In this document: one piece after another, positions 1 to 64,000 of the stretch | How positions within the stretch are numbered: the stretch's first letter is position 1 | Layout: every line of letters begins with the position of its first letter | Origin: an uncultured Planctomycetales bacterium | Lineage (GTDB): Bacteria; Omnitrophota; Gorgyraeia; Zapsychrales; JAHFFX01 | Direction of reading: 5' to 3' | Length of the DNA: 64,000 nt | Assembly: GCA_964464475.1 (NCBI GenBank) | Contig: CAYXGG010000001.1 | Coordinates: 23,174 to 87,173, forward strand | The notes under the pieces: generated by a model | The model's database searches: none | Told to the model about the DNA's origin: nothing | The model's input: the letters and a program-made list of their open reading frames with translations, nothing else | Program-made: the position numbers and the translations under genes

Positions 1-5
1 TTTAT

Positions 6-3000
6 ATGTGGGTTGAATCGGATAATGACCGGGTCGCTATTACGACCGGTGACGCGGCCACCTTGACCATTTATCGGCAAGATGGGTCAACCTCAGAAGC
101 TTCTTTAACAATGACCTTGGATGATACTAATGATTGGTGGAAATCCAATTCCTGGAACCCGTCTGACCCGCGGGACACTTACTTAGCCCGAGGTACCTGC
201 GAACAAGGAGTGAGTACCTACAACTTAACCACCGATGTGAATGTCGCTGCTCAGGCCGTTAACTGGACCGATATTTCCGACATTCGTACCAATATTGATA
301 AAGCCAATTGGGATGATTTAGGCGTTCTTACCAGTCAGGGAATTAATTGGAATGATTTGGCGAGTTTAACGACCGCTGCGGTCAATTGGCAGGATTTGGG
401 TGTGCTGACGACCCAAGGAGTTAATTATTCTGACTTTGGCGTACTGACGACGAGAGCGATCAATTGGGAAGATTTTAACGTGATGTCCATCCGCGGTGTT
501 AATTGGACGGATATCGCGGCGTTGCACGCGGTTGGCGTTAATTGGAATGATTTGTATTCATTGACCTCGGTGGCAGTCAACTGGGTGGATTTAGCCTTTA
601 TGACTTCCGCGGGGGTCAACTGGTCGGATATCGCTTATATGAGCGGATCCGGAACGAACTGGACGGCGAATGTCAATTGGGACTCGTTGGCGGAATTGAC
701 CAACGCGAGTGTTAACTGGAATGATATTTATTCCATGACTTCGAGAAACATTAATTGGGAAGATTTGAATGTCATGGCGTCCTTGGGGATTAACTGGACG
801 AATTATGCGGACATGACGCTGGTGGGAACTAATTGGAATGATATTAGTGTGTTGACCGCACGCGGTATTAACTGGAATGATGTGGGTGTTCTGACGAATT
901 TAGGCGCGAATTGGACTAACTTTGCCGATTTGACACTGGCTGGAACCAACTGGAATGATCTGACCGTCCTAACCTATGCCGCCGTCAACTGGGCTGATCT
1001 CTACGCGCTAACGACGGCCGGGGCTAACTGGAATGATTTGGGTGTTTTAACAACCGCCGGCGTGAATTGGAGTGATTTAACGGTACTCAGTCGCATTACG
1101 GTCAACTGGAATGATTTGAGTGTTTTAACGTCGCAGGGAGTTAACTGGAATGATCTCTCAACGTTAACAACCGTGGGGGTCAATTGGAACGATGTTAACG
1201 TCTTAACGACACGCGGCGTCAACTGGAACGATATTGGGATCATGACCACGCAAGGCGTTAATTGGAATGATATCAGTACCTTGACATCAACGGGCGTTAA
1301 TTGGAATGATTTAACTGTGTTGACCCGCGCGGGCGCTAATTGGGATGATTTGTATACCGTTTCTACTAAGGGGCTCAACTGGGATGAATTTCAAAGTATG
1401 ACCACCAAAGGAATTAACTGGAATAGCATCGCAGACATGTCGGCCGTCGGCGTTAACTGGAATGATATTGTTGTGCTGAGTTATGCGAGCGTTAACTGGG
1501 ACGGGATTCAGGCCATGTCGGTGGGAGGAGTTAATTGGAATGATTTAGGCACCATGTCCACGGCGGGTGTTAACTGGACGGGTATGTATGATTTGTCGGT
1601 GGCGAACACCAACTGGTCAGGTCTGAATGAGATGACCACCGCTGGCATTAATTGGACGGATGTAGGTGTTTTAAGTGCGCGCGGCATTAACTGGGATGGT
1701 ATCAATGAATTAAGCATCGGTCAGGTTAACTGGGACGGAATTCAAGCGTTATCTGTCGGGCTTGTCAATTGGACGGGTATTGCCGAGCTTTCTTATTCAG
1801 GGACAAACTGGACGGAGATTGATGTCTTGAGTCGCGCGCAGGTCAATTGGACCGGTATCCAGGATTTATCTTTTGGAGGCGTTAATTGGAATGATTTAAC
1901 GGTGTTGTCCCGCGCGGGCGCTAATTGGGATGATTTATCCGTTTTATCCGCGTCTGGCGTTAACTGGACCGATATTGACATTATGTCCGATGCCGGCGTT
2001 AACTGGAATGACCTTAGTGTTCTTACTTCTCGAGCCGTTAATTGGGAAGATCTGAACGTTATGACCACGCGGGGTGTTAATTGGGACGATTTGCAGGTGA
2101 TGAGCACTCGAGGCATTAATTGGGTCAGCTTGTACGACATGTCCGTGGCTAACATTAATTGGAATTCTTTAGAAGTTATGTCGACGTCCAACGTCAACTG
2201 GGTCGGCGTTTATGATATGTCGGCGTCAAACGTCAATTGGACGGGGATTTCCGAATTATCGATCGCCAATGTGAATTGGACCGGGGTCAATGAATTGACC
2301 GCGGCCGGTGTGAACTGGAACGATCTAGCCGTCTTTACCTCTGTCGGGACGAACTGGAATGATTTTAGCGTTATAACAAACACAGCTATTAACTGGACGG
2401 ATTTGGATTTGCTCTCCAAACAAGGGGTTAATTGGAACGATTTGGCGTCGATGACTAGCGCGGGCGTGAATTGGAATGATATTACAGTCTTGAGCCGTAC
2501 AGGCGTCAACTGGACTGGTATTTATGACATGTCGGTTTCTGGTGTAAATTGGGGAGGTATTCAGGATTTGTCCGTTGCCAATACGAACTGGACGGGGATT
2601 TATGATTTGTCCGTAGGTAACGTGAATTGGACGGGCATTCAATCGCTTTCGGAAGGTAACGTCAACTGGACTGATTTAGATGTTTTAAGTCGCTCCAATG
2701 TCAATTGGAATGATCTAACGGTCATGACGGCCACCGGGGTCAATTGGACCGGACTCAATGAATTAAGCGTGAGCGCTATTAATTGGACGGGGATTCAGGA
2801 CATGACGGCGGCCGGCGTTAACTGGAATGACCTTTCTGTTTTTAGTTACGCGCAAGTGAACTGGACTGAGATTGATAATTTAAGTCGCCAAGGAATCAAT
2901 TGGAATGATTTATCCGTTATGACGGCTTTGGGCGTGAACTGGACCAGTATCAATGATTTATCCAAAGCCGCTATTAATTGGGATGACATTACGGTGATGG

Positions 3001-6000
3001 GATACGCCGGCGTTAACTGGAATGATTTGTATTCGCTTTCAACAGCGAGTATTAATTGGAATGACTTTGCGGTTATGAATGCCACGGGGGTCAACTGGAG
3101 CGACTTAGATATTTTAAGCGAAGCGGGAATCAACTGGTTGGATATCGATGTGATGTCTCGTAATGGCGTTAATTGGAACGATTTGACTGTCATGACGCGC
3201 TCGGGTGTTAACTGGACCAATTTTTCTGACATGTCCGGGACCAACTGGACCAATATTAGTGATATGGCGGCGTCGGGGGTCAACTGGACCGGCTTTACTG
3301 ATCTATCAACGGCGGGGGTTAACTGGAATGACGTCGGGGTTATGTCATCTATCGGCGTCAATTGGAATGATTTGAACAGCTTGACAACGGCGGGGGTCAA
3401 CTGGAACGACCTGGAATCTTTAAGCAGAAAAGGCGTTAATTGGAATGATCTGGAAGTGATGTCCAATACCGGAATTAATTGGGATAATTTTTATGACATG
3501 ACCCAAGGTATTAATTGGAACAACATGTATGACTTGACTCGAGCGGGAGTTAATTGGAACGATTTGACGGTGATGACATCCTTGGGGGTTAATTGGAACG
3601 ATTTATATTCATTGTCTACGGTGGGAATTAATTGGAATGATATTGATGTCATGGCCAGAGCGGGGGTCAATTGGAATGATTTAAACTCTCTTGCCGCCGC
3701 AGGGGTGAACTGGACAGGCTTAAATGAAATTACGGTCTCCGGCGTTAACTGGAATGATATTAGTGTGCTGGCTGCGGCTGGTGTCAATTGGACGGACATT
3801 GATGTCATGAGTCGTACGAGTATTAACTGGGCGGAATTTTATACCTTAACGACTCAAGGCATTAATTGGGCGAGTATCGGTTCGATGACGACCGCAGGTA
3901 TCAACTGGAACGATATTGATACGTTAAGCCGTACGGGTGTGAATTGGGATGATTTGTACGCGCTGACCACGGCCACTATTAACTGGAATGATTTTAGCGT
4001 CATGACCAATACCGCGATCAACTGGTTGGATGTTGCCGTCATGCATAACTTGGGAGTCAATTGGTCTGACCTCGATGTGTTATCCCGGATCGGAATGAAC
4101 TGGAATGATTTGCAGGTCATTACTTCGACGGGAATCAACTGGGTGGATTTGGATATTTTAAGTGACGCTGGAGTCAACTGGGCGGACATTGATATCATGA
4201 GTGAGACGGGTATCAACTGGTCTGATTTAGACATTATGCATGACGCGGGGGTGAATTGGAATGACTTGGATGTGATGAGCGACGCGGGTGTTAATTGGAG
4301 TGATTTGACGGTGATGTCGCAGTCAGGGGTGAACTGGAACAATTTTTCACTGATGTCGGGCACTAATTGGACCAACATTAGTGATATGTCTCAGACATCC
4401 ATTAATTGGTACAGTATTGAAGAGATGTCCGGCGCGGGGGTCAACTGGAATAATTTTAGCGATATGGCGGGAGTCAGTATTAATTGGAATGACGTTGCCG
4501 TCATGGCGGCGACGGGTGTTAATTGGACCGATTTGGATATTCTGACCGAAGCCGGTGTTAACTGGAACGATTTGGATGCGCTGTCCAGAGCCGGTGTCAA
4601 CTGGAATGATTTGACGGTGATGAGTACCCGAGGGGTCAACTGGAACACGATTTATGACATGACGTCAGCGGGCATTAATTGGACGAATTTTGGGGACATG
4701 TCTTCTTCCAGTGTTAACTGGGATTCCATCGCCTTAATGGGATCTGCCAGCATTAACTGGGATGATTTTTATCTTCTGACGACTAAGGGTATCAACTGGG
4801 ACGATGTGGGACGCATGACCACAGTCGGCATTAACTGGAATGATATGACGGTTTTAACGCAAGCGGGTGTCAATTGGTCAGGATTAAATGAGTTAGCTGT
4901 ATCCAACGTTAACTGGACGGGTCTTCAAGATTTGTCGACGGCCAATGTCAATTGGAACGATTTGACTGTGTTAAGCTCGGCCGTTGTTAACTGGACGGAT
5001 TTGGCTGTCCTCTCTGAGTCGGGGGTCAATTGGAATGATCTCTCCGCGCTCAGCGTTGCGGGAGTGAATTGGAATGATATTAATGTTTTGTCTTCTCGGG
5101 GAATTAATTGGAATGATTTAGGTGTTTTAACTACTGCCGGGGCTAACTGGAATGACCTAACGGTGTTGACATCGGTTGGGGTCAACTGGAATGACCTGAC
5201 GGTCTTCTCTAATATGGGCATTAACTGGATTAATTATTCAGATTTAACAACGGCCGGAACAAATTGGTCGGACATAGAAGTGTTGTCTCGCGCTGGGGTT
5301 AATTGGAATGATTTGACTGTATTAGCTCAAGCGGGTGTCAATTGGACGGATTTAGATATTATGAGCGATGCGGGCGTTAATTGGGATGATTTGAATTCCT
5401 TGAGTCGAGCGGGAATTAATTGGTTGGAAATCGATACTTTGAGTCGCGCGGGGGTCAACTGGACGGGGCTAAATGAATTGGCGATTTCTAATGTGAATTG
5501 GACGGATCTTAATAGCATGACCACCGCCGGAGTGAATTGGGCGAGTCTATATGATCTTTCGGTCGCGGGTGTTAATTGGAATGATATCTCAGCCATGAGC
5601 TATCAAGGCGTTAATTGGAATGATTTTGGAGTCATGACGACTCAAACGATCAATTGGAATAATTTAACGGTAATGAGTAGCTCCGGTGTCAACTGGACGG
5701 ACATGGCTTACTTAACCACTTCGGGCGTTAACTGGGACAACATGAGCACCATGACCGGAGTCAACTGGACTAACGTTAGTGATATGGCGTCAGCCGGCGT
5801 TAACTGGGATAGTTTTGCGGAATTAGGAAGCGCTAATGTGAACTGGACCAACGTGAGTGACTTAAGTTATGCCGGGGTGAACTGGAATGATTTGGGTGCG
5901 ATGAGTGGGGCGGGTATCAATTGGACAGAAATTGATGTATTAAGTCGTGCCAGCGTCAACTGGACAGGCATTAATGATCTGTCCACGGCCGGCGTCAACT

Positions 6001-9000
6001 GGACGGATATGGGCGTGATGAGTTCTACGGGCGTTAACTGGACGGAGATTGATGTGCTGTCGCGTTCTGGTGTGAACTGGACGGGTATTAATGATTTATC
6101 GACTTCCGGCGTCAACTGGACGGATGTCGGATTATTAAGTAGCGCCGGGGTGAATTGGAATGATTTGTCGGTATTAACATCTACGGGCGTCAACTGGGCC
6201 GATTTGGACATCATGAGTGACGCGACCATCAACTGGGCGGATTTGGATATCATGCATGATGCGGGTATTAATTGGGAAGATTTTCAAGTCCTTACTTCTC
6301 GAGGGGTTAATTGGAATGACTTAGATGTGTTGAGCCGCGCGAATGTTAATTGGACCGGTATTAATGAAATGTCTATCGCGGGAGTTAATTGGACGGGCAT
6401 TAATGATTTATCCACCGCGGGAGTTAATTGGACGGATTTAGGGGTCCTGTCAACGGCTAGCGTTAACTGGAACGATCTGACGGTGATGACTAGTCTTGGG
6501 ATTAACTGGACGGACATGGGTGTCATGTCATCTTCCGGGGTCAACTGGGTAAACTTTAATGAAATGTCCGGTGTGAATTGGACTAACTTAGGCGAAATGT
6601 CAACCTCAGGATTAAATTGGAACGATTTAACGGTGATGTCATATAGCGGTGTTAATTGGGACAGTTTTGGCGCGATGAGCACCGCGGGCATTAACTGGAA
6701 TGATATTGGAACATTATCATCGGCAGGGGTTAACTGGACAGAAATTGATGTGTTATCTCGCGCGGGCGTTAACTGGTCGGGATTAAATGATTTATCTGTT
6801 GCCGGGGTCAACTGGAATGATTTATCCGTCATGAGCTCGGTGGGAGTTAATTGGACGGAAATTGACGTGCTGTCACGCGCTGGGGTCAACTGGACGGGGA
6901 TCAATGATTTGTCAACGGCTGGAATCAATTGGACGGATGTCGGATTATTAAGTAGCGCCGGGGTGAATTGGAATGATTTGACGGTATTAACGTCGGCTGG
7001 TGTTAATTGGGCCGATTTGGACATCATGAGTGACGCGAGTATTAATTGGGCGGATTTGGATATCATGCACGATGCGGGCGTGAATTGGGATGATTTGCAA
7101 TCCATGTCGACGAGAGGTGTTAACTGGACTGACATAGATGTCTTAAGTCGTGCGAATGTGAATTGGACGGGCATCAATGAATTATCCGTTGCCGGAGTCA
7201 ACTGGGTGGGGATGCAGGATTTGTCGATTGCCGGGGTCAACTGGACCGATATTGGCGTGATGGGAGCCACGGGTATTAACTGGACCGACTGGGACGTGAT
7301 GACGCGCGCGGGCATTAACTGGAATGATTTAAGTTCCATGTCTGCTTCCGGCGTAAATTGGGCTAACTTTTCAACGATGTCTGGGGTGAACTGGACCAGC
7401 ATTAGTGAAATGGCGTCGGCAGGAATTAACTGGGATAATTTCGCGGACATTGCAGCTGCCGGTGTCAACTGGGACAACGTTTCGGTGATGTCCTATTCTG
7501 GCATTAATTGGAATGATTTTGGGGTAATGTCATCCTCAAGTATTAACTGGACGGAAATTGATGTTTTAAGTCGCGCCGGAGTCAACTGGGTTGGCGTTAA
7601 TGATCTGTCTTTGGCGGGCGTCAACTGGAATGATTTATCGGTGATGAGTGGCGTTGGGGTTAACTGGACGGAAATTGATGTTTTAAGTCGCGCGGGTGTG
7701 AACTGGACAGGAATCAATGATTTGTCCGCCGCAGGGATCAACTGGACGGACATGGGAGTTTTGAGCGCGGCCGGTATTAACTGGACCGATATTGATGTGT
7801 TGAGTCGGACCGCGATTAACTGGAATGATCTTACCGCCATGACCACGACGGGTGTGAATTGGGCTGATTTAAATTATCTGACCAACCTGGGGCTAAACTG
7901 GAATGATATTCAGGTTATGTCGTCTCGGGGAATTAACTGGGATGATTGGACGGTGTTAAGTCGGGCGGGAGTTAACTGGGATGATTTTAATCGTTTATCA
8001 TCTTCCGGAATGAACTGGGAAGATATTCAAGTCATGACGACGCGCGGCATCAACTGGACCGACGTTGATACTTTAAGTGAAGCGGGCATTAACTGGCTTG
8101 GTGTTCAAGACCTTTCGGTGGGCGGAGTTAATTGGCTTGGGATGCAGGATCTTTCTATCGCCGGGGTCAATTGGAACGATCTCAACGTGATGAGTACTTC
8201 TGTCATCAATTGGACGGATTTTGGTGTCATGAGTGTTGCGGGTGTCAACTGGACGGATATGTCGGTGATGACGCAGGCCGGTGTGAATTGGTCGAACTTC
8301 TCAACGATGTCCGGGGTCAACTGGACCAGCATTGGCGAAATGGCTTCGGCTGGGGTTAATTGGGACAATTTTGCGGACGTCGCTAACGCGGGAGTCAACT
8401 GGGATAACGTGGGTGTGATGACCTACGCCGGTGTTAACTGGAATGATTTAGGTTCCATGACCTCGGCCAATATTAACTGGACGGAATTAGACGTGTTAAG
8501 CCGCGCCGGCGTCAACTGGGTTGGTGTTAATGATTTGGCAGCGGCGGGCGTTAACTGGAATGATTTGTCGGTGATGAGCGCGGTCGGCGTCAACTGGACG
8601 GAAATTGATGTCTTGAGTCGCGCGGGGGTCAACTGGACGGGAATTAACGAGTTATCCTCGGCGGGAGTGAACTGGACCGACCTCGGTGTTTTGAGTGGGG
8701 TTGGGATCAATTGGTTTGATTTGGATGTGTTGAGCCGTACGGGGGTGAACTGGTCTGATTTAGATGTGATGTCGGATGCCAGCATTAATTGGAATGATTT
8801 TCAGGCTTTATCGTCGACCGGCATTAATTGGAATGATTTGACGGTCATGAGCGCTCAGGGCGTTAACTGGACGGAAATTGATGTCTTAAGTCGCTCCGGC
8901 GTCAACTGGACTGGCATTCAGGATTTGTCCTTAGGGGGAGTCAACTGGACTGACTTGGGAACTTTGACGGCGGCGGGAATTAATTGGAATGATTTAAACG

Positions 9001-12000
9001 CGTTGTCCACAACGGGTGTTAACTGGAATGATTTGGATGTGTTAAGTCGCGCCGGCATTAATTGGCAGGATATGACGGTGATGACTAGCTCCGGAGTCAA
9101 TTGGTCGAATTTCTCTACTATGTCGGGCGTCAACTGGACTAGCATTGGCGAAATGGCGTCGGCCGGAATTAACTGGGACAATTTTGCCGATGTCGCGGCA
9201 GCAGGAGTCAACTGGGACAACATTGGCGTCATGACGTACGCCGGTATTAATTGGAACGACATGAGTTTGATGAGTTCCATTGGTGTGAATTGGAATGATT
9301 TGCAGGTGATGACTTCTCAAGGCGTCAACTGGACATCCTTTAATGATTTGACGGTAGCTGGGATCAACTGGACGGATATGGGCTCTATGACCACGGCGGG
9401 TATTAACTGGAATGATTTGGATACGTTAAGTCGTACCGGCGTGAACTGGACGGGGATTAACGAGCTTTCGGTGGCGGGTGTTAACTGGACCGATATTGGA
9501 GTTTTGAGCGCGGCGGGGGTCAATTGGACCGACTTGGATGTGTTGAGTCGCACGGGCGTCAACTGGCTGGATTTAGGGACGATGAGTGGTGCGGGCATTA
9601 ACTGGTCAGACTTGGATATCATGCATGACGCGGGCATTAACTGGACGGATATGGATGTGATGTCTCGCTCTGCTGTTAACTGGGCAAGTTTTGGCGAGAT
9701 GTCGGGCGTTAATTGGACCAGTATTGGGGACATGGCGTCTGCCGGTGTCAACTGGGATAATTTTGCGGATGTGGCTAACGCCGGCATTAATTGGGACAAC
9801 GTGGGAATCATGACCTATGCGGGGGTTAACTGGACGGAAATCAGCACACTTTCTGCAGCAGGAGTGAATTGGAATGATTTGAGTGTTTTAACGGGGGTCG
9901 GGATCAACTGGAATGACATCACCGTCATGTCTTCCCTAGGGATGAATTGGTATGATTTGGGCGTGATGGCTGCCATCGGAGTTAATTGGTCCGACCTGGA
10001 TGTTTTAACAAAGTCGGGCGTTAACTGGACCAATTTTACTGAAATGTCTACGGCGGGCATTAATTGGGCCAGCGTGAGTGACATGTCGGGCGTTAATTGG
10101 AACAATATCACTGAGATGTCGGTTTCGGGTATCAACTGGAGCGATATTGATGTGTTAAGTCGCAGTGGGATTAATTGGAACGATATCAGTGCTTTGGCTT
10201 CGACCGGAATCAACTGGCTGGATCTGGATATTATGAGCGACGCCGGCATCAATTGGAACGACATGCAGGCGTTAACCAACGCCGGCGTCAATTGGAACGA
10301 CATTAATGTGTTATCAACCATGGGCGTTAATTGGAGTAATCTGTACGACATGACGACGTTTGGGATTAACTGGTTAGATATTGATGCGCTGTCGCGTGCG
10401 GGCATTAACTGGACCGATATCCAAACCATGAGCACGACAGGCGTTAACTGGACCGATATCGATGTCTTAAGTGACGCGGGCGTTAATTGGAGCGAGCTGG
10501 ATGTCATTACCCGCATAGGGATCAACTGGAATGATTTGCAATCGTTGACCGCGGCAGGAGTCAACTGGTTGGATATTGGCCAAATGAGCAGCATCGGTAT
10601 CAACTGGACTGACATTCAGGCGATGAGTACGACGGGAGTAAACTGGACCAGCATTTATGATATGTCGGTTACGGGAATCAATTGGTTGGATATTGATGTG
10701 ATGAGTGACGCGGGGGTCAATTGGTCCAGCGTTTCTGACTTGTCTTCGGCGGGCGTGAATTGGAATGATATTGATGCGTTAAGCCGCACGGGGATTAATT
10801 GGAATGATTTGGGAACTTTAAGCGCAGCGGGGATTAATTGGATGGATATTGGGGTGTTAAGCACAACGGGCATTAACTGGATTGATATCGATATTCTTAG
10901 TGATGCGGGCATTAATTGGGCGGACTTGGATATTTTAAGTGATACAGGTATCAACTGGGCAGACATTGAGGTGATGGGACGTACGAACATCAACTGGTCA
11001 GACATTGGGAGCTTGAGCACCGCGGGAGTTAATTGGAATGATATCGACGCTTTAAGTCGCACGGGGATTAACTGGGCAGACCTCAATACGTTAACGACTC
11101 AGGGAATTAATTGGGCTAACGTTTACGATTTGTCCACCGCAGGTATTAATTGGGCGGAAATCGACACGTTAAGCCGTGCGGGAGTTAATTGGGCGGACTT
11201 GCAAACGATGAGCGTGGCGGGAGTTAACTGGTTGAGTTTTGAAGTCATGAGTAGTGTTGGCGTGAACTGGAATGACCTGGCGGTTATGCACGCTTCGGGG
11301 ATTAATTGGCAAGATTTTACGACCATGACGACGGCCGGAGTCAACTGGGACAATTTTGTGGGGATGTCGGGCGTCAACTGGGGAAGCATTGCGGACATGG
11401 CTTCGGCGGGCATTAATTGGGATAGTTTTAGCGAAGTTTCCGCGGCCGGCGTTAATTGGGATAACATCGGGGTGATGGCAGGAGTCGGGATTAACTGGAA
11501 TGATATCAGTAGCCTATCGTCTTCTGGGGTTAACTGGAATGATATTCAAACTTTGAGTTCTTCGGGAGTTAATTGGACTAATTTTACAGAAATGTCCACG
11601 GCGGGGATTAACTGGGCTAGCGTGAGTGATATGTCTGGTGTGAATTGGAACAACATTACGGAAATGTCCACCGCTGGCATTAATTGGAATGACATTGATG
11701 TCTTAAGTCGAACGGGCGTCAACTGGGCCAATATGTACGAGATGTCGACCATGGGTATTAATTGGGCGGACATCGATGTGATGAGCGATATGGGCGTTAA
11801 TTGGTATGACATTGAACGGATGAGCACCGTTGGGCTTAACTGGCAAGACCTCGACATTATGTCGGACGCGGGTATTAATTGGAATGATTTGCAGTCGCTC
11901 AGTAACGCTGCGATCAATTGGTCTGACTTAGACATCATGACGGAAGCAGGTGTCAATTGGAACGATATTTCGGCGATGTCTTCGTTGGGAGTGAATTGGA

Positions 12001-15000
12001 ATAATCTTTATGATTTGAGTGTGGCGGGGGTTAACTGGCATGATATTGATGTGATGACCAGAAACGGTATCAATTGGTTGGATATCGACATCATGGTCCG
12101 AGCGGGCATCAATTGGGGTGACCTTAGCGTTTTAACCGCTCAAGGGGTCAACTGGAACAACCTTTATGATTTGAGTGTCGCGGGAGTAAATTGGAATGAT
12201 TTTACCGTCATTACTAATACGGGTATCAACTGGCTGGATCTGCAAGTCTTAAGCGCTCAAGGCATCAACTGGTTAAATTTTGACGATCTTTCAAAGGCCG
12301 GTATTAACTGGACAGACATCAATACTTTGAGCAGCGCCGGTATTAATTGGTCCGATGTCAGTACTATGTCAGCAGCGGGAGTTAACTGGTTAGATATTGA
12401 TACGTTATCTAGGACGGGAATTAATTGGAGCGACTTAGATGTTTTAAGTGATACGGGAATTAATTGGGCGGAGATCGACGTGTTAAGTCGCACCGGCATC
12501 AATTGGAATGACATTCAAGTTTTATCGGCACAGGGCATGAATTGGGCGAGCTTAGATGAAATGACCAAGGCCGGGATTAACTGGCTGGATATTGAATCGA
12601 TGAGTGTTAAAGGAATTAATTGGAATGATATTCAAACGATGAGCGTTTTGGGTATCAATTGGAACAATATTGATGAATTGTCCAAAGCCGGTGTTAATTG
12701 GACAGACATTGATTTAATGAGTGATACCGGTATCAACTGGTATGACGTTGAGCGACTAAGCGCTGTCGGTATTAATTGGAGTGACTTGAATGTTATGTCC
12801 ACTCAGGGGGTTAACTGGTTGGACATTGAGCGCATGAGCAATAATGGGGTCAATTGGACGGACATTTCGCTCATGTCCGGATCTGGCATTAATTGGGCTA
12901 ACTTCGCAGATATGTCGGGGGTCAATTGGTCCAGCATCAGTGACATGGCGGCGGCGGGCATTAACTGGGATAGTTTTGCGGATGTAGCCAACGCGGGCAT
13001 TAATTGGGAAAACGTTGGGGTCATGTCTTACTCGGGCATTAACTGGAATGACCTAAGCGTGATGTCTACCACCGGCATGAATTGGCTGGATATTGAACGC
13101 ATGTCCGGAACCGGTATCAACTGGTATGACATCGAGACTTTAAGCGGCACAGGTATTAATTGGTTGGACATCGATATTATGTCGGATGCCGGCATTAACT
13201 GGGGTGATTTGGATGTGTTAAGTCGGGCTGGCGTTAACTGGGCTGATATCGATGTGATGACCGAGCAGGGCGTCAATTGGGCTAATGTTTATGACCTGAC
13301 GGTCGCGGGCATTAATTGGAATGATATCGATGCGTTGAGTCGTACCGGAATCAACTGGGATGATTTGGCTTATATGGCGAATTCGGGTGTCAATTGGTCG
13401 GACATGTCAACCATGTCGGCGAGCGGTGTCAATTGGAATGATATTGCCACACTTTCCGCGACCGGGATTAATTGGCTGGATTTCGACGTGATGAGCGATG
13501 CGGGTATTAATTGGGTTAGCGTCAATGATTTGTCGCAAGCCGGTATCAACTGGTTGGATTTACAAACCATGAGCGTCACGGGAATTAACTGGGGGGATTT
13601 TGGTGTCTTAAGCGCGGCGGGCGTCAACTGGTTAAATGTGGGTGAGATGAGTTCTTCAGGAGTTAATTGGTATGACATTCAGACGTTAAGCGCTGTCGGC
13701 ATTAACTGGAGTGATATTGGCGTCTTGAGCGCAACGGGCATTAACTGGTTAGATATCGATGTCTTGAGTGATATGGGCGTTAACTGGTCAAGTATAGATG
13801 AGCTTTCCAAAGCTGGAATTAATTGGACGGACATTGATACGCTAAGCGACGCCGGAGTGAACTGGAGTGATTTTGCTTCTTTGACCGCGGCGGGAATTAA
13901 TTGGATAGACATCGACGCTTTAAGTGATGCCGGTATCAATTGGTTGGACATTGAAATTTTAGGGTCGCGCGGGATCAATTGGAATGATTTATCAACGATG
14001 AGTGCGGCCGGAATTAACTGGTATGACGTGCAAACGCTAAGTGAAACCGGCATCAACTGGAGCGATATTGGGGTGTTAAGTTCTGCCGGTGTTAACTGGT
14101 CAGATTTGGATATCATGAGTGACACCGGCATCAACTGGTTAGATTTCCAATTTATGAGTGTTTCCGGCGTCAATTGGGCGGATTTGGACATTATGACCGA
14201 TGCCGGCATAAATTGGGCTAGCATGGAAGTGATGACCGCGTCTGGAATCAACTGGGTAAACTTTAGCGATATGTCTTTTGTGAATTGGTCCACGATCAGT
14301 GAAATGTCGGCCGCGGGCATCAATTGGGATAACATTGGGGTGATGGCGGCATCCGGCATTAACTGGGACGATATTGGCTCCATGACGACTTCGGGTGTCA
14401 ACTGGTTAAGTGTCGGAGATCTATCGGCAGCGGGAATCAATTGGAATGATATTGAAAAGATGAGCACGCAGGGCGTCAATTGGAATGATTTAAACGTGAT
14501 GGCTTCTGCCGGTATTAACTGGTCCGATTTCTCCGTGTTGACTCAGTCGGCTATTAACTGGCAGAATTTTGCCGAAATGTCGGGCATTAATTGGACGAGT
14601 ATCGGCGATATGGCGGCTGCGGGTATTAATTGGGATAATTTCTCCGACGTCGCTAACGCGGGGATCAATTGGGACAACATCGCGGAAATGTCGTATACCG
14701 GAGTGAACTGGTTTGACTTTGAACGTTTGTCAACCGCCGGTATCAATTGGAACGACGTTTTTGCCATGAGCTCGACAGGAATTAACTGGAATGATCTGAG
14801 CGTCTTCTCCACCACGGGTGTCAATTGGAATGACATTTACACCATATCAACAACCGGTATCAATTGGTTTGATATCGAATCCATGAGTAACATGGGTGTC
14901 AATTGGACGGACTTGGACATTATGAGTGACGCCGGTGTGAATTGGGCGGACATTCAGATGATGGGGACGCTGGGCGTCAATTGGACTGATTTAAGTACTA

Positions 15001-18000
15001 TGACGGCCAGTGGTGTTAATTGGTCAGATTTTGGCGTTCTTACCTCCAGCAACATTAACTGGCAGAATTTTGCCGATATGTCATCGGTCAACTGGGCTAG
15101 TATTAGTGATATGGCGTCTGCGGGTATTAATTGGGACAATTTTGCGGACGTTGCTAACGCAGGTGTCAATTGGGATAACGTGGGTGTCATGACGTATTCG
15201 GGTATCAACTGGTACGACATGGGGGTCATGACGGGTGGCGGCATTAACTGGTTGGACGTCAGTACATTAAGCACCGAAGGCATCAACTGGACTGATTTGG
15301 ATACCATGACGGATGCGGGTATCAACTGGGCTGACCTGCAGACGCTTACCGTTATGGGCATTAACTGGTCGGATTTGGATGTGATGTCTGATTCAGGCAT
15401 TAACTGGAACGATATTTCTCGTCTCGCCGGTGTGGGCATCAATTGGGAAAATATTTATACGATGTCGACTGTTGGGATCAACTGGAATGATTTTGAAACT
15501 ATGTCGAACATCGCCATCAACTGGCAGAATTTTGCCGAAATGTCGGGGATCAACTGGGCAAGTATCGGCGACATGGCTGCTGCCGGTATTAACTGGGATA
15601 ATTTTTCCGACGTCGCGAACTCCGGAATCAACTGGTATGAGATCGCGGTGATGGCGGATTCTGACGTAAATTGGAACGACTTAGGCGAAGTCACGGCCGC
15701 GGGTATTAATTGGTCGGACTTCTCGGTCATGAGTAATACGGGCGTCAACTGGATCAATATTGGCGATCTTTCCGGCGCGGGCATTAACTGGTTGGAAATT
15801 GATACGATCAGTCAGACAGGTATCAACTGGAATGATCTACAGGCGTTGACCACCGCTAATATTAATTGGAATGATCTTAACGTGATTTCCACTCAAGGCA
15901 TTAATTGGTTTGATCTGCAAGTGATGAGCGTGGCACAAATTAACTGGACGGATCTACAATCCATGTCGTCGATTGGTATCAACTGGCAAGATATTAATGT
16001 GATGAGCCAGGCGGGTATTAATTGGGCGGATGTTGATGTGTTATCTGAAATAGGCATCAATTGGGATGACCTTCAATCCCTTTCAACGACGGGGATTAAT
16101 TGGGCCGATTTGGATGTGATGTCGGATGCCGGGATCAATTGGGCCGCTTTAGAGTATATGTCGGCCAGTGGCGTGAACTGGTATGACATTTCGTATATGT
16201 CAACGTCCGGTGTCAACTGGACGGACATGAATACCATGACGACCATCGGCGTTAATTGGGCCAATTTTGGGGACATGTCCGGCGTCAACTGGGCGAGTAT
16301 TAGTGATATGGCGTCAGCGGGTATTAATTGGGATAACTTCGCCGGTGTTGCTAACGCAGGGGTCAATTGGGATAACGTCGGCGTGATGTCTTATTCAGGA
16401 ATTAATTGGGATGATATTGGGACTATGTCCACTGTCGGTGTCAACTGGTCGGACATTCAAATCATGTCGGACGCCAGCGTGAATTGGCTTAATTTTGCCG
16501 ACTTGTCCGGCGTTAATTGGACCAGCATTGGAGAAATGGCTTCCGCCGGGATTAATTGGGACAATTTTGCCGACGTCGCTTCCGCCGGCATTAATTGGGA
16601 TGGCGTCGGTGCCATGGCCAGCGCGGGCATTAATTGGGAAGATATTGGTACTATGTCCGTCCAGGGAATCAATTGGGCTGATTTTTACGGCCTCAGCACC
16701 TCTCAAATTAATTGGTATGAGCTCGAGAACATGAGTAATGTGGGCATTAATTGGACGGACTTAAGCACGATGACCAATGTGGGCGTCAACTGGTTTGATA
16801 TTGATCTCATGAGTGATTCGAATGTGAATTGGTCAAACTTTTCAGAAATGTCTGGCGTGAATTGGGCAAGTATCGCGGAAATGGCGTCCGCGGGAATCAA
16901 TTGGGACAATTTTTCTGACGTGGCGAACGCGGGTATCAACTGGGATAACGTTGGCGTTATGTCTTACGCGGGTGTTAATTGGTCAGATATGGCAGAATTA
17001 ACCGGCGCGGGTATTAATTGGACGGATCTCAATCGCGTTTCTGAAACCGGAATCAATTGGAGTGATTTTGGAGTTTTGTCTACGACCGGTATCAATTGGG
17101 AAGATATTGGTTCGATGTCGACCAGCGCGATCAATTGGGGTGGTCTGCAAGACATGACGTCATCCAACATTAACTGGTTGGATATTGAATTTTTAAGCAC
17201 GCAAGGCATTAATTGGAGCGCCTTGGGCGATATCGCGAACGCCGGAGTCAACTGGTCGGATATTGAAGTGATGAGTTCGTTGGGGATCAACTGGAGTGAT
17301 TTGGATGTTCTTTCCGATGCTGGCGTCAATTGGGCGGATCTGAGCACCATGAGCGCCAATGGCATCAACTGGGCCAATATTTACGATTTGTCCTCCACCG
17401 GCATCAATTGGGATGGAATTGACCAAATGAGTCGCTCCGGTGTCAACTGGGAAAACATCGGTGACCTTTCGATCGCCGGTGTCAATTGGTTTGATATTGA
17501 ATCCATGTCCTCCAAGGGAATCAATTGGACTGATTTTGGAACGTTAAGTGAATCGGGTATTAATTGGTTAGACATCGGTGCTCTGTCGGATGCCGGCGTC
17601 AACTGGACGGATTTGGATATTATGAGCGATGCGGGAGTTAATTGGGCTGAATTTGAAGTCATGAGTAAGGCTGCCGTCAACTGGGACAATTTCTCTAATA
17701 TGTCGAATATCAATTGGGCCAGTATCGGGGAGATGGCCGCGGCAGGGATTAATTGGGATAGCTTCGCAGATGTCGCGAATGCGGGTATCAATTGGGAAAA
17801 TGTCGGGGTGATGTCCTACGCGAGCGTGAACTGGAATGATTTAGGCGCTTTGAGCACCGCGGGGGTCAACTGGAATGACCTGTCTTACATGACCAGCGTG
17901 AGCGCTAACTGGGAGAATTTCTCAGAGATCTCGGGGGTCAACTGGTCTAGTGTTGGCGAAATGGCTTCTGCGGGTATCAACTGGGATAATTTTTCAGACG

Positions 18001-20141
18001 TCGCTAACGCCGGTATTAACTGGGATTCGGTGGCCTACATGGCAGAAGCGGGTGTTAACTGGAATAATATTAGTACTATGGCCAGTTCGGGCATCAATTG
18101 GTATGACATTGAATTCATGAGCAATAATGGCATTAATTGGGATGATTTAAATTACTTAACGACTTTGGGTGTTAATTGGGATAGTTTTTATTCTATGTCC
18201 GCGTCGGGTATCAATTGGACGGATATTGACCGCATGACGGATACCGGAATTAACTGGGAAGATTTTAGTGTTTTCTCTGCCGCCGGCATCAACTGGGATA
18301 ACTTTGCTTTAGCTTCTGGAACCAACTGGGGAAGCATTGCTGACATGGCATCGGCGGGTATTAACTGGGATAATTTTAGCGGAGTCGCGAACGCCGGTGT
18401 CAACTGGGACAATGTCGGGGTCATGTCTTATGCCGGTGTTAATTGGGATGATATTAGTTCCATGTCCAACACCGGGGTCAACTGGGATGACATTGAAACA
18501 TTAAGTAGCTCAGGAGTCAATTGGTCTGAGTTAAACGTATTCTCGACCTCAGGAATCAACTGGAGCGATATCCATGTTCTTACGGCCTCGGCGATTAATT
18601 GGACTAATATTGGAGATATGTCTGCAACGGGTATCAACTGGCTAGATATTGGTCAAATGTCTTCATCCGGCATAAATTGGAACAGTCTCTCGGTGATGTC
18701 CGACGCAGGCATTAATTGGTACGATATTGAAACGATGACCACGGCGGGAGTTAACTGGACCGATTTCTCCCAATTGTCGGGTGCGACTATCAATTGGGAC
18801 AATCTCGATGTCCTCACGGATGCAGGTGTCAATTGGGATGGTTTTGGTGAAATCAGCTCGGCTGGTATTAACTGGCTCAATATGGGCGCCATGACCGAAG
18901 CTAACGTGAATTGGGAAAACTTGGCTGAGAACTCGTCGGTGAACTGGACGAACGTCTCTGACATGGCTGCCGCGGGCGTTAATTGGGAAAGTTTCTCGGA
19001 CATTGCTGCGTCAGGAGTCAATTGGGACAATATTTCTTACATGAGCGAGTCGGGTGTCAATTGGCAAAATGTTGGGGAATTGAGTTTGTCCGGCATCAAT
19101 TGGCAGGAAATTGAATCCTTGTCGGTGGCGGGCATTAATTGGAGTGATATTACCCAAATGACCGTTCAAAATATTAACTGGGCAGATTTGAATACATTAA
19201 CGACTTCCGGGGTCAACTGGGCGGATCTTTCTTACATGAGTTTTAGTGGTATTAACTGGGTGGATATGTCTAACTCCTCTCGCGCCGGTATCAATTGGCA
19301 AGACATCGCGAACATGAGCAATGCTAATGTCAATTGGGCGGGTATTGAGTATTTAGCGAATAATGCCCAGTCTTTGATCACGAATATTAATTCGATTCTA
19401 ACCGTTGTTAATAGTTTAAATACGAAGATGGGTGAATTAGCCGACACCACGTCCAGCAATAGTTTGTTTGGTAAAGTCGCTCAGATTTATCAAGAAGTTC
19501 AGAATTTGGCCGGTGGCGGTGTCAGCAACATTGAGTCCATCGTGACGGCTATGCAGACTAAGCTGGGAGCAGCTACCGATGCCAGCAATTCCAATACGGT
19601 TTTTGGAGACTTACAATCAATCCAGGATTATGTCGATACGCTGGAAACTTTAGTCGGCGTCACCACGGATACCTCGACGGATACCATTTTTGGTCAATTA
19701 AGCGGCATGCCGGAAATTAGAGAAAATGTTTCTAAAGCTAAAAGCGGCGCGAACGCGGCCTTGGGCGAAGCTCAGGAAATCCGTAAAGAAATCGGCGCCA
19801 AAGGTGAGACTCCGGCGCTCTATGAACGCGTGAAGCGACTGGAAAATATGCTCAAAGAATTGCAGGGCTTGTCGGAAAAGATCGCTCAAAGTAAGGTCAG
19901 CTCGGGTGGTTTAACGACAGAGATTCTAGAGATGCTGACGAATCTGGTGGAAAAAAGCGCGAAAGCGTTAGGTTTGTCCGGGGAAGCGATTAAGATTTCA
20001 CCGTTGAAACCTGGCGAAGAAGAGGATCTGTCCAACGTTAACGAAAAATTGGATGAAATCCGCGCTAAGACGGATCTTCTGAAGGAAGCGGCTGAGGCCG
20101 AGAATGTCGTCGTCAAGAGCTGGTTTGAAAGCGGTGAGTAA
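6..20141 (+). CDS. Giant tandem-repeat protein, more than 6,700 aa visible. The frame is open to the window's first base, so the 5' end is probably partial. It consists of about 490 tandem 13-residue units (G-V/I-N-W-N/T/S/D-D/G-L/I/F-x-x-L/M-S/T-x-x) plus a C-terminal alpha-helical or coiled-coil domain of roughly 260 aa. A likely role is a cell-surface fibre or adhesin.
   Basis: A single uninterrupted frame runs for 20.1 kb with 39-nt periodicity. The invariant Gly/Val/Asn/Trp are encoded by varying synonymous codons (ggc/ggg/ggt/gga; gtc/gtt/gta/gtg; aac/aat, with tgg fixed), which indicates selection at the protein level. The stop is TAA at 20139-20141. No recognisable known domain family was found. 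A hydrophobic periodicity (positions 3, 5, 8, 11) with an invariant Asn suggests beta-solenoid rungs; this is inference. Confidence 0.85.
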   Translation: MWVESDNDRVAITTGDAATLTIYRQDGSTSEASLTMTLDDTNDWWKSNSWNPSDPRDTYLARGTCEQGVSTYNLTTDVNVAAQAVNWTDISDIRTNIDKANWDDLGVLTSQGINWNDLASLTTAAVNWQDLGVLTTQGVNYSDFGVLTTRAINWEDFNVMSIRGVNWTDIAALHAVGVNWNDLYSLTSVAVNWVDLAFMTSAGVNWSDIAYMSGSGTNWTANVNWDSLAELTNASVNWNDIYSMTSRNINWEDLNVMASLGINWTNYADMTLVGTNWNDISVLTARGINWNDVGVLTNLGANWTNFADLTLAGTNWNDLTVLTYAAVNWADLYALTTAGANWNDLGVLTTAGVNWSDLTVLSRITVNWNDLSVLTSQGVNWNDLSTLTTVGVNWNDVNVLTTRGVNWNDIGIMTTQGVNWNDISTLTSTGVNWNDLTVLTRAGANWDDLYTVSTKGLNWDEFQSMTTKGINWNSIADMSAVGVNWNDIVVLSYASVNWDGIQAMSVGGVNWNDLGTMSTAGVNWTGMYDLSVANTNWSGLNEMTTAGINWTDVGVLSARGINWDGINELSIGQVNWDGIQALSVGLVNWTGIAELSYSGTNWTEIDVLSRAQVNWTGIQDLSFGGVNWNDLTVLSRAGANWDDLSVLSASGVNWTDIDIMSDAGVNWNDLSVLTSRAVNWEDLNVMTTRGVNWDDLQVMSTRGINWVSLYDMSVANINWNSLEVMSTSNVNWVGVYDMSASNVNWTGISELSIANVNWTGVNELTAAGVNWNDLAVFTSVGTNWNDFSVITNTAINWTDLDLLSKQGVNWNDLASMTSAGVNWNDITVLSRTGVNWTGIYDMSVSGVNWGGIQDLSVANTNWTGIYDLSVGNVNWTGIQSLSEGNVNWTDLDVLSRSNVNWNDLTVMTATGVNWTGLNELSVSAINWTGIQDMTAAGVNWNDLSVFSYAQVNWTEIDNLSRQGINWNDLSVMTALGVNWTSINDLSKAAINWDDITVMGYAGVNWNDLYSLSTASINWNDFAVMNATGVNWSDLDILSEAGINWLDIDVMSRNGVNWNDLTVMTRSGVNWTNFSDMSGTNWTNISDMAASGVNWTGFTDLSTAGVNWNDVGVMSSIGVNWNDLNSLTTAGVNWNDLESLSRKGVNWNDLEVMSNTGINWDNFYDMTQGINWNNMYDLTRAGVNWNDLTVMTSLGVNWNDLYSLSTVGINWNDIDVMARAGVNWNDLNSLAAAGVNWTGLNEITVSGVNWNDISVLAAAGVNWTDIDVMSRTSINWAEFYTLTTQGINWASIGSMTTAGINWNDIDTLSRTGVNWDDLYALTTATINWNDFSVMTNTAINWLDVAVMHNLGVNWSDLDVLSRIGMNWNDLQVITSTGINWVDLDILSDAGVNWADIDIMSETGINWSDLDIMHDAGVNWNDLDVMSDAGVNWSDLTVMSQSGVNWNNFSLMSGTNWTNISDMSQTSINWYSIEEMSGAGVNWNNFSDMAGVSINWNDVAVMAATGVNWTDLDILTEAGVNWNDLDALSRAGVNWNDLTVMSTRGVNWNTIYDMTSAGINWTNFGDMSSSSVNWDSIALMGSASINWDDFYLLTTKGINWDDVGRMTTVGINWNDMTVLTQAGVNWSGLNELAVSNVNWTGLQDLSTANVNWNDLTVLSSAVVNWTDLAVLSESGVNWNDLSALSVAGVNWNDINVLSSRGINWNDLGVLTTAGANWNDLTVLTSVGVNWNDLTVFSNMGINWINYSDLTTAGTNWSDIEVLSRAGVNWNDLTVLAQAGVNWTDLDIMSDAGVNWDDLNSLSRAGINWLEIDTLSRAGVNWTGLNELAISNVNWTDLNSMTTAGVNWASLYDLSVAGVNWNDISAMSYQGVNWNDFGVMTTQTINWNNLTVMSSSGVNWTDMAYLTTSGVNWDNMSTMTGVNWTNVSDMASAGVNWDSFAELGSANVNWTNVSDLSYAGVNWNDLGAMSGAGINWTEIDVLSRASVNWTGINDLSTAGVNWTDMGVMSSTGVNWTEIDVLSRSGVNWTGINDLSTSGVNWTDVGLLSSAGVNWNDLSVLTSTGVNWADLDIMSDATINWADLDIMHDAGINWEDFQVLTSRGVNWNDLDVLSRANVNWTGINEMSIAGVNWTGINDLSTAGVNWTDLGVLSTASVNWNDLTVMTSLGINWTDMGVMSSSGVNWVNFNEMSGVNWTNLGEMSTSGLNWNDLTVMSYSGVNWDSFGAMSTAGINWNDIGTLSSAGVNWTEIDVLSRAGVNWSGLNDLSVAGVNWNDLSVMSSVGVNWTEIDVLSRAGVNWTGINDLSTAGINWTDVGLLSSAGVNWNDLTVLTSAGVNWADLDIMSDASINWADLDIMHDAGVNWDDLQSMSTRGVNWTDIDVLSRANVNWTGINELSVAGVNWVGMQDLSIAGVNWTDIGVMGATGINWTDWDVMTRAGINWNDLSSMSASGVNWANFSTMSGVNWTSISEMASAGINWDNFADIAAAGVNWDNVSVMSYSGINWNDFGVMSSSSINWTEIDVLSRAGVNWVGVNDLSLAGVNWNDLSVMSGVGVNWTEIDVLSRAGVNWTGINDLSAAGINWTDMGVLSAAGINWTDIDVLSRTAINWNDLTAMTTTGVNWADLNYLTNLGLNWNDIQVMSSRGINWDDWTVLSRAGVNWDDFNRLSSSGMNWEDIQVMTTRGINWTDVDTLSEAGINWLGVQDLSVGGVNWLGMQDLSIAGVNWNDLNVMSTSVINWTDFGVMSVAGVNWTDMSVMTQAGVNWSNFSTMSGVNWTSIGEMASAGVNWDNFADVANAGVNWDNVGVMTYAGVNWNDLGSMTSANINWTELDVLSRAGVNWVGVNDLAAAGVNWNDLSVMSAVGVNWTEIDVLSRAGVNWTGINELSSAGVNWTDLGVLSGVGINWFDLDVLSRTGVNWSDLDVMSDASINWNDFQALSSTGINWNDLTVMSAQGVNWTEIDVLSRSGVNWTGIQDLSLGGVNWTDLGTLTAAGINWNDLNALSTTGVNWNDLDVLSRAGINWQDMTVMTSSGVNWSNFSTMSGVNWTSIGEMASAGINWDNFADVAAAGVNWDNIGVMTYAGINWNDMSLMSSIGVNWNDLQVMTSQGVNWTSFNDLTVAGINWTDMGSMTTAGINWNDLDTLSRTGVNWTGINELSVAGVNWTDIGVLSAAGVNWTDLDVLSRTGVNWLDLGTMSGAGINWSDLDIMHDAGINWTDMDVMSRSAVNWASFGEMSGVNWTSIGDMASAGVNWDNFADVANAGINWDNVGIMTYAGVNWTEISTLSAAGVNWNDLSVLTGVGINWNDITVMSSLGMNWYDLGVMAAIGVNWSDLDVLTKSGVNWTNFTEMSTAGINWASVSDMSGVNWNNITEMSVSGINWSDIDVLSRSGINWNDISALASTGINWLDLDIMSDAGINWNDMQALTNAGVNWNDINVLSTMGVNWSNLYDMTTFGINWLDIDALSRAGINWTDIQTMSTTGVNWTDIDVLSDAGVNWSELDVITRIGINWNDLQSLTAAGVNWLDIGQMSSIGINWTDIQAMSTTGVNWTSIYDMSVTGINWLDIDVMSDAGVNWSSVSDLSSAGVNWNDIDALSRTGINWNDLGTLSAAGINWMDIGVLSTTGINWIDIDILSDAGINWADLDILSDTGINWADIEVMGRTNINWSDIGSLSTAGVNWNDIDALSRTGINWADLNTLTTQGINWANVYDLSTAGINWAEIDTLSRAGVNWADLQTMSVAGVNWLSFEVMSSVGVNWNDLAVMHASGINWQDFTTMTTAGVNWDNFVGMSGVNWGSIADMASAGINWDSFSEVSAAGVNWDNIGVMAGVGINWNDISSLSSSGVNWNDIQTLSSSGVNWTNFTEMSTAGINWASVSDMSGVNWNNITEMSTAGINWNDIDVLSRTGVNWANMYEMSTMGINWADIDVMSDMGVNWYDIERMSTVGLNWQDLDIMSDAGINWNDLQSLSNAAINWSDLDIMTEAGVNWNDISAMSSLGVNWNNLYDLSVAGVNWHDIDVMTRNGINWLDIDIMVRAGINWGDLSVLTAQGVNWNNLYDLSVAGVNWNDFTVITNTGINWLDLQVLSAQGINWLNFDDLSKAGINWTDINTLSSAGINWSDVSTMSAAGVNWLDIDTLSRTGINWSDLDVLSDTGINWAEIDVLSRTGINWNDIQVLSAQGMNWASLDEMTKAGINWLDIESMSVKGINWNDIQTMSVLGINWNNIDELSKAGVNWTDIDLMSDTGINWYDVERLSAVGINWSDLNVMSTQGVNWLDIERMSNNGVNWTDISLMSGSGINWANFADMSGVNWSSISDMAAAGINWDSFADVANAGINWENVGVMSYSGINWNDLSVMSTTGMNWLDIERMSGTGINWYDIETLSGTGINWLDIDIMSDAGINWGDLDVLSRAGVNWADIDVMTEQGVNWANVYDLTVAGINWNDIDALSRTGINWDDLAYMANSGVNWSDMSTMSASGVNWNDIATLSATGINWLDFDVMSDAGINWVSVNDLSQAGINWLDLQTMSVTGINWGDFGVLSAAGVNWLNVGEMSSSGVNWYDIQTLSAVGINWSDIGVLSATGINWLDIDVLSDMGVNWSSIDELSKAGINWTDIDTLSDAGVNWSDFASLTAAGINWIDIDALSDAGINWLDIEILGSRGINWNDLSTMSAAGINWYDVQTLSETGINWSDIGVLSSAGVNWSDLDIMSDTGINWLDFQFMSVSGVNWADLDIMTDAGINWASMEVMTASGINWVNFSDMSFVNWSTISEMSAAGINWDNIGVMAASGINWDDIGSMTTSGVNWLSVGDLSAAGINWNDIEKMSTQGVNWNDLNVMASAGINWSDFSVLTQSAINWQNFAEMSGINWTSIGDMAAAGINWDNFSDVANAGINWDNIAEMSYTGVNWFDFERLSTAGINWNDVFAMSSTGINWNDLSVFSTTGVNWNDIYTISTTGINWFDIESMSNMGVNWTDLDIMSDAGVNWADIQMMGTLGVNWTDLSTMTASGVNWSDFGVLTSSNINWQNFADMSSVNWASISDMASAGINWDNFADVANAGVNWDNVGVMTYSGINWYDMGVMTGGGINWLDVSTLSTEGINWTDLDTMTDAGINWADLQTLTVMGINWSDLDVMSDSGINWNDISRLAGVGINWENIYTMSTVGINWNDFETMSNIAINWQNFAEMSGINWASIGDMAAAGINWDNFSDVANSGINWYEIAVMADSDVNWNDLGEVTAAGINWSDFSVMSNTGVNWINIGDLSGAGINWLEIDTISQTGINWNDLQALTTANINWNDLNVISTQGINWFDLQVMSVAQINWTDLQSMSSIGINWQDINVMSQAGINWADVDVLSEIGINWDDLQSLSTTGINWADLDVMSDAGINWAALEYMSASGVNWYDISYMSTSGVNWTDMNTMTTIGVNWANFGDMSGVNWASISDMASAGINWDNFAGVANAGVNWDNVGVMSYSGINWDDIGTMSTVGVNWSDIQIMSDASVNWLNFADLSGVNWTSIGEMASAGINWDNFADVASAGINWDGVGAMASAGINWEDIGTMSVQGINWADFYGLSTSQINWYELENMSNVGINWTDLSTMTNVGVNWFDIDLMSDSNVNWSNFSEMSGVNWASIAEMASAGINWDNFSDVANAGINWDNVGVMSYAGVNWSDMAELTGAGINWTDLNRVSETGINWSDFGVLSTTGINWEDIGSMSTSAINWGGLQDMTSSNINWLDIEFLSTQGINWSALGDIANAGVNWSDIEVMSSLGINWSDLDVLSDAGVNWADLSTMSANGINWANIYDLSSTGINWDGIDQMSRSGVNWENIGDLSIAGVNWFDIESMSSKGINWTDFGTLSESGINWLDIGALSDAGVNWTDLDIMSDAGVNWAEFEVMSKAAVNWDNFSNMSNINWASIGEMAAAGINWDSFADVANAGINWENVGVMSYASVNWNDLGALSTAGVNWNDLSYMTSVSANWENFSEISGVNWSSVGEMASAGINWDNFSDVANAGINWDSVAYMAEAGVNWNNISTMASSGINWYDIEFMSNNGINWDDLNYLTTLGVNWDSFYSMSASGINWTDIDRMTDTGINWEDFSVFSAAGINWDNFALASGTNWGSIADMASAGINWDNFSGVANAGVNWDNVGVMSYAGVNWDDISSMSNTGVNWDDIETLSSSGVNWSELNVFSTSGINWSDIHVLTASAINWTNIGDMSATGINWLDIGQMSSSGINWNSLSVMSDAGINWYDIETMTTAGVNWTDFSQLSGATINWDNLDVLTDAGVNWDGFGEISSAGINWLNMGAMTEANVNWENLAENSSVNWTNVSDMAAAGVNWESFSDIAASGVNWDNISYMSESGVNWQNVGELSLSGINWQEIESLSVAGINWSDITQMTVQNINWADLNTLTTSGVNWADLSYMSFSGINWVDMSNSSRAGINWQDIANMSNANVNWAGIEYLANNAQSLITNINSILTVVNSLNTKMGELADTTSSNSLFGKVAQIYQEVQNLAGGGVSNIESIVTAMQTKLGAATDASNSNTVFGDLQSIQDYVDTLETLVGVTTDTSTDTIFGQLSGMPEIRENVSKAKSGANAALGEAQEIRKEIGAKGETPALYERVKRLENMLKELQGLSEKIAQSKVSSGGLTTEILEMLTNLVEKSAKALGLSGEAIKISPLKPGEEEDLSNVNEKLDEIRAKTDLLKEAAEAENVVVKSWFESGE
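250..19350 (+). repeat. Coding tandem-repeat array with a 39-nt (13-codon) unit and occasional 33-nt (11-codon) units. A recurring conserved block of about 135-150 nt punctuates the array, and there are longer near-identical super-repeats of roughly 0.8 kb.
   Basis: The motif ...GVNWNDL(S/T)VL(T/S)xx... recurs with 13-aa spacing through the whole ORF. Nucleotide strings such as ggggtcaactggacgg and gttaattggaatgatttg recur hundreds of times. The reverse strand is also largely open in two frames, as expected for a strict periodic repeat. Confidence 0.9.
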
Positions 20142-20159
20142 CATTTCAGGAAACTATAA

Positions 20160-21506
20160 ATGAATTTCTTTGCGATTACCCGACCTAGACGGTTGATCGT
20201 AAGCATGATCCTGGTCATGATGCTGCTATCCTGCCGGGACGCGTTTGCCTCGATCTACATTAATTTGGTGGCGGCTAATGCCTCACCGGATAAAGTGCGT
20301 GAACTTCCCTTTAAGTACTTCCTTCCTAGAGAATTGAAGCCCGATGATATTTTGGACACGGCCGGCTTGCAGATTGATTATGATATCGATCAGAAGTCTT
20401 ATTTTGTTTATGGAACACTGACGATGCAGCCGCAAGAATCACGCGTTTTAAAAATCGAAGTGAGGGATGTCTGGAAGGTGACTGATGAGGAAATCAGTCG
20501 TCTCAAGAAAGAAGTCGATGATCATTTGGTCCGAACGCAGAATACACCTTATCATGATCGGGCTTCGGTTTTAAAACAGGATATTAACCGAAAATTGGAT
20601 TATATTGTCGAGCAACAAGAAAACTATTCCGGTAACGTTGAGCGTCGCATTGAAGAGTATCGGGCGTACACCGAAGTCATCGCGCAGGTGCGTAAAGATA
20701 TTTTTTCGATCGAGAACTGGGAATCTGTGCAGGCAAAAATGCCGATCACACAGTCTCCTTTGGAAAATAAGACCGTCAAGTTTGTCCTTGAAGTAGAAAA
20801 TCCGCGGAAAGATATCGAAAAGACTTTAAAGCAACAGCACTATCTTCCGATGGAAGTCCTTTCCGAACATATTATTGACTCACGTGGTTTTGACATCCGT
20901 TTTGATGAGAAAAAGCAGCAGACGTATCTCTTTAAGGAAGAATTGTTTCAGCCGGGAGAGAAGAAACGTTACGAAATTATTATTCAGGACATTTGGTATA
21001 TTCCTGAAGACAAGACCAAAGGTTTTACCGAACGCGCGGATACGGCTATGAATGAGTTGCAGGGAACGGATTATGAAAATAGCGCGAAGTATCTTTTTGA
21101 TCAGATTAATCAAGGTATAAAAGGTGTGATTGAGCTGCAAGAGCGCAGCGTCAGCATGAAGGAACATGTAGGCGCTTTCCGTATTAATAAAGACACCATG
21201 AAGACTACTGAGGATCAGCTTTTGCAATTAGAGAGGATCCTGGCTTTGGTTCGGCAAAAACGATTGGAAGAATTGGAGAAAAGTCGGGTTAAGAATATCT
21301 TAAAGAAGATTCAGTCTCTGGATGGCATTAACGCGATCGCGCAGCAATTATTTAAACAAAAACTTTCCATTAATAAGACTTGGAAGATCATTATTGCTAT
21401 TTTAAGTTTTGTAGCCGTCTTCACTGCTTTTCATTTTCTGGTTTGGAAAAAGCGTTCTCGTGACGCGCGCCGACGTCAAGCCCAGCAAAAAGCACAACCT
21501 GCCTAG
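20160..21506 (+). CDS. Hypothetical exported coiled-coil protein with a C-terminal transmembrane anchor (448 aa). It is co-oriented with the giant gene and starts 18 nt downstream of its stop.
   Basis: The N-terminal hydrophobic segment RRLIVSMILVMMLLSCRDAFA resembles a signal peptide with a cleavage site near AFA. The central part is charged and coiled-coil-like. The C-terminus has a hydrophobic helix (WKIIIAILSFVAVFTAFHFLVW) followed by the basic tail KKRSRDARRRQAQQK. No family was recognised. Confidence 0.6.
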   Translation: MNFFAITRPRRLIVSMILVMMLLSCRDAFASIYINLVAANASPDKVRELPFKYFLPRELKPDDILDTAGLQIDYDIDQKSYFVYGTLTMQPQESRVLKIEVRDVWKVTDEEISRLKKEVDDHLVRTQNTPYHDRASVLKQDINRKLDYIVEQQENYSGNVERRIEEYRAYTEVIAQVRKDIFSIENWESVQAKMPITQSPLENKTVKFVLEVENPRKDIEKTLKQQHYLPMEVLSEHIIDSRGFDIRFDEKKQQTYLFKEELFQPGEKKRYEIIIQDIWYIPEDKTKGFTERADTAMNELQGTDYENSAKYLFDQINQGIKGVIELQERSVSMKEHVGAFRINKDTMKTTEDQLLQLERILALVRQKRLEELEKSRVKNILKKIQSLDGINAIAQQLFKQKLSINKTWKIIIAILSFVAVFTAFHFLVWKKRSRDARRRQAQQKAQPA

Positions 21507-21591
21507 TTTCTTAAGTAATTGGGAAATCTCGATTTAAGTAAGAAAAATGAGTTAATTTTTATGATTTTCTCATAGAATTGACGACGGGCTG

Positions 21592-21600
21592 TGCTATAAT
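21592..21600 (+). promoter_or_regulatory. Candidate sigma70-type promoter with an extended -10 (TGcTATAAT) upstream of the ATPase and pseudopilus operon. A ggagga ribosome-binding site lies at 21609-21614 and the TTG start at 21622.
   Basis: The sequence tgtgcTATAATccgaacacGGAGGAaattctcTTG was read directly. The -35 is weak (atagaa at 21572-21577) but an extended -10 TG is present. The 115-nt gap is the only sizeable intergenic gap before a run of 17 tightly packed genes. Confidence 0.4.
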
Positions 21601-21621
21601 CCGAACACGGAGGAAATTCTC

Positions 21622-23196
21622 TTGGTCGAATTACAATATTTTGAAGTTGGTCTAGTCCGATGTATCCGCGGATGTATTGTCATCGTTACCGGTTTTAAGA
21701 ACTGCCTGAATGGTCAGTTGGTCAAATTCGGATACGGAACTATCGGCATGATCGTTGGGTTTACCACTGAAGAAGCTTCTGTATTGATTATTAAAGAAAG
21801 CGAACGCATCAAAACCGGCGACCAGGCTATGGCCACGCTGGAACCCTTTCTCACTCCCGTTGGAGATCATTTTATTGGCCGCATCGTCAACGCGTTAGGG
21901 GAACCCATGGATAGCCTGGGGCCCATTGAAGCGAGCACGATGGCCCCGATTTTTATCGAAGCCCCATCGATTCTTAAACGCGCACAACTTCATAAGACAT
22001 TAGAGACAGGTTGTAAAGTATTGGACGGGATGATCCCCGTTGGATTGGGGCAGCGCGAATTAATACTCGGGGACAAAATGACGGGTAAGACCACGATTGT
22101 CACCGATGCGATATTAAACCAAAAGAATACCGGTCTCATTTGCATTTATGTGGCGATTGGAAAGGCGCGTTCTTCCTTAGCGCGCGTCGTCCAACTATTC
22201 CAGGATAATGATTGTTTTAAATATTCACTTATTGTTTCCGCGACAGCATCTTCATTGCCTGGCCAACAATATTTAGCCCCTTATGTGGCGTGCTCATTGG
22301 CAGAGTATTTTATGAATCAAGGCAAGGACGTATTGATCGGTTTTGATGACTTAATGAAGCATGCCTGGTGTTATCGCGAAATTTCACTGCTTTTGGGGCG
22401 CGCCCCGGGACGAGATTCGTATCCCGGCGACATTTTTTATCTACATTCCAAGTTTATTGAGCGCGCTGCTTTTATGAGTCCTGAAAACGGAGGAGGATCC
22501 ATCACTTTTTTGCCGATTGTGGAAATTTTGGAAGGCGATTTGACGGGATTTGTTCCCTCAAACCTTGTTTCCATGACGGATGGCCAAATTTATCTTAATG
22601 CTCAGCTTTTCGGTGAAGGTCAGCGTCCGGCTGTTGATTTGGGTTTGTCGGTTTCACGCGTCGGCAGTAAAGTCCAGTGGCCTGCGGTAAAGAAATTATG
22701 CGCCCCGTTGCGCTTGGAGTTTTTGCAATTTAGAGAATTGTTGCGGATTTCACGCCTGAAAACGACTGGACAAAGCGAAGAACAGCTCCAGAAATTGAAA
22801 AGTGGCGCCATCCTGACCGAACTATTAAAACAAGATAAAGACGCGCCGGTCCCTTCGGAGGCGCAGGTCATGATTTTTTATGCTTTTAACAAAAAGTTAT
22901 TGATGGAATTATCCATTCCTGAAGTCAATGAGTTTCAGGCTCACATTTTGGAATTCGCTGTGCAGCAAGATCCGCAATTGCTGAAAACGTTACGCGAGAA
23001 GAAAAGTTTGGATGAACAGATAGAAAAAGGGTTGATGGCGGTATTGAACAGTTATCTGGCTCAATTAAAAGGTAAGCGTTCGGGAGCTGAGTCCTCCGGG
23101 GCCAATAAGGATGAAGTCTCTCAGGACGTTTTGGACCAAGCGGTTTCCAAGGCCGCGGCTAAGGACAAGGAAGCCAAATCTGCCGGAAAATCGTAA
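21622..23196 (+). CDS. atpA: F-type ATPase alpha subunit (524 aa, TTG start).
   Basis: ELILGDKMTGKTTIVTDAILNQK matches ELIIGDRQTGKT in the F1-alpha P-loop region. Homology continues through CIYVAIGKA, ATASS, QYLAPY, SLLLGRAPGRD(S)YPGD(I)FYLHS(KF)IERAA and ITFLPIVE..GD...FVP(S)N(LV)S(M)TDGQI(Y)L...LF..G.RPAV. Bracketed residues show where this protein differs from my recalled E. coli F1-alpha. Confidence 0.9.
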   Translation: MVELQYFEVGLVRCIRGCIVIVTGFKNCLNGQLVKFGYGTIGMIVGFTTEEASVLIIKESERIKTGDQAMATLEPFLTPVGDHFIGRIVNALGEPMDSLGPIEASTMAPIFIEAPSILKRAQLHKTLETGCKVLDGMIPVGLGQRELILGDKMTGKTTIVTDAILNQKNTGLICIYVAIGKARSSLARVVQLFQDNDCFKYSLIVSATASSLPGQQYLAPYVACSLAEYFMNQGKDVLIGFDDLMKHAWCYREISLLLGRAPGRDSYPGDIFYLHSKFIERAAFMSPENGGGSITFLPIVEILEGDLTGFVPSNLVSMTDGQIYLNAQLFGEGQRPAVDLGLSVSRVGSKVQWPAVKKLCAPLRLEFLQFRELLRISRLKTTGQSEEQLQKLKSGAILTELLKQDKDAPVPSEAQVMIFYAFNKKLLMELSIPEVNEFQAHILEFAVQQDPQLLKTLREKKSLDEQIEKGLMAVLNSYLAQLKGKRSGAESSGANKDEVSQDVLDQAVSKAAAKDKEAKSAGKS

Positions 23197-23214
23197 TCGA
23201 ATTAAATAGTCGGC

Positions 23215-23520
23215 ATGTATAAAGGTATTTTTAAATTAGTGGTCATGAGTTCAAAATCCCTCATTTATGAAAATGAGGTTCATAGTGTTTTCTTGTCGGG
23301 GGATCGGGGAGAGTATGAACTTTTAGCGTACCACTATCCATTGGTGGGAGTTTTGACGCGGGGCAACATTATTATCGACTGGAAAGAAAGCATTCCCATT
23401 AAAGGCGGCATTGTTCGCTTTATGGCCAACGAATGTTCCATTATGGTCGAAGAGGAAGACCAGAAGACATTAAATGTTTCAACGCTGGATACCGTGAATA
23501 AAGAAGTTCGGAAAGAATAA
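23215..23520 (+). CDS. atpC: F-type ATPase epsilon subunit-like protein (101 aa).
   Basis: The size, its position after atpA, and an N-terminal beta-sandwich-like pattern (LVVMSSKSLIYENEVHSVFLSGDRGEYELLAYHYPLVGVLTRGNIII) resemble F1 epsilon (the ...P.G..GILP.H.P....L..G.. pattern). Confidence 0.5.
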   Translation: MYKGIFKLVVMSSKSLIYENEVHSVFLSGDRGEYELLAYHYPLVGVLTRGNIIIDWKESIPIKGGIVRFMANECSIMVEEEDQKTLNVSTLDTVNKEVRKE

Positions 23521-23522
23521 TC

Positions 23523-23747
23523 ATGCTCTTAGCTGAAACATTAATTATTATCGCGATCATGTTTATCGCGGTCATGGGGCCATCGGTCGTTATCGCAGTT
23601 TTGGGGTATGCGGTGATCAAGGCGCTGGCGCGCAATCCTTCCGCGGCGTCCAAGATATTTATGGGCATGGTGGTGATGTTAATTTTTGTAGAAGCTATTT
23701 CTATCGTCGCGATTCTGATTATTTTTCAATTGTTTGGGAGAGGATAA
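23523..23747 (+). CDS. atpE: F-type ATPase c subunit (proteolipid), divergent, 74 aa.
   Basis: It is a two-helix hairpin. The loop ARNPSAASK is similar to the ARQPE loop of c subunits. A conserved carboxylate sits in helix 2 (FVEAIS). The helix-1 glycine motif is degraded (AVMGPSVVIAVLG). Confidence 0.6.
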   Translation: MLLAETLIIIAIMFIAVMGPSVVIAVLGYAVIKALARNPSAASKIFMGMVVMLIFVEAISIVAILIIFQLFGRG

Positions 23748-23754
23748 CCCATAA

Positions 23755-23994
23755 ATGCATTTTGAATATTGGTACGAAGCGCTTATTTTTATCGGGATTT
23801 TCTTAGTTTTGATCCTCGTTCCCTGTGTAGCCGTGGGGATGATGGGTTACCAGATGCTGCATCGCGTTGGTAATGAACCGAGTAAAACCCCGTTCATTCA
23901 GCTGAGCATTTTCTGGCAGCTAGTGGTTCTGGAAGCTTTATCTTTTTTGTGTTTGATTATTTTTGCGAACTTTTTTGATCCGCATCATGGATAA
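23755..23994 (+). CDS. Second c-subunit-like proteolipid paralogue (79 aa).
   Basis: It has the same hairpin architecture as the preceding gene. Helix 1 is LVPCVAVGMMGYQML, the polar loop is HRVGNEPSKTP, and helix 2 carries an acidic residue (VVLEALSF). It is a clear paralogue of 23523..23747 (compare GY..xxxALARNPS with GYQMLHRVGNEPS). Confidence 0.45.
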   Translation: MHFEYWYEALIFIGIFLVLILVPCVAVGMMGYQMLHRVGNEPSKTPFIQLSIFWQLVVLEALSFLCLIIFANFFDPHHG

Positions 23995-24032
23995 AATATG
24001 GTCAATCATTCATCAAATCTAAGGAGACAGCG

Positions 24033-24803
24033 ATGCCTTCGCACAAAATGAATTTAATCGAGTTTATTTTCTCTTTTTTAGTCCTCATGGGTGTCGTGGG
24101 AGGCGTGGTTATCTTTTTTTTAAAAAAGTTATTATTCAAGGACATTGAAAATGCAAAGAATTCTCTCTACGAACAAGCGGAGGCGGCGCGTCTTAAACAG
24201 GCGGAATTAAACAAAAAAATTAAAGAAGCTGATGAGGAGCTGGCCAAGCGTCGACAAGAAGCCGACAATTTGACTAAGAAAATGCTTTCGGAGGCGGAAG
24301 ATAAGGTTAAATTGGAAAGAGAGTCGATGGTGAACAAAGCCCGCTTAGAAGGGGAGGAAATCATCACCAAGGCTCAGATGACCCGCGACAAAATTCGCAA
24401 GGAAATCGAAGTGGAAATGGAACTCAAAGCGATTGGTTATGGCGTTGAAATGCTCAATAGCATTATGGAAAAGCGAACGCGCGGTGCTTTAGACGCGCAG
24501 TTGGTGGAGGAATTTTTGCAGGGATTAGAGAAGGTGGAAATGGGACATATTAATTTAAGTAGTGGTGGTGTTGAGTTGACCACCACCCAGCCGCTAGAGG
24601 CTTCCTTAACAGCCAAGTTGCAGCAGTTGCTGAATACCAAATTAAAACAAACGATAGCTATCACTTATAAACAGGATCCTGCTATTATGGGCGGGGCTAT
24701 TTTAAGAATTGGCACATTAGGCTTAGACGGAAGTTTACGTAATATGATTAAAGAGGCGGGCGCGAAATATAAACAGCGAGTCGAGGGAGCTGCCGGCGCT
24801 TAA
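24033..24803 (+). CDS. atpF: F-type ATPase b subunit fused to a delta (OSCP)-like C-terminal domain (256 aa).
   Basis: There is an N-terminal single transmembrane helix (LIEFIFSFLVLMGVVGGVVIFFL) followed by a long charged helix typical of the b subunit. The C-terminus ITYKQDPAIMGGAILRIGTLGLDGSLRNMIKEA matches the delta C-terminal signature (DpsLiGG..vr.Gd.v.DgSvr..L). Confidence 0.6.
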   Translation: MPSHKMNLIEFIFSFLVLMGVVGGVVIFFLKKLLFKDIENAKNSLYEQAEAARLKQAELNKKIKEADEELAKRRQEADNLTKKMLSEAEDKVKLERESMVNKARLEGEEIITKAQMTRDKIRKEIEVEMELKAIGYGVEMLNSIMEKRTRGALDAQLVEEFLQGLEKVEMGHINLSSGGVELTTTQPLEASLTAKLQQLLNTKLKQTIAITYKQDPAIMGGAILRIGTLGLDGSLRNMIKEAGAKYKQRVEGAAGA

Positions 24804-24818
24804 AGGCGGACAATCTAC

Positions 24819-27162
<2,344 letters not shown>

Positions 27163-27164
27163 TT

Positions 27165-29369
27165 ATGACAAAATATGCCGATAAATTCTTGAGCGATTTG
27201 CTGGTAAAAAATGGGTTTTTCCCACCGGTCGAAGTTGAGCAGTTTCTTAAAGAGACGCTGTCAACCAACGACTCGCTCTATCATTATCTCGTCAAGAGGC
27301 AATTGATTTCTGAACATCAGATTGTTAGCGCGCTGTGCCTGGAGTTAAATTGCGATTTAATTACATTGAAAAATATTAGAATTGACCAGGTGGTCATTGA
27401 CCGGGTTCCGGTGAAGTTCGCTTGGTATTACAAATTTATGCCCGTTAAAATTGAAGATAAGTCCCTGACAATCGCTATTTCTATGCCTATGGAAGTCAAA
27501 GTTTTGGATGAAATCCGCACTTATTTGGGGCTGGATCCCAAAACTGTTTTTACCACGGACTCTGACCTCAACGAAGCTTTTAACAAGTACTATGGTTTGG
27601 CGGCGGAAACTATTGATAAAGTGCTGACCAAAGATCCCAGCCGCCGGCAGTCGGCGAACGAGTCGTCAGCCCACGCCGTGGAGGACCTGGAACATAAGTC
27701 CGAAGATGCGTCTGTTTCTCGACTTGTTAACCAGGTCATTTTGGAAGCTTACCAAAAACGCGCGACGGATATTCATATTGAACCTTATCGGAACAAAGTT
27801 CGGATCCGCTACCGGATCGACGGCGCTTTGGTCGATGCCAATTTGCCCTCAGAGATCAAACATTTGCTACTGCCGATGATTTCTCGAATTAAAATCATGG
27901 CTAATTTAAGTATTGTTGAGAAACGCTTACCTCAGGACGGTAGCGCAGCTGTGCGCGCTAAAGACCAGAGTTTGGATCTGCGGGTCTCGACGATCCCCAC
28001 TCCTTGGGGAGAGAGTATGGTGATTCGTCTATTGCCGGCTAAAGTGACTATGCTAACGCTGGAAAAATTAGGTATTGATGTCGATCATTTGCGGATTTTT
28101 CGTGAATTGGTGAAGAAGCCCCACGGGATTATCTTTGTTACCGGACCGACGGGTTCCGGCAAAACAACAACCCTCTACGCCTGCTTGCAGGAAATTAATT
28201 CCGAGCAGCGCAAAATTATTACTATTGAAGATCCCGTTGAGTATGAGATGGAAGGGATCACGCAAATCCAGGTCAATACTAAAGTCAATTTAGATTTCGC
28301 GGCGGGACTCAGAAGTGTGTTGCGGCATGACCCGAATATTATCATGGTGGGAGAAGTCCGTGATTTAGAAACGGCTGAGATTGCCATTCGGACTGCCTTA
28401 ACTGGTCATTTGGTTTTTTCAACTTTGCACACCAATGACGCTGCGAGTGGCGTGACTCGGCTAGTGGATATGGGGCTGGAGCCTTTTTTGGTAGCTTCGA
28501 GCGTGGATGCTTTTATCGCGCAACGATTGGTGCGAACGATCTGTCCTCATTGTAAGACGCAAGATGCTAAAGTCCCGGCGGATTTAATTCAAGAGATGGC
28601 GCACTCCTTAAAGATTGATACTCAGGAAGTGAAGGTTTTTAAAGGTTTGGGTTGTGAGCGATGTAACAAAACTGGTTTTTATGGCCGGACTGCGCTTTAT
28701 GAATTTTTGCTCGTCAGTGACGCGATCCAGGCGGCTATTTTGGAAAAGCCTCGCGCTGAATATATCCGTCAGTTGGCCATGGCTGAGGGGATGCAAACAT
28801 TAAGGCAAAATGGCTGGCGTAAAGTCATCTCGGGCGTAACAACGCCATCGGAAGTCATGAATGTGACATCGAGGGAAGAAGAGGTCGCCGTGACTAACCG
28901 GCAGGTGAATAGCGGCTCGTTTTCTAGTGAATCAAACATTCCTGAATCATTAAAAGAGTTTAAAGGCTTGGCGGATTTGTCATCGGACCAACGCAACCTT
29001 TCGTCCCGCGCGCACCCACGACTGAATGTGGAATTACCTATTAGGTTTAAATTGAATATTCATGACCAGGAGCAAACGGAGTCAGCGCAGGATGTGGAGC
29101 AGTCTGCATTGACGAGAGATTTAAGCGCGGGTGGCGTTTGTTTCTTATCGCGTTTTATTATTCCCGTTGGGACGGTCATCACGCTCAAAGTGCAATTGGA
29201 AGGTGAGTCGCGGAGTTTGAATTGTCTGGCTAAAGTCTGCCGGGTGGAACAGGATCATCAGGGTAATTGTTATTTTATCAGCGTGACGTATTTAGATATG
29301 GCCAGTGCGGACCGCGCTAAAATCAATCATTTCGTCGCGGCTAAATTAAAGCCCGAAAATAACCCTTAA
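27165..29369 (+). CDS. gspE: Type II secretion / type IV pilus assembly ATPase (GspE/PilB family) with a C-terminal PilZ c-di-GMP-binding domain (734 aa).
   Basis: There is an N-terminal GSPII_E_N-like domain, a Walker A motif (GPTGSGKTTTLYA), Asp box and Walker B (IIMVGEVRDLETA), and a tetracysteine motif CPHCK...CERCNK. The C-terminal roughly 115 aa contains the PilZ signatures RAHPR (RxxxR) and DLSAGG (DxSxGG). The PilZ segment lies at about 29007..29340. Confidence 0.85.
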   Translation: MTKYADKFLSDLLVKNGFFPPVEVEQFLKETLSTNDSLYHYLVKRQLISEHQIVSALCLELNCDLITLKNIRIDQVVIDRVPVKFAWYYKFMPVKIEDKSLTIAISMPMEVKVLDEIRTYLGLDPKTVFTTDSDLNEAFNKYYGLAAETIDKVLTKDPSRRQSANESSAHAVEDLEHKSEDASVSRLVNQVILEAYQKRATDIHIEPYRNKVRIRYRIDGALVDANLPSEIKHLLLPMISRIKIMANLSIVEKRLPQDGSAAVRAKDQSLDLRVSTIPTPWGESMVIRLLPAKVTMLTLEKLGIDVDHLRIFRELVKKPHGIIFVTGPTGSGKTTTLYACLQEINSEQRKIITIEDPVEYEMEGITQIQVNTKVNLDFAAGLRSVLRHDPNIIMVGEVRDLETAEIAIRTALTGHLVFSTLHTNDAASGVTRLVDMGLEPFLVASSVDAFIAQRLVRTICPHCKTQDAKVPADLIQEMAHSLKIDTQEVKVFKGLGCERCNKTGFYGRTALYEFLLVSDAIQAAILEKPRAEYIRQLAMAEGMQTLRQNGWRKVISGVTTPSEVMNVTSREEEVAVTNRQVNSGSFSSESNIPESLKEFKGLADLSSDQRNLSSRAHPRLNVELPIRFKLNIHDQEQTESAQDVEQSALTRDLSAGGVCFLSRFIIPVGTVITLKVQLEGESRSLNCLAKVCRVEQDHQGNCYFISVTYLDMASADRAKINHFVAAKLKPENNP

Positions 29370-29382
29370 CCAATTAAAGTCT

Positions 29383-30591
29383 ATGCCGCTGTTTAACTAT
29401 AAAGCTAAAAGACCGGACACTCAAACCGTGGAAGGACGAATCTCGGCGGAAAATGAAGAGATGGCTATAGAGCTATTGACTCAACAAGGATTACTGCCGA
29501 TTAAAGTTCTTCCCGTGGAAGACGGAGCTCAGGGGGTATTAGGGACTTTTGCCGATCAAGTGCATCGTAAGGACGTCTATTTGTTTTCTAAACAGTTGGT
29601 GAGTTTGCTTAAGGGCGGAGTTGCGCTTTTACAGGCTTTGGAGATTTTGGAACGGCAGACCAAATCCAGGGCGTTGAAGGGCGTGATTAGTAAAATAGTC
29701 GCGGCGGTTCGGGACGGTAATTCTTTTTCTCAGGCGATGAGTTCATTCCCCAAAGTATTTTCTCCGCTTTTTGTAGCGATGGTCAAGGTGGGTGAGGAAA
29801 GCGGAAATTTAAAAGATGTGCTAAGAAATGTGACTGAATACCAGCAACGGCAAGAAGAACTCGTGAATAAAGTTCAAGGGGCCTTGATTTACCCAACGAT
29901 CATGAGTTGTGTCGGTATGGGCACGGTGATTTTTGTATTGACCTATGTCATGCCCAAGATTGTGGGACTACTTAACGGTTTGAATACCGAGTTGCCTTGG
30001 CCGACCAAGATGCTGCTAAAGTTAAGCGGTTTGTTTGCCGGAAATAATTTGTGGATTGTGATTTGTGTTCTGATGTTAGGTGTTATTTTGACTTGGTGGA
30101 GTAATTTAGCCAAGCAGGACAAACTAAAAAGTTTTATTTCTTTGAAAATGCCGGTTGTGGGTGATTTGTTGACTCGAGTGGATATCGCGCGTTTTTGCCG
30201 CACGATGGAGATCTTGCTTAAAGGAGGGATCCCTATTTTGCGGTCGATTGCTTTGGCCACCCCGGTGGTTAACAACGCGATTCTTCGGCAAGATTTATCC
30301 CAGAGTTTGGAGGCCCTTTCCTCGGGGGACTCTTTAGCGCGCAGTTTACAAAATTCTCGCTGGTTGCCACCAATGATGCTGAGCCTTATTTCCGTGGGGG
30401 AGGAATCCGGGTCGCTGGCAGAAGCCTTGGGTGATGTCGCCGACATTTATGAGTCTGAAACGAATGAATGGCTCAAAATGATGACCACTTTACTGGAGCC
30501 ACTGATGATTCTGGTCATTGGCGGGGTGATTGGATTTTTGGTTATGGCGATGTTGTTGCCCATATTTCAAATTGATGTTTTTGCGCGTTAA
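29383..30591 (+). CDS. gspF: Type II secretion / type IV pilus inner-membrane platform protein (GspF/PilC family, 402 aa).
   Basis: It has two repeated GspF domains with three transmembrane segments. Conserved stretches include LLKGGVALLQALEIL and LLKGGIPILRSIAL. It lies immediately downstream of the secretion ATPase. Confidence 0.85.
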   Translation: MPLFNYKAKRPDTQTVEGRISAENEEMAIELLTQQGLLPIKVLPVEDGAQGVLGTFADQVHRKDVYLFSKQLVSLLKGGVALLQALEILERQTKSRALKGVISKIVAAVRDGNSFSQAMSSFPKVFSPLFVAMVKVGEESGNLKDVLRNVTEYQQRQEELVNKVQGALIYPTIMSCVGMGTVIFVLTYVMPKIVGLLNGLNTELPWPTKMLLKLSGLFAGNNLWIVICVLMLGVILTWWSNLAKQDKLKSFISLKMPVVGDLLTRVDIARFCRTMEILLKGGIPILRSIALATPVVNNAILRQDLSQSLEALSSGDSLARSLQNSRWLPPMMLSLISVGEESGSLAEALGDVADIYESETNEWLKMMTTLLEPLMILVIGGVIGFLVMAMLLPIFQIDVFAR

Positions 30592-30592
30592 G

Positions 30593-31414
30593 GTGGGTCA
30601 TTTTGGCGCCGGCGCGAGTGCAAAAGTCATTTTTCCGGTGCTGCTTATCATGGTCTGGACTGCTGTCAGTCAGGCTGACACGCTGGACTGGCAGGAGCAG
30701 CGCGGTGATCACTTTATTGTTTATTATTTAGAGGATAAAGATAGTCATCTCGCTAGTCAGACGATTATAAAGGCGGAAGAATTTTATCGGCAAATTGATG
30801 AAGATATCGGGTACTCGCGGTATTCTAATTTCTGGACTTGGGAAAATCGGGTCAAAATATTTATTTTTCCAAACAAGGATTTGTTCCGGCAGTACACCGG
30901 GCAGCCCGAGTGGTCCCACGGCATGGCCAGTAGTAATACCCGTTTGTTTGGAGCGCGGTTTATCGTGACGTATAGTGAACAGAAGAATTTCTTTGATGGT
31001 TTGCTGCCCCATGAAATGAGTCATTTGATGTTGCATGATTTTTTAGGTTCTTCGCAGGCTGCGCCACTCTGGTTCGATGAAGGAATGGCACAGTTGTTGG
31101 AAGAAGGCAAACTCGCTAAATGCGCGCCAATTGTTCGATACATGGCGCAAAAAGAAAAATTTTTTCCTTTCGAACAGTTGAATGATTTAGATATTCGCCA
31201 GGAGAGAAATAATAAATTGGCGGTTCTGTTTTATGCTCAAGGGGTTTCCGTGGTCGATTTTATAAAAAAGCAGTATGGCCGCGCGGCGTTACAGCAAATT
31301 TGCCGTGGGCTTAAAGAAGGCCGTTCTTTTGAAGAGGCGTTGCGGGTGGCTACGTCTCAGGCTGTCCCTACGATGAAAGAGCTCGAGCGTAAATGGCTCA
31401 ACGCCGTTAAGTAG
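30593..31414 (+). CDS. Secreted zinc metallopeptidase of the Peptidase_MA_2-like family (HExxH plus a downstream EG). A GTG start at 30593 is proposed.
   Basis: HEMSHLMLHDF...PLWFDEGMAQLLEEG matches the HExxH...EG.A gluzincin signature. There is an N-terminal signal-like segment AKVIFPVLLIMVWTAVSQA. The ORF-track start at 30530 overlaps gspF, and a GTG at 30593, right after the gspF stop, gives the signal peptide. Confidence 0.55.
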   Translation: MGHFGAGASAKVIFPVLLIMVWTAVSQADTLDWQEQRGDHFIVYYLEDKDSHLASQTIIKAEEFYRQIDEDIGYSRYSNFWTWENRVKIFIFPNKDLFRQYTGQPEWSHGMASSNTRLFGARFIVTYSEQKNFFDGLLPHEMSHLMLHDFLGSSQAAPLWFDEGMAQLLEEGKLAKCAPIVRYMAQKEKFFPFEQLNDLDIRQERNNKLAVLFYAQGVSVVDFIKKQYGRAALQQICRGLKEGRSFEEALRVATSQAVPTMKELERKWLNAVK

Positions 31415-31427
31415 TCAACTAAAAGGA

Positions 31428-31853
31428 GTGATTATGGTGGTCAATAAACACATCAAAGGTTTTACTTTAATTGAAATCCTGCTGGTCGTGATTATCATCG
31501 GCGCTTTGGCGGCGATGGTCATTCCCCGTTTTGCGGGGCGTTCCGAACAGGCCAAAAAAGCGGTGGCTCAGTCGGACATTGAAGCTAACTTAGCTACGGC
31601 GCTTAAGCTTTATGAATTAGACAACGGTAATTTTCCTACCACGGCCCAGGGATTGGAGGCGTTATTAACCAAACCGACCACGCCCCCGGTTCCCAAAAAT
31701 TGGAATACACCGTATATTGAGAAGGTCGCACTTGACCCTTGGGGGAGGCCTTATGTGTATGCATCTCCGGGCGATCATCGCACCGATTATGATTTGTATT
31801 CCAAAGGCAGGGATGAATCGAAAGAGGACGATGATATCGTTAATTGGAAATAG
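31428..31853 (+). CDS. gspG: Major pseudopilin (GspG family, 141 aa).
   Basis: It has a type IV prepilin N-terminus (KGFTLIEILLVVIIIGALAAMVIPRF) and a GspG core (QAKKAVAQSDIEANLATALKLYELDNGNFPTTAQGLEALLTKP ... LDPWGRPYVYASPG...DYDLYSKGRD). Confidence 0.9.
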   Translation: MIMVVNKHIKGFTLIEILLVVIIIGALAAMVIPRFAGRSEQAKKAVAQSDIEANLATALKLYELDNGNFPTTAQGLEALLTKPTTPPVPKNWNTPYIEKVALDPWGRPYVYASPGDHRTDYDLYSKGRDESKEDDDIVNWK

Positions 31854-31854
31854 A

Positions 31855-32277
31855 TTGTTTGTCCCTGGATTAGCCCTACCATCGGGAAGGCGGCGTCAGC
31901 CTAAAGGGATGACATTTTTGGAAGTGCTTTTGACAGCGTCGATCCTCTCTTTGGGGTTTGTTGGGGTTTATCGAATTTATTTTTCAATTTTTGACGCGTA
32001 TCATCATTTATCCTGTCGCTTACAGGCTTTTAATGTCATGAATGATCACTTAAGTCAGCTGCAGCGGTATCTTCAGGATAGTGGTCAGCTGCCTTTGGGA
32101 GGAGAGTCCCAGAGTCGGACTGTGACCATTGATCGGCAGGAAGTTGTTTTTTCTACACAGTCTCACTGGGAAAACGTTGATGATCTACCTAAAATATTCC
32201 GAGTGACGATTGAATTAAATTGGCGAGAACGTTTGGGCCCCAAACAGTTAACCCGAACCCTATTTCTTTCCGCCTAA
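31855..32277 (+). CDS. Minor pseudopilin / prepilin-like protein (GspH/I-like). Its start is uncertain, either TTG at 31855 or ATG at 31909.
   Basis: It contains the prepilin-type N-terminal helix G-MTFLEVLLTASILSLGFVGVY preceded by a basic leader (GRRRQPKG). The upstream 40 codons of the ORF-track call overlap gspG and were discounted. Confidence 0.55.
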   Translation: MFVPGLALPSGRRRQPKGMTFLEVLLTASILSLGFVGVYRIYFSIFDAYHHLSCRLQAFNVMNDHLSQLQRYLQDSGQLPLGGESQSRTVTIDRQEVVFSTQSHWENVDDLPKIFRVTIELNWRERLGPKQLTRTLFLSA

Positions 32278-32289
32278 CCATAACTATCC

Positions 32290-32919
32290 GTGCGCACTAT
32301 TTCCCATCCGTTATTTCGAAAGAAGAGTCATACGAGCGGTTTTACGTTGCTAGAGACTCTGCTGGTCGCGTCGTTAGTCTCGCTTGTGGGTGCCGCATTA
32401 TTTCAGGCGGTAACCAATGGATTAAAGCTTTGGCAACGCAGCCGAATCGTGGTTGTTGAGGAAGATGCGTTGATTTTTTTTGATAAATTGGCAAGAGATT
32501 TGGAAAACAGTGTGCGTTTTTCATTGCTTTCTTTTGATGGAAAGTCGCGCCGCTTGATTATTCCCACCCGGGTGCAGATTGAGCCTGAGCCCCGTTCGTC
32601 TTTTCGGCAGGATCAACTGACGACACAGCTGGGGCTCGTGGAGTATTCCTGGGACGCGGCGAGCCATGCGGTTATCCGACGACAATCTTCCTATGGAGAG
32701 GCTTTGGCGCGCAGCTTCGGTCCGCCTCAAACATTAGTGACTTCCGTCGACGCGATGCGTTTTCGCTATTTTGCGGATGGGGGAGATGGTAGGGCCTCCC
32801 CGCGCGAAGCCGTGAGCTATCGGCCCTTGGCGGTAGAGGTTCACCTAACGCTTAAAGATGAACGTGGCGAACGTAATCTTAGTCGATTCATTAACTTGCC
32901 TTTTGGGGGACAACCATGA
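32290..32919 (+). CDS. Minor pseudopilin (GspJ/PilW-like, 209 aa).
   Basis: The leader ends ...KKSHTSG and is followed by FTLLETLLVASLVSLVGAALF, a class III signal with Glu at +5. Its size and position between pseudopilin genes support the call. Confidence 0.6.
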   Translation: MRTISHPLFRKKSHTSGFTLLETLLVASLVSLVGAALFQAVTNGLKLWQRSRIVVVEEDALIFFDKLARDLENSVRFSLLSFDGKSRRLIIPTRVQIEPEPRSSFRQDQLTTQLGLVEYSWDAASHAVIRRQSSYGEALARSFGPPQTLVTSVDAMRFRYFADGGDGRASPREAVSYRPLAVEVHLTLKDERGERNLSRFINLPFGGQP

Positions 32920-33959
32920 AACGCTGTCTACGTTCCCGGCAAGGAAGTTTGCTGGTATTGGCTTTATGGTCTTTGGGGTTGTTGGCGGTGTTGGTGATCG
33001 CGATGGCATCCAATTTACGCCAGAAAATGAGTTTGTTGGGGCGATTGGAAAAACGAGAGACTACTCTGGCGGTCGCTCAGGCGGGGGTTCAGTACGCCAT
33101 GGCTTTTTTAAATAATGATCTGGAGAAGAATGGCTTTGATCTAACGCACAAAACAAAAATGAACCGGATGAATAATCCCCATCGCTTTAACGAGATCATA
33201 CTTCCGGATGGAGTTGCGCAAGTGAGCTATCAACTTTCCGTCGGCGGTGTTGAATCGGAAAAAATGTATGGTATCATGGATGAAGAAAGTAAAATAAATC
33301 TTAATCACGTCGACGAGAAGGTCATCCGATCCTTGCTGGGAGAAATTTTGAAATTAAGCGGTGATGAATTGGATCAATTATCAGTGAGTATTGCGGATTG
33401 GCGCAAAATTGGTTCCAGCGAACTGTCCGGATTTTATAGTGATGATTATTATCAAAATTTACGTTCGCCCTACCCGGTCAAGGACGCGGATTATGAACTA
33501 TTAGATGAATTGTTGCTGGTTCGGGGCATGTCTCAGGAGATTTATGACGTGGTGCGTTCCTATGTCACCCTCCTGGGAGATGGTCGGGTGAATGTTAACA
33601 CGGCTTCTGGACCAGTTTTGCGAGCTTTGGGGTTGGATTCATTGGTCGTTGATAAAATTTTAATAGCCCGCTCGGGGGCAGACGGCCAAGAAGCCACGGC
33701 CGATGATTTATTTTTTATGCGTCCTTACGATGTGGCGACCGACGTTCATTCGATAGTCCCTCTGAAACCTGAAGAAATTGCTCAGATTGAAGAAGTGAAT
33801 GCCCGCGGATTGCTGGGGATCCAATCCAGTTTTTATCGGATAGAAAGTTTCGGTCGTCTCTCGGGAGCCTCATCGGGGGAAAAAATCATGGCTATTTTTG
33901 ATGCCACACAGCGTAAATGCATCTACTGGCATCAGGAATCAACGGCGAGTTTAAATTAA
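32916..33959 (+). CDS. gspK: GspK-like minor pseudopilin (347 aa).
   Basis: The N-terminus RQGSLLVLALWSLGLLAVLVIAM is GspK-type (GSALvlvLw..llL..l). It has a large periplasmic domain. There is a 4-nt overlap with the upstream gene. Confidence 0.6.
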   Translation: MKRCLRSRQGSLLVLALWSLGLLAVLVIAMASNLRQKMSLLGRLEKRETTLAVAQAGVQYAMAFLNNDLEKNGFDLTHKTKMNRMNNPHRFNEIILPDGVAQVSYQLSVGGVESEKMYGIMDEESKINLNHVDEKVIRSLLGEILKLSGDELDQLSVSIADWRKIGSSELSGFYSDDYYQNLRSPYPVKDADYELLDELLLVRGMSQEIYDVVRSYVTLLGDGRVNVNTASGPVLRALGLDSLVVDKILIARSGADGQEATADDLFFMRPYDVATDVHSIVPLKPEEIAQIEEVNARGLLGIQSSFYRIESFGRLSGASSGEKIMAIFDATQRKCIYWHQESTASLN

Positions 33960-33961
33960 CC

Positions 33962-35476
33962 ATGTTCTCAGCGGAACCAGATAATATCAGTGTCAGTTTA
34001 GTGAATGATGTCCTGCGGGTCGCGGGAGTTCGTGCGTCCGGTTCTTCACTGGAAGTGGTTATTTGCGCAAAACGTGACGTTAAAGGGCAGACCGAGGATG
34101 AAATTGCTAAAACGCTTCGATCCGTGTTAACGGGAGTCAATTTTAAAAAGATTCCAGCTTATTGCCTGATTCCACCGTCAGCCGTCACGACCAAAAATAT
34201 CGAGATTCCTTCCAAAGATCCTACGGAAATCAAATCAATTATTAATCTTCAGGCCGGGAGGCATACCCCGTACTCTCGAGAAGAAATTCAAATGGGTTAT
34301 ATCAACATCGGAGTCTATCAAGTTAACTACACCAAGGTTTTGCTAGTCATCGCCAACCGCCAAGTTATTAAGACGCCGCTGCGTATCATGGAGGCGGCCG
34401 GATTAAGGGTGGAAAAGGTTCTTTTTTCTCCAGAAGGGATCGGGCATTTCTATGGAAAAGCTTTAGGCTTTTCCCGGCACGATTCCCCCATTGGTATTAT
34501 TGATGTCGCCCAGGACGGGACCGATTTTATGATTGTGCTTAAAGGTATTGTTATTGCTTGCCGGCATATCCCTTGGGGCGCTTCGCAATTGGCTCAAGGA
34601 CAAAGTCATTTGAAAAAGCTAGTTGAAGAAATCCGTTTGTCGGTGGAAGCGTACATTAATGAAGATATTGATAAGCCTCCGCTACAGTATTTATTGACAT
34701 CGAAAGATCCCTTAGTGGCCGCTTTGGTCGAGCCTTTGTCGGTCCAATTATCAGTTCCGGTAAAGATTGAAGCGTATCGGGAAAAAATGCGTTTGACCGG
34801 TCCCGTTCAAAAAATATTGGCACCAATGGCGTCGGATTCCTTCTTGGATATTTTTGCTGGGGTTTACCAGCCTGCCGAAGCGCAGATCGATTTGCTACCT
34901 GAAGAAACCAAATTGCAACGCAGCATTCAATCCCAGGGCCACGAAGTCATCAAACTCGGCGCGTATGTCATTACCATTCTTATTTTCTTGACCTGCTTGT
35001 TCTTCGGTGAAATCTATTTTAAGAATACATTCTTAACTAAATTAAATGCTACTTATAGCAAACACCATGATCAGGTGGCGCAGCTTGAGAAGATTGCCGC
35101 GCGTACACGCATCGTCAAAGATTTTTTTAACAGTCGTATGACTACCTTAGAGGCGACTAAAGAGCTCTATAGGCTTTTACCGCAAGAAATATATCTGGAA
35201 AGCTTTTTATTGGATGATAAGGGAGCTTTAAGCATTAAAGGTATTTCCGAATCCATGTCCAAGGTTTTTTCTTTGGTTACGGCATTGGAAGAATCGAGTC
35301 TTTTTAAGAATGTTAAGACTCAGTCGACCAGCGCTAAGAAAGAGCGGGGCAAAGACGTTGCGGCTTTTGAGATTATTTTTAAGCTTGAGACTGCCAAGGA
35401 TGATCCGTCTCAGGTTAAAGGTGATACTAAAAAAGAAAATGCGAGTACTGAGGCCTCACGAGAGAATAAATCATGA
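33962..35476 (+). CDS. PilM-PilN fusion / GspL-like assembly protein: a cytoplasmic actin-like domain, one transmembrane helix and a periplasmic domain (about 505 aa).
   Basis: A PilM-like segment ...LLVIANRQVIKTPLRIMEAAGLRVEKVLFSPEGIGHFY is present. The internal transmembrane helix is LGAYVITILIFLTCLFFGEIYF, followed by a periplasmic region. An ATG 2 nt after the gspK stop was chosen over the overlapping upstream start. Confidence 0.55.
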   Translation: MFSAEPDNISVSLVNDVLRVAGVRASGSSLEVVICAKRDVKGQTEDEIAKTLRSVLTGVNFKKIPAYCLIPPSAVTTKNIEIPSKDPTEIKSIINLQAGRHTPYSREEIQMGYINIGVYQVNYTKVLLVIANRQVIKTPLRIMEAAGLRVEKVLFSPEGIGHFYGKALGFSRHDSPIGIIDVAQDGTDFMIVLKGIVIACRHIPWGASQLAQGQSHLKKLVEEIRLSVEAYINEDIDKPPLQYLLTSKDPLVAALVEPLSVQLSVPVKIEAYREKMRLTGPVQKILAPMASDSFLDIFAGVYQPAEAQIDLLPEETKLQRSIQSQGHEVIKLGAYVITILIFLTCLFFGEIYFKNTFLTKLNATYSKHHDQVAQLEKIAARTRIVKDFFNSRMTTLEATKELYRLLPQEIYLESFLLDDKGALSIKGISESMSKVFSLVTALEESSLFKNVKTQSTSAKKERGKDVAAFEIIFKLETAKDDPSQVKGDTKKENASTEASRENKS

Positions 35477-36192
35477 TCCAACAGTGGTTTGTTAAATTAT
35501 CCGCGGGAGAGCGCAAACTTTTTTATGGGGCGGCGGCTTTTTTATTGTTGGCGGTCATTGACCGTTCTTTCTGGGGGCCGGTCCGGGCGCAATTAAAACA
35601 AGTTGAAGAACGCATTCGGCACGAAGAAGGTAATATCCGGCAGAATTTGCGATTGCTAGCGTATAAAAAACGCATACTTGAAGAACAGGACGTATTCTCA
35701 TCTTATTTTATCCAGAAAGTAAGTTCGGAAGAAGAAATTATTGCCGAGTTTCTCAAGAAAATTGAAATCATGGCTACTGAAGCCAATATTAATTTAATCA
35801 AAGTGACGCCTTCAGAAGGTAAGCAGCGCAAGGGTTTTAAAGAGTATCTTGCGAGTTTGGAATGCGCCGGAAATATGGAACAGTTAATTAAATTTTTGCA
35901 TTTAATTGATGGATCTAAAGATTTATTGCGGACTTCCAAATTAGCGCTGCTACCTAAGAAAGGGTCCGAGACCAACGAAGTCAACGCGACGATGGCCATC
36001 ACCAAGGTGTTGATTGATCCTTTAGAAGGTATGCCGATGACTTCGAAAAAGAATAAGACGATTCGACTGGAAGATCTCGGTATCCAGGGCACGATGAATG
36101 TCCCCGTTAAGATGGAGTCCAACGTTCCCCCGGAGCCAAATGCGAAACCCAAAAGAGGAAATGTCGATGCGGTTAAGTTTTCGCAAGATTAA
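35473..36192 (+). CDS. PilO/GspM-like bitopic inner-membrane assembly protein (239 aa).
   Basis: It has a short cytoplasmic N-terminus, one transmembrane helix (LFYGAAAFLLLAVI) and a coiled-coil plus periplasmic domain. Its position after the GspL-like gene with a 4-nt overlap supports the call. Confidence 0.45.
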   Translation: MIQQWFVKLSAGERKLFYGAAAFLLLAVIDRSFWGPVRAQLKQVEERIRHEEGNIRQNLRLLAYKKRILEEQDVFSSYFIQKVSSEEEIIAEFLKKIEIMATEANINLIKVTPSEGKQRKGFKEYLASLECAGNMEQLIKFLHLIDGSKDLLRTSKLALLPKKGSETNEVNATMAITKVLIDPLEGMPMTSKKNKTIRLEDLGIQGTMNVPVKMESNVPPEPNAKPKRGNVDAVKFSQD

Positions 36193-37021
36193 AGTTTCCA
36201 TTATCTTTCTCATCGGGCTGCTGGCGTGGGCTGCGGGTGTTGCGGTCCCCGTTGCCGTTGCGCAACAAGAAATCCGGGACATCTATCAGCAGGCTGAGAC
36301 CGCGTTTAACGCTGGTGAGTATCAGAAAGCGATCAACCTTTTTGAAAAGGTTTTGGACCTGAATCCCAAATTTGCTCCCGCTTACAACGCTATTGGGCTT
36401 TGTCATAAGCAGATGAACACGCCATTGCCGGAAGTAATTTGGTATTTTAAGACAGCCCTAGAATATGATCCCAATTTTGTTGATGCCAGTAGTAGCCTTG
36501 CCAAGGCTTATTATGGGTTAGGCCAATTCGATAATGCCGAAAAAGTTTGTTTGGATGGACTGAAAATTAATCCGGACCACCTGGATTCAAAGCTGTCGTT
36601 GGGTTGGATTTACTTGCTGGGGAAGGGGAAACCTAAAGACGCGATTCCTTATTTCAAGGATGTCTTTGATCAGGCTCAGCTACCTAATGCGGCGCTCGGG
36701 CTGGGCATGGCGTATTTTATGAGTGATGATCGCGTGGGGGCCATGGATATGATTACGGCGCTGAAAGAATTAAAACAGATTGATATGGCGACACAGCTCG
36801 AGAATATGGTGCGTGGCAATGAGTTTAATAAGGAAGAAGAAGGTCGGCAGTTAGTTCATCCTGTTGAGCGCCCACCGCCTCGCGTTGCCCCGGGGGGAAC
36901 GACTATCACGGGTGCTAGCGGCGTGATGCGCGTGCGTTTACGCGGTAAACTCATCAATATGGGAAACGCGGAGATTCAAGGTTCCGCCAGTTCGGGGAAT
37001 CCTTCCGCAAGTTCGTATTAG
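36161..37021 (+). CDS. Secreted tetratricopeptide-repeat (TPR) protein. It may be a pilotin- or PilF-like protein; that is speculative.
   Basis: The signal peptide is MSMRLSFRKIKVSIIFLIGLLAWAAGVAVPVAVAQQ. TPR-like helices are present (YQKAINLFEKVLDLNPKFAPAYNAIGLCH; ALEYDPNFVDASSSLAKAYYGLGQFDNAEKV). It is the last gene of the + strand run. Confidence 0.55.
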   Translation: MSMRLSFRKIKVSIIFLIGLLAWAAGVAVPVAVAQQEIRDIYQQAETAFNAGEYQKAINLFEKVLDLNPKFAPAYNAIGLCHKQMNTPLPEVIWYFKTALEYDPNFVDASSSLAKAYYGLGQFDNAEKVCLDGLKINPDHLDSKLSLGWIYLLGKGKPKDAIPYFKDVFDQAQLPNAALGLGMAYFMSDDRVGAMDMITALKELKQIDMATQLENMVRGNEFNKEEEGRQLVHPVERPPPRVAPGGTTITGASGVMRVRLRGKLINMGNAEIQGSASSGNPSASSY

Positions 37022-39714
37022 TTTTCCCTGCTCGTTAGGGGTCCATCCAGTTCCTGCCGAAAATTATTCCAGTTGATTTCATAAACCAAAATCTGAGTTC
37101 TTCCCGTCAGGTCGCTGTCGGCAAAGAAGGGTTTAAAGAATTTAAGCCCTTGACCTTTGAAATAATATAATCGAAATAGCACTGAGCGCGCTAATCGAGG
37201 ATCCGCGAGGATGACGCTGAGGCGACCGTTATCATCTAATAACAGCACGTTATAGCCTAGAGTGTTGCCGGGAATTTTGGCTTCTACGTATTGTCCCTGC
37301 TCATCGAGGTATTGAATGGCCGCCGGAATTCCCTGGCCAAATTTAGGGGAGCGGATTTCGCAGCGTTTGGTCGATAAGTTTATGGCGACTCCCTGATCGA
37401 AGAGTACCGTATCGCCGGAGAGACCAACTGCATGAAGTGGTTCACTGTAGTGCAACGGCCCACCCGCTAGATTCCAAAGGAAATCAATATATTCTTTACT
37501 TTTGCGCGATGGAAGCTTAGCGCGTGTTGCTGGATGGGCGTTGATTTCTTCCACTTTCTTAAAATTCCAGCGATCCAGGAAACTTAATATCAGGCTTTTC
37601 TCGACGATTTCATTGTAAATGAATAGATATGCCGGTGGGGGTGCGGCGTGCGTGAGTTTAAGTAACGCGCGGGATTGTTCTGGAGGGAATGAGGCGTTGT
37701 TTAAAAACAGTTGGGCTTGGAATGGGTTGAGGCCGCCAATGACTTTGAGGAGTTCGACCGCTACGGATGTTTTGGCGCCGAGGCTGACCAAATAATCGCA
37801 GGCGGCGTTGGCGCTGTTGTTAAGCATGCGCAATATGCCTAAGGCTTCACGTTCATCGGTGGCTAGAAAAACATTAGCCATCCAGTAGGCTTGAGGAAAA
37901 TTAATGGTAGCTCCGTCAAAGGTGACACGACGCTTGGCCATCGCCTTGATAAAGTGCCCTGGCGGCCACCAGGAATTGACGATGGCGTCCTGAGGCGTCG
38001 CTTGATTTATTTTCTGGAACGCGTTGTCCCAGGTACGATTGTAGATGCGGGTAATTTGAGATGGCGTTGTCACCTGGGCGTGGATGACCGCCGGAATCAT
38101 CAGTAGCAACGGGATACTTCCGAGCGAAAGTTTGAACCAAGAGAAAGAGTTCTGCTTGTTCTGGGGGAATGGGAATTTGCTTTCAAGCCAATGCGTGAGT
38201 TCTTCCAGTCCAAAACAAATCAGCAGAACGAGTGGCGTTAAGAATAATAACGCGAAACGCTGAGCTCCTAAGGTCAGTAAGAAAGCGCTAGTGGCTAAGG
38301 CGAAGAATAGAATAATGCCAAAATAATTAGATTTCTCCCGGGATGAAAAGAATTTAATCGCGACGAGACCAGCGCCGAAGGCTCCTAATATTAATATCCA
38401 GCCACCGCCGCTGAGTTCAATCAAATCCGCTAAGGTCATCCGCTTTAATTCTCCGACGGTCACATAAATATCCGGCCAGATGGATAATTGCGGATTCATA
38501 AAATCTTTGAGCGCTTTGAGTCCTTCCGAAAATAGAGCAAAGAATTGAGTCGGTCCGAAAGTCACCGCAATACCTAAGAATGTCCCCAGCGCGAATGCCG
38601 GCCATATGAGCCAGAATCCCTTGCGGCGCTGGGTTACGGGTACGAGCCAGAGATTGAGTCCAGAAAGGATGATCAAGGTCAGGGTAATGATCGTAAAGTG
38701 AAACATCCAGCCGTGCCAGAATAGCGCGTAAAGATTCATAATAAGTCCTGCGATAAAACCGCTAAACAATCGTCCTCGGGGATTACTACCATCACGAAAT
38801 GCCAGTAACAGCGGCAGGCAAACCAGAAGCGGAAAAAGTAAACTGTAGGGGTCGTTGTCGTACCAGCCAAAAAGACTGCGTTTGATGAGTAGCGGGCAGC
38901 AAGCTAGTAGCATCGCTCCAGCCAGAGTCGTCATCGGGCGGAAATTAAGTAGCCACCCCGTCCAGACGAAGGCCAATAAGAAGAAGGCGGTGATGATTAG
39001 AGGCGTAAAGCTGACCGCGTACATGAGCTCGGTCTCTGGGCGAAAGAATTTGAGTACGTGATAAATAGTCAATCCCACATATGGATGAAGCGTTAAGGGC
39101 TCCCAGTGTCCCTCCGGGGCGAGCATCAGGCGATTTAAATATTTGCTGCCGGATTGGGAGTCACTTAAACGTCCGGTCGAAAGTAGGTTGTCGGTCAGGT
39201 TGTAATAATTAAAAGGGTCCGCTTCCAGAAGATAAGGATAACGCTGTGGGCCTGGCTGGGCCTTCTCTATTTGGACAGCCAGACGTTCAATGCGCTGCAA
39301 CAATGATTTGCTTTCAGTGTGCATGCGACGATCAAATTCTTTCTTGATGGTTTGGTCGCGAATTGCTTCGGGTAACTGTGGGGAATGCGTGATAATTTGT
39401 TCAGCGACACTGGCGCGCAATTGATTGATGGCCAATAGGCTGGCTTTCTCGTAAGACTCAGTGGAATAAAAATGACGCAGCGGGTAACTACGGAAATAAA
39501 GGGCTACCAGCACGGCAAGTATCCAAACCAGCGCATAGGCACCGAACGTGAGCGCGAATGAGGGGCGTAGCGTTGTCGGAGCTGGAGGTTGGGCTAAGGG
39601 AATATTTTTCATAACGGAAAAGATTGAGGCCATTGTAATGGGCGTTGGCAAGGGATGCAAGCCCGGAGCGGAAATTCTTAATCTGGAACGAGCATATTTT
39701 GAAAAAGTCGGCAA
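37018..39714 (-). CDS. Large multi-pass membrane protein with a C-terminal soluble domain (898 aa). It is a putative GT-C fold STT3/AglB-family oligosaccharyltransferase-like enzyme.
   Basis: It has roughly 13 predicted transmembrane helices in the N-terminal 520 aa. The first external loop carries LLEADPFNYYNLT, which resembles the STT3/AglB EL1 motif DP(Y/F)FNYR. A later loop carries SWWPPGHF, a variant of the WWDYG motif. A C-terminal periplasmic domain of about 370 aa is present. An alternative start lies at M28 (39633). Confidence 0.45.
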   Translation of the reverse strand: MPTFSKYARSRLRISAPGLHPLPTPITMASIFSVMKNIPLAQPPAPTTLRPSFALTFGAYALVWILAVLVALYFRSYPLRHFYSTESYEKASLLAINQLRASVAEQIITHSPQLPEAIRDQTIKKEFDRRMHTESKSLLQRIERLAVQIEKAQPGPQRYPYLLEADPFNYYNLTDNLLSTGRLSDSQSGSKYLNRLMLAPEGHWEPLTLHPYVGLTIYHVLKFFRPETELMYAVSFTPLIITAFFLLAFVWTGWLLNFRPMTTLAGAMLLACCPLLIKRSLFGWYDNDPYSLLFPLLVCLPLLLAFRDGSNPRGRLFSGFIAGLIMNLYALFWHGWMFHFTIITLTLIILSGLNLWLVPVTQRRKGFWLIWPAFALGTFLGIAVTFGPTQFFALFSEGLKALKDFMNPQLSIWPDIYVTVGELKRMTLADLIELSGGGWILILGAFGAGLVAIKFFSSREKSNYFGIILFFALATSAFLLTLGAQRFALLFLTPLVLLICFGLEELTHWLESKFPFPQNKQNSFSWFKLSLGSIPLLLMIPAVIHAQVTTPSQITRIYNRTWDNAFQKINQATPQDAIVNSWWPPGHFIKAMAKRRVTFDGATINFPQAYWMANVFLATDEREALGILRMLNNSANAACDYLVSLGAKTSVAVELLKVIGGLNPFQAQLFLNNASFPPEQSRALLKLTHAAPPPAYLFIYNEIVEKSLILSFLDRWNFKKVEEINAHPATRAKLPSRKSKEYIDFLWNLAGGPLHYSEPLHAVGLSGDTVLFDQGVAINLSTKRCEIRSPKFGQGIPAAIQYLDEQGQYVEAKIPGNTLGYNVLLLDDNGRLSVILADPRLARSVLFRLYYFKGQGLKFFKPFFADSDLTGRTQILVYEINWNNFRQELDGPLTSREN

Positions 39715-39799
39715 TTCTAACTTTACACTCCGAATTTAATTTGCTATATTGGTGCCTCTTTTGAGAGTAAAGGTGTCTTTGGTCTTTATAAAACTCTTT

Positions 39800-39875
39800 G
39801 GGCCATTAGCTCATCTGGTAGAGCAACTGACTCTTAATCAGTGGGTGGCAAGTTCAAGTCTTGCATGGCCCACCA
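39800..39875 (+). tRNA. tRNA-Lys (anticodon CUU).
   Basis: A cloverleaf was read by eye. The acceptor stem is GGGCCAT/ATGGCCC, the D arm is GCTC-ATCTGGTA-GAGC, the anticodon stem is ACTGA/TCAGT with loop CT-CTT-AA, and the T arm is GGCAAGTTCAAGTCTTGC. A 3' CCA is encoded. Confidence 0.85.
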
Positions 39876-39899
39876 AATTTTCATAATTTGGTGAGCGGA

Positions 39900-39945
39900 G
39901 GGCGGCATCCCGAAGGATTCGGGATGCCGCCCTTGCTTAAAATTA
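39900..39945 (+). terminator. Intrinsic terminator-like hairpin downstream of tRNA-Lys.
   Basis: A perfect 15-bp stem GGGCGGCATCCCGAA / TTCGGGATGCCGCCC has a GGA loop and is followed by the A/T-rich tract TTGCTTAAAATTATT. Confidence 0.55.
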
Positions 39946-40009
39946 TTAATTCCAGCTGGAATTATCTGGAAATCTTTTTAGAATAAATCCCGCGTAAAGG
40001 AGAAATTGA

Positions 40010-40834
40010 TTGTCTTCCTCTAAAATTGATATTGCTTCCCTTAAACAAAAGGCGTACCAGTTTCGGCAAGAAATTCTGGAGACCTTACATTTGGCTGGTT
40101 CAGGCCACCCGGGCGGTTCGCTGTCGGCCGTTGAAATCTTCATTAGTCTTTATTTTTACAAATTGAATTACCGGGCTCATGATCCGAAATGGGAGGATCG
40201 CGATCGCGTGATTATGTCTAAGGGGCATTGCTCCCCCGTGACGTATGTGACGCTCGCTAACGCGGGATTTTTTCCTAAAGAAGAATTGAAGACTTTCCGT
40301 AAATTCGGTTCCCGATTGCAAGGGCACGTGCACTATAAGGTGCCGGGGGTTGAATTTAATACCGGTTCTTTGGGTCATGGGTTGTCGGTGGCCAATGGGT
40401 TGGGTTTGGGTGCTCGTTTGATGAATAAAAGTTTTAATACGTATTGTATTCTGGGGGATGGCGAAATCCAGGAGGGTTCGGTTTGGGAAGCCGCGATGAC
40501 GGCGCCGCATCATAAATTGGATAATGTCTGTGCTATCGTTGATTGTAACCAAGTGCAGGAAAACGGATTGACGAAGGACATCAAGAATCTGGAGCCCTTG
40601 GCAGATAAATGGAAAAGTTTTGGTTGGCACGTTATTGATATTGACGGTCACGATTTTGGGCAGCTGACGAGTGCCCTGGATGAGTTTACATCCACCAAGG
40701 GTAAACCGACTGTGATCATCGCTCGGACCATCAAAGGCAAAGGAGTTCCTTTTATGGAACTTAAATCCGCCTGGCATGGCAAGGCCCCGAATAAAGAACA
40801 GTTAACGAGCGCCTTAGCGGAGTTAAAGAAATAG
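40010..40834 (+). CDS. Transketolase, N-terminal (TPP-binding) subunit, from a split tkt (274 aa, TTG start, RBS AAAGGAG).
   Basis: The motifs GHPGGSLS and GDGEIQEGSVWEA are present, and the size matches split-transketolase N subunits. Confidence 0.85.
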   Translation: MSSSKIDIASLKQKAYQFRQEILETLHLAGSGHPGGSLSAVEIFISLYFYKLNYRAHDPKWEDRDRVIMSKGHCSPVTYVTLANAGFFPKEELKTFRKFGSRLQGHVHYKVPGVEFNTGSLGHGLSVANGLGLGARLMNKSFNTYCILGDGEIQEGSVWEAAMTAPHHKLDNVCAIVDCNQVQENGLTKDIKNLEPLADKWKSFGWHVIDIDGHDFGQLTSALDEFTSTKGKPTVIIARTIKGKGVPFMELKSAWHGKAPNKEQLTSALAELKK

Positions 40835-40838
40835 TCAT

Positions 40839-41795
40839 ATGGACATGAAACCAACACGAGATGGATTTGGCGATGAGATGGTCGCCTTAGGAAAAGATAA
40901 CAAGAAAGTCGTGGTGCTTTCGGGAGATCTTGAGGATGCCACACGGGCTGAGTATTTTAAACACGCTTATCCTGAACGGTTTTTTAATCTAGGGATTACG
41001 GAGCAGGATGTGGTGGGAACTGCGGCCGGGCTTAGTCTGGCGGGGTTTATTCCTTTCGCGACATCGTTCGCGGTGTTCTTAACCAATCGCGCCTACGACA
41101 TGATCCGTCTGGATGTCTGTTATAACAAAACCAATGTCAAAGTGGTTTGTTCGCATACGGGATTAACTGTGGGAGAAGACGGCGCCTCGGCGCAATGCCT
41201 GGAAGATTTTGCCATCATGCGCGTGTTACCCAACATTAAAGTCGTTTGTCCGGTCGATTATATTGAAGCGCGTAAGGCGACTCGCGAACTGGTCAATACC
41301 AATGGTCCGATCTATATGCGTACCGGTCGGGCGCCTGTTCCGGTTGTTACCAAGGAGAGCGATCCTTTTGTGATCGGTAAGGCCAATATCCTGCGTCCTG
41401 GAAAGGATGTGGTTTTGATTGGCTGTGGAACGATGGTGTCGGAATGCTTGCAGGCGGCGGAATTATTGGCTAAAGACAATATTGACGCGCAGGTCGTGAA
41501 CATGCATACCATTAAACCGATTGATAGCGCTTTGATTCTGGATGCCGCGCAGAAAGTCGGCTGCTTTGTCACTGCCGAAGAGCATCAAATGCAGGGTGGC
41601 TTAGGATCGGCGGTCGCGGAAGTGCTCGCCCAAAATTATCCGGCTCCGTTAGAAATTATTGGCGTGAATGATTCTTTTGGTGAAAGTGGTTCTCCTCAAG
41701 AGTTACTAAAAGCCTACCATCTTAAAGATGTTGATATCGTTGCCGCAGCTAAAAAGGCGTTACTGCGCAAAAAGAATTTTAAATCCCGATCCTAA
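40839..41795 (+). CDS. Transketolase, C-terminal (pyrimidine-binding) subunit (318 aa).
   Basis: It has the transketolase Pyr and C-terminal domain pattern (GITEQDVVGTAAGLSLAGFIPFATSFAVF; HTGLTVGEDGASAQCLED; PIYMRTGR). It lies immediately downstream of the N subunit. Confidence 0.85.
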   Translation: MDMKPTRDGFGDEMVALGKDNKKVVVLSGDLEDATRAEYFKHAYPERFFNLGITEQDVVGTAAGLSLAGFIPFATSFAVFLTNRAYDMIRLDVCYNKTNVKVVCSHTGLTVGEDGASAQCLEDFAIMRVLPNIKVVCPVDYIEARKATRELVNTNGPIYMRTGRAPVPVVTKESDPFVIGKANILRPGKDVVLIGCGTMVSECLQAAELLAKDNIDAQVVNMHTIKPIDSALILDAAQKVGCFVTAEEHQMQGGLGSAVAEVLAQNYPAPLEIIGVNDSFGESGSPQELLKAYHLKDVDIVAAAKKALLRKKNFKSRS

Positions 41796-41811
41796 CTGAA
41801 GAGAGGTCTCC

Positions 41812-42951
41812 ATGAGTCAAACCAATCTGCAGGCATTGGCCGCGTATGGTCAAAGTATTTGGTTGGATTTTATCAATCGTCCGTTACTGGAATCTGGAAA
41901 ACTCCAGCGGCTGATTGACGGCGGTTTGCGGGGTATGACGTCTAATCCGACGATTTTTAATCAGGCTATCAGTCAATCTCAGGATTATGACGCCTTGATT
42001 CTCAAGTTAAAAGAACAAGGTAAAAGTCTTTTTGAGATTTATGATGAGTTGACGATTCGGGACATTAAAGAAGCTTGTGATATTTTTCGTCCGGTTTACG
42101 ATCAAACTCATGGGCTGGATGGCTATGTCAGTTTGGAGATTAATCCTAAAATAGCGAATGACGCTGCTTCATCTATTAAAGAAGGTATGAGGCTTTATGC
42201 TAAGGTCGGTAAACCTAACGTCATGATCAAGGTGCCGGCGACCGATGCCGGTTATCCGGTGGTGGAGGAGTTAATTGCTTCAGGAATTAACGTCAATGTG
42301 ACGTTGATTTTTTCGTTGGCGCAGTATAGCCGCACGGTTGACGCGTATTTAAAAGGGTTAAGTCGTTTGTCCGCTCAGGGGAAAGATGTGCGTCGGGTAA
42401 GATCGGTGGCCAGTGTTTTTGTTAGTCGCATTGACGCAGCGGCGGACAAGCAGCTCGATGACAAGATTAATCAAACTACTGATGTTGTTTTGAAGAGTCA
42501 ATTGGCTGGGTTAAAGGGGAAGGCGGCGGTCGCCAATTGCCGGGTGGTATTTGATGAATTTAAACGCAAATTTGCTAGCACTGCTTTTGGTGAATTAGCC
42601 AAGCACCAGGCGAATGAACAGCGTGTGTTGTGGGCTTCCACGGGGACCAAAAATCCGCAGTACAACGATGTGAAGTATGTCTCCGAATTAATTGCTAAAC
42701 CGACGGTCAATACTTTGCCGGAAAAGACACTGGAGGCCTTTCAAGATCACGGTCAAGTAGTGGAGGCTTTTAACACCGATGGGGGGTGGGGGCAGACGGT
42801 GTTGCGTAATTTGCAAGCCGCCGGTATTGACGTGAATGTTATTTGTTCGAAGTTGTTGCAGGAGGGTGTCGTTGCTTTTGAAAAGTCATTTGATGAGCTG
42901 ATGACGTCGTTAGAAGAAAAGTCGCAGCGATTATCGGGCGTTCGGCAATAA
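41812..42951 (+). CDS. tal: Transaldolase (379 aa).
   Basis: GMTSNPTIFNQAI matches the transaldolase SNPTIF motif. The long form is consistent with the Tal family, and the gene is adjacent to tkt. Confidence 0.8.
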   Translation: MSQTNLQALAAYGQSIWLDFINRPLLESGKLQRLIDGGLRGMTSNPTIFNQAISQSQDYDALILKLKEQGKSLFEIYDELTIRDIKEACDIFRPVYDQTHGLDGYVSLEINPKIANDAASSIKEGMRLYAKVGKPNVMIKVPATDAGYPVVEELIASGINVNVTLIFSLAQYSRTVDAYLKGLSRLSAQGKDVRRVRSVASVFVSRIDAAADKQLDDKINQTTDVVLKSQLAGLKGKAAVANCRVVFDEFKRKFASTAFGELAKHQANEQRVLWASTGTKNPQYNDVKYVSELIAKPTVNTLPEKTLEAFQDHGQVVEAFNTDGGWGQTVLRNLQAAGIDVNVICSKLLQEGVVAFEKSFDELMTSLEEKSQRLSGVRQ

Positions 42952-42970
42952 ACTGTAGGGTAGGTGTTAA

Positions 42971-43016
42971 AAGGGCCCCGGGTAGCTGACCAGCTACCCG
43001 GGGCCCTTTCTTTTTT
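42971..43016 (+). terminator. Rho-independent terminator after tal.
   Basis: The GC-rich inverted repeat GGGCCCCGGGTAGCTG..CAGCTACCCGGGGCCC is followed by TTTCTTTTTTATT. Confidence 0.7.
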
Positions 43017-43029
43017 ATTAAATTCGTGT

Positions 43030-43065
43030 TTGACATACTATGGGGGGGTATGGTATACCTGCATC
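43030..43065 (+). promoter_or_regulatory. Promoter (TTGACA, 18 nt, then TG-n-TATACC) with an embedded CsoR-type operator (ATACTATGGGGGGGTATGGTATACC).
   Basis: TTGACA at 43030-43035 and tgGTATACC were read directly. A G-tract is flanked by an AT-rich pseudo-palindrome (ATAC...GGGGGGG...GGTAT). This is the architecture of CsoR operators and sits immediately upstream of the csoR gene. Confidence 0.5.
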
Positions 43066-43095
43066 AAGAATAGATTTTTAACATAGGAGATATAA

Positions 43096-43377
43096 ATGTC
43101 AAATTTTCCGGCCCATCACGATCAGCTTGTCGCCCTCAAACGTGTTGAAGGACAAATCCGCGGGATCCAGCGGATGATCGAAGACAACAAATATTGCGTT
43201 GATATTCTTACCCAGCTGCACGCCACGGTTGGCGCGATCTTGAAAATTGAAGACGAGGTCCTTAAAAGACATTTTCACGGTTGTGTCGCCAACGCTATTA
43301 AAGGAAAATCCACTAAAGACCAAGACCAAAAAATCGGAGAAATTTTAGAGTTATTGCATCGTTTTCGCCGAACCTAA
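43096..43377 (+). CDS. csoR: CsoR/RcnR-family metal-sensing transcriptional repressor (93 aa), likely a copper sensor.
   Basis: It has the DUF156 fold pattern. The Cys34 / His59 / Cys63 spacing (25 and 4) is identical to the CsoR Cu(I) ligand set. It precedes a CusCBA-type efflux operon. Confidence 0.75.
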   Translation: MSNFPAHHDQLVALKRVEGQIRGIQRMIEDNKYCVDILTQLHATVGAILKIEDEVLKRHFHGCVANAIKGKSTKDQDQKIGEILELLHRFRRT

Positions 43378-43395
43378 AATGTTCAAGGAGAACCT

Positions 43396-44721
43396 ATGCG
43401 CCGTCTTTTTCAGATAAGGAACGGGTGGCTTCAAAAAAAATCGGGTATCGGTATTCTGTATTTATTGGTGTTTTCTTTTTGTCAGCCTGCTTATTCCCAG
43501 CCTGGCATCTTCGATGGTGATCCGCAGTTGGAATTACTTTATGAAAAATTGCTGAGTAATAATTTAGAAATCAAAGCCGCCCAGGAAAAGTGGGAAGCGA
43601 TGAAAAAACGCGTTCCTCAGGCTGCGGCTTTGCCAGACCCCACTTTTACGTATTCGGTCATGGGGCCGGACATCATGACGATGAGAGGACCACAGGAAGA
43701 GATTTATGAGGGGGAACAAATGGTTCCGTTCCCGGGGGAATTGGCGGAGCGCAAAGCCATTGCGAAGGAAGAAGCTGCCGCCGCGTTGGCCAAGGCCAAG
43801 GCAAGTCAACAAAATGCGATCTTAGCCTTAGTGGAAACTTATTACGATTATTATTATTTGAAAAATTCGTTAACGGCGACTAAACAATTAAAAGAACTTC
43901 TGCAAAAAAATGAGTCGGTCGCCCAAGCGCGCTATGCCTCTCAGGGGAGCGCTCAGCGCGAAGTGACCCACGCCCAGACGGAAACAGCGTCTATTTTAGA
44001 GCGGATTATTGTTCTGGAGCAGCAGCTGGCGACAACAGAGCTTTTCTTGCAGAAGCTCCTTAATGAAGCGGGGCCCTTGCCACTGCAGCCTATTCTTGAT
44101 CCGGTTATCCCCAACCTTTCGTCTTCCCTTGAAGAGTTAACCCAATTGGCTTTCATTAACCGTCCTGAGATCGTAGAAGCGCAAGCCATGGAAAATAAAG
44201 AAAAGCACATGAAAAAGATGGCTGTTTACGAGAATGCCCCGGATATTAGTGTAGGTTTTCAATATTACCGGATTGGTTCGGGTGAGACCTCTGATCCAGA
44301 AGATGGACAAGACGCGTGGATGATCCCCATCAAAGTCACCGTACCGCTTTGGCAAAATCGAATTATCGCCGGAATTAGTGAAGGAACGCGCAACCTTAAC
44401 GCGGCTAAAGCCAGTTTGCAAAATGAAAAAAATTTGGGTCAATATGAAGTCGCGAAGGCTTATTTTCAATTTCAATCCCGCAAACAGGTCGTTGACCTTT
44501 ATCAAAATGCCTATTTGCCTCAAGCGGAAACGGCTTATAAATCCGATCAGGCTGGTTATGAAGCGAACCGTTCGGAGCTAACCGCCTTATTAGAAAGTGA
44601 GCGCGCTTATTTGAATACAAAGCTAGGGTATTATGAAGCGTTGGCGGAGGCCATGAAAAGTTTTGCTGCGTTAGAACGTTCTGTGGGTGTTTCCTTGATG
44701 ACGAAGGAGGTCTTAAAATGA
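43396..44721 (+). CDS. cusC: Outer-membrane efflux protein (TolC/OMF family, CusC-like, 441 aa).
   Basis: It has a signal peptide and duplicated OEP-type coiled-coil and beta-barrel repeats. It is the first gene of a tripartite RND operon. Confidence 0.75.
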   Translation: MRRLFQIRNGWLQKKSGIGILYLLVFSFCQPAYSQPGIFDGDPQLELLYEKLLSNNLEIKAAQEKWEAMKKRVPQAAALPDPTFTYSVMGPDIMTMRGPQEEIYEGEQMVPFPGELAERKAIAKEEAAAALAKAKASQQNAILALVETYYDYYYLKNSLTATKQLKELLQKNESVAQARYASQGSAQREVTHAQTETASILERIIVLEQQLATTELFLQKLLNEAGPLPLQPILDPVIPNLSSSLEELTQLAFINRPEIVEAQAMENKEKHMKKMAVYENAPDISVGFQYYRIGSGETSDPEDGQDAWMIPIKVTVPLWQNRIIAGISEGTRNLNAAKASLQNEKNLGQYEVAKAYFQFQSRKQVVDLYQNAYLPQAETAYKSDQAGYEANRSELTALLESERAYLNTKLGYYEALAEAMKSFAALERSVGVSLMTKEVLK

Positions 44722-46124
44722 TTTTAAAATCAAAGCCGGTTGTCATGGGAGCAGTTTGTCTAATTTTGTTATTAATTGCTTTGCGATTTTTTGAAAGGAA
44801 TCGTCTGTTTCTTCAATCGTCCGCAAGCTCTGGCCAATCTGAAAACAATTATTATTGCCCGATGCACTCGCAGATTCAAGCGGACAAGCCGGGCGTTTGC
44901 CCTATCTGTAATATGAATTTGGTTAAAAAAGAAGCCAAGGCCAAAAAGTCAGAATCGGTAAAAACACAGACCAGCCCACTATATTATTGCCCCATGCATC
45001 CTCAGATTCAATCGGACAAACCTGGGGTCTGTCCCATTTGTAACATGAATCTGGTCAAAAAAGAAAGCTCTCCCGAGGCGCAGAAAACTAACGAAAAAAA
45101 AGCTAAAGATATTTGTTACTTTCATGATTGTCATAAAAAATCCGGCGGCAAGCCGTGTCCGATGATGGTCGTGACGAAACCCGGAGAAAAAGTGCATTGT
45201 CCGATTTGCGGGACCTTTATTGCTGGAGAGGAAGGATTGATCCCTATGGAGGAGGCCAAGCCGGAAGGGTATGCCTCCATTATTCTTTCCGACCAGAAAA
45301 GGCAATTGATCGGACTAAAAACGGTAGCCGTCAAGAGCGAAAAGATTTCGAAAAGAGTTCGTGCCGCAGGAACAATCGCCCATGATCCGGAACTTTATCA
45401 AGCGCAAAGCGAATATGTCCAGGCGATTCAGGCCTTAGAAAGAGCCAAGACAAGCTCCTTACCGGAAATCGTTAATCAGGCTGAGCGACTGGTTGACTCC
45501 GCGCGTATTCGCTTAAGGCATTTGGGGCTCAACGATGACCTGATAGAAGAGTTTGCCAAAGGCAAACAGGCCGAGCACAATTTGCTGTATGCGCACCCGG
45601 GTAATCCTATGTGGATGTACGCTCAGGTATTTGAATATGAAATTCCCCTTATTAAAACTGGCCAGAAAGTCACTGCAGAGGTGGTTTCGTTGCCTAATGA
45701 AGTTTTTGTAGGAACAGTAAGGTCGATTGATGCCATGGTTGATCCCACAACACGGACGACCCGTATCCGCGCTCTTTTGGATGATCCCGATGGGCATTTA
45801 AAACCTGATATGTATGTCAATGCCTTCATTGATATTGATTTAGAGGAAACTTTGGTCGTTCCTCAGGAGGCCGTTTTTAACACCGGGGTTAAGAAAATCG
45901 TTTTTGTTGAAGGCGAAGAGGGCGTTCTTGATCCCCGGGAGGTATCATTAGGGCAAACGTCCGGAAATCAAGTGCAAATTCTTCATGGTGTTAAAGAGGG
46001 GGATAAAGTCGTCAGTAACGGGAATTTCTTAGTAGATTCTGAAAGTCGATTGCAGGCCGCCTTGGAGGGGATGGGAACCCCAGCCCCTGAGTCTTCGGGA
46101 ACTGTTGAACAACACCAACACTAA
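44718..46124 (+). CDS. cusB: RND efflux membrane-fusion protein (CusB-like) with N-terminal tandem heavy-metal-binding CxxH...CxxC repeats (468 aa).
   Basis: There are two near-identical repeats, YYCPMH(S/P)QIQ(A/S)DKPGVCPICNMNLVKKE, and a third degenerate copy (CPMMVVTKPGEKVHCPICG). They are followed by HlyD-like beta-barrel and lipoyl segments. The 4-nt overlaps with flanking genes support an operon. Confidence 0.8.
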   Translation: MILKSKPVVMGAVCLILLLIALRFFERNRLFLQSSASSGQSENNYYCPMHSQIQADKPGVCPICNMNLVKKEAKAKKSESVKTQTSPLYYCPMHPQIQSDKPGVCPICNMNLVKKESSPEAQKTNEKKAKDICYFHDCHKKSGGKPCPMMVVTKPGEKVHCPICGTFIAGEEGLIPMEEAKPEGYASIILSDQKRQLIGLKTVAVKSEKISKRVRAAGTIAHDPELYQAQSEYVQAIQALERAKTSSLPEIVNQAERLVDSARIRLRHLGLNDDLIEEFAKGKQAEHNLLYAHPGNPMWMYAQVFEYEIPLIKTGQKVTAEVVSLPNEVFVGTVRSIDAMVDPTTRTTRIRALLDDPDGHLKPDMYVNAFIDIDLEETLVVPQEAVFNTGVKKIVFVEGEEGVLDPREVSLGQTSGNQVQILHGVKEGDKVVSNGNFLVDSESRLQAALEGMGTPAPESSGTVEQHQH

Positions 46125-46136
46125 ATTCTTCGGTAT

Positions 46137-49100
46137 ATGTTACTTCATTCTTCTGAAGGGCAAAGAAAAGATGGTTTGATCGAAAAGGTCATTGAGTTTT
46201 CGGCACACCATAAATTTTTAGTCCTAATTTTAGTGGCGATGGCGATGATTTGGTCGGTCTGGTGTATTAAAAATATTCCGCTCGATGCCATTCCCGACCT
46301 TTCCGATTCCCAAGTCATCATTTATTCCCGTTGGGACCGCAGTCCGGACATCATTGAGGATCAAGTCACTTATCCAATCATCTCTGCCTTATTAGGGGTC
46401 CCGCAGATCAAAGCGATCCGTGGCTTTTCTGATTTTGGTTTTTCTTACGTTTATGTCATTTTTAAAGACGGAACGGATCTCTATTGGGCGCGCAGTCGGG
46501 TACTTGAATATCTTAACAAAATCAGTTCTAAACTGCCTGAAGGTGTCAAAACTGAAATGGGACCCGATGCTACGGGAGTGGGTTGGGTGTTGCAGTACGT
46601 TTTGGTCAACAAAACTGGCGAGCAGGATTTGCAGCAGTTGCGTAGCTTCCAGGATTGGAACCTGCGTTATCATTTGCAGAGCGTGCCCGGCGTGGCGGAA
46701 GTCGCTTCTATCGGAGGGTTCCAAAAACAATATCAAATCACCGTTGACCCCAATCGTTTGGTCGCTTACAACGTGCCTTTAAACGCGGTGATTGATGCCG
46801 TTCGTATGGGGAATATGGAGGTCGGCGGGAGACTATTGGAATTCTCCGGGGCGGAATATATGGTGAGAGGCCGCGGCTACGTTAAAAGTGTAGCCGATAT
46901 CGAGAATATGGTCGTGTCGGTTGACGCCAAAGGAACCCCCATTCTGATTAAAAACATTGCTTCGGTTGCCATTGGTCCGGAAATCCGTCGAGGGTTAGCG
47001 GACTTGGATGGAGAAGGTGACGCGGTCGGTGGGACGGTCATCATGCGTTTTGGTGAGAACGCGTTAAGCGTGATTAAAGCGGTCAAACAGAAGCTTAAGG
47101 AAATCGAACCTTCTTTGCCCCCTGGAACCACGATTGAGATCGTGTACGATCGGTCGGATTTAATTAATCGTGCCATCGCGACATTAAAGCACCAGTTGAT
47201 TGAAGAGATGTTGATCGTCAGCTTGGTAATTCTCGTTTTCTTATGGCATTTTCCTTCCGCCGTTATTCCGATTGTTACGATACCTATTTCGGTCTTGTTA
47301 TCTTTTATACCGATGTATGGTTTAAAGTTGACGTCCAACATCATGTCATTGGCGGGGATCGCCATCTCGATTGGTGTTTTAGTCGATGGCGCGATCGTGG
47401 AAGTGGAAAACGCATACAAGCGGTTAGAACAATGGAACGCGAATGGGCGGAAAGGTGATTTTCACGTGATCCGCTTGCAGGCGCTAAAAGAAGTGGGCCC
47501 TGCGGTCTTTTTTTCTTTATTGGTGATCGCCGTCTCGTTTATTCCTATTTTTACGTTGGTTGACCAGGAGGGACGGTTATTTAAACCGCTGGCTTGGGGG
47601 AAAAACTTAGCGATGTTTATCGCGGCGGTCTTGGCGATCACCTTAGATCCGGCGCTGCGGATGCTTTTTACCCGCATGGATCCGATCCAGGTTTCCTGGA
47701 AAATTTTGCCGGCTTTCTTACGGCAGGGCATGTCAACATGGGCGACGCGCTTGGCGGTGGGGCATTATTATCCTGAGGAGCAACATCCGATCAGCCGACG
47801 ATTGTTTGGTGTTTATGAACCCATTTGCCGATGGGTTTTACGCCACCGTAAAACAACCTTGGCCATCACACTCGCGTTGACGTTAACGACAATCCCGGTC
47901 TTCTTTCAATTAGGGAGTGAATTCATGCCTCCATTATGGGAGGGGGACATCTTATACATGCCCACCACGTTACCGGGGATATCGGTGACTCAAGCGCAAC
48001 AACTCATGCAGACGCAGGACAAAATACTTAAGGGCTTTCCTGAGGTCAAACGGGTCTTTGGAAAGGCGGGTCGCATTGAAAGCTCCACGGATCCGGCCCC
48101 CTTTTCCATGATGGAAACCATGGTCCAGTTAAAACCACCATCTGAATGGCGTTCGATTGACCGGTGGTATTCATCTTTCCCGGAATTTTTGAAAAAACCT
48201 TTGCGGGTTATTTGGCCGGATCGTATCAGCCCGGAGACCTTGATTAACGAAATGGACCAGGCCCTAAAAATCCCCGGTACCACTAATGCTTGGACCATGC
48301 CGATTAAAAATCGAATCGATATGTTATCCACGGGGGTGCGTACTCCTATCGGTATTAAGGTCTTGGGATCTGACTTGCAACAAATTGAAAGAATCGGGGC
48401 TCAAGTGGAGTCGGTTATTAAAAACTTGCCGGGAACGCGGAGCGTTTTTGCCGAACGGGCCGCGGGAGGGTATTTTCTGGATTTTGATTTGAAACGAGAA
48501 GCGTTAGCCCGCTATGGTTTAAGTGTTGAAGACGCGCAAACGGTCGTCATGACGGCCATCGGTGGAGAAAATATTGCCACGACCATAGAAGGGCGGGAAC
48601 GTTACCCCATTAATATTCGTTATCCGCGTGCTTTCCGAGAGGATATCGAGCAACTCAAACGGGTGCTGATAGCAACCCCTTCGGGCCAGCAGATCCCGAT
48701 GGTTCAAATTGCGGATATCGTTTTACGCAGCGGTCCAGCCATGATCCGCAATGAAAACGGTTTGTTAGCTGGGTACGTCTATGTTGACACCCACGGTATC
48801 GACGTAGGTACTTATGTCGAAAAGGCTAAAAAAAAGGTAAGCGAGTCGATCATGCTTCCTGAAGGCTATTCGTTGTTATGGAGCGGGCAGTATGAGAATA
48901 TGATCCGCGTACGAGAACGTCTGAAGGTGGTGATACCATTGACGTTATTTATTATTTGTTTTCTGCTGTATTTAAATACGAAGTCGGTGGTAAAAACGGG
49001 GATTGTTTTACTGGCGGTACCGTTTTCTTTGATTGGTGCGGTGTGGCTGCTATGGTTGTTGGATTATAATTTGTCCATCGCGGTGTGGGTGGGGATGATC

Positions 49101-49487
49101 GCGTTGATGGGGCTTGACGCGGAAACCGGTGTTTTTATGTTATTGTTTCTGGATTTAGCGTATAAAGACGCGGTATTAAGCGGAAAAATGAAAACGCGAG
49201 ATGATTTGGAGGAAGCGATTGTCCATGGAGCGGTCAAAAGGGTCCGTCCTAAAATGATGACGGTGGTGGCGGCTTTTATGGGATTATTGCCGATCATGTG
49301 GTCCATGGGGACTGGCGCCGACATGATGAAGCGGATCGCGGCCCCTATGGTCGGAGGTTTGGCGACATCCTTTTTATTGGAATTGATAGTTTACCCGGTT
49401 GTTTATTTTATTTGGAAGTGGCATTTTGAAATGAAGCGCGGTCAGGCCGATTGGATTAAGCGGGGAATGGTCCCCTCAACTATTTAA
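46137..49487 (+). CDS. cusA: Heavy-metal efflux RND transporter (CusA/CzcA family, 1116 aa).
   Basis: It has 12 transmembrane helices and two large periplasmic loops, with HME-RND signatures such as AGIAISIGVLVDGAIVEVEN. Its length is typical of CusA. Confidence 0.85.
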   Translation: MLLHSSEGQRKDGLIEKVIEFSAHHKFLVLILVAMAMIWSVWCIKNIPLDAIPDLSDSQVIIYSRWDRSPDIIEDQVTYPIISALLGVPQIKAIRGFSDFGFSYVYVIFKDGTDLYWARSRVLEYLNKISSKLPEGVKTEMGPDATGVGWVLQYVLVNKTGEQDLQQLRSFQDWNLRYHLQSVPGVAEVASIGGFQKQYQITVDPNRLVAYNVPLNAVIDAVRMGNMEVGGRLLEFSGAEYMVRGRGYVKSVADIENMVVSVDAKGTPILIKNIASVAIGPEIRRGLADLDGEGDAVGGTVIMRFGENALSVIKAVKQKLKEIEPSLPPGTTIEIVYDRSDLINRAIATLKHQLIEEMLIVSLVILVFLWHFPSAVIPIVTIPISVLLSFIPMYGLKLTSNIMSLAGIAISIGVLVDGAIVEVENAYKRLEQWNANGRKGDFHVIRLQALKEVGPAVFFSLLVIAVSFIPIFTLVDQEGRLFKPLAWGKNLAMFIAAVLAITLDPALRMLFTRMDPIQVSWKILPAFLRQGMSTWATRLAVGHYYPEEQHPISRRLFGVYEPICRWVLRHRKTTLAITLALTLTTIPVFFQLGSEFMPPLWEGDILYMPTTLPGISVTQAQQLMQTQDKILKGFPEVKRVFGKAGRIESSTDPAPFSMMETMVQLKPPSEWRSIDRWYSSFPEFLKKPLRVIWPDRISPETLINEMDQALKIPGTTNAWTMPIKNRIDMLSTGVRTPIGIKVLGSDLQQIERIGAQVESVIKNLPGTRSVFAERAAGGYFLDFDLKREALARYGLSVEDAQTVVMTAIGGENIATTIEGRERYPINIRYPRAFREDIEQLKRVLIATPSGQQIPMVQIADIVLRSGPAMIRNENGLLAGYVYVDTHGIDVGTYVEKAKKKVSESIMLPEGYSLLWSGQYENMIRVRERLKVVIPLTLFIICFLLYLNTKSVVKTGIVLLAVPFSLIGAVWLLWLLDYNLSIAVWVGMIALMGLDAETGVFMLLFLDLAYKDAVLSGKMKTRDDLEEAIVHGAVKRVRPKMMTVVAAFMGLLPIMWSMGTGADMMKRIAAPMVGGLATSFLLELIVYPVVYFIWKWHFEMKRGQADWIKRGMVPSTI

Positions 49488-49499
49488 GCAGGAGGACTC

Positions 49500-49691
49500 A
49501 TGCGAAAGAATAACATGGCTCAGGAAGAGCGTTTTACGCGAACGACGTTTGGTTTGCTGATGATGGGGGCGGCTTTTGTGTCTTGGGGAAAGTGGGTGGT
49601 ATTTATTCTAGGAGTCTTATTTTTGATTTCCGCGTGGCAGGGGTATTGTGTAACGTGTGAAATCTATCGTAAATTTAATAATTCGCGCTGA
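49500..49691 (+). CDS. DUF2892 (YgaP-like) small membrane protein (63 aa).
   Basis: It forms a two-transmembrane hairpin, and the GxxxxxxGYCVTCEIYRKF tail is typical of DUF2892. Confidence 0.45.
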   Translation: MRKNNMAQEERFTRTTFGLLMMGAAFVSWGKWVVFILGVLFLISAWQGYCVTCEIYRKFNNSR

Positions 49692-49746
49692 TAATTTTTC
49701 ATGAGGAAAGATTGAAGGCGTGTTAGGTCAGAAAGGAGCTGTTGCA

Positions 49747-50301
49747 ATGAAAAAGTTATTCATCGTTTTAGGTATTATTTTAGGGGCATCTTCCACAGTT
49801 TTTGCCGCTGACTCCGCCGGGGCAGTCAAAGAGGCCGCTGCGGCCACCAACAAAATTTGCCCGGTGAGCGGGCATGAGATTGGCTCAATGGGGGAAGGTT
49901 CTGATGTTGAATATCAAGGCAAAAAATATAAGCTATGCTGCAAAATGTGTGAAAAGGATTTCTTAAAGAATCCTGAGGAAATGATAAAGAAGTTAGGTGC
50001 GGGTGATCAGTCTTCCGAGAATGCGGCCGGAGCCGGAACGGCTGTTGCGGCGGTTGAGCCTGCTGGCACGCAAGCCCCCGCTGAAATCATCGAAGTGGGT
50101 AATAAACTTTGCCCTATCAGTCATGAAGAAGTGGATGAACATGGAAAACCGGTCCCTGTTGAATACAAAGGGAAACGTTATAATTTGTGCTGCAAAATGT
50201 GCGAGAAGGATTTCTTAAAAGATCCGGAAGCGGCTATTAAAAAATTGGAAGCCGCAAATGCGACCGAATCTCCTGAAGGGCATGGCCACGAAGGCAGCTA
50301 A
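49747..50301 (+). CDS. Periplasmic metal-binding protein with two YHS/TRASH-like repeats and a His-rich C-terminus (about 184 aa; start moved to the ATG with a GGAG RBS).
   Basis: The signal peptide is MKKLFIVLGIILGASSTVFA. The two repeats are NK(I/L)CP(V/I)S..E(I/V)...VEY(Q/K)GK(K/R)Y(K/N)LCCKMCEKDFLK(N/D)PE. The protein ends EGHGHEGS. Confidence 0.6.
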   Translation: MKKLFIVLGIILGASSTVFAADSAGAVKEAAAATNKICPVSGHEIGSMGEGSDVEYQGKKYKLCCKMCEKDFLKNPEEMIKKLGAGDQSSENAAGAGTAVAAVEPAGTQAPAEIIEVGNKLCPISHEEVDEHGKPVPVEYKGKRYNLCCKMCEKDFLKDPEAAIKKLEAANATESPEGHGHEGS

Positions 50302-50412
50302 TAATTACGTTAGCTACGGGGCGGATTAAGAATAGGTTCCCTTGCGTTCTTAATCCGCCCGGAGTTCCTTAAGGGCAGTGAGACCTTATTGAATTTAAGG
50401 AGTCATTAGATA

Positions 50413-50829
50413 ATGTTTGATTTGCCGTGGCATCCGATGATGGTTCATTTTCCCATCGCCTTGATCGTGTTGGCCAATCTGATGGAAATGGGCAGTTTGT
50501 TATTGAAGAGGGAATCGTGGCATCTAACGGCGAAGCATTTGTTTATTGTGGCCGCCATCTTCACCCCTTTGGCTGTCGGGTCTGGATGGTTAGAGCACGA
50601 GAAATTAAAAATTTCGCATCCCGTGATGAAATCTCATGAACTGCTGGGTTTTTTGACTTGGGCGATTATCTGGGTCGGTGGTATTATTTGGCTCTGGGCA
50701 CAACGACAAAATTTAAAGTGGGCGCGTTTGGTATTTATCTTGACGTTAGCGGTCGCTTTGGGAATGGTCGTCAGTACGGCACATTATGGAGGAAAATTAG
50801 TTTTTGAATATGGGGTTGGGGTTGAGTAA
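50413..50829 (+). CDS. Small polytopic membrane protein (DUF2231-like, 138 aa).
   Basis: It has four hydrophobic helices, and the N-terminus HPMMVHFPIALIVLA is typical of DUF2231. The family assignment is from memory and is low confidence. Confidence 0.35.
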   Translation: MFDLPWHPMMVHFPIALIVLANLMEMGSLLLKRESWHLTAKHLFIVAAIFTPLAVGSGWLEHEKLKISHPVMKSHELLGFLTWAIIWVGGIIWLWAQRQNLKWARLVFILTLAVALGMVVSTAHYGGKLVFEYGVGVE

Positions 50830-52010
50830 TGGCGATTGATCCTATTTGTAAAATGTCGGTAACAGAGCAATCGGTCTATAAAGTGGACCACGATGGGAAG
50901 ACTGTTTATTTTTGTAGCGATCATTGTCTAAAAACTTTTCTCAAAGATCATTCCTCAGGCCATCCGGAAGGTGCGTCCTGCTGCGATGTTGACACGCAAC
51001 CCTGGTATCGTCGTAAAACAGTGGTTGCTCTGGCGGTCTTTTTTATTTTCTTCGCGGCAACTTGGTTTTTCCCTTTTCTGACACGCTTGCGTTTTCACCT
51101 GGGTATGTATTTTAACGCGTTGGGTTGGGCGATCGCATTAGGTTTGGTCATCGGGGGGATTATTGATTATTATGTGCCCAAAGAATACATCTCCCGAATA
51201 CTGACGGCGCCGCGTAAACGCACGATTTTCTACGCAGTTTTTCTGGGCGCTTTTGCCAGTGTTTGCTCTTGTGGGGTTTTGGCGTTATCTATGCAATTGC
51301 ATAAGAAGGGGGCTTCCACAGCTGCGGTCGTGGCGTTCTTGCTAGCGAGCCCCTGGGCAAATTTTCCGCTAACGTTGATGATGGTGGGATTTTTTGGGCT
51401 TTTGCCGGCGTTGTATATTGTTTTTTCCGCCGTTTGTGTCGCGTTAATGACGGGTTTGATTTATTTGCTACTAGAACGAAAAGGGTGGGTGGAACGAAAT
51501 AAAAATACGGTTTCTCTAAATGGCGATTTTTCTGTCCGCGAAGATTTTCGAAAGCGTTGGCGAGAATATCGTTGGTCCGCGAAGCAAATTTATCAGGACC
51601 TGTGTGGGATTGGAAAAGGCATTAGCAGCCTGGCGGACATGATTGTTTGGTGGTTGCTCATCGGGGTGGTGGTCGCCTCGCTCGTGGCTACTTACGTACC
51701 CACGGAGATTTTTACCCGGTACCTGGGGCCAACACTTAGTGGCATGCTTTTAACCATGCTGTTGGCTACCGTCTTGGAAGTTTGCTCTGAGGGCAGCGCG
51801 CCCTTGGCGTTTGAAATGTTTCGCCAGACCGGAGCTTTAGGGAACAGCTTTGTATTCTTGATGGGAGGTGTGATCACGGATTATAACGAATTGGGACTGC
51901 TTTGGCATAATGTCGGACGCCGAGCGGCCATATGGTTACCGATCATTACCATCCCGCAGGTCTTATTTTTTGGTTATGTCGCTAACCTGATTTTCTTTGT
52001 TATTCATTGA
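50829..52010 (+). CDS. YHS-domain fused to a DUF318-type permease (393 aa). It is a putative metal (copper) transporter.
   Basis: The N-terminal DPICKMSVTEQSVYKVDHDGKTVYFCSDHCLKTF fits the YHS consensus (DPVCGM...YYFCS..C). It is followed by about 8 transmembrane helices with a permease-like topology. Confidence 0.55.
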   Translation: MAIDPICKMSVTEQSVYKVDHDGKTVYFCSDHCLKTFLKDHSSGHPEGASCCDVDTQPWYRRKTVVALAVFFIFFAATWFFPFLTRLRFHLGMYFNALGWAIALGLVIGGIIDYYVPKEYISRILTAPRKRTIFYAVFLGAFASVCSCGVLALSMQLHKKGASTAAVVAFLLASPWANFPLTLMMVGFFGLLPALYIVFSAVCVALMTGLIYLLLERKGWVERNKNTVSLNGDFSVREDFRKRWREYRWSAKQIYQDLCGIGKGISSLADMIVWWLLIGVVVASLVATYVPTEIFTRYLGPTLSGMLLTMLLATVLEVCSEGSAPLAFEMFRQTGALGNSFVFLMGGVITDYNELGLLWHNVGRRAAIWLPIITIPQVLFFGYVANLIFFVIH

Positions 52011-52060
52011 TGATAAGAAAATCGGTAATTCGGTTGTTGCTTAATTTTTAGGTTGTTATA

Positions 52061-53557
52061 ATGCCTTTCATGAATTTGAAATCTTGGTCGGCGGTTGGCC
52101 GTCTCTCCGTTAACGAAATGCGTCGCTATCAGGGGAGGCGATTGAGTACGTTTATTAACGAGCAGGTTTTTCCTTTCAGTCCTTTTTATCAGGATGCTTT
52201 TAAAAAGGCCGGAATTTCCCCCCAAAGTGTTCGTGGTTTTAATGATTTAGCCCGGCTGCCGTTTACTTCAAAAACAGATTTTGTCGCCACTCCGGAGCAT
52301 CCGGAAAAATATAAAGAGTTTGTGCTGCACCCTTCCGCGGATAAAATTAAATCTTTTTGGCCGCTTGGAAAAAAGTTGGACTTGATTTTTGATAAAGTTA
52401 TGGATGGGGGCGAGGCTGTTTTAGAGCGGCTTTCTCGAGAATACCGACCCTGTTTTATTACATTTACGACCGGAACAACGAACAAGCCCGTTTCTTTTCT
52501 ATATAGCGCCTATGACATTAATAACTTGTACCTATCCGGATCACGGATGCTGCAGTTATTCGGTATCAAAAATGATGAGCGAATTTTCAATATGTTTCCT
52601 TACGCGCCGCATTTGGCTTTTTGGCAAGTGGTTTTTGGTGGGTTGTCGGACGCGGTGGTTATTTTCTCCAGTGGTGGTGGTAAGACGATGGGGACGGAAG
52701 GGAATATTGCCGCTTTGTTGCGTATGCGACCATCGGTTGTTTTGGGCGTGCCGAGTTACGTGTATCATGTTTTGCGTCTGGCTCAAGAGAAGAATTGTCG
52801 TCTTGATTATGTCAAAACGGTGGTGTTGGGAGCCGCAAGGGTGACGGAAGGCTTTAAAGCGAAATTGAGAGAACTGTTGAACGCGATGGGGGCGACGAAC
52901 GTGGCCATCATCGGCACTTACGGATTCACGGAAGCCCGCTGCGCTTGGGCGGAATGCCCAACGAAACCAGGCGTTTCCAGCGGCTATCATTTGTATCCGG
53001 ATAAAGAAATTTTTGAGATTATTGATCCCGAAACTGGTCAGGTACGCGGGGAAGGAGAAGATGGCGAAATTGTTTATACCTCGTTGGATGCGCGTGGTTC
53101 GATAGTCGTCCGTTATCGCACCGGTGATTATGTGAAAGGCGGCATCACCTACGCGCCTTGTCCGCATTGTGGGCTCACTGTTCCGCGACTTTCTAGCGAT
53201 ATCACCCGATTGTCAGACGTTAGGGGATTAAATTTGTCTAAAATTAAAGGAGCGCTCGTTAATCTTAATGATTTTGCCAGCATTCTTAATGATCTTCCCG
53301 ATATCAACGAATGGCAAATTGAGATTCGGAAAAAAGATAATGACCCCCATGAAATCGATGAATTGGTCGTTTATGTTTGCCCACGGTCGGGGGTTGACCA
53401 ACAACGTTTTACCGAAGATCTTAGTAAAAAAATTATGAACGCGACGGAAATTTCACCCAATGCTGTGCTATTCTTGTCCTTAGAGGACATCGTGCGCCGA
53501 TTGGAGCTGGAGACGGCCAATAAAGAAAAGCGGATCGTTGATTCCCGGCCTAAATGA
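52061..53557 (+). CDS. Adenylate-forming enzyme of the phenylacetate-CoA ligase (PaaK)/CapK-like family (498 aa).
   Basis: ITFTTGTTNKPV matches the PaaK-type (S/T)SGTTGKP adenylation motif. The C-terminal lid domain is of appropriate length. Thiolase and hydratase/dehydrogenase genes lie downstream. Confidence 0.55.
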   Translation: MPFMNLKSWSAVGRLSVNEMRRYQGRRLSTFINEQVFPFSPFYQDAFKKAGISPQSVRGFNDLARLPFTSKTDFVATPEHPEKYKEFVLHPSADKIKSFWPLGKKLDLIFDKVMDGGEAVLERLSREYRPCFITFTTGTTNKPVSFLYSAYDINNLYLSGSRMLQLFGIKNDERIFNMFPYAPHLAFWQVVFGGLSDAVVIFSSGGGKTMGTEGNIAALLRMRPSVVLGVPSYVYHVLRLAQEKNCRLDYVKTVVLGAARVTEGFKAKLRELLNAMGATNVAIIGTYGFTEARCAWAECPTKPGVSSGYHLYPDKEIFEIIDPETGQVRGEGEDGEIVYTSLDARGSIVVRYRTGDYVKGGITYAPCPHCGLTVPRLSSDITRLSDVRGLNLSKIKGALVNLNDFASILNDLPDINEWQIEIRKKDNDPHEIDELVVYVCPRSGVDQQRFTEDLSKKIMNATEISPNAVLFLSLEDIVRRLELETANKEKRIVDSRPK

Positions 53558-53567
53558 GGACTAACTT

Positions 53568-54845
53568 ATGAATCGAATCGCTATAATGGATGGCATTCGC
53601 ACCCCTTTTTGCAAAATGGGTACGGCGTTTAATGATGTTAGCGCTCAGACATTAGGATCTTTGGCGGTTAAAGAATTACTGGAACGCAGCGGCATTAGTC
53701 GTAAGGCTATTGACGAAGTTGTTTTTGGGAATGTGTCTCAGCCTCCGGAAGCGGCTAATATTTCTCGCGTCATTAGTTTGTTGAGTGGATTACCCATGAC
53801 GACGCCTGCTTTTACCGTTCATCGTAATTGTGCGTCGGGGCTGGAAGCGGTCGTCACGGCCGCGCTCAAAATTCAGGCGGGAGAAGATCTTTGCGTGCTT
53901 GCGGGCGGAACGGAATCTATGAGTAATATTCCGTTTTTTTTGTCTAAGGATTTACAGGAAATTTTAGGGAAGTTGAACAAAGCAAAAACTCCGCTCGAAA
54001 AAATCCAGGCTCTGGCGCTTCTTCGTCCCAAACATTTATCTCCGGTCATCGGCTTACAACTGGGGTTAACGGATCCAACTTGTGGTTTAAACATGGGGCA
54101 GACGGCGGAAGTTCTGGCCAAAGAATTTGGTATTTCCCGTCAGGAACAGGATGAGTTTGCTCTGGAAAGTCATCATCGCGCAACGGCTGCCAAGAATATT
54201 TTAAAAGAAGAAATCGTTCCGGTCATACCCGGGCCTAAATATGCCAGCGCTTTTGATGGAGATAATGGTCCGCGGGAAAATCAATCGTTGGAAGCTCTGG
54301 CTAAACTAAAGCCGGTTTTTGATAAATATTCCGGAACCGTCACCGCCGGAAATTCTTCTCAATTGACTGACGGGGCCGTGGCGCTTCTGGTTGCCAGCGA
54401 ACGTCGGGCACAGGATTTGGGAATTAAACCCTTAGGGTATATTAAGTGTTTTGCTTTCGCGGGGGTAGAGCCTAACCGAATGGGGATTGGGCCCGCGCAT
54501 GCGATTCCAAAAGCTTTGAAAAAAGCGGGTCTTAATTTACAACAGATTCAGGCGTTTGAGATCAACGAAGCTTTCGCGGCTCAGGTGATTGCTGTTTTGC
54601 GCGCGTTGGAGTCGCCAGAGTTTGCGCGTCAATTTGGCTACGAAGATTACACCGGCCGGATTGATCGCAAATTGTTAAATATTAATGGTGGGGCCATCGC
54701 CTTGGGACATCCGGTTGGCGCGACGGGCGCCCGGCTCATTTTAACCATGCTAAAACATTTGCAACGCCAGAATCTACAGTATGGGTTGGTCTCTTTGTGT
54801 ATCGGTGGCGGGCAGGGAGCCGCGATGGTGTTGGAGAGAATTTAA
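53568..54845 (+). CDS. Acetyl-CoA C-acyltransferase (thiolase, 425 aa).
   Basis: It carries thiolase signatures: NCASGLEAV (active-site Cys), GNSSQLTDGA and NINGGAIALGHPVGATGARL (with the C-terminal Cys in CIGGGQG). Confidence 0.85.
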   Translation: MNRIAIMDGIRTPFCKMGTAFNDVSAQTLGSLAVKELLERSGISRKAIDEVVFGNVSQPPEAANISRVISLLSGLPMTTPAFTVHRNCASGLEAVVTAALKIQAGEDLCVLAGGTESMSNIPFFLSKDLQEILGKLNKAKTPLEKIQALALLRPKHLSPVIGLQLGLTDPTCGLNMGQTAEVLAKEFGISRQEQDEFALESHHRATAAKNILKEEIVPVIPGPKYASAFDGDNGPRENQSLEALAKLKPVFDKYSGTVTAGNSSQLTDGAVALLVASERRAQDLGIKPLGYIKCFAFAGVEPNRMGIGPAHAIPKALKKAGLNLQQIQAFEINEAFAAQVIAVLRALESPEFARQFGYEDYTGRIDRKLLNINGGAIALGHPVGATGARLILTMLKHLQRQNLQYGLVSLCIGGGQGAAMVLERI

Positions 54846-54869
54846 ATAGTAAAAAATGTCAAGTGTCAG

Positions 54870-54920
54870 GTGTTAAAAAGATTATTAGATGCTGCTAATT
54901 TTTTTCGTTTTTCTTAACAC
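54870..54920 (+). promoter_or_regulatory. Inverted repeat GTGTTAA-N37-TTAACAC in the thiolase / fadB-like intergenic region. It is a candidate regulator binding site.
   Basis: The repeat was seen directly. AACAC also recurs (cttaacacgtaacac). Confidence 0.2.
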
Positions 54921-54949
54921 GTAACACTTTTAACTTCACACTCAAAAAT

Positions 54950-57070
54950 ATGTCCGTCTCTTTTCGTAAAGTTAATGAAGTTGGCTACATCGAATTCGAT
55001 CACCCGGATTCCAAGGTTAATATTTTGACCGCGGACGTGATTCAGCGGTTGGATGCGGTTATCGATGAGGTTGCCCGTCAAGAAAATTTGAAGGTTGTGT
55101 TATTGGTTAGTAAGAAAAAAGATATTTTTATCGCCGGCGCGGATATTAAAGAGATTGAGAATATCGCTGATCCGAGTGAGGCGATCGCAAAAGCTAACGC
55201 AGGGCAGAATGTTTTTAATAAGCTTGAGGATTTGAATGTTCCGACAGTGGCTGTGATTGATGGAGCGGCGTTAGGCGGCGGGTGCGAGCTCGCGCTGGCC
55301 TGTCGCTATCGCGTGGCTACGTTTAATGACAAGGTGCGTATTGGTTTACCGGAAGTTAATTTGGGGATTTTGCCAGGTTTTGGCGGAACGTATCGACTTC
55401 CTAGGGCGTTAGGTCTTGAACGCGCGGTTCGAATGATCACCACCTGTAAAATTGTTTCCGGCCCAGAGGCGTTAAAGATCGGTTTAGTGGATGCGGTTTT
55501 TCCACAGCAGAGCTTAGATCAGGAGTTGCAGCGATGGCTGCAGCAATTGCCGGTACCCGCAACGGAGCGAAAGCGTAAAAAGACGCCAGTTCAAACGTTC
55601 CTCGAAGGTAATTTCCTCGGGCGGATGTTCCTTTTTCAAGAAACGCGAAAAGCGATTCGCGCGATTACTAAAGGTTTTTATCCGGCTCCATTAAAAGCTG
55701 CCGAAGTTTTAGAGCAAGCCTTTGGGCAGCCGCGGCATGAAGCCTTACAGATTGAAGCCAGGGGATTTTCTGAGCTTGTCGTGACTGAAGTGTGCAAGAA
55801 TTTGATCCGGGTTTTTTATTTGTCCGAAAAATTTAAAAAATTTTCGGTTCCTGGAGCCGAGCAGGTTCCCCCGGCTAAAATTGAGAAAATCGCAGTGCTG
55901 GGTGCGGGGGTTATGGGAGGGGGCATCGCCCAGTTGTTTAGTCAACAAGGGATGACCGTGCGGCTTAAAGATATTAATTTTGATGCGATTGGGAAGGGAT
56001 TTAAAGCGGCGCAAAAAGTCTATGACCAATTAGTGCAAAAAAAGAAATTATCCACCGCGGAAGCTAACTTACGGATGTCGCGGATGACCGGAACATTAGA
56101 TTATTCCGGTTTCCAGAATGCAGAATTGGTGGTTGAAGCCGTTGTTGAGAATCTGGAAATTAAAAAGAAGGTTTTTCAGGAGTTGTCTTCCGTCAGTAAC
56201 CCCGAGGCTATCCTCGCGACGAATACTTCCGCGTTGTCAGTGACGGAAATGAGCGCTGTAACCAAAGATCCTTCTAAAGTCATTGGAATTCATTTTTTTA
56301 ATCCGGTGCATCGCATGCCGCTCATTGAAATTGTTAAAACACCGCAAACTTCTTTGGCAACGCTGGCGGCCGTGGTGCAGCTGACCAAAGCTTTGGGTAA
56401 AACGCCGATCATTGTGAAGGACTCTTGTGGATTCTTAGTAAATCGCGTTTTATTGGGGTACATTAATGAGGCGGGAAGGCTATTGGAGGAAGGAGCCAAA
56501 GTTGAGGAGGTCGATCGGGCGGCAACTGATTTTGGGTTGCCGATGGGGCCTTTTGCCTTGACCGATGAAGTTGGTGTCGACGTGGGGATAAAAGTTCTTC
56601 ATGTTCTGGAGAAAGGTCTGGGCAAAAGATTTCAACCCGTTGAAGCTTTTGAGAAAGTTTTTCAGGCAGGTCTACTGGGTAAAAAATCCGGCAGTGGGTT
56701 TTATGTGCACCGAAAATTTCGTTCCTTGAATCCGCGGATTGCTCAATTAGTACACGTTCGAGAGCGGCGAAAATTTGTCGCGAAAGAAGCTTTGGAGCGC
56801 ATGTTGTTGGTTATGATTAACGAGGCGTCCCGATGTTTAGAAGAAGGTGTCGTGGATGGACCGGACGTGGTGGACATTGGGATGATCATGGGGACAGGGT
56901 TCCCGCCTTTTCGCGGGGGATTGTTAAGATACGCCGACAGCTTGACTGTTGGGTATATTGTTGAACGCTTGACCGCTTTTGAACGCATTACCCAATCGGA
57001 CCGTTTTCATCCGAGCGCCTATCTTATTAATCTTAAGAATCAAAACCGTAGTTTCTTTAACCAAACTTAA
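54950..57070 (+). CDS. Multifunctional fatty-acid oxidation enzyme (enoyl-CoA hydratase plus 3-hydroxyacyl-CoA dehydrogenase, FadB/FadJ-like, 706 aa).
   Basis: The N-terminal crotonase fold includes GAALGGGCELALACRYR. The central NAD-binding segment is IAVLGAGVMGGGIAQ. The C-terminal 3HCDH domains include GFLVNRVL. Confidence 0.85.
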   Translation: MSVSFRKVNEVGYIEFDHPDSKVNILTADVIQRLDAVIDEVARQENLKVVLLVSKKKDIFIAGADIKEIENIADPSEAIAKANAGQNVFNKLEDLNVPTVAVIDGAALGGGCELALACRYRVATFNDKVRIGLPEVNLGILPGFGGTYRLPRALGLERAVRMITTCKIVSGPEALKIGLVDAVFPQQSLDQELQRWLQQLPVPATERKRKKTPVQTFLEGNFLGRMFLFQETRKAIRAITKGFYPAPLKAAEVLEQAFGQPRHEALQIEARGFSELVVTEVCKNLIRVFYLSEKFKKFSVPGAEQVPPAKIEKIAVLGAGVMGGGIAQLFSQQGMTVRLKDINFDAIGKGFKAAQKVYDQLVQKKKLSTAEANLRMSRMTGTLDYSGFQNAELVVEAVVENLEIKKKVFQELSSVSNPEAILATNTSALSVTEMSAVTKDPSKVIGIHFFNPVHRMPLIEIVKTPQTSLATLAAVVQLTKALGKTPIIVKDSCGFLVNRVLLGYINEAGRLLEEGAKVEEVDRAATDFGLPMGPFALTDEVGVDVGIKVLHVLEKGLGKRFQPVEAFEKVFQAGLLGKKSGSGFYVHRKFRSLNPRIAQLVHVRERRKFVAKEALERMLLVMINEASRCLEEGVVDGPDVVDIGMIMGTGFPPFRGGLLRYADSLTVGYIVERLTAFERITQSDRFHPSAYLINLKNQNRSFFNQT

Positions 57071-57074
57071 TCAC

Positions 57075-57635
57075 ATGGCGGAATTACAAAATAAAAGATT
57101 TGGATTCAACATGTTTTTTATTATCCCTCTGATTTTATTTTCTTTAATCGGGGGATGTTTACTCATCGGCGTTTTGGCTTCAAAATATCATGAGTTTACC
57201 AGTCCAGAGTATAACTTTAGTATCAAGTATCCGTCTGATTGGCAGATGGTTAAGCCGGAACAGGGGGCGGTTGTTGTTTTCCTCTCACCGAAAGAAAATG
57301 ATTTGGATACATTCCAGGCCAATGTTAACGTGGTCGTGCAAGATTTAAGTGCTCAATCGATGACTTTGGAGCAGTACGCCAAGTTAGCCTTGGATCAATT
57401 GACAGGAACATTCAAAGATGTGGATGTTGTTGAGAACGCGCCAACGACAGTTGGGAAGCTTTCGGGGCATAAGCTTGTTTATGCGGCTCAAGGTGAGAGT
57501 CCACTGAAAATAATGACCGTTATGGTGTTGCAGGATGACGTGGCTTACTCCATTTTCTTTACTTCAGAGTTTAACAAATTTGACCAATATGTCGCGCAAA
57601 TCAACGACGTGGTCAATTCCTTCCGATTGTTATAA
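57075..57635 (+). CDS. Hypothetical membrane-anchored or secreted protein (about 186 aa).
   Basis: It has an N-terminal hydrophobic segment MFFIIPLILFSLIGGCLLIGVLA. No motifs were recognised. The ORF-track start at 56979 overlaps the upstream gene and was discounted. Confidence 0.4.
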   Translation: MAELQNKRFGFNMFFIIPLILFSLIGGCLLIGVLASKYHEFTSPEYNFSIKYPSDWQMVKPEQGAVVVFLSPKENDLDTFQANVNVVVQDLSAQSMTLEQYAKLALDQLTGTFKDVDVVENAPTTVGKLSGHKLVYAAQGESPLKIMTVMVLQDDVAYSIFFTSEFNKFDQYVAQINDVVNSFRLL

Positions 57636-57649
57636 TTAATCATAATTAA

Positions 57650-58705
57650 ATGTCGGCCCAACCAAATAGCAACGTTAAGCCTTTATGCAAGCTCTTTGGC
57701 CAATGTGGAGGTTGCCAATTTCAAGATATTGCTTATGCGGATGAATTAAAATTGAAAGAACAGCTGGTGGGCGACTTGTTTGATAAAAGTTTTGGTCAGA
57801 TGGATAAAATTTTGCAACCTATTTTACCATCTCCTAAAGAGTATCATTACCGGCATCGTTTGGATCTAAAGCTGGTTAATTCTATTAAGAATGGTTTGCA
57901 AATGGGGTTTTCTCCGGAGACAGGAAAACAGATTCTGCCGGCACAGGAGTGCCCGATTGCCCGACAGGAAATTTCAGATTTTTTGCCGCAACTGAAAGAA
58001 CACTTATTGACGCATTGGCCTCAGGATTATGAGGTGGCAAACGTGGTGGTGCGCAGCGGAGACGCGCGTTATGTCCGTTGGGGTGGGATAGGACAGCGTT
58101 CGTTGCGCATGAATCCCGAAGAGTATTTCTGGACCGAAGTTCGCGGTCAAAAAATTTACTACTCCCTGGAAACTTTTTTTCAGGCCAATTTAGATATTTT
58201 GCCTGCTGTCATTGATTATGTGCGTTCGTTTGACTTCTGGCAGCGACGGCCGGTTTTTTTGGACCTTTATGCTGGCGTGGGGCTTTTTGGATTATCGGTG
58301 GTTGATTTGGCCAACAAGGTCTTTATGATTGAAGAAAATAAAGTTTCTGCGCGTTTAGCGCAGCATAACGTCGCGGCCCAGAGGTTGGCGGGCGTTTTGA
58401 TTTTGGCGCGTACTGTCGAGGCGGCGTTGCCGGAAATTTTTAAACAATATCCTCACCAAGAGATGGTCGCGATGATTGATCCACCTCGGGCTGGTTTAAG
58501 TCCGCAGGTCGTTGATTTTTTAAAGAATTGTGAACAATTGAGCCATTTAATCTATTTGTCCTGTCAGCCGGAATCGCTAGTGAGGGATTTAAAAATTCTA
58601 ACGAGTGGCGCGTGGCGCTTGCGGGAGGTGCGTCCGTTAGATTTCTTCCCCAAGACTAGGCATATTGAAACCCTCGTTGTTTTGGAGCATTTAAAGAAAG
58701 GTTAG
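57650..58705 (+). CDS. RNA (uracil-5-)-methyltransferase of the RumA/RlmD/TrmA family with an Fe-S cluster motif (351 aa).
   Basis: The CxxxxxxCGGC motif (CKLFGQCGGCQFQ) plus a later Cys is present. The class I SAM-methyltransferase core includes LDLYAGVGLFGL and IDPPRAGL. Confidence 0.7.
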   Translation: MSAQPNSNVKPLCKLFGQCGGCQFQDIAYADELKLKEQLVGDLFDKSFGQMDKILQPILPSPKEYHYRHRLDLKLVNSIKNGLQMGFSPETGKQILPAQECPIARQEISDFLPQLKEHLLTHWPQDYEVANVVVRSGDARYVRWGGIGQRSLRMNPEEYFWTEVRGQKIYYSLETFFQANLDILPAVIDYVRSFDFWQRRPVFLDLYAGVGLFGLSVVDLANKVFMIEENKVSARLAQHNVAAQRLAGVLILARTVEAALPEIFKQYPHQEMVAMIDPPRAGLSPQVVDFLKNCEQLSHLIYLSCQPESLVRDLKILTSGAWRLREVRPLDFFPKTRHIETLVVLEHLKKG

Positions 58706-58708
58706 GTT

Positions 58709-58996
58709 ATGGAAACAAAAGATACTCCGTACGAAAAGCAATTGTTTGTCTGCACTAATGATAAAAAAGGCGAAAATGCAAGCTGTGGAGATCAACACGG
58801 CGAGGCGATTTTTCAAGAATTGCGTAAAATCGCCAAAGAGCGCGGCCTGCATCCTCGCATCCGGGTAGCCCAGGCTAAATGTTTGGGGCAATGCAGTTTG
58901 GGGTGTAATGTGATGGTCTATCCAGATAACGTTTGGTACAGTCGAGTGCTATTATCTGATGTGCCGAATCTTGCTGATAAATATCTTGCCAAGTAA
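58709..58996 (+). CDS. Thioredoxin-like [2Fe-2S] ferredoxin-family protein (95 aa).
   Basis: The Cys pattern is C15, C27, C59, C63 with MVYPDNVWY. This resembles the (2Fe-2S) ferredoxin-like domain of NuoE-type and related small proteins. Confidence 0.45.
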   Translation: METKDTPYEKQLFVCTNDKKGENASCGDQHGEAIFQELRKIAKERGLHPRIRVAQAKCLGQCSLGCNVMVYPDNVWYSRVLLSDVPNLADKYLAK

Positions 58997-59041
58997 TTTC
59001 TGAATCTCGTCGAATTCAAGTCAAAAAAATAGAAAGTCCCG

Positions 59042-59069
59042 TTGATTTCGTGCTTAAAGAACCTATACT
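59042..59069 (+). promoter_or_regulatory. Candidate sigma70 promoter TTGATT-16-TATACT upstream of the acyl-CoA dehydrogenase gene.
   Basis: The hexamers were read directly. The spacing is 16 nt, and the site lies about 35 nt upstream of the RBS and start. Confidence 0.35.
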
Positions 59070-59101
59070 CATATTTAGGTTCAATAATTTAGAAAGGGAC
59101 G

Positions 59102-60952
59102 GTGGGTATGAGTATTTTTGACAAAAATATCAGCGCCGAGAAAAAAGCGTCGCTTGAGCTGGCGGAAGCCTCGCGTGAGTCAGAATGGAAGTATCCCAGT
59201 TTTGCCCTTAGGCTTTTCCATGGTCAGGTTGATTGGCGCTTAATTCAACCCTTCCCCGAACAATCCGCTGAAGACAAACGTATCGGCGATGAGTATCTGG
59301 TCAAACTCGAGAAATTCCTTAAAGACAATTTAGATCCGGATGAAGTAGACCGAACCGGAATTATTTCAGAGAGGGTGTACAAAGGTCTGGCCGAATTAAA
59401 GGCTTTTGCGATTAAAATCCCCAAAGAATATGGCGGCTTAGGTTTTAGTCAGGTTAATTATAATCGGGCGATTCATTTGGTTTCCAGTTATTGCGGGTCA
59501 ACGGCGGTCTTGCTGTCCGCTCACCAAAGCATCGGGGTCCCACAGCCGTTAAAACTATTTGGGACGGACGACCAGAAAAAAAAGTTTCTTCCTTTGTTTG
59601 CGAATGGCGCCATTTCGGCGTTTGCGCTCACTGAGCCGGGGGCCGGATCAGATCCTAGAAACATGACCACCACCGCAACCCCAACGGAAGATGGTAAATA
59701 TTTTCTTTTAAATGGAGAAAAATTATGGTGTACCAATGGTTTGATTGCGGGTGTTCTGGTTGTTATGGCGGTTACTCCGCCTAAAATAATTAAAGGGAAA
59801 GAACACAAACAAATCACCGCTTTTATTGTCGAAACAAATTCTCCGGGTTTTGAAATCGCTCACCGCTGTGAATTTATGGGATTGCATGGGATTCAAAACG
59901 GATTGCTGCGCTTTAAGAACGTTAAAGTGCCTCGGGAAAATATCATTTTGGGAGAGGGCGAGGGGCTTAAGTTAGCCTTGATGACGCTGAATACGGGTCG
60001 CTTAACGTTACCGGCCGCCTCCGCGGGTATTGCCAAATGGTGTTTGCATGTCAGTCGTCAGTGGTCGCAGAAGCGACAGCAGTGGGGTGGGCCCATCGGA
60101 GAGCACGAGAGTGTTGCTTTGAAGCTGGGCTACATCGCGAGTCACACGTTCGCACTTGATGCCATTACGTGGCTGACTTCGGCGATGGCGGACGATAAGA
60201 AAAGAGACATTCGAATTGAAGCGGCCATTGCCAAATATTTTTGCACTTTGCATAGTTGGAAAATAGTGGATGAAACGTTGCAAATTCGCGGAGGTAGCGG
60301 GTACGAGAGCGCTTCATCGCTGCGCAAGCGAGGTGTGGACTATTGGCCGGTAGAGCGAGTGATGCGCGATGTGCGCATCAATTTGATTATCGAAGGGACG
60401 TCTGAAATCATGCATTTGTTTATCGCCAGGGAGGCGCTGGATCCGCATCTTAGTCGCAGTAAGGTTTTGTTGAGTGGGCGAGCGTCGCTAGGGGATAAGT
60501 TCAAAGCGTTAGTCTCGGCGGGATTTTATTATACTTGCTGGTATCCGAAGTTGTGGTTACCAAGTTTTGCAGGCTATGACCTCCCGGACATATTAAACCA
60601 GCACATGGGGTATGTCGCGCATGCTTCCAAGGTTTTGGCCCGACAAACTTTTCATCAGATGCTAAAACATCAAAAGAAATTAGAATCCAAACAAAGCATT
60701 CTTAATCGCGTGGTGGACGCGGGAACAGATTTGTTTGCGATGTCTGCGGTCTGTGCTTATGCGCAGTCTTTAATGAAGAAAGGGCAGCAAAATGCTGTTG
60801 ACCTGGCAGACGCTTTTTGTCAGGAAGCACGGCAACGCGTTGAATTGACTTTGAGTGGTGACACACGAGCTTACGAGGAACGTTATTTAAATACAGCCAA
60901 GCGCGTGTTGAAAAATGAATTTTCCTGGCTGGAAAACGATATCATCGCTTAA
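59102..60952 (+). CDS. Acyl-CoA dehydrogenase (long form, 616 aa).
   Basis: ACAD N-terminal, middle and C-terminal domain patterns are present (GFSQVNYNRAIHLVS; AFALTEPGAGSDP; QIRGGSGYE). There is an additional C-terminal extension of about 180 aa. Confidence 0.8.
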   Translation: MGMSIFDKNISAEKKASLELAEASRESEWKYPSFALRLFHGQVDWRLIQPFPEQSAEDKRIGDEYLVKLEKFLKDNLDPDEVDRTGIISERVYKGLAELKAFAIKIPKEYGGLGFSQVNYNRAIHLVSSYCGSTAVLLSAHQSIGVPQPLKLFGTDDQKKKFLPLFANGAISAFALTEPGAGSDPRNMTTTATPTEDGKYFLLNGEKLWCTNGLIAGVLVVMAVTPPKIIKGKEHKQITAFIVETNSPGFEIAHRCEFMGLHGIQNGLLRFKNVKVPRENIILGEGEGLKLALMTLNTGRLTLPAASAGIAKWCLHVSRQWSQKRQQWGGPIGEHESVALKLGYIASHTFALDAITWLTSAMADDKKRDIRIEAAIAKYFCTLHSWKIVDETLQIRGGSGYESASSLRKRGVDYWPVERVMRDVRINLIIEGTSEIMHLFIAREALDPHLSRSKVLLSGRASLGDKFKALVSAGFYYTCWYPKLWLPSFAGYDLPDILNQHMGYVAHASKVLARQTFHQMLKHQKKLESKQSILNRVVDAGTDLFAMSAVCAYAQSLMKKGQQNAVDLADAFCQEARQRVELTLSGDTRAYEERYLNTAKRVLKNEFSWLENDIIA

Positions 60953-60960
60953 ATTTCCTT

Positions 60961-63045
60961 ATGGCCGCTTTTACTCATATCGTTAATAAATTTCAAACGG
61001 TCCGCCAGATTCCCATTTTTAGCAAATTGAATTGGTTTGAGCTGCATACAGTGGCGACTCGAACCTCTTTTGCGGAATACAAAAAAGGTGAGATCGTCTG
61101 CCTGGAAGGTTCGCCGCCGGACGCTCTGTATTGTGTCGTGTCTGGCCGCGTTCAGGCTTTTCATACCAAACCCAACGGTGACAAGGAAGATGTTGAACTG
61201 ATTCTGCGGGGGATGCATTTTGGCATCATTTCGTTGTTGACGGGTGAGCACCATTCGTTAACCTTTCAGGCGTTGAATGATTCGGTCATTTTGAAAATTA
61301 ATAAAGATGATTTCGCGGTAATCCTGAAAGCTGTTCCCAAACTGGGTATAGAATTCAGTCGGAGCCTGTCTCGTCGGGTGCGCAATCAGGTCATCCGTTC
61401 GAAAACAGTTTTTGAAAGCACGATTATTTCTGTGTATAGCCCGGTGAAGGGATCGGGCAGTTCGACGTTCGCGATTAATCTGGCTTTGAGTCTTCAGCGT
61501 GAAACGAAGCGAAAGGTGATTTTTATCGGCGTTAATGCGCCTTCTTTGGATGTTAATCCGGGCACATCGGGAGGATCGAATTCTGCGCCTTCCTGGAAAA
61601 AAACGCCCATTATGCTTAAAGACATTTTAGGGAACGCGGAGAAAATAAAGGCTAGTATTACTAAAGATGAGATCGCGATTGATTTAATCAACATCCAAAT
61701 CAATCCTCAGGACGCGGAAGTCGTCCGCAAGATTAGTCAGTTTATTACCAGTTTGACTAACGATTATCACTATGTGGTCGTGGACTTGCCGAATGATCGT
61801 GATGAAGTCGTTTTTGAAACGCTTTTGCAGTCGGATCATGTCTATTTGTTGTCGCAAGATGAGAACGAGGATTTGCTCCTGGTAAAACACGTCATCGAAC
61901 GGTTGAAAGAATCTTTAAAGTTGAATTTTGATAAGGATAAAGTTCAGTTTGTTCTAAGTTGTATTCAGCCGAAATGTTTTCTTTCCTATCGAGATGTGCA
62001 ACAAGCGCTGGATTATCCGGTGAGTCACGCGTTGCCTTATATGCAAGCCGCGGAGCTTAATACGCCGGTTGTCTGCAGTGCGATGTCCATATTAACTCCC
62101 GGATTGACGAGTGAATACGCGAGGGCAACGTCATATTTGGCACGTAGAATTGGTGGAGTTCTGGTTGGGGTGGTTCTGGGCGGAGGAGCAGCGCTTGGCG
62201 TGGCGCATGTCGGGGTTATTCGCGTTCTGGAGAAAGAAAATATTCCGGTCGATATGATCGTGGGTAGTAGTATTGGCGCGTTAATCGGAGCCTTGTGGGC
62301 AACGGGCCGCAACGCAGAACAACTGGAGGTCGTAGCGAGAGAATTTGAGTCTAAAAAATCTCTGTCAAAGTTAATTGATCCGGTTTTTCCCAAAGCTGCG
62401 TTTGTGGGAGGAAAAGCGATTGAACGCTGGCTGCGCAAGCACTTGGGGCACGCGACATTTATGGGAGCGGCCATCCCTTTAAAAGTGGTCGCCTATGATT
62501 TGTTGCATCGGGAAGAGATAGTCATTTCGGAAGGTTCGCTTGTTGACGCGGTTCGCAAAAGTATTGCCATCCCCGGTGTTATCGCTCCTATCCAGCAGAA
62601 AGAAAAATTGATAATCGATGGAGGCGTTTTAAATCCCTTGCCAACGAATGTGCTGGTCAACGCGGGTATTAAGAAAATTATCGCGATTAACGTTTTGCAG
62701 TCTCCTGCGGACGTGGCCAAAGGATATGAAATTTCGAGAGAGAAGATGACGCGAGAAGAACAGATTCCTTTTTCTAAAGCACCCGGACAATTTGTGGGTA
62801 TTCGCTTACAGCGTTTTGCCCGTAAGATTTTTTGGCCTAATATTTCAGACATTATCGTCCGAACGTTACAGGCATCTGAATTTGTGATTGCTCAGCAAAG
62901 CGCTACTCAGGCCGATGTGTTGATTCATCCTGACTTATCGGGCATTAACTGGTTTGAGTTATATCAAGTGAATCGCTTGATTCGTAGTGGAGAGGAGGCT
63001 GCGTATAAATTGCTTCCGGACATTAAGAAGCTCGTTTTTGATTGA
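60961..63045 (+). CDS. Tripartite protein (694 aa) with an N-terminal cyclic-nucleotide-binding domain, a central degenerate MinD/ParA-like domain and a C-terminal patatin-like phospholipase.
   Basis: The cNMP region includes GEIVCLEGSPPDALYCVVSGRV...RGMHFGIISLL. The central SVYSPVKGSGSSTFAINLALSL resembles a deviant Walker A that lacks the signature lysine. The patatin GGxxxG is GVVLGGGAALGVAHVGV and the G-x-S-x-G is VGSSIGA, with a later DGG. Confidence 0.75.
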   Translation: MAAFTHIVNKFQTVRQIPIFSKLNWFELHTVATRTSFAEYKKGEIVCLEGSPPDALYCVVSGRVQAFHTKPNGDKEDVELILRGMHFGIISLLTGEHHSLTFQALNDSVILKINKDDFAVILKAVPKLGIEFSRSLSRRVRNQVIRSKTVFESTIISVYSPVKGSGSSTFAINLALSLQRETKRKVIFIGVNAPSLDVNPGTSGGSNSAPSWKKTPIMLKDILGNAEKIKASITKDEIAIDLINIQINPQDAEVVRKISQFITSLTNDYHYVVVDLPNDRDEVVFETLLQSDHVYLLSQDENEDLLLVKHVIERLKESLKLNFDKDKVQFVLSCIQPKCFLSYRDVQQALDYPVSHALPYMQAAELNTPVVCSAMSILTPGLTSEYARATSYLARRIGGVLVGVVLGGGAALGVAHVGVIRVLEKENIPVDMIVGSSIGALIGALWATGRNAEQLEVVAREFESKKSLSKLIDPVFPKAAFVGGKAIERWLRKHLGHATFMGAAIPLKVVAYDLLHREEIVISEGSLVDAVRKSIAIPGVIAPIQQKEKLIIDGGVLNPLPTNVLVNAGIKKIIAINVLQSPADVAKGYEISREKMTREEQIPFSKAPGQFVGIRLQRFARKIFWPNISDIIVRTLQASEFVIAQQSATQADVLIHPDLSGINWFELYQVNRLIRSGEEAAYKLLPDIKKLVFD

Positions 63046-63133
63046 GTCTGCATCATCCGTTCCGCGGTCTTTCCGTAATCCCGCCAAGAATAATTCGCTT
63101 GAAACTAAGTTGCATTTGCCTATAATACCCCCC

Positions 63134-63571
63134 ATGTCATCGACCTGTCTTCCTGAAGAATTATTGGCCCAAGCTGGTTTAGCTTTTAGCGACCACCGTT
63201 GTCTGGTTTTGGAAACTATCCATGCGGCTAAAAAAGCGATATCCAGCAAAGAAATATTACTGCGGGCACGCAAACGTAATACCGTCGACAAGGTGACTGT
63301 TTACCGGATTTTAGATTTGCTGGTTGACAAAAAGCTGGTACGCAGGATATCTGCGTTAGATGGCGTGTTGCGCTACGAAGTCGTCTGCGCGGCGCATCAT
63401 CCGGAACATGGGCATTTTGAATGTCGTGACTGCGGCGAGATAGAGTGCTTGGCGGGGATCAATTGGGATCGAGTTAAACGGGAAGTGATGGCGCTGGGCC
63501 GCTTTGGTTTGCAGTCGGTTGGGATAAAAGTTGAAGGGGTGTGTTTAAAATGTCAAAAAAGGAGCCGTTAA
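63134..63571 (+). CDS. fur: Fur-family metalloregulator (Fur/Zur-like, about 145 aa).
   Basis: It has a winged-helix N-terminus (RCLVLETIHAAKKAISSKEILL...VTVYRILDLLVDKKLVRRI). The metal-binding motifs HHPEHGHFECRDCGE and C-x2-C (CLKCQ) are present. The start was moved from 62987 to the internal ATG at 63134. Confidence 0.75.
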   Translation: MSSTCLPEELLAQAGLAFSDHRCLVLETIHAAKKAISSKEILLRARKRNTVDKVTVYRILDLLVDKKLVRRISALDGVLRYEVVCAAHHPEHGHFECRDCGEIECLAGINWDRVKREVMALGRFGLQSVGIKVEGVCLKCQKRSR

Positions 63572-64000
63572 TGGCGTCAAAGAAAATACGTTATATCGCA
63601 ACTGAACTGGGGCATCATTTGCCCTATACCATCTTTGGCGTGACGATGGGTTTGGTGCTCATGGGGATTTTTACTTTTTTTGCGATATTGATGCGCGCGG
63701 AAGAGCAGTTGGCGGAAGCCTCCAAGGAGTTCTTTCACGTGACCCACGCGAGTCATATTTTATTTAGTTCGGTAACCACAACCGCAATGTTCTGGAAACA
63801 TGAAAAAAGAATCCTTAAAGCCGTTTTGGTCGGATTTCTGGGGTCACTAGCGGTTTGCGGGCTTAGCGATGCGTTTTTCCCTTTTCTGGGAGGGCAATGG
63901 CTGATGGGAGGCGATATGGCCATACATATTTGTGTGTTGGAACATCCGGATATGATCATCCCCTTTGCCATCATGGGTGTGATAGGAGGGTTATTGATTC
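63571..64000 (+). CDS. Polytopic membrane protein, truncated at the 3' end by the window. It is a possible metal transporter.
   Basis: The ATG overlaps the fur stop (TAATGG). There are hydrophobic helices (YTIFGVTMGLVLMGIFTFFAIL; ILFSSVTTTAMFW). It runs to the window end without a stop. Confidence 0.4.
   Translation, partial: MASKKIRYIATELGHHLPYTIFGVTMGLVLMGIFTFFAILMRAEEQLAEASKEFFHVTHASHILFSSVTTTAMFWKHEKRILKAVLVGFLGSLAVCGLSDAFFPFLGGQWLMGGDMAIHICVLEHPDMIIPFAIMGVIGGLLI

Follow-up and report, generated by a model that had tools for sequence, protein, structure and literature searches.

The window, the whole 64,000-nucleotide stretch of DNA analysed here, comes from an Omnitrophota bacterium and carries a gene that sequence comparison puts at ~6,900–7,000 codons, of which the final ~97% lie within it. 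We lean towards the view that the ~7,000-residue, very acidic, secreted product of this gene is a cell-anchored fibre with which the nanobacterium attaches to other cells. Judged solely by domain architecture and gene neighbourhood, the protein most likely serves as a surface tether, or as the stalk of an adhesin, whose length can be tuned, and the attachment-fibre role proposed in the sequence-only reading of this DNA fits both the family architecture and the neighbourhood described below. Nearly all of the protein consists of a 13-residue G-x-N-W unit, and its relatives appear to constitute a previously undescribed Omnitrophota family. All coordinates and residue numbers are in window numbering, with residues of the giant protein counted from window nucleotide 3. 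The features are as follows.

3..251, + strand: C-terminal portion of the head domain (non-repeat, residues 1–83), placed by alignment to P0008; the 5´ end of the gene lies outside the window.
252..19361, + strand: complete G-[VI]-N-W array of 493 units (13 residues; 23 of 11 residues), defined by unit count and selection.
5700..9900, + strand: higher-order repeat zone of 271-residue blocks (21 units, one of them an 11-residue unit), defined by autocorrelation.
8238..8438, + strand: example of a "punctuation" module, ~50 residues including an 11-residue unit, present in 23 copies between residues 1070 and 6303.
19362..20141, + strand: C-terminal non-repeat domain, ~260 residues, helical bundle(s), with D-T-S...T-V-F-G-x-L motifs and ending in VVVKSWFESGE and the stop.
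20160..21506, + strand: partner gene, 448 residues, adjacent to the G-x-N-W gene in every locus examined.
21622..27162, + strand: F-type ATPase operon encoding alpha, epsilon, c, a c-like 79-residue hairpin, a b/delta fusion, gamma and beta.
27165..37021, + strand: type-4 pilus/type II secretion-like genes, from Pfam domain scans.

Frame 3 is open from nucleotide 3 to a stop at 20139–20141 on the + strand, a run of 6,712 codons, which bears out the initial description of a 5´-open frame spanning 20.1 kb and encoding >6,700 residues. Upstream of the frame in the window there are no in-frame stops, the terminal stop is single, and only one of the six frames is open over the 20 kb. The ATG at nucleotide 6 is internal: window residues 1–60 (YMWVESDN...) align to residues 202–260 of P0008, a complete homolog of 868 residues, and the first array units likewise align with those that open the arrays of P0008 and P0007. 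By homology, the array in the window appears to be complete and the missing N-terminus would amount to ~200–250 residues. The suggestion of a gene extending well past the visible frame was not borne out beyond this, as ~85 residues of the head and the conserved array start already lie within the window. A Pfam scan of the head portion in the window detected no family and no recognisable binding domain.

The array is a real gene under purifying selection. Its Asn codons comprise 248 AAC and 245 AAT, and all four Gly codons are used. Adjacent units share a mean DNA identity of 56% (maximum 79.5%), the longest exact direct DNA repeat across the 20 kb is 51 bp, and Tandem Repeats Finder returned only short arrays (63–86%). 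For the most similar 271-codon super-repeats, Nei–Gojobori estimates gave a pS of ~0.70 (dS ~2, saturated), a pN of 0.18–0.39 and a dN/dS of 0.10–0.26. The synonymous variation, the shortness of the longest repeat and the dN/dS agree with the earlier conclusion that this is a selected protein and not a satellite. Open arrays of at least 5,610, at least 3,271 and at least 2,890 residues occur in independent assemblies of related organisms, as do five 8-kb tiles that are wholly open, with 205 units apiece. That the open reading frame is an assembly chimera, a collapsed repeat or a non-coding satellite open by chance is extremely improbable. Arrays of this kind do show breaks and frameshifts in short-read assemblies of relatives, but the shortness of the longest exact repeat, the dissimilarity of adjacent units, the saturated synonymous sites with their low dN/dS and the single open frame all argue against an artefact. 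So does the recurrence of the architecture, with a conserved array start and end, across many assemblies made independently, a 3.36-Mb chromosome and a 1.34-Mb contig among them.

The dipeptide NW occurs 493 times between residues 87 and 6444, matching the ~490 tandem units first claimed. The spacing is 13 residues in 465 cases, 11 residues in 23 and other values in four; one gap of 26 residues corresponds to a unit with NY for NW, such that N-W is kept in 493 of ~494 units. In a profile built from the 465 regular units, position 0 is A/S/T, position 1 is G (86%), position 2 is V/I (95%), positions 3 and 4 are N and W, position 5 is N/T/D/S, position 6 is D (63%, otherwise N/S/G/E), position 7 is I/L/F/V/M, position 10 is M/L (92%) and position 11 is S/T/A (97%). 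Hence, of the three residues earlier called essentially invariant, Asn and Trp are so, while for Gly the description was slightly too strong. The array contains no Cys and no Pro, has a pI of ~4.05 and carries, over 6,373 residues, 712 Asp and Glu versus 97 Lys and Arg, for a net charge of ~−615; its lack of Cys and Pro and its pI give it a composition that would be of the extracellular type. Every unit needs an acidic residue at position 6 or position 9, which suggests cation binding. The 6,712 residues include no transmembrane (TM)-like segment (no 19-residue window has a Kyte–Doolittle mean >1.6), and the window protein contains no PglB-type sequons (D/E-x-N-x-S/T). Sequons of the form N-W-[ST] number 155, and an STT3-family gene lies at 37018–39714. 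A higher-order period is visible as an autocorrelation peak at a lag of 271 residues (813 nt), with run lengths of 21, 21, 24 and 21 units and blocks up to 53–62% identical in protein and 75% in DNA. The consensus of the punctuation module is sgvNW.NFs.MSGVNWtsI.dMAsAGINWDnF.dvanAGvNWdnvgvMsy.

As had been claimed, no named family of repeats matches the unit. The head, array and tail gave no family above threshold in Pfam and NCBIfam scans, and PDB sequences yielded no meaningful match to an array segment, to the profiles of the unit and the tail or to the partner. The Pfam scan (hmmscan, E ≤ 0.01) covered residues 1–1,086 and the C-terminal 256 residues of the window protein together with six relatives. 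At this threshold the choline-binding, ChW, pentapeptide, YD and ice-nucleation repeat models had no match, and the first four had already been discounted from the letters of the unit. The Pfam family Lysostaphin_N (PF25533), itself a 13-residue repeat, scored 52.7 bits against a 1,000-residue segment, below its gathering threshold of 60; no individual stretch passed, and relatives scored 27–32 bits. This match reflects a common period of 13 and not homology. Matches to Ntox33, BNR_6, 2-Hacid_dh and DUF families were sub-threshold or had no stretch passing alone and were attributed to periodicity or composition. The best PDB match of the unit profile, a tandem myc-tag, was likewise not meaningful. 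A full-text literature search found no relevant mention of the unit motif, nor did the published Omnitrophota work that we examined contain one.

Searching 1.84 billion proteins with the unit profile identified 425 representatives at E ≤ 1e-3, 39 of them at E ≤ 1e-30. A scan of genomes for a DNA pattern of four AAYTGG at 39-nt spacing located 57 loci that contain 10 or more units in register, almost all of them in Omnitrophota MAGs or PVC-labelled bins. A possible phage link was discarded, as viral contigs gave only unrelated 13-residue NW repeats. Family members share a layout of signal peptide, variable N-terminal head, G-x-N-W array (33 to at least 493 units) and conserved C-terminal domain ending in VVVK[ST]W[FY]E, which AlphaFold confidently predicts as helical bundles. 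The window protein displays the conserved array start, the 13-residue G-[VI]-N-W units, the C-terminal VVxK[ST]W[FY]E and the downstream partner of ~450 residues that characterise the family. The complete proteins P0008, P0013 (900 residues) and P0034 (2,809 residues) each contain one N-terminal hydrophobic signal-like segment and no other TM-like segment, while P0036 (1,292 residues), as called, is without an N-terminal hydrophobic segment. The variable heads are predicted to be beta-rich, Ig-like or lectin-like, with Laminin_G_3 and Ig_Rha78A_N matched by Pfam in paralogs or orthologs. Copy number varies ~15-fold between orthologs at one locus, the same position being held by versions of 868, at least 2,890, at least 3,271 and at least 5,610 residues.

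These properties bear on whether the polyanionic fibre might instead form a many-copy surface layer, sheath or cation-binding matrix and not a tipped adhesin, a reading that would suit the extreme acidity of the array and the acidic residue required at position 6 or 9. We regard such a coat as unlikely. The array lies between a head that varies and a tail that is conserved, as for a polar fibre with unlike ends, the range in copy number between orthologs is typical of stalks or spacers, and Pfam and NCBIfam scans found no S-layer or SLH-type domains.

The partner gene starts 18 nt past the stop of the giant gene; the gap has no terminator and includes AGGAA, which resembles a ribosome-binding site. 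Its product begins with a signal or lipoprotein-like segment, continues with two beta-rich and helical regions and ends in a TM helix and a basic tail. Among its 88 homologs nearly all named ones come from Omnitrophota (one is labelled Elusimicrobia), and a 100% identical protein is encoded on a 167-kb NCBI contig. The partner gene adjoins a G-x-N-W gene in ~25 loci at identities down to 24%. Downstream, the F-type ATPase operon shares its gene order with relatives and is without an 'a' subunit gene; its c subunit retains the carboxylate, and its alpha subunit scored 454 bits (phmmer) to solved F1 alpha chains, with no Mycoplasma F1-like chain in the top 60. The pilus/secretion-like genes that follow encode PilB/GspE with a C-terminal PilZ, PilC/GspF and an MA-family peptidase, and then three pseudopilin-like proteins (N_methyl, T2SSJ and T2SSK), PilM/PilN, a T2SSM-like protein and a TPR protein. 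The ATPase operon directly abuts the PilB/PilC/pilins/PilMN genes (27165–36192), which makes this an ATPase/T4aP locus by the 10-kb criterion of PMC10066038. That study proposed that a "symbiotic" F-type ATPase/T4aP locus serves host-cell attachment or motility in Omnitrophota, whose cells are ~0.2 micrometres, and it placed the ATPase clade of the locus with the Mycoplasma type-2/3 ATPases. At the L122 ortholog locus, which holds the 868-residue version, the order is secretin, TPR, two FGE-sulfatase genes, G-x-N-W gene, partner, ATPase, PilB and PilC, and in the L081 relative the G-x-N-W/partner pair lies beside PilB with no ATPase between them. The order G-x-N-W, partner, ATPase, PilB-PilZ, PilC is kept at deep divergence (AtpA 51–76% and partner 24–64% identical).

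From this arrangement we infer a surface location, an orientation, partner anchoring, an export route and an adhesive role for the protein. It would be exported by Sec as a non-membrane, fibrous protein, and its C-terminal domain, going by gene adjacency only, may dock on the co-conserved single-pass membrane partner. In that case the variable head would be held off the cell by the stalk, which would serve as a tether or adhesin contacting host or prey cells. Known anchors are absent from the window protein: it has no LPXTG, beta-barrel, T1SS signal or TM segment. The neighbouring type-4 pilus/T2SS-like genes may give passage through the outer membrane; a T2SS, as an exporter of folded proteins, is poorly suited to a rod of 0.1–0.5 micrometres. 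Giant open reading frames beside T2SS/T4P genes have been proposed to encode adhesins (bioRxiv 10.1101/2023.11.21.568195). Alternatively, the T2SS-like system could release the protein, unanchored, to the medium or prey. The gene does lie inside a T2SS/T4P-like cluster, preceded in L122 by a secretin gene and followed by E, F and pseudopilin genes, and its orthologs carry Sec-type signal peptides, but the strictly co-conserved membrane-anchored partner and the conserved C-terminal domain argue for retention on the cell and Pfam scans detected no enzymatic or toxin domain. We consider release improbable, more so than a coat.

A cell-anchored fibre need not be passive. That the gene stays next to the ATPase operon could indicate a more active role than that of a tether, or simply conserved gene order. 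If active, the fibre and its membrane partner would be the output, a "leg" or tether, of a machine driven by the adjacent F-type ATPase, the type-4 pilus motor or both. In favour of this are the conservation of gene order with the ATPase operon, PilB-PilZ and PilC over deep divergence, the operon without an 'a' subunit gene and with an extra c-like hairpin, the grouping with Mycoplasma type-2/3 ATPases and proposal of attachment or motility in PMC10066038, and the precedents of F-like ATPases that serve surface-protein systems (PMC12994834, PMC3369863). In mycoplasmas, atypical F1-like ATPases drive giant surface leg proteins in gliding or the MIB-MIP surface system. The Mycoplasma mobile gliding legs Gli349/Gli521 with their F1-like ATPase motor, and MIB-MIP with a type 3 F1-like X0 ATPase, resemble the present case in combining a giant surface protein with a small host-dependent bacterium and in a genomic tie to an F-type ATPase cluster, here one claimed to be related to the atypical mycoplasma types. 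By contrast, the G-x-N-W protein is not homologous to Gli or MIB-MIP proteins, the ATPase keeps c and b/delta, and functional coupling is putative. The strongly canonical sequence of the alpha subunit also stands against a powered appendage, the retained c carboxylate means that the operon may encode an ordinary ATP synthase with 'a' encoded elsewhere, and the L081 pair beside PilB has no intervening ATPase. On balance, we think a powered appendage unlikely. If true, a 0.2-micrometre nanobacterium would hold or move on its host by means of an ATP-driven leg, or a tether that retracts, and repeat number would tune the length of the stalk.

The putative cell-anchored fibre can be set beside known giant and fibrous proteins. 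Omnitrophota giant open reading frames of the Archaeovorin and Dockerin types (bioRxiv 10.1101/2023.11.21.568195, PMC10066038) are alike in phylum, length, repeats and poor annotation, adjoin type II secretion/type-4 pilus genes and have been proposed to act in host or prey adhesion. The Archaeovorin type, however, has numerous TM regions and SecA DEAD-like, HEAT, TPR and enzyme domains; the 6,712 residues seen here include no TM segment, no such domains were found in their scanned segments or in six relatives, and the window protein and these relatives had no Dockerin_1, EF-hand or TSP3 Pfam match (E ≤ 0.01). Unlike these giants, the G-x-N-W protein is nearly all one 13-residue unit, has small complete orthologs (868–900 residues) and has a dedicated partner gene. 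Fibrillar adhesins of the RTX type (e.g. Marinomonas MpIBP, LapA) share its head–stalk–tail layout, variable-copy stalk, acidity, paucity of Cys and cell-scale length, but their stalk unit is an Ig-like domain of ~100 residues. The G-x-N-W protein also differs from RTX/T1SS adhesins in being without GGxGxDxUx RTX nonapeptides (no Pfam match to HemolysinCabind or any other RTX model), a T1SS signal or a transporter, in the N-terminal Sec-type signals of its orthologs and in its T4P/T2SS and ATPase gene neighbours. Of the hallmarks of fibrillar adhesins, the stalk is present, lectin or Ig heads are recognisable only in paralogs or orthologs, and the conserved C-terminal domain together with the partner gene hints at the anchor.

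As nanobacteria, Omnitrophota occur widely, depend on hosts and are uncultured, and their giant open reading frames have often been noted, with their function opaque. The G-x-N-W family is tractable by virtue of its sharply conserved unit, orthologs of 868–900 residues that are fit for expression and structure determination, and its dedicated partner, and it has a fixed position inside an ATPase/type-4 pilus locus already proposed to serve host attachment. The 15-fold range in copy number at one locus provides a natural experiment relating fibre length to lifestyle.

Because the units are too short to fold alone, the array must be one continuous structure, which would be elongated and 0.1–0.5 micrometres long depending on the fold, similar to the ~0.2-micrometre cell. 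Two AlphaFold runs disagree on this fold. The first modelled the array as a beta-helix (pLDDT 70.5) with a strand period of mostly ~26 residues, corresponding to two units per rung (a 10-residue strand followed by a kinked 3+5 strand), and this model superposes on helices with 20–26 residues per coil. The sequence-only reading had assigned one unit to one beta rung and a length of ~0.2 micrometres; the two-unit rung of the beta model instead gives ~0.12 micrometres. The second run, with a small alignment, predicted with low confidence that each unit forms a 9-residue helix and a 4-residue loop. Hydrophobicity and conservation have a helical periodicity (100–130 degrees) and are near their minimum at 170–180 degrees, which favours capped helices rather than beta structure. 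Moreover, AlphaFold2 over-predicts beta-solenoids for repeats (PMC11795689). A two- or three-unit super-period, expected if rungs hold non-equivalent units, was not found: identity versus lag is flat at 0.29–0.33, and per-position identities have no clear lag preference except for a lag-2 rise at position 10. A salt-bridge test for helices was uninformative, as D8-R12 pairs are enriched but so are D8-D12 pairs, which indicates that the coupling stems from unit subtypes.

The beta-helix model is only moderately confident and is contradicted by the second run and by the sequence periodicity. Right-handed parallel beta-helix passengers (TpsA adhesins such as EtpA/HMW1, autotransporters and tailspikes) and the beta-solenoid of curli CsgA have no sequence similarity to the G-x-N-W protein, which is without a TPS domain, barrel or PbH1 repeats. 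The unit core, [VI]-N-W-x-D-[LIF]-x-x-[LM], resembles what we take to be the second half of the dockerin calcium loop and the start of its helix (V-N-x-x-D-L-x-x-L), but the unit has no counterpart to the first half of that loop and spans 13 residues, compared to ~22–24 in dockerin/EF-hand repeats. In a capped-helix arrangement, each conserved residue would serve in helix capping: Gly would be the Schellman C', Val/Ile both C'' and the staple N', Asn the N-cap, Asp the capping-box N3, Leu7 the staple N4 and Leu/Met10 C3. The unit may be a new repeat fold and is a useful test of the beta-solenoid bias of AlphaFold. We consider it doubtful that the array defines a new fold class of minimal capped helices and/or that the protein is an ATPase/pilus-driven leg or retractable tether, two ideas that do not exclude each other. 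A capped-helix solenoid, if real, would be a single-chain fibre of up to ~0.5 micrometres.

The giant ORF lies in frame 3 of the + strand, where 6,712 codons (frame translation) run from nt 3, with the frame still open at the 5´ window edge, to a stop codon at nt 20139–20141. Within it are 493 Asn-Trp dipeptides, from aa 87 to aa 6444, confirming the giant repeat ORF described in the sequence-only reading. Successive Asn-Trp pairs in the array are separated by 13 residues 465 times and by 11 residues 23 times, and the lone 26-residue gap corresponds to one N-Y unit, thus placing N-W in 493 of ~494 units. The unit profile (positions numbered 0–12, with Asn at 3 and Trp at 4) is [AST]-G-[VI]-N-W-[NTDS]-[D>NSG]-[ILFV]-x-x-[ML]-[STA]-x. 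The earlier account of the unit was accurate, its one slightly generous element being an essentially invariant Gly, which is present in 86% of units. Several long antisense ORFs overlap the array (e.g., nt 6284–7477, 397 aa), and the coding-strand GC skew is 0.18–0.31 within the giant gene (window nt 1–20000) versus 0.08–0.22 elsewhere; the periodic codon composition (GGN, GTN, AAY, TGG, GAY) probably gives rise to both.

The evidence points to a selected gene rather than an artefact, and the earlier claim of a selected protein holds. The Asn of the units is encoded 248 times by AAC and 245 times by AAT, all four Gly codons are used, and adjacent units share just 56% of DNA positions. For the higher-order blocks (271 codons) that are most alike, synonymous sites are saturated (pS ~0.70), with pN of 0.18–0.39 and dN/dS of 0.10–0.26. 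Saturation, codon variety and low repeat identity therefore indicate an old array on which purifying selection acts at the level of the protein. Exact direct repeats across the 20 kb reach at most 51 bp which, with the low DNA identity of the units, argues that the array is not prone to assembly collapse; Tandem Repeats Finder returned short arrays only (63–86% matches). Independent assemblies of relatives contain open arrays at the same locus, of at least 5,610, at least 3,271 and at least 2,890 aa. Five 8-kb tiles are open throughout, with 205 units each; their sources include a 3.36-Mb Omnitrophota chromosome and a 1.34-Mb contig.

The ATG at nt 6 does not mark the start of the gene, because window residues 1–60 (YMWVESDNDRVA...) align with residues 202–260 of a complete 868-aa homolog. 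The N-terminal end of the window protein is as follows.

Window aa 1–83, + strand: final part of a non-repeat head domain.

The array then begins with a conserved, irregular opening, VNWTDISDIRTNIDKANWDDLG, and opens alike in the N-terminally complete relative P0007 (INWTDITSIRDNVNQANWADLG), so the whole array is inside the window. As the alignment with the homolog P0008 places the window start, the window protein should be missing only ~200–250 N-terminal residues, giving a predicted full length of ~6,900–7,000 aa. The suggestion that the gene may be much larger was thus not borne out. Complete family members share a plan composed of a signal-like segment, a variable head, a G-x-N-W array and a conserved tail. 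Apart from the homolog P0036 as called, each has one N-terminal hydrophobic signal-like segment (MSKQGLKLNTPNHRRIFLVLGAFGVFGFIVSQALAQ in P0008). P0008, P0013 and the window protein have an unannotated beta-rich head, whereas the head is Ig_Rha78A_N in P0034 and P0035 and Laminin_G_3 in P0036. Unit number ranges from 33 (P0008) through 42, 78, at least 202 and at least 232 to 493. The tail, the last ~260 residues, is a separate domain with 42–54% identity in relatives, internal D-T-S...T-V-F-G-x-L motifs and a near-invariant terminal VVVKSWFE.

The array itself (6,373 aa) contains no Cys and no Pro, 12.9% Asn and 7.8% Trp, and is strongly acidic (712 Asp+Glu versus 97 Lys+Arg; pI ~4.05). No hydrophobic stretch able to span a membrane was found in the window protein. 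Between aa 1070 and 6303 the array is interrupted by 23 punctuation modules of ~50 residues each (e.g., nt 8238–8438), which are the only places where 11-residue units occur and which may be register shifts, hinges or binding sites. These modules lie 76–466 aa apart, at a density that rises towards the C-terminus, and close relatives carry only one (locus L126). The clearest higher-order duplication is a 271-residue (21-unit) block repeated over ~aa 1,900–3,300. The residue before Asn is preferentially Val in the N-terminal half of the array and Ile in the C-terminal half, a gradient indicating growth by local block duplication.

The sequence-only reading could assign the unit to no named repeat family, and searches bear this out. 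Pfam gave only a sub-threshold match to Lysostaphin_N, likewise a 13-residue repeat, NCBIfam gave no match to the giant protein, and PDB sequence searches with one segment and the unit profile returned nothing meaningful. Built from 85 five-unit segments, the profile matched 425 of 1.84 billion representative proteins at E <= 1e-3, of which 39 reach E <= 1e-30; most matches are fragments, the longest being 2,809, 2,304 and 1,292 aa. A genome DNA pattern (four AAYTGG at 39-nt spacing, one genome per species) picked out at least 57 loci, each with 10 or more in-register units. Among the loci listed, 24 carry the label Candidatus Omnitrophota or that of an Omnitrophota genus, 23 more come from bins named "uncultured Planctomycetales/Planctomycetia", and three of the remainder are short all-repeat contigs that are probably mis-binned. 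The 4.3-kb contig L037 (JAQUYY010000182.1), binned as Gastranaerophilales, has G-x-N-W units throughout that are far less acidic and frequently carry Pro at position 9 (LKPLTE); mis-binning of an Omnitrophota fragment is the probable explanation. Omnitrophota account for nearly all named homologs of both the array and the neighbouring gene (one partner homolog is labelled Elusimicrobia), so the Omnitrophota origin stands. Among IMG/VR viral contigs only unrelated NW repeats were found: L138, L177, L145 and L153 harbor N-W-containing 13-residue GASFNWGKAPKVE arrays and Asn/Ser/Thr-rich ...NTNQNSNMTNWS... arrays, which are not members of the G-x-N-W family.

The giant-gene stop is separated from the start of the partner gene by 18 nt that include an AGGAA ribosome-binding-like site and no terminator. 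The 448-aa partner has a signal/lipoprotein-like N-terminus and a C-terminal TM helix followed by a basic tail, and no Pfam, NCBIfam or PDB relative was found for it. Its 88 homologs are 380–495 aa long, except for one 329-aa fragment. A 100% identical copy of the partner (nt 20160–21503) is present in the protein database (P0165). An ATPase operon follows.

nt 21622–27162: F-type ATPase operon, in the order alpha, epsilon, c, 79-aa c-like hairpin, b/delta fusion, gamma, beta.

This gene order is unusual and the operon lacks a gene for the a subunit. The 79-aa protein (nt 23755–23994), directly after the c subunit, has two helices and a membrane Glu, and relatives L122, L124 and L126 have the same operon layout. 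Downstream are genes for PilB/GspE with PilZ, PilC/GspF, an MA peptidase, pseudopilins, PilM/N, a T2SSM-like protein and a TPR protein. The order tail domain–partner–ATPase persists in ~25 loci from different MAGs, even at partner identities down to 24%. In L081 (JAYSWD010000059.1) no ATPase operon separates the tail domain and partner from PilB/GspE-PilZ, which comes directly after them, and thus the link to the pilus genes may be tighter than that to the ATPase.

The window locus is the "symbiotic F-type ATPase/T4aP locus" of Seymour et al. (PMC10066038). That paper proposed a role for the locus in attachment and motility on host cells, gave a cell size of ~0.2 micrometres and treated giant ORFs separately; its searched passages contain no mention of the G-x-N-W protein or its partner. 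West-Roberts et al. described T2SS/T4P-like genes adjoining Omnitrophota giant genes, and giants of two classes, Archaeovorins (many TM segments, SecA-DEAD domains) and Dockerin-type (bioRxiv 10.1101/2023.11.21.568195). The giant protein fits neither the Archaeovorins, having no TM-capable stretch and no matching Pfam domains in the segments scanned (aa 1–1,086 and the C-terminal 256 aa), nor the Dockerin-type class, for which those segments gave no Pfam match. A recent preprint reported 137 long proteins without any database hit. That Omnitrophota encode giant, poorly annotated ORFs adjoining secretion and pilus genes is already known. Newly described are the 13-residue G-[VI]-N-W unit and the family built on it, a head-array-tail layout in which copy number spans a 15-fold range at a single orthologous locus, an obligate partner gene and a fixed gene position at the ATPase/T4aP locus.

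We infer, at each functional step, that the giant protein is a surface tether or adhesin, a reading we hold with modest confidence and one that upholds the fibre interpretation of the sequence-only reading. The protein would be exported via Sec as a surface fibre, with the conserved tail probably cell-proximal and held by the strictly co-conserved membrane partner and the variable head probably distal, facing a ligand. The array would be a spacer, with block duplication driving the evolution of its length, and the neighbouring pilus/secretion genes are candidates for passage of the fibre across the outer membrane. An active appendage coupled to the ATPase or pilus, for which mycoplasma precedents are suggestive, is improbable; the window ATPase looks canonical by sequence, its alpha subunit being close to canonical F1 alpha. 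It is similarly unlikely that the protein forms a coat or matrix, and a released secretion substrate is more doubtful still. For the tether or adhesin, the strong negative charge and conserved Asn and Asp raise the speculative idea of cation-dependent folding outside the cell.

To our knowledge, 13-residue tandem-repeat units cannot fold independently, so the array must form one continuous elongated repeat structure. A case for helices comes from AlphaFold2, run with a 10-sequence alignment on the tail and the final 11 units before it: each unit was predicted as a helix of 9 residues (W4 to position 12) plus a loop of 4 (x-G-[VI]-N), at low pLDDT (37–52) over the units, whereas confidence was high for the tail. 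For the unit, the hydrophobic moment is greatest at 120–130 degrees and the conservation moment at 100–110 degrees; the two come close to their minima at 170–180 degrees. An acidic residue is needed at position 6 or 9 (i/i+3 compensation), D6 and E9 co-occurring twice versus 25 expected. Hydrophobic staples, capping boxes and Schellman motifs are helix-capping motifs; [VI]-N-W-x-D-[LIF] may represent the first two and [LM]-[ST]-x-x-G-[VI] the third, giving every conserved residue of the unit a putative capping counterpart. Arguing against helices are the Asn/Ser/Gly/Asp/Thr-rich composition, Gly at position 8 in 17% of units and, in one relative, Pro at position 9. The earlier proposal of one unit per beta rung is not supported, given the modelled helix, albeit at low pLDDT, and the helical periodicity. 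The predicted length of the 493-unit array depends on the fold.

Two units to each beta-helix rung: ~0.12 micrometres.
One unit to each beta-helix rung: ~0.24 micrometres.
Short helices stacked on one another: at most ~0.5 micrometres.

Another gene may relate to the array.

nt 37018–39714, - strand: STT3-family oligosaccharyltransferase gene, 17 kb downstream of the giant ORF.

In 155 units (array, nt 252–19361) the invariant Asn is followed by W-[ST], forming an N-x-S/T sequon; D/E-x-N-x-S/T sequons are absent from the array. The fibre could be heavily N-glycosylated, or the STT3 gene and sequons could be coincidental.

At L122, the 868-aa ortholog locus, the upstream genes encode a secretin, a TPR protein and two FGE-sulfatase-family proteins. 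One or two such FGE-sulfatase-family (PF03781) genes lie directly upstream of the G-x-N-W gene in L122 (6796–9991) and the P0013 contig; in L122 the secretin and TPR genes precede them, and the equivalent region is just beyond the window. The PilB/GspE-type ATPase (nt 27165–29369) has an N-terminal MshEN and a C-terminal PilZ, both c-di-GMP-binding modules, which suggests a pilus/secretion motor under second-messenger control. A Cus-like heavy-metal RND efflux set (nt 43396–52010) comprises an OEP, an HlyD with a heavy-metal-binding domain and an AcrB-family protein, and is followed by YHS/TRASH metal-binding proteins and an ArsP-type permease. The TolC-like OEP and RND pump indicate a diderm envelope, and these genes together indicate metal handling.

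What the first reader, a model, noticed from the sequence alone, without database searches (positions are those of the whole stretch)
250..39714. The giant protein's invariant Asn sits in an N-W-T/S sequon in a large fraction of units, a possible massively N-glycosylated fibre
Position 4 of the unit is Asn and position 5 is Trp. Position 6 is Thr or Ser in many units (GVNWTDI, GINWSDL, GVNWTGI...). By eye this is well over a hundred times, concentrated from about 5.7 kb onward, while the first 5 kb is mostly NWND. Each of these creates an N-x-S/T sequon at a structurally fixed site. With an STT3-like enzyme encoded 17 kb away on the opposite strand, a reasonable hypothesis is a fibre decorated by a regular array of N-glycans, as on archaeal S-layer proteins and pilins. 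Campylobacter-type PglB needs D/E at -2, which is absent here (Gly at -2). So if this is real it would be an AglB- or STT3-like relaxed specificity.
Basis: inference. Interest (0 to 1): 0.7.

Follow-up and report, generated by a model that had tools for sequence, protein, structure and literature searches.

The report
Giant secreted Asn-Trp repeat fibre, Omnitrophota
A giant secreted protein of an Omnitrophota bacterium is built from 493 copies of a 13-residue Asn-Trp repeat, a third of which happen to form N-glycosylation motifs, and it lies in a conserved gene cluster ending in an unusual STT3-like glycosyltransferase; the sequence gives no sign that those motifs are selected for.

Summary
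The count is real. The ORF (open at the window's left edge, stop at 20141) has 493 N-W units of 13 residues, and 155 are N-W-S/T. This is not a special enrichment. Ser/Thr at that position (32%) matches the other variable positions (30-34%), and total sequons are only 1.28x the compositional expectation. Asn stays 99-100% fixed although two thirds of units lack Ser/Thr.

The preconditions of the hypothesis hold:
- Gene 37018-39714 is a true STT3-family member with intact catalytic motifs.
- It sits beside the cluster in 13 of 19 informative NW-type loci, and in 0 of 12 non-NW loci.
- Complete homologues of the giant carry signal peptides.
- The giant plus the next gene equal one membrane-anchored surface protein in sister clusters.

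However, the enzyme's Ser/Thr-reading WWDYG motif is WW[P/S/C/T/A]PG[H/Y] in all 79 homologues, with no Asp. Two AlphaFold runs failed (pLDDT 41 and 50), so Asn exposure is unknown.

Verdict: this is a secreted repeat fibre whose sequons look incidental. Glycosylation is plausible but unproven, and if it occurs it may not be sequon-directed. Both the repeat family and the STT3-like clade appear undescribed.

The parts
3..20141 (+). Giant ORF, 5'-truncated by the window edge. 6711 codons run from the ATG at 6, and the frame is open from nt 3. The stop codon is at 20139-20141.
   Evidence: The residues from nt 3 (YMWVESDNDR...) align to residue 212 onward of homologue P0109, which starts with a signal peptide. 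No hydrophobic segment occurs in the window part (max KD19 = 1.22).
3..251 (+). End of the non-repeat N-terminal domain that precedes the array.
   Evidence: alignment to P0109 residues 212-300. This stretch alone found no homologues in the word-based protein search or in the metagenome scans.
252..19361 (+). Array of 493 units of 13 residues, consensus [A/S/T]-G-[V/I]-N-W-x-D-[I/L/F]-x-x-[M/L]-[S/T]-x. 155 units read N-W-S/T. 23 units are shortened to 11 residues.
19362..20138 (+). C-terminal domain of about 260 aa with 'TDxSxxxT[L/I/V]FG' motifs and a helical region. It ends in VVVKSWFESGE.
   Evidence: Conserved in orthologues. It is collinear with the region just before the unk448-like domain in fused type-2 giants.
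20160..21506 (+). Partner protein 'unk448': N-terminal signal peptide (AFA|S, or a lipobox-like LLSC), a periplasmic domain, one C-terminal transmembrane helix and a basic tail. It is the probable membrane anchor for the fibre.
   Evidence: A chimera of the giant's last 160 aa plus mature unk448 aligns without a break across the junction to single type-2 ORFs (E = 4e-30, 8e-23, 2e-21).
21622..27162 (+). F-type ATPase-like genes: alpha, epsilon, c, a 79-aa two-TM ORF, b/delta fusion, gamma and beta. No 'a' subunit ORF is present.
   Evidence: The order is conserved in related loci.
27165..36192 (+). Type II secretion / type IV pilus-like genes: E ATPase with a PilZ domain, F, a Peptidase_MA_2 gene, pseudopilin G (31428-31853), minor pseudopilins, K, PilM/N and an M-like gene.
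36098..37021 (+). TPR protein, last gene of the cluster. Its 3' end overlaps that of the STT3-like gene by 4 nt.
   Evidence: It is adjacent to the STT3-like gene in all OST-centred loci.
37018..39714 (-). STT3-like glycosyltransferase (898 codons from TTG; the first Met is at 39633). Motifs: E164-A-D166, D286-N-D288, T419-V-G-E422, R486, W582-W-P-P-G-H and D600-G.

Best explanation
The N-W-S/T motifs are a real but incidental by-product of the repeat, not a selected glycosylation code.

The array is the shaft of a secreted giant surface protein of an Omnitrophota bacterium. Each 13-residue unit fixes Gly2, Val/Ile3, Asn4, Trp5, a hydrophobic residue at 8, Met/Leu11 and Ser/Thr12. Asn and Trp are held for the fold or for binding. 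Position 6 (the sequon +2 site) is a tolerant small or polar surface position that takes S, D, A, T, N and E.

Inference: position 6 lies next to the N-cap of a short helix spanning positions 8-13, which ends in a Gly2 Schellman-type cap.

The protein is exported by a signal peptide that lies just upstream of the window. It probably docks by its C-terminal strand onto the product of the next gene, a membrane protein with a single C-terminal transmembrane anchor. In sister clusters these two genes are one polypeptide.

The whole unit belongs to a conserved cluster with an F-type ATPase-like operon and a type II secretion/type IV pilus-like machine. In NW-type clusters it usually ends in a convergent STT3-like gene. 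That enzyme keeps the catalytic residues of oligosaccharyltransferases but has lost the Asp that reads the +2 Ser/Thr.

Shown: the repeat statistics, the family membership of the enzyme, the synteny, the split/fused relationship and the signal peptides in homologues.
Inferred: the docking, the local secondary structure and the absence of selection for sequons.

The fibre and the enzyme probably meet in the periplasm, and some glycosylation of the fibre is plausible. If it happens, it need not follow N-x-S/T.
For: Repeat statistics:
- S/T by unit position: position 6 = 32.0%, position 13 = 34.4%, position 1 = 30.5%.
- Sequons are 196 against 155 +/- 10.6 after shuffling (ratio 1.28). A homologous-context giant that does look sequon-selected (L027) has 57 against 18.9, z = 11.
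- Across 24 orthologues (1066 units), Asn before Trp is 98.8%. The +2 residue is S .21, D .18, A .14, T .10, N .10, E .08, and S+T ranges from 13% to 68% per orthologue.

Enzyme:
- The motif is WW[P/S/C/T/A]PG[H/Y] in all 79 homologues and WW[P/S/A/C]PG[H/Y] in every cluster-linked copy in which it lies within the sequenced stretch (23 of 24 ORFs), while DxD is kept in all.
- WWDYG together with DK/MI forms the Ser/Thr pocket (PMC8342417). All known AglBs keep WWDYG (PMC4287180).

Export and anchoring:
- Signal peptides are present in the complete members P0100, P0106, P0107 and P0109.
- P0106 sits in the same gene context.
- The window's N-terminus aligns to P0109 from residue 212.
- The chimera alignment runs across the junction into type-2 ORFs, and profile-profile comparison supports it.

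Structure and synteny:
- A helix at unit positions 8-13 was predicted in both AlphaFold runs, at low confidence.
Against: - The STT3-like gene tracks NW-type clusters specifically (13 of 19 against 0 of 12; Fisher p = 1.4e-4, not corrected for phylogeny). This argues for a functional tie to something in this cluster, possibly the fibre itself.
- The closest long relative, P0100, has 59% S/T at +2 over 74 units, and parts of the window array reach 47%. Lineage-specific enrichment therefore cannot be excluded.
- S/T at +2 is still the commonest residue class, both in the pooled orthologues and in the window.
- No confident 3-D model exists, so the structural role of Asn is argued from conservation only.
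- The helix-capping reading rests on models with pLDDT 41 and 50 and on motif reasoning.
Confidence: 0.55

Rival explanations
1. The STT3-like enzyme transfers a lipid-linked glycan to the Asn of the roughly 155 N-W-S/T units as the chain emerges into the periplasm. The result is a fibre with a regular glycan array, as on archaeal S-layer proteins, archaellins and pilins.
For: - The enzyme is in the STT3 family with intact catalytic motifs.
- The fibre is secreted, judged from homologues.
- The gene is syntenic with NW-type clusters only.
- S/T is the most frequent class at +2, reaching 59% in relative P0100.
- Bacterial OSTs that do not need D/E at -2 are known (PMC4894442).
Against: - There is no excess of S/T at +2 over other variable positions, and overall sequon enrichment is only 1.28x.
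- S/T at +2 ranges from 13% to 68% among orthologues.
- Asn is invariant in the 69% of units that lack a sequon.
- The clade has no Asp in the WWD motif that binds the +2 hydroxyl (PMC8342417).
- From my own knowledge: Trp at the X position lowers N-X-S efficiency for eukaryotic OST.
- No glycan-assembly genes lie in the window.
Confidence: 0.15
2. The STT3-like enzyme serves other substrates of the cluster or of the cell, such as pseudopilins, the unk448 anchor, the TPR protein or unrelated envelope proteins. Its adjacency reflects the secretion/pilus machine or conserved gene order rather than the NW array. Any modification of the fibre is minor, or is O-linked by other enzymes.
For: - The gene is always next to the TPR gene and the pilus-like genes.
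- The transketolase/transaldolase flank is also conserved in several genomes although it is functionally unrelated, so gene order alone is weak evidence.
- In L030, L032, L034 and L036 the same position holds a WecB epimerase, a GT2 and a PMT_2-like GT-C. L022 has such a PMT_2-like GT-C between the TPR and STT3-like genes, and L024 has a membrane protein without a Pfam match there. This suggests a swappable glycosylation module, possibly O-linked or lipid-directed.
- Unit position 12 is 85% Ser/Thr.
Against: - The major pseudopilin of the window has no N-x-S/T sequon (sequence).
- Type-2 clusters carry the same pilus-like genes but no adjacent STT3-like gene. The link is therefore to the NW-type version, not to the pilus machine as such.
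Confidence: 0.2
3. A non-canonical acceptor. The WWxPGH clade has changed specificity and recognises the invariant Asn-Trp (perhaps G-[V/I]-N-W-x-D) irrespective of Ser/Thr. Potentially every one of the 493 or more units would then be glycosylated.
For: - The enzyme keeps the metal and lipid-phosphate ligands but lacks the +2-reading Asp in all 79 members.
- The only strictly invariant polar residue of the unit is the Asn.
- The enzyme co-occurs with NW-type clusters and not with Ig-type clusters.
Against: - No STT3-family enzyme is known to work without a +2 hydroxy residue.
- Invariant Asn and Trp in a short repeat are more simply explained by packing and hydrogen bonding.
- There is no experimental or structural support here.
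- L010, L018 and L021 carry NW genes but have no adjacent STT3-like gene.
Confidence: 0.08

Closest known systems
STT3 / AglB / PglB oligosaccharyltransferases (GT66), including relaxed-specificity Desulfovibrio PglB
   Same: - Pfam STT3 domain above the gathering cutoff.
- Multi-spanning N-terminal half plus a C-terminal soluble domain.
- ExD and DxD acidic motifs, a TIXE-like TVGE and a conserved Arg, all aligned to STT3A and AfAglB structures.
- A single-subunit bacterial enzyme, like PglB.
   Different: - WWDYG is WW[P/S/C/T/A]PG[H/Y] in every member. The Asp and Tyr of the Ser/Thr pocket are absent.
- It is encoded at the end of a pilus-like/giant-protein cluster, not in a pgl- or agl-type glycan-assembly cluster.
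- Its activity, donor and acceptor are all unknown.
Heavily N-glycosylated archaeal surface proteins (S-layer glycoproteins, archaellins, pilins modified by AglB)
   Same: It is a secreted or surface protein with many N-x-S/T motifs, in a genome that encodes a single-subunit STT3 homologue.
   Different: - The sequons here are not enriched beyond the composition of the repeat's variable positions.
- The Asn is invariant independently of the sequon.
- No glycan has been detected.
Giant Omnitrophota proteins (Archaeovorin and Dockerin types; bioRxiv 10.1101/2023.11.21.568195 and 10.64898/2026.06.07.730766)
   Same: Same phylum. It is a very long protein encoded beside secretion-system-like genes and is presumably a cell-surface structure.
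   Different: - The segments scanned gave no Pfam domain above threshold, so none of the HEAT, GT, SecA, dockerin or TSP3 content of those classes was found.
- There are no internal transmembrane helices.
- It is built from one undescribed 13-residue unit.
- The neighbouring locus differs from the gspD/rcpC locus described there.
HMW1 adhesin / HMW1C cytoplasmic N-glycosyltransferase of Haemophilus influenzae
   Same: It is a large secreted bacterial adhesin-like protein with many N-x-S/T sites that might carry sugars.
   Different: - No GT41-type enzyme was found among the window ORFs scanned against Pfam.
- The candidate enzyme here is a periplasm-facing, lipid-linked-donor type.
Asn-ladder solenoids (leucine-rich repeats, beta-helices)
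   Same: It is a short repeat with an invariant Asn next to conserved hydrophobic positions.
   Different: - The 13-residue period is too short for known LRR or beta-helix coils.
- Predicted secondary structure is one short helix per unit.
- No solved relative exists, and there is no confident model.

Membership tests
STT3/AglB/PglB oligosaccharyltransferase (GT66) | STT3 Pfam domain above the curated cutoff | tested here: met
   PF02516, 63.3 bits against a cutoff of 24.5, residues 159-546. All 79 homologues carry PF02516.
STT3/AglB/PglB oligosaccharyltransferase (GT66) | Multi-spanning membrane N-terminal half followed by a soluble C-terminal domain | tested here: met
   Ten hydrophobic window clusters lie between residues 51 and 531, and none lies after about residue 550. 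This is a crude Kyte-Doolittle scan only.
STT3/AglB/PglB oligosaccharyltransferase (GT66) | Two acidic (DXD/EXD) motifs and the TIXE/SVSE motif that build the catalytic site | tested here: met
   E164-A-D166, D286-N-D288 and T419-V-G-E422. D166, D286, D288, E422 and R486 are invariant in 22 aligned homologues and align to the STT3A motifs.
STT3/AglB/PglB oligosaccharyltransferase (GT66) | WWDYG motif (Ser/Thr-binding pocket) | tested here: not met
   WWPPGH in the window. The motif is WW[P/S/C/T/A]PG[H/Y] in all 79 homologues and, as WW[P/S/A/C]PG[H/Y], in every locus copy in which that region is present (23 of 24 ORFs), never with Asp. The motif's role is taken from PMC8342417 and PMC4287180.
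STT3/AglB/PglB oligosaccharyltransferase (GT66) | DK or MI motif, and DGGK / DNXTZNX[T/S] motif | tested here: inconclusive
   The invariant D600-G601 ('FDGAT') aligns with the D of the STT3A 'DNNTWN' motif. No DK or MI equivalent could be assigned from sequence.
STT3/AglB/PglB oligosaccharyltransferase (GT66) | Transfer of a lipid-linked glycan to Asn of a protein | not testable with these tools
   This needs biochemistry.
OST substrate: N-glycosylated secreted protein | Exported across the cytoplasmic membrane | tested here: met
   This is by homology, because the window lacks the first 210 or so codons. Complete relatives P0100, P0106, P0107 and P0109 begin with hydrophobic signal sequences. 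The fused type-2 homologues have one C-terminal transmembrane helix with a basic tail.
OST substrate: N-glycosylated secreted protein | N-x-S/T sequons present | tested here: met
   196 sequons, of which 155 are N-W-S/T.
OST substrate: N-glycosylated secreted protein | Sequons enriched or conserved beyond composition | tested here: not met
   The ratio to shuffles is 1.28. The +2 S/T frequency equals that of other variable positions. It ranges from 13% to 68% among orthologues. L027 shows a ratio of 3.0 for contrast.
OST substrate: N-glycosylated secreted protein | Acceptor Asn accessible (not buried) | tested here: inconclusive
   Two AlphaFold2 runs with pseudo-alignments of 23 and 95 array segments gave pLDDT 41 and 50, and pTM 0.20 and 0.17.
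Campylobacter-type PglB acceptor | D/E at -2 (D/E-x-N-x-S/T) | tested here: not met
   There are 0 such sites. Residue -2 is Gly in 84% of units.
Omnitrophota Archaeovorin / Dockerin-type giant proteins | Characteristic domains (HEAT, GT, SecA-DEAD, many TM helices; or dockerin/TSP3) | tested here: not met
   Three segments of the protein (the first 500 aa, aa 2001-2500 and the C-terminal 276 aa) gave no Pfam hit above threshold, and the 493 units tile aa 83-6452 with almost no gaps. No transmembrane segment is present.

The most novel reading that the evidence does not exclude
A phylum-wide clade of bacterial STT3-like enzymes has replaced the Ser/Thr-reading WWDYG motif with WWxPGH. It has co-evolved with the Asn-Trp repeat fibre and glycosylates the invariant Asn of G-[V/I]-N-W-x-D units without needing a +2 hydroxy residue. 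The fibre would then carry hundreds of regularly spaced N-glycans. This would be a new N-glycosylation acceptor rule and the most densely N-glycosylated protein known.
Probability: 0.08. Interest if true: 0.9.

Novelty: new variant of a known kind. Interest (0 to 1): 0.55.

Why it matters
Outside Campylobacterota and some Desulfobacterota, bacterial STT3-type oligosaccharyltransferases are rare and poorly understood. Here a whole Omnitrophota clade keeps the catalytic core but lacks the motif that defines the universal N-x-S/T rule. It is also genetically tied to one class of giant surface protein.

That gives a concrete, testable pairing of one enzyme with one repetitive substrate that can be cloned as short fragments. 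The pairing can be used to ask whether N-glycosylation can run on a different acceptor code.

Independently, the work defines:
- an undescribed 13-residue extracellular repeat family (479 cluster representatives);
- the fact that the giant gene and its neighbour are a split form of one membrane-anchored protein;
- a clear caution that sequon counts in Asn-rich repeats are not evidence of glycosylation.

Tried and rejected
- Structure prediction of the array was tried twice (20 units with 23 pseudo-homologues; 10 units with 95). Both gave low confidence (pLDDT 41 and 50), so no fold search was run.
- 'Short' 360-415 aa homologues that seemed to start directly with repeats and lack signal peptides were rejected. 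Their loci show scaffold gaps, contig ends or frameshifts, with more NW units upstream. An apparent N-terminal match in L089 ('LEWYRSDV') was an out-of-frame reading across an N-gap.
- Searches with the window's first 85-92 residues found nothing: word-based protein search, exact DNA match in JGI metagenomes and degenerate patterns in metagenomes. The N-terminus was resolved only through the HMMER representative search.
- The Pfam Lysostaphin_N hit (E = 1.3e-10, 41.7 bits against a cutoff of 60) was rejected. From my own knowledge, lysostaphin's propeptide consists of 13-residue tandem repeats of unrelated sequence, so I judged the sub-threshold hit an artefact of shared periodicity; this was not checked here.
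- The PDB profile hit to flagellin (E = 0.004) and the weak HflD, FlhA and PHROG hits were judged compositional.
- P0180, in which every unit reads 'NWT', is a different simple repeat and was not counted.
- Unit-to-unit autocorrelation gave no clear super-period that could inform the fold.
- The look-up of the window's own OST contig failed, so the source assembly was not identified.
- The literature held nothing on Omnitrophota STT3 or N-glycosylation. The secretion locus described next to giant genes by West-Roberts et al. is a different one.
Full report
**What is in the sequence**

The window's first gene is one uninterrupted + strand reading frame that stops at 20141. Its product contains 493 Asn-Trp dipeptides between residues 86 and 6443. 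Of the spacings, 465 are exactly 13 residues and 23 are 11 residues. The unit is therefore 13 residues long, with consensus [A/S/T]-G-[V/I]-N-W-x-D-[I/L/F]-x-x-[M/L]-[S/T]-x.

Asn and Trp are invariant in all full units, and Gly two residues before the Asn occurs in 84% of units. The residue after Trp is N 124, T 108, D 65, S 47, A 47, L 33, with others rarer. This gives 155 N-W-S/T motifs (31%). There are 41 further sequons elsewhere and no D/E-x-N-x-S/T site.

The fraction of N-W-S/T per 500 residues is 0.22, 0.47, 0.26, 0.38, 0.47, 0.46, 0.46, and then 0.15 to 0.31. At DNA level the units are old and diverged. TRF finds almost nothing, and 148 of the 155 N-W-S/T 13-mers are distinct.

**Is the sequon frequency more than chance?**

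Against the protein's overall Ser+Thr content (18%) it is (p = 1e-12). That is the wrong null for a repeat, however. Ser/Thr occupies 32.0% of position 6, 34.4% of position 13 and 30.5% of position 1. The sequon +2 position is therefore not special.

All sequons together number 196, against 155 +/- 10.6 in composition-preserving shuffles, a ratio of 1.28. For contrast, the giant protein of locus L027 occupies the equivalent place in a sister cluster and has 57 sequons against 18.9 expected (z = 11). That is what selection for sequons looks like in this phylum.

In 24 orthologous arrays (1066 units), Asn before Trp is 98.8% conserved. The +2 residue is S .21, D .18, A .14, T .10, N .10, E .08, and S+T varies from 13% to 68% between genomes. 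Asn is thus equally fixed in the two thirds of units that cannot be canonical sequons, so its conservation must have another cause.

**The enzyme**

The product of 37018-39714 (- strand) matches Pfam STT3 at 63 bits, against a cutoff of 24.5. It has 79 full-length relatives, and those that carry a source name are mostly labelled Candidatus Omnitrophota.

A profile of 22 of these relatives aligns to human STT3A and to Archaeoglobus AglB structures. The first acidic motif (E-A-D166), the DxD (D286, D288), a TIXE-like T-V-G-E422 and the conserved Arg486 are all invariant.

However, the WWDYG motif reads WWPPGH. All 79 homologues, and every cluster-linked copy in which that region is present (23 of 24 ORFs), read WW[P/S/C/T/A]PG[H/Y] and never carry Asp. 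WWDYG together with the DK/MI motif forms the pocket for the sequon's Ser/Thr (PMC8342417), and it is described as present in all AglBs (PMC4287180). A defining feature of the family is therefore tested and not met. This weakens any argument built on N-x-S/T.

The lack of an acidic residue at -2 is not itself a problem, because relaxed bacterial OSTs exist (PMC4894442).

**Is the giant protein exported?**

The part in the window has no hydrophobic segment, and its first 85 residues are not repeats. At first, apparently short homologues suggested that the family lacks signal peptides. Their loci show that they are truncated by scaffold gaps, contig ends or frameshifts.

A full HMMER search of 1.84 billion representatives found 479 relatives. 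These include complete proteins that begin with clear signal sequences: P0106 (900 aa, 26 units), P0100 (2809 aa, 74 units), P0107 and P0109. P0106 lies in the same gene context as the window's giant.

The window's reading frame, read from nt 3, aligns to P0109 from residue 212 (YMWVESDNDR against YAWIEEDNDR). The ORF therefore runs off the window by about 210 codons, and the true protein almost certainly has a signal peptide.

**Context and co-occurrence**

Loci centred on relatives of the cluster's secretion ATPase were fetched from 80 species-level genomes and annotated by BLAST with the window's proteins.

A conserved 'type-1' cluster reads, in order:
- the NW-repeat gene (always running off the contig or locus end);
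- unk448;
- the F-type ATPase-like genes alpha, epsilon, c, b/delta, gamma and beta;
- the type II secretion/type IV pilus-like genes E(+PilZ), F, a Peptidase_MA_2 gene, pseudopilins, K, PilMN and M;
- a TPR gene;
- a convergent STT3-like gene.

The STT3-like gene is present directly after the TPR gene, or within about 3 kb, in 13 of 19 NW loci that extend far enough. It is also present in four more type-1 loci that lack upstream coverage, and in three OST-centred genomes.

'Type-2' clusters have a different ATPase gene order and a giant protein made of Ig-like repeats. They have no adjacent STT3-like gene in 0 of 12 informative loci (Fisher p = 1.4e-4, uncorrected for phylogeny).

Two caveats apply. 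The unrelated transketolase/transaldolase flank is also conserved in several genomes. Whole genomes could not be inspected.

In four NW loci without the enzyme, the same position holds a UDP-GlcNAc 2-epimerase, a GT2 and a PMT_2-like GT-C. In L022 such a PMT_2-like GT-C lies between the TPR gene and the STT3-like gene, and in L024 a membrane protein with no Pfam match does. This points to a swappable glycosylation module at this spot.

**A split surface protein**

The gene after the giant (unk448, 20160-21506) encodes a signal peptide, a large soluble domain, one C-terminal transmembrane helix and a basic tail.

A chimera of the giant's last 160 residues joined to mature unk448 aligns collinearly, with no break at the junction, to the C-terminal part of single type-2 ORFs. 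The junction VVVKSWFESGE|SIYINLVAANAS matches IIAVSYTSG-SVIVRVVVVNPS, with E = 4e-30, 8e-23 and 2e-21. A profile-profile comparison agrees.

The NW giant plus unk448 is therefore the split form of one C-terminally anchored giant surface protein. By inference, the fibre sits outside the cytoplasmic membrane, docked to unk448. That is the compartment where an STT3-type active site works.

**Fold and the Asn**

There is no Pfam, NCBIfam or PDB relative. Two AlphaFold2 runs failed to give a confident model (pLDDT 41 and 50), so the burial test is inconclusive.

Both runs place a short helix at unit positions 8-13. The pattern D7 (N-cap-like), hydrophobic 8 and 11, then Gly2 followed by Val/Ile3 fits a helix with a Schellman-type C-cap. 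The mix of S, T, D and N at position 6 is typical of residues flanking helix N-caps. This is inference, not a result.

**Conclusion**

The preconditions for glycosylation hold: a real STT3-family enzyme, a secreted substrate and conserved linkage. The sequon itself shows no signature of selection, and the enzyme lacks the residue that reads it.

I estimate the alternatives as follows:
- incidental sequons on a structural repeat: 0.55;
- the enzyme acting mainly on other substrates: 0.2;
- a non-canonical Asn-Trp acceptor rule: 0.08.

Neither the repeat family nor the WWxPGH STT3-like clade appears in the searched literature.

Noticed in passing
window 21622-27162 (+); also L001, L002, L009-L066, L068, L069 and L082: An F-type ATPase-like operon (alpha, epsilon, c, a 79-aa two-TM ORF, b/delta fusion, gamma, beta) with no 'a' subunit ORF lies between the giant gene and the secretion/pilus-like genes. 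The arrangement is conserved across dozens of Omnitrophota loci and a few Lentisphaerae-labelled ones, in two gene orders. It is unclear whether this is the cell's ATP synthase or a dedicated motor.
   Followed up: partly
L025, L027, L039-L045, L048, L052, L061 and L063 (upstream ORFs): In 'type-2' clusters the giant protein is a single chain: Ig-like repeats, then a helical region, then an unk448-like domain, then a C-terminal transmembrane helix. The window's giant plus unk448 is the split version of this chain.
   Followed up: yes
L027:3-4085 (+) (Omnitrophica WOR_2 GWF2_43_52): The Ig-like part of this giant protein has 57 N-x-S/T sequons against 18.9 expected (z = 11; 6.3 per 100 aa). This is a much stronger candidate for heavy N-glycosylation than the window's protein, yet no STT3-like gene lies next to its cluster.
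   Followed up: partly
L030, L032, L034 and L036 (about 17.6-21.7 kb); L022:14827-16242; L024:18658-19899; L059:18169-21527: After the TPR gene, four NW-type loci carry a UDP-GlcNAc 2-epimerase, a GT2 and a PMT_2-like GT-C instead of the STT3-like gene. L022 has a PMT_2-like membrane protein between the TPR gene and the STT3-like gene; L024 has a membrane protein without a Pfam match there. L059 has two tandem STT3-like paralogues.
   Followed up: partly
window 27165-29369 (+) and 30530-31414 (+): The secretion ATPase (T2SSE/MshEN) carries a C-terminal PilZ domain. A Peptidase_MA_2 gene sits between T2SSF and the major pseudopilin. The Pfam scans of the ORFs of 150 aa or more across the window returned no secretin or prepilin-peptidase family.
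   Followed up: no
window giant, 23 sites such as aa 1069-1080 and 2180-2191: The 23 shortened 11-residue units ('...N-F-S-x-M-S-G-V-N-W-T-S-I...') recur roughly every 21 units in the middle of the array. They account for most of the 15 extra N-F-S sequons, and they hint at an older super-repeat of about 271 residues.
   Followed up: partly
P0113, P0117 and P0120; P0131, P0138 and P0183 (one search hits): Short runs of the same 13-residue N-W module occur in other signal-peptide proteins with unrelated N- and C-terminal domains. They also occur in small 'G-I-N-W-T' proteins whose C-termini end in 'VVYAE' or 'IIYAE'. The module is therefore a wider extracellular repeat, not confined to this cluster.
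   Followed up: no
window 43396-52010 (+): A heavy-metal type efflux set lies downstream: an outer-membrane factor, a CusB-like fusion protein with HMBD domains and an RND pump. It is followed by YHS/TRASH-domain proteins and an ArsP-like permease. It appears unrelated to the finding.
   Followed up: no

Follow-up and report, generated by a model that had tools for sequence, protein, structure and literature searches.

Old, selected four-unit cassettes in the acidic repeat array of a giant Omnitrophota protein: a putative docking site

The region described here, at the start of a 64,000-nt stretch of DNA (the window), encodes most of a single giant protein from an Omnitrophota bacterium. It includes a long array of tandem "NW" units, in which a specific four-unit cassette was copied about 17 times long ago and has been kept by selection; for this reason the cassette is probably a functional site, rather than the product of recent duplication or assembly error. 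Reading the cassettes as old, selected elements of an acidic surface fiber, each a putative docking site and possibly a hinge, has in our judgment about an even chance of being right, given the sequence evidence presented below.

The gene occupies positions 1–20141 on the forward strand, with a single ORF listed from position 6 (6–20141; 6711 aa visible) and the frame intact across 20 kb. Because this frame is open to the 5′ edge of the window, the gene is 5′-truncated there; the first residues of the visible protein, YMWVESDNDRV, align with IYSWVESDNNRM of the homolog P0011 (at about its residue 205). Signal peptides are found in homologs, which share the C-terminal domain but vary in the head (Laminin_G_3, Ig_Rha78A_N). 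With the N-terminus of this gene outside the window, a surface location is deduced from the homologs' signal peptides: the protein is probably secreted, and probably forms a surface fiber. The conserved, non-repeat C-terminal domain (19365–20141, forward strand) carries TDxxxxxT[VL]FG motifs, is helical and coiled-coil-like, and has VVVKSWFESGE as its last residues.

The array itself (255–19364, forward strand) consists of 493 units of a thirteen-residue type, with the consensus G-[VI]-N-W-x-D-[IL]-x-x-[ML]-[ST]-x-A; 465 are spaced at 13 aa, and 23 at 11 aa. It has a pI of 4.05, and neither Cys nor Pro. The units fall into two classes, A (65%) with Asp or Glu at position 6, and b (35%) with the acid at position 9. 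An N-proximal landmark (651–728, forward strand) includes a 6-residue mini-unit (…AYMSGSGTNWTANVNWDSLAELTNA), and is kept in relatives as AYMSGAGVNWDETINWDNLAELTTA. In the Pfam scan, Lysostaphin_N (PF25533) alone scored, at 53.5 bits against a curated gathering cut-off of 60, and the NW repeat thus reaches the curated cut-off of no family in the three protein segments scanned. PDB sequence searches gave periodicity or coiled-coil noise only, with no solved homolog, and no description of a 13-residue NW repeat was found in literature searches.

Cassettes and higher-order repeats

Each canonical cassette opens with an 11-residue unit, lacking positions 12–13, followed by three class-b units (xxNWxSIGxMAxA, xxNWDNFADVANA, and xxNWDNVGVMxYA, in that order) in which residues are fixed at positions that vary freely elsewhere. 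In this order there are 16 full copies and one partial; with the order of units shuffled 2000 times, the expectation is 0.0055 and the maximum one. Net charge does not distinguish cassettes from the array (−0.10 per residue in both). The original prediction had described a module recurring at least 18 times and including a shortened unit. Recurrence is clear, and all 17 of the positions it listed are 11-residue units at the head of a cassette; the count is slightly high for canonical cassettes (17) and low for all 11-mers (23).

The full copies, all in forward orientation, are at 7350–7499, 8280–8429, 9093–9242, 9672–9821, 11337–11486, 12885–13034, 14550–14699, 15051–15200, 15513–15662 (with a diverged fourth unit), 16248–16397 and 16476–16625 (in the first and second of two 228-nt, 6-unit tandem blocks), 16821–16970, 17673–17822, 17901–18050 (228 nt past the preceding cassette), 18285–18434, and 18903–19052 (the last and most divergent, 7 units ahead of the last unit of the array). 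The partial copy (14244–14354, forward strand) has the 11-mer and units 2 and 4, with the DNFADVANA unit missing. The DNFADVAN motif is tied to the cassette, as proposed: of 17 matches to NW[DE][NS]F[AS]x[VI][AS], 16 fall in the third unit of a cassette, and the remaining one in the 11-mer that opens the cassette at 17901.

Six 11-mers lie beyond the predicted set, again on the forward strand. Four begin degenerate cassettes, one with two class-b units (3204–3314), one with three (4326–4475), and two at the heads of the first and second super-repeat copies (5724–5873 and 6537–6686). The other two, at 10056 and 11604, are in a variant cassette (GVNWTNFTEMSTA GINWASVSDMS GVNWNNITEMSxx) found at 10017–10127 and again at 11565–11675; these two copies are 91% identical at variable positions over four units and 78% identical in amino acid sequence over 63 aa, with a pS of 0.90. 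Cassette spacing is irregular (6–43 units), and so offers no clue to a periodic superstructure.

A zone of higher-order repeats (5724–9671, forward strand) contains a block of 21 units (813 nt), headed by an 11-mer and present four to five times, with starts at 5724, 6537, 7350 (this copy with 24 units, 930 nt), 8280, and 9093. The predicted hierarchy is borne out here: unit-lag identity peaks at 21, 24, 42, and 45 units, units at a fixed lag are more alike than neighbors, and units 140–241 show diagonal runs of 13–27 units with 65–74% identity at variable positions. The pattern is confined to nt ~5724–9700. The super-repeats of about 0.8 kb had been called near-identical; near-identical DNA, indicating recent homogenization, was looked for between the higher-order copies and not found, their DNA identity being 61–78%. 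Segmental duplication did make them, but with synonymous divergence between copies close to or at saturation (pS 0.65–0.82) a recent event is not supported. The two stretches singled out as almost identical and about 830 nt apart (near 6110–6260 and 6950–7090) prove to be offset by 813 nt, and to be 89% identical over 156 nt (6114–6269 and 6927–7082; pS 0.40). The longest exact repeat in the whole gene is 51 nt, and TRF detects only patches of 2–5 copies with 63–86% matches.

Age of the copies and selection on the cassette

Pairs of cassettes have a mean pS of 0.78 (minimum 0.53) and a pN of 0.18, against 0.77 and 0.38 for generic four-unit blocks, and the highest nucleotide identity of any pair is 83%. 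By unit, cassette pN is 0.25, 0.15, 0.13, and 0.21, with a sharp rise at the edges to 0.34–0.39 in the two flanking units on each side; pS is 0.73–0.82 across cassette units and flanks. Because synonymous sites are saturated, all of the copies are old. Purifying selection is stronger on the cassette than on its flanks, and the four-unit boundaries are sharp. Part of the reduction in pN could come from cassette units belonging to class b, a narrower class of sequences, and not from a specific interaction, although the flank control argues against this. Being old and under purifying selection, the cassettes are therefore not recent, not recombination hot spots, and not artifacts. As there is no exact repeat longer than 51 nt, they are also poor substrates for homologous recombination, and collapsed reads cannot account for them.

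These results bear directly on the suggestion of recent segmental duplication or ongoing unequal crossing-over, by which young cassettes and 0.8-kb blocks would drive variation in array length. It can draw on the presence of the 21-unit super-repeat and the 6-unit tandem blocks, and on the 156-nt stretch at 89% and the 51-nt exact match, which could be an old gene-conversion tract. It is nonetheless very improbable in view of the pS values, both among cassettes and among super-repeat copies, the 83% ceiling on cassette identity, the shortness of exact repeats in 20 kb, and the few, imperfect copies in the TRF patches. The same saturation and lack of long exact repeats argue against the proposal that cassettes are module boundaries used for recombinational length variation.

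That the recurring blocks arose from collapsed or mis-joined repeat reads is hardly credible. An artifact would be expected to yield identical copies or frame breaks, but the cassettes all differ, by at least 17% of their DNA between any two, the differences are mostly synonymous, the frame holds over 20 kb, and an independent assembly (L095) has the same cassette. The one point in favor of an artifact is that relatives' genes nearly always end at contig ends inside the array, from which it follows that the family is hard to assemble.

Two further explanations accept that the copies are old. In the first, the cassette is an ancestral landmark copied passively along with larger duplications, and functionless in itself. 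Conservation stops exactly at the four-unit boundary, however, with the flanks at background level; beyond the super-repeat zone, the flanks of the recurring cassettes are unrelated; and the cassette is kept in an ortholog with 68% identity in the C-terminal domain. Such neutral hitch-hiking seems unlikely to us, even though the first five copies head the 21-unit super-repeat and distant relatives manage without repeated cassettes. In the second, the 11-mer and its three followers might correct or kink the superhelical phase of a stalk with no bound partner, by analogy with the stutters and stammers of coiled coils. Recurrence of 11-residue units across the family in differing sequence contexts would fit this, as would the 15-residue units (P0021) or 6-residue mini-units of other lineages and a shortened helix in the 11-mer in low-confidence AlphaFold2 models; but constraint is strongest on units 2 and 3 rather than on the 11-mer, spacing is irregular, and long arrays exist without any stutter, making a purely structural role a doubtful one. 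An interaction site or kink, among the functions first suggested for the cassette, is still the best reading, given a pN of 0.13–0.25 inside it and 0.34–0.39 outside.

Relatives, gene neighborhood, and predicted structure

A single block of the form NW[ST][SN]I[ND]DLSxA - G[IV]NWD[GN]I… - GVNWDN[IL]G…, or a less strict match to that form, is found in P0022, P0023, L005, and L007; in L008 only the last unit of the three-unit block is clear. Distant Omnitrophota relatives have such a three-unit proto-cassette once, 11–15 units before the array end. The L095 ortholog, whose C-terminal domain is the one 68% identical to that of the window protein, has GVNWANFADAS GINWASIAEMAGA GVNWNAFYDVANA GINWNNIGDMTSS near its array end, like the last cassette of the window; this 11-mer-led cassette is 5 units ahead of the last unit, and the proto-cassettes of distant relatives are farther from the end. 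Elsewhere, 11-mers occur in conserved multi-unit contexts (L046, L050, and L055) or recurrently (L075, with four copies of GVNWDTIYDMS, and L093). Cassettes are absent from relatives whose arrays run to at least 202 and at least 232 units; whatever function the cassette has is therefore dispensable for the family, and it is not general to the fold. The cassette is related to the three-unit block of the distant relatives, and in this lineage it was copied at least 17 times, with copies traveling as the head of the 21-unit super-repeat, as a 6-unit block, or alone.

The NW 13-residue repeat family is undescribed, and is defined here by a signal peptide and variable head, an NW array with landmark units, and a C-terminal domain ending VVVK[ST]WFE; the landmarks are N-proximal (…NWDETINWDNLAEL…) and C-proximal (…AYMTGxG…ANINWSDIAYLA). 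All of these features that fall within the window are present (the head and signal peptide fall outside it). There are 601 cluster representatives at E ≤ 1e-3 among 1.84 billion. One closely related giant ortholog has a 5610-aa product and is on a 39,752-bp contig (ENA sample ERZ27297570). A cassette profile searched against a 5.8-billion-protein index matched only short frameshifted fragments without the cassette, and the exact DNA signature of the 11-mer junction had no match in metagenome contigs. The spacing pattern NW-13-NW-11-NW-13-NW, which is independent of sequence, was found at 85 loci, ~14 of them true family arrays and the rest chance or unrelated repeats. A scan of genome contigs for the C-terminal domain yielded four loci, each broken at a contig end within the array. 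P0009, a candidate for a complete 382-aa mini-version, is really the piece of a long array that follows a scaffold gap.

Always 3′ of the giant gene is a conserved partner gene of ~450 aa (448 aa here; 20160–21506, forward strand). The partner protein has no Pfam match at E ≤ 0.001; its homologs have a signal-peptide-like N-terminus, and one protein, P0163, is 100% identical to it. This ~450-aa protein, an F-type ATPase operon, and MshE/PilZ-GspF genes form an invariant synteny. Genes for T2SSE (with MshEN and PilZ), T2SSF, T2SSK-like, PilM/N, and GspM-like proteins are at 27165–36192, an adjacent type II secretion-like locus whose gene order is kept in eight related loci. TolC/HlyD/AcrB genes at 43396–49487 are an RND-type efflux set with heavy-metal-binding domains. 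An STT3 gene also lies nearby, which makes N-W-[ST] a candidate site for N-glycans.

The array was originally pictured as a solenoid with rungs, but such a beta-solenoid reading is not supported. AlphaFold2 was run on a 271-aa cassette-centered segment with 17 paralogous rows and on 154 aa with 92 in-register rows; both models are of low confidence (pLDDT 42 and 49), and both have one short helix per unit, shorter in the 11-mer, and no strands. Covariation within the unit is strongest at positions 6–9, 8–12, 5–8, and 9–12, and its peaks at i/i+3 and i/i+4 favor helix over strand. One short helix per unit, rather than a beta rung, is thus what the models indicate. With no Pfam cut-off reached, no solved relative, and AlphaFold2 defeated, the NW repeat is a candidate for a new fold.

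From these observations, an ordinary unit may consist of a capped helix of two turns and a G-[VI]-N-W turn, and units would stack into an extended stalk; this would keep apart a lectin-like, variable N-terminal head, lying beyond the window, and the conserved C-terminal domain, which could engage the envelope machinery encoded beside the gene. The cassette would then combine a local irregularity, a helix two residues shorter, with a distinct conserved surface of aromatic and amide residues (F, F, Y, N, D). It might serve as a repeated docking site, and possibly a hinge as well, for a partner molecule or glycan, rather than as a recombination device. A bolder proposal, and quite an unlikely one, is that the array represents an undescribed solenoid or fiber fold of capped two-turn 13-residue helices, forming a stalk about as long as a nanobacterial cell, with the cassettes as multivalent docking stations for host or prey glycans or accessory proteins, the whole assembled or operated by the invariably adjacent type IV pilus-like machine and F-type ATPase operon. 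If so, the locus would encode a cell-surface organelle of a new kind, serving life as an episymbiont or predator.

Apart from such proposals, this nearly complete array shows that a tandem repeat of 493 units can be evolutionarily old, with stable DNA, that its units obey a two-class grammar, and that a specific four-unit cassette within it was multiplied and held by selection. The cassette, with its 50 residues, offers a well-delimited target for experiments on binding and structure, and the signature NW-x-N-F-x-x-M-S-G-[VI]-N-W can be used for tracking the clade.

Comparison with known systems

Giant repeat proteins are characteristic of Omnitrophota, and a role in attachment to host or prey is ascribed to them. 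Assemblies break up almost all of them, so that the organization within them is seldom visible. Those described are encoded beside type II secretion-like loci (West-Roberts et al. 2023, 10.1101/2023.11.21.568195; also 10.64898/2026.06.07.730766), and in the 2026 preprint (10.64898/2026.06.07.730766), repeat DNA that is diverged, and not newly expanded, is reported as a general pattern. The window gene resembles them in phylum (by the source names of its homologs), in being very long with probably extracellular repeats, in lying directly beside GspE/GspF/pseudopilin-like genes, and in its diverged repeat DNA. Its product falls far short of the proteins discussed there, which reach 30,000 aa or more, and the searched text of 10.1101/2023.11.21.568195 and 10.64898/2026.06.07.730766 does not mention a 13-residue repeat. 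Unlike the "Archaeovorins" and "Dockerin-type" giants (West-Roberts 2023), the window protein lacks HEAT/GT/TPR and dockerin/TSP3 domains: Pfam scans of three protein segments and of full-length homologs gave no HEAT, GT, TPR, dockerin, or thrombospondin type 3 match. The 13-residue tandem repeats of prolysostaphin (PF25533) have the same period, a match of periodicity with no shared motifs.

RTX adhesins such as LapA, MpIBP, and SiiE combine a head that binds ligands with a long extender, acidic and repetitive, and with a conserved end for anchoring. The layout here is similar, and the variable lectin-like heads of the homologs fit it, but the extender is built of 13-residue units rather than Ig-like domains of ~100 aa, and homologs of the window protein have an N-terminal signal peptide. 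RTX nonapeptides gave no Pfam match, and there are no type I secretion genes adjacent to the giant gene.

In coiled-coil stutters, stammers, and skip residues, and in the 11/22-mers of apolipoproteins, a short period is broken by a unit of another length. As there, the odd-length unit here probably changes the geometry of a helical structure locally; unlike coiled-coil stutters, each NW unit has its own Gly/Asn turn, so that there would be no continuous helix, and the odd unit is accompanied by three neighbors of fixed sequence. Bacterial ice-nucleation proteins, which are beta-solenoids with a uniform 16/48-residue hierarchy, likewise nest a short unit in a longer period, with identity raised at a fixed unit lag. 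In the NW array, by contrast, the hierarchy is regional (units 140–241), and the cassette recurs irregularly elsewhere.

The giant gene and its repeat array

The giant open reading frame (6-20141, + strand; 6711 aa) encloses the whole of the 5900-19050 region for which a hierarchical repeat was originally noted. Its frame stays open right up to base 1 of the window, where codon 3-5 reads TAT, and the first residues, YMWVESDNDRV, align with the homologous protein P0011 at about residue 205 (IYSWVESDNNRM), so the window's 5' edge truncates the gene. Relatives carry a signal peptide and are longer at the N-terminus by some 200 to 1900 residues; the true start, signal peptide and head domain of this gene are upstream of the window.

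Translated, the gene gives 493 tandem units (255-19364), each with an invariant Asn-Trp (consensus G-[VI]-N-W-x-D-[IL]-x-x-[ML]-[ST]-x-A), and then a non-repeat C-terminal domain of 270 aa. Successive units are 13 residues apart in 465 cases and 11 in 23, with single spacings of 6, 12, 15 and 26: the 15-residue spacing is at the very start of the array, the 12-residue unit is GINWDNFYDMTQ, and the apparent spacing of 26 reflects a unit in which NY replaces NW (GVNYSDF). Off-length or defective units occur at 261, 384-460 and 3477. The 6-residue mini-unit GTNWTA-NVNWDSLAELTNA, preceded by AYMSGSG (651-728, + strand), is an N-proximal landmark kept in essentially all relatives; its NWDNLAEL unit resembles NWDNFADV in the third cassette unit (below).

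The array has no Cys or Pro and is strongly acidic (711 acidic and 97 basic residues; pI 4.05). Val predominates at position 2 in the first half of the array and Ile in the second, Arg drops from about 5 in every 20 units to 0-1, and Glu climbs, a drift that suggests regional duplication histories. The N-W-[ST] sequon occurs 155 times, in 31% of units (44% and 74% in the related arrays L097 and L098); none of the 155 is of the Campylobacter type, which has an acidic residue at -2. Some 17 kb downstream, the minus strand (37018-39714) carries a gene for an STT3-family oligosaccharyltransferase, and it is possible that the stalk is heavily N-glycosylated. Long minus-strand ORFs opposite the array (2846-15442, up to 397 aa, e.g., 6284-7477) seem to be a by-product of the codon pattern in the repeat. 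The minus-strand genes of 284-801 aa called in three related loci (L002-L004), where the + strand reads as NW array, are likely the same by-product, and an annotation trap.

Within units, mutual information peaks at the position pairs 6-9, 8-12, 6-8, 8-9, 5-8, and 9-12, so that most of the top covarying pairs are i/i+3 and i/i+4. Two AlphaFold2 runs, both of low confidence (pLDDT 42 and 49), model every unit with a single short helix (positions ~7-12), which is shortened in the 11-mer. This agrees with the covariation and with the capping logic of the unit: by helix-capping rules, Asn/Thr-Asp ahead of the helix may be an N-cap, and Ala-Gly-[VI] after it a Gly C-cap. The solenoid rungs of the original prediction are not supported by these low-confidence models or by the covariation, though still conceivable. 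PDB sequence searches returned no sequence-related solved structure; for the C-terminal domain, solved-structure matches were weak and of coiled-coil type.

An old, selected four-unit cassette

The ordered cassette consists of an 11-mer, xxNWxNFxxMS, followed by xxNWxSIGxMAxA, xxNWDNFADVANA, and xxNWDNVGVMxYA. All 17 positions at which it had been reported coincide with an 11-residue unit, and the order is complete at 16; the copy at 14244 is without the third unit. When unit order was shuffled 2000 times, the mean number of ordered quartets was 0.0055 and the maximum one. Six further 11-mers were found, all on the + strand: four in degenerate cassettes (3204, 4326, 5724, 6537) and two of a variant form, GINWASVSDMS (10056, 11604). 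Canonical cassettes do not occur until after unit 140 and are densely packed in the final 135 units. Units with Asp or Glu at position 6 (class A) make up 65%; the remainder (class b) are non-acidic there and usually acidic at position 9. Each cassette is a run of four class b units with the 11-mer first; of the 27 class b runs at least three units long, 22 include an 11-mer, and 22 of the 23 11-mers fall in such runs.

Proportions of synonymous (pS) and non-synonymous (pN) differences were calculated by the Nei-Gojobori method. Among the 16 cassettes (120 pairs) pS is 0.78 and pN 0.18; for 87 ordinary four-unit blocks the values are 0.77 and 0.38. Synonymous sites are thus saturated in both, and protein-level constraint on the cassette is twice that on ordinary blocks. 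By unit, with pairs inside the super-repeat zone left out, pS and pN are 0.82 and 0.25 for the 11-mer, 0.75 and 0.15 for unit 2, 0.78 and 0.13 for unit 3, and 0.78 and 0.21 for unit 4; in the two units on either side they are 0.73-0.78 and 0.34-0.39. Since those pairs were excluded, the constraint is sharply bordered at four units and does not stem from recent duplication of larger segments. The comparisons show the cassette to be old, under selection and discrete in its limits. Synonymous divergence between copies also excludes collapsed reads as its source, and homologous recombination from cassette to cassette is unlikely.

Super-repeats of about 0.8 kb do exist: unit-to-unit identity is maximal at lags of 21, 24, 42, and 45, diagonal runs span units 140-241, and cassette-headed blocks start at 5724, 6537, 7350, 8280, and 9093 (+ strand), each of 813 nt except one of 930 nt. 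Their near-identity was overstated. DNA identity among blocks is 61-78%, the stretch described as almost identical (6114-6269 vs. 6927-7082) measures 89%, and the longest exact repeat in the entire gene is 51 nt. Tandem Repeats Finder reported just short patches of 2-5 copies and periods of 117 and 228 nt. Between super-repeat copies pS is 0.65-0.82, falling to 0.32-0.44 solely in the best local window; with saturation in the cassettes, this rules out recent expansion, and the proposed recent duplication and recombinational length variation were rejected.

Relatives and origin of the cassette

Homologs of the C-terminal domain and of the downstream 448-aa protein carry the source names Candidatus Omnitrophota or Omnitrophica. 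Three MAG records labeled "uncultured Planctomycetales" (L005, L006, L008) share the NW-protein/ATPase/T2SS locus with Omnitrophota-labeled records, and the Planctomycetales labels are probably imprecise. The NW-repeat family is rare: a cassette-region profile matched 601 of 1.84 billion cluster representatives at E<=1e-3, 154 at E<=1e-10 and 30 at E<=1e-30. Apparently full-length relatives are P0022 (2809 aa), P0023 (1292 aa, N-terminus not certain), and P0026 (900 aa), with signal-peptide-like starts in P0022 and P0026. The common plan is a variable head (Laminin_G_3 in P0023, Ig_Rha78A_N in P0021 and P0022), an Ig-like module, the NW array, and the conserved C-terminal domain. Capping landmarks are common to the arrays, N-proximally …AYMSGAGVNWDETINWDNLAELTTA and C-proximally …AYMTGxGxNWxDMGxSSxxGxNWSDLAxMxxANINWSDIAYLA. 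One relative has a 5610-aa product upstream of a neighbor protein 60% identical to ours, so that this genome is not alone in having a very long array.

Several relatives have a single three-unit block like cassette units 2-4, 11-15 units before the array end (GVNWSNINDLSRA GVNWDGITTISQA GVNWDNIGVMSTA in P0022; GINWTSIDDLSSA GINWDNINEMSGA GVNWDNLGELAQA in P0023). The closest retrievable ortholog, L095 (GCA_023247755.1; C-terminal domain 68% identical), has a complete 11-mer-led cassette near its array end, as in the last copy here. The more distant arrays L097 (at least 202 units) and L098 (at least 232) are almost pure 13-mers with no cassettes, which makes the cassette an add-on rather than part of the basic fold. 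Further family arrays with 11-mers were retrieved by a spacing-only DNA pattern: three orthologous loci (L046, L050, L055) share one 11-mer in a conserved three-unit context, and L075 has GVNWDTIYDMS four times, 10-13 units apart. P0021 has 15-residue units in place of 11-mers; at residues ~1850-2000 three of them, ending in MA[VI]D[IV][QH]G, are interspersed with units like cassette units 2-4 (GINWDSIADMSDA, GINWDNFADLSSA, GVNWDNIREMTDA). Off-length units in fixed neighborhoods are therefore a recurring family habit. The four-unit cassette and its amplification are specific to this clade; the cassette descends from a landmark of the family and was multiplied in this lineage.

Possible role, neighboring genes, and known systems

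The array would be a long acidic stalk linking a variable ligand-binding head to the conserved C-terminal domain, which may engage envelope components encoded downstream. In the cassette, one helix would be two residues shorter, and fixed, presumably exposed residues (Phe, Phe, Tyr, Asn, Asp) would occupy positions otherwise variable; it could serve as a specific docking surface, and possibly also as a place where flexibility changes. An analogy for the 11-mer is the stutter of coiled coils, and the cassette could conceivably be a purely geometric stutter. This is less favored than a docking site: constraint is strongest on units 2-3, not on the 11-mer, and cassette spacing is irregular. The interaction site or kink first suggested for these blocks is retained as the best-supported reading.

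Gene order 3' of the giant gene (20160-36192) is invariant across diverged Omnitrophota, here and in L001, L002, and L094-L098. A ~450-aa protein of unknown function comes first. The F-type ATPase operon behind it has an unusual order: alpha, epsilon, c, a 79-aa two-helix protein, b-delta fusion, gamma, beta; subunit a was not found in the locus. An MshE-like ATPase with a PilZ domain, GspF, a peptidase MA, pilin-sized ORFs, and T2SSK-, PilM/N-, and GspM-like genes follow. As alpha and beta exceed NCBI's atpA/atpD cut-offs, the operon may simply be the cell's ATP synthase; it is still striking how closely it is linked to a pilus-like machine and a giant fiber gene. Further downstream (43396-52010) lies a probable metal (Cu/Ag-type) efflux island. 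Its genes encode a TolC-like outer membrane factor, an HlyD-like adaptor bearing heavy-metal-binding domains, and an AcrB-family pump, and after these YHS/TRASH-domain proteins and an ArsP-type permease.

Among Pfam models only Lysostaphin_N, also 13-periodic, scored at all, under its cut-off. Like the published giant repeat proteins of Omnitrophota, this one is encoded beside a type II secretion-like locus, but their defining domains are absent from it. The long extender of RTX-type adhesins resembles the array in role, although the features of RTX membership are lacking here. The protein is placed among the giant repetitive bacterial surface proteins, as a form whose 13-residue repeat, carrying a selected multi-unit cassette, is undescribed.
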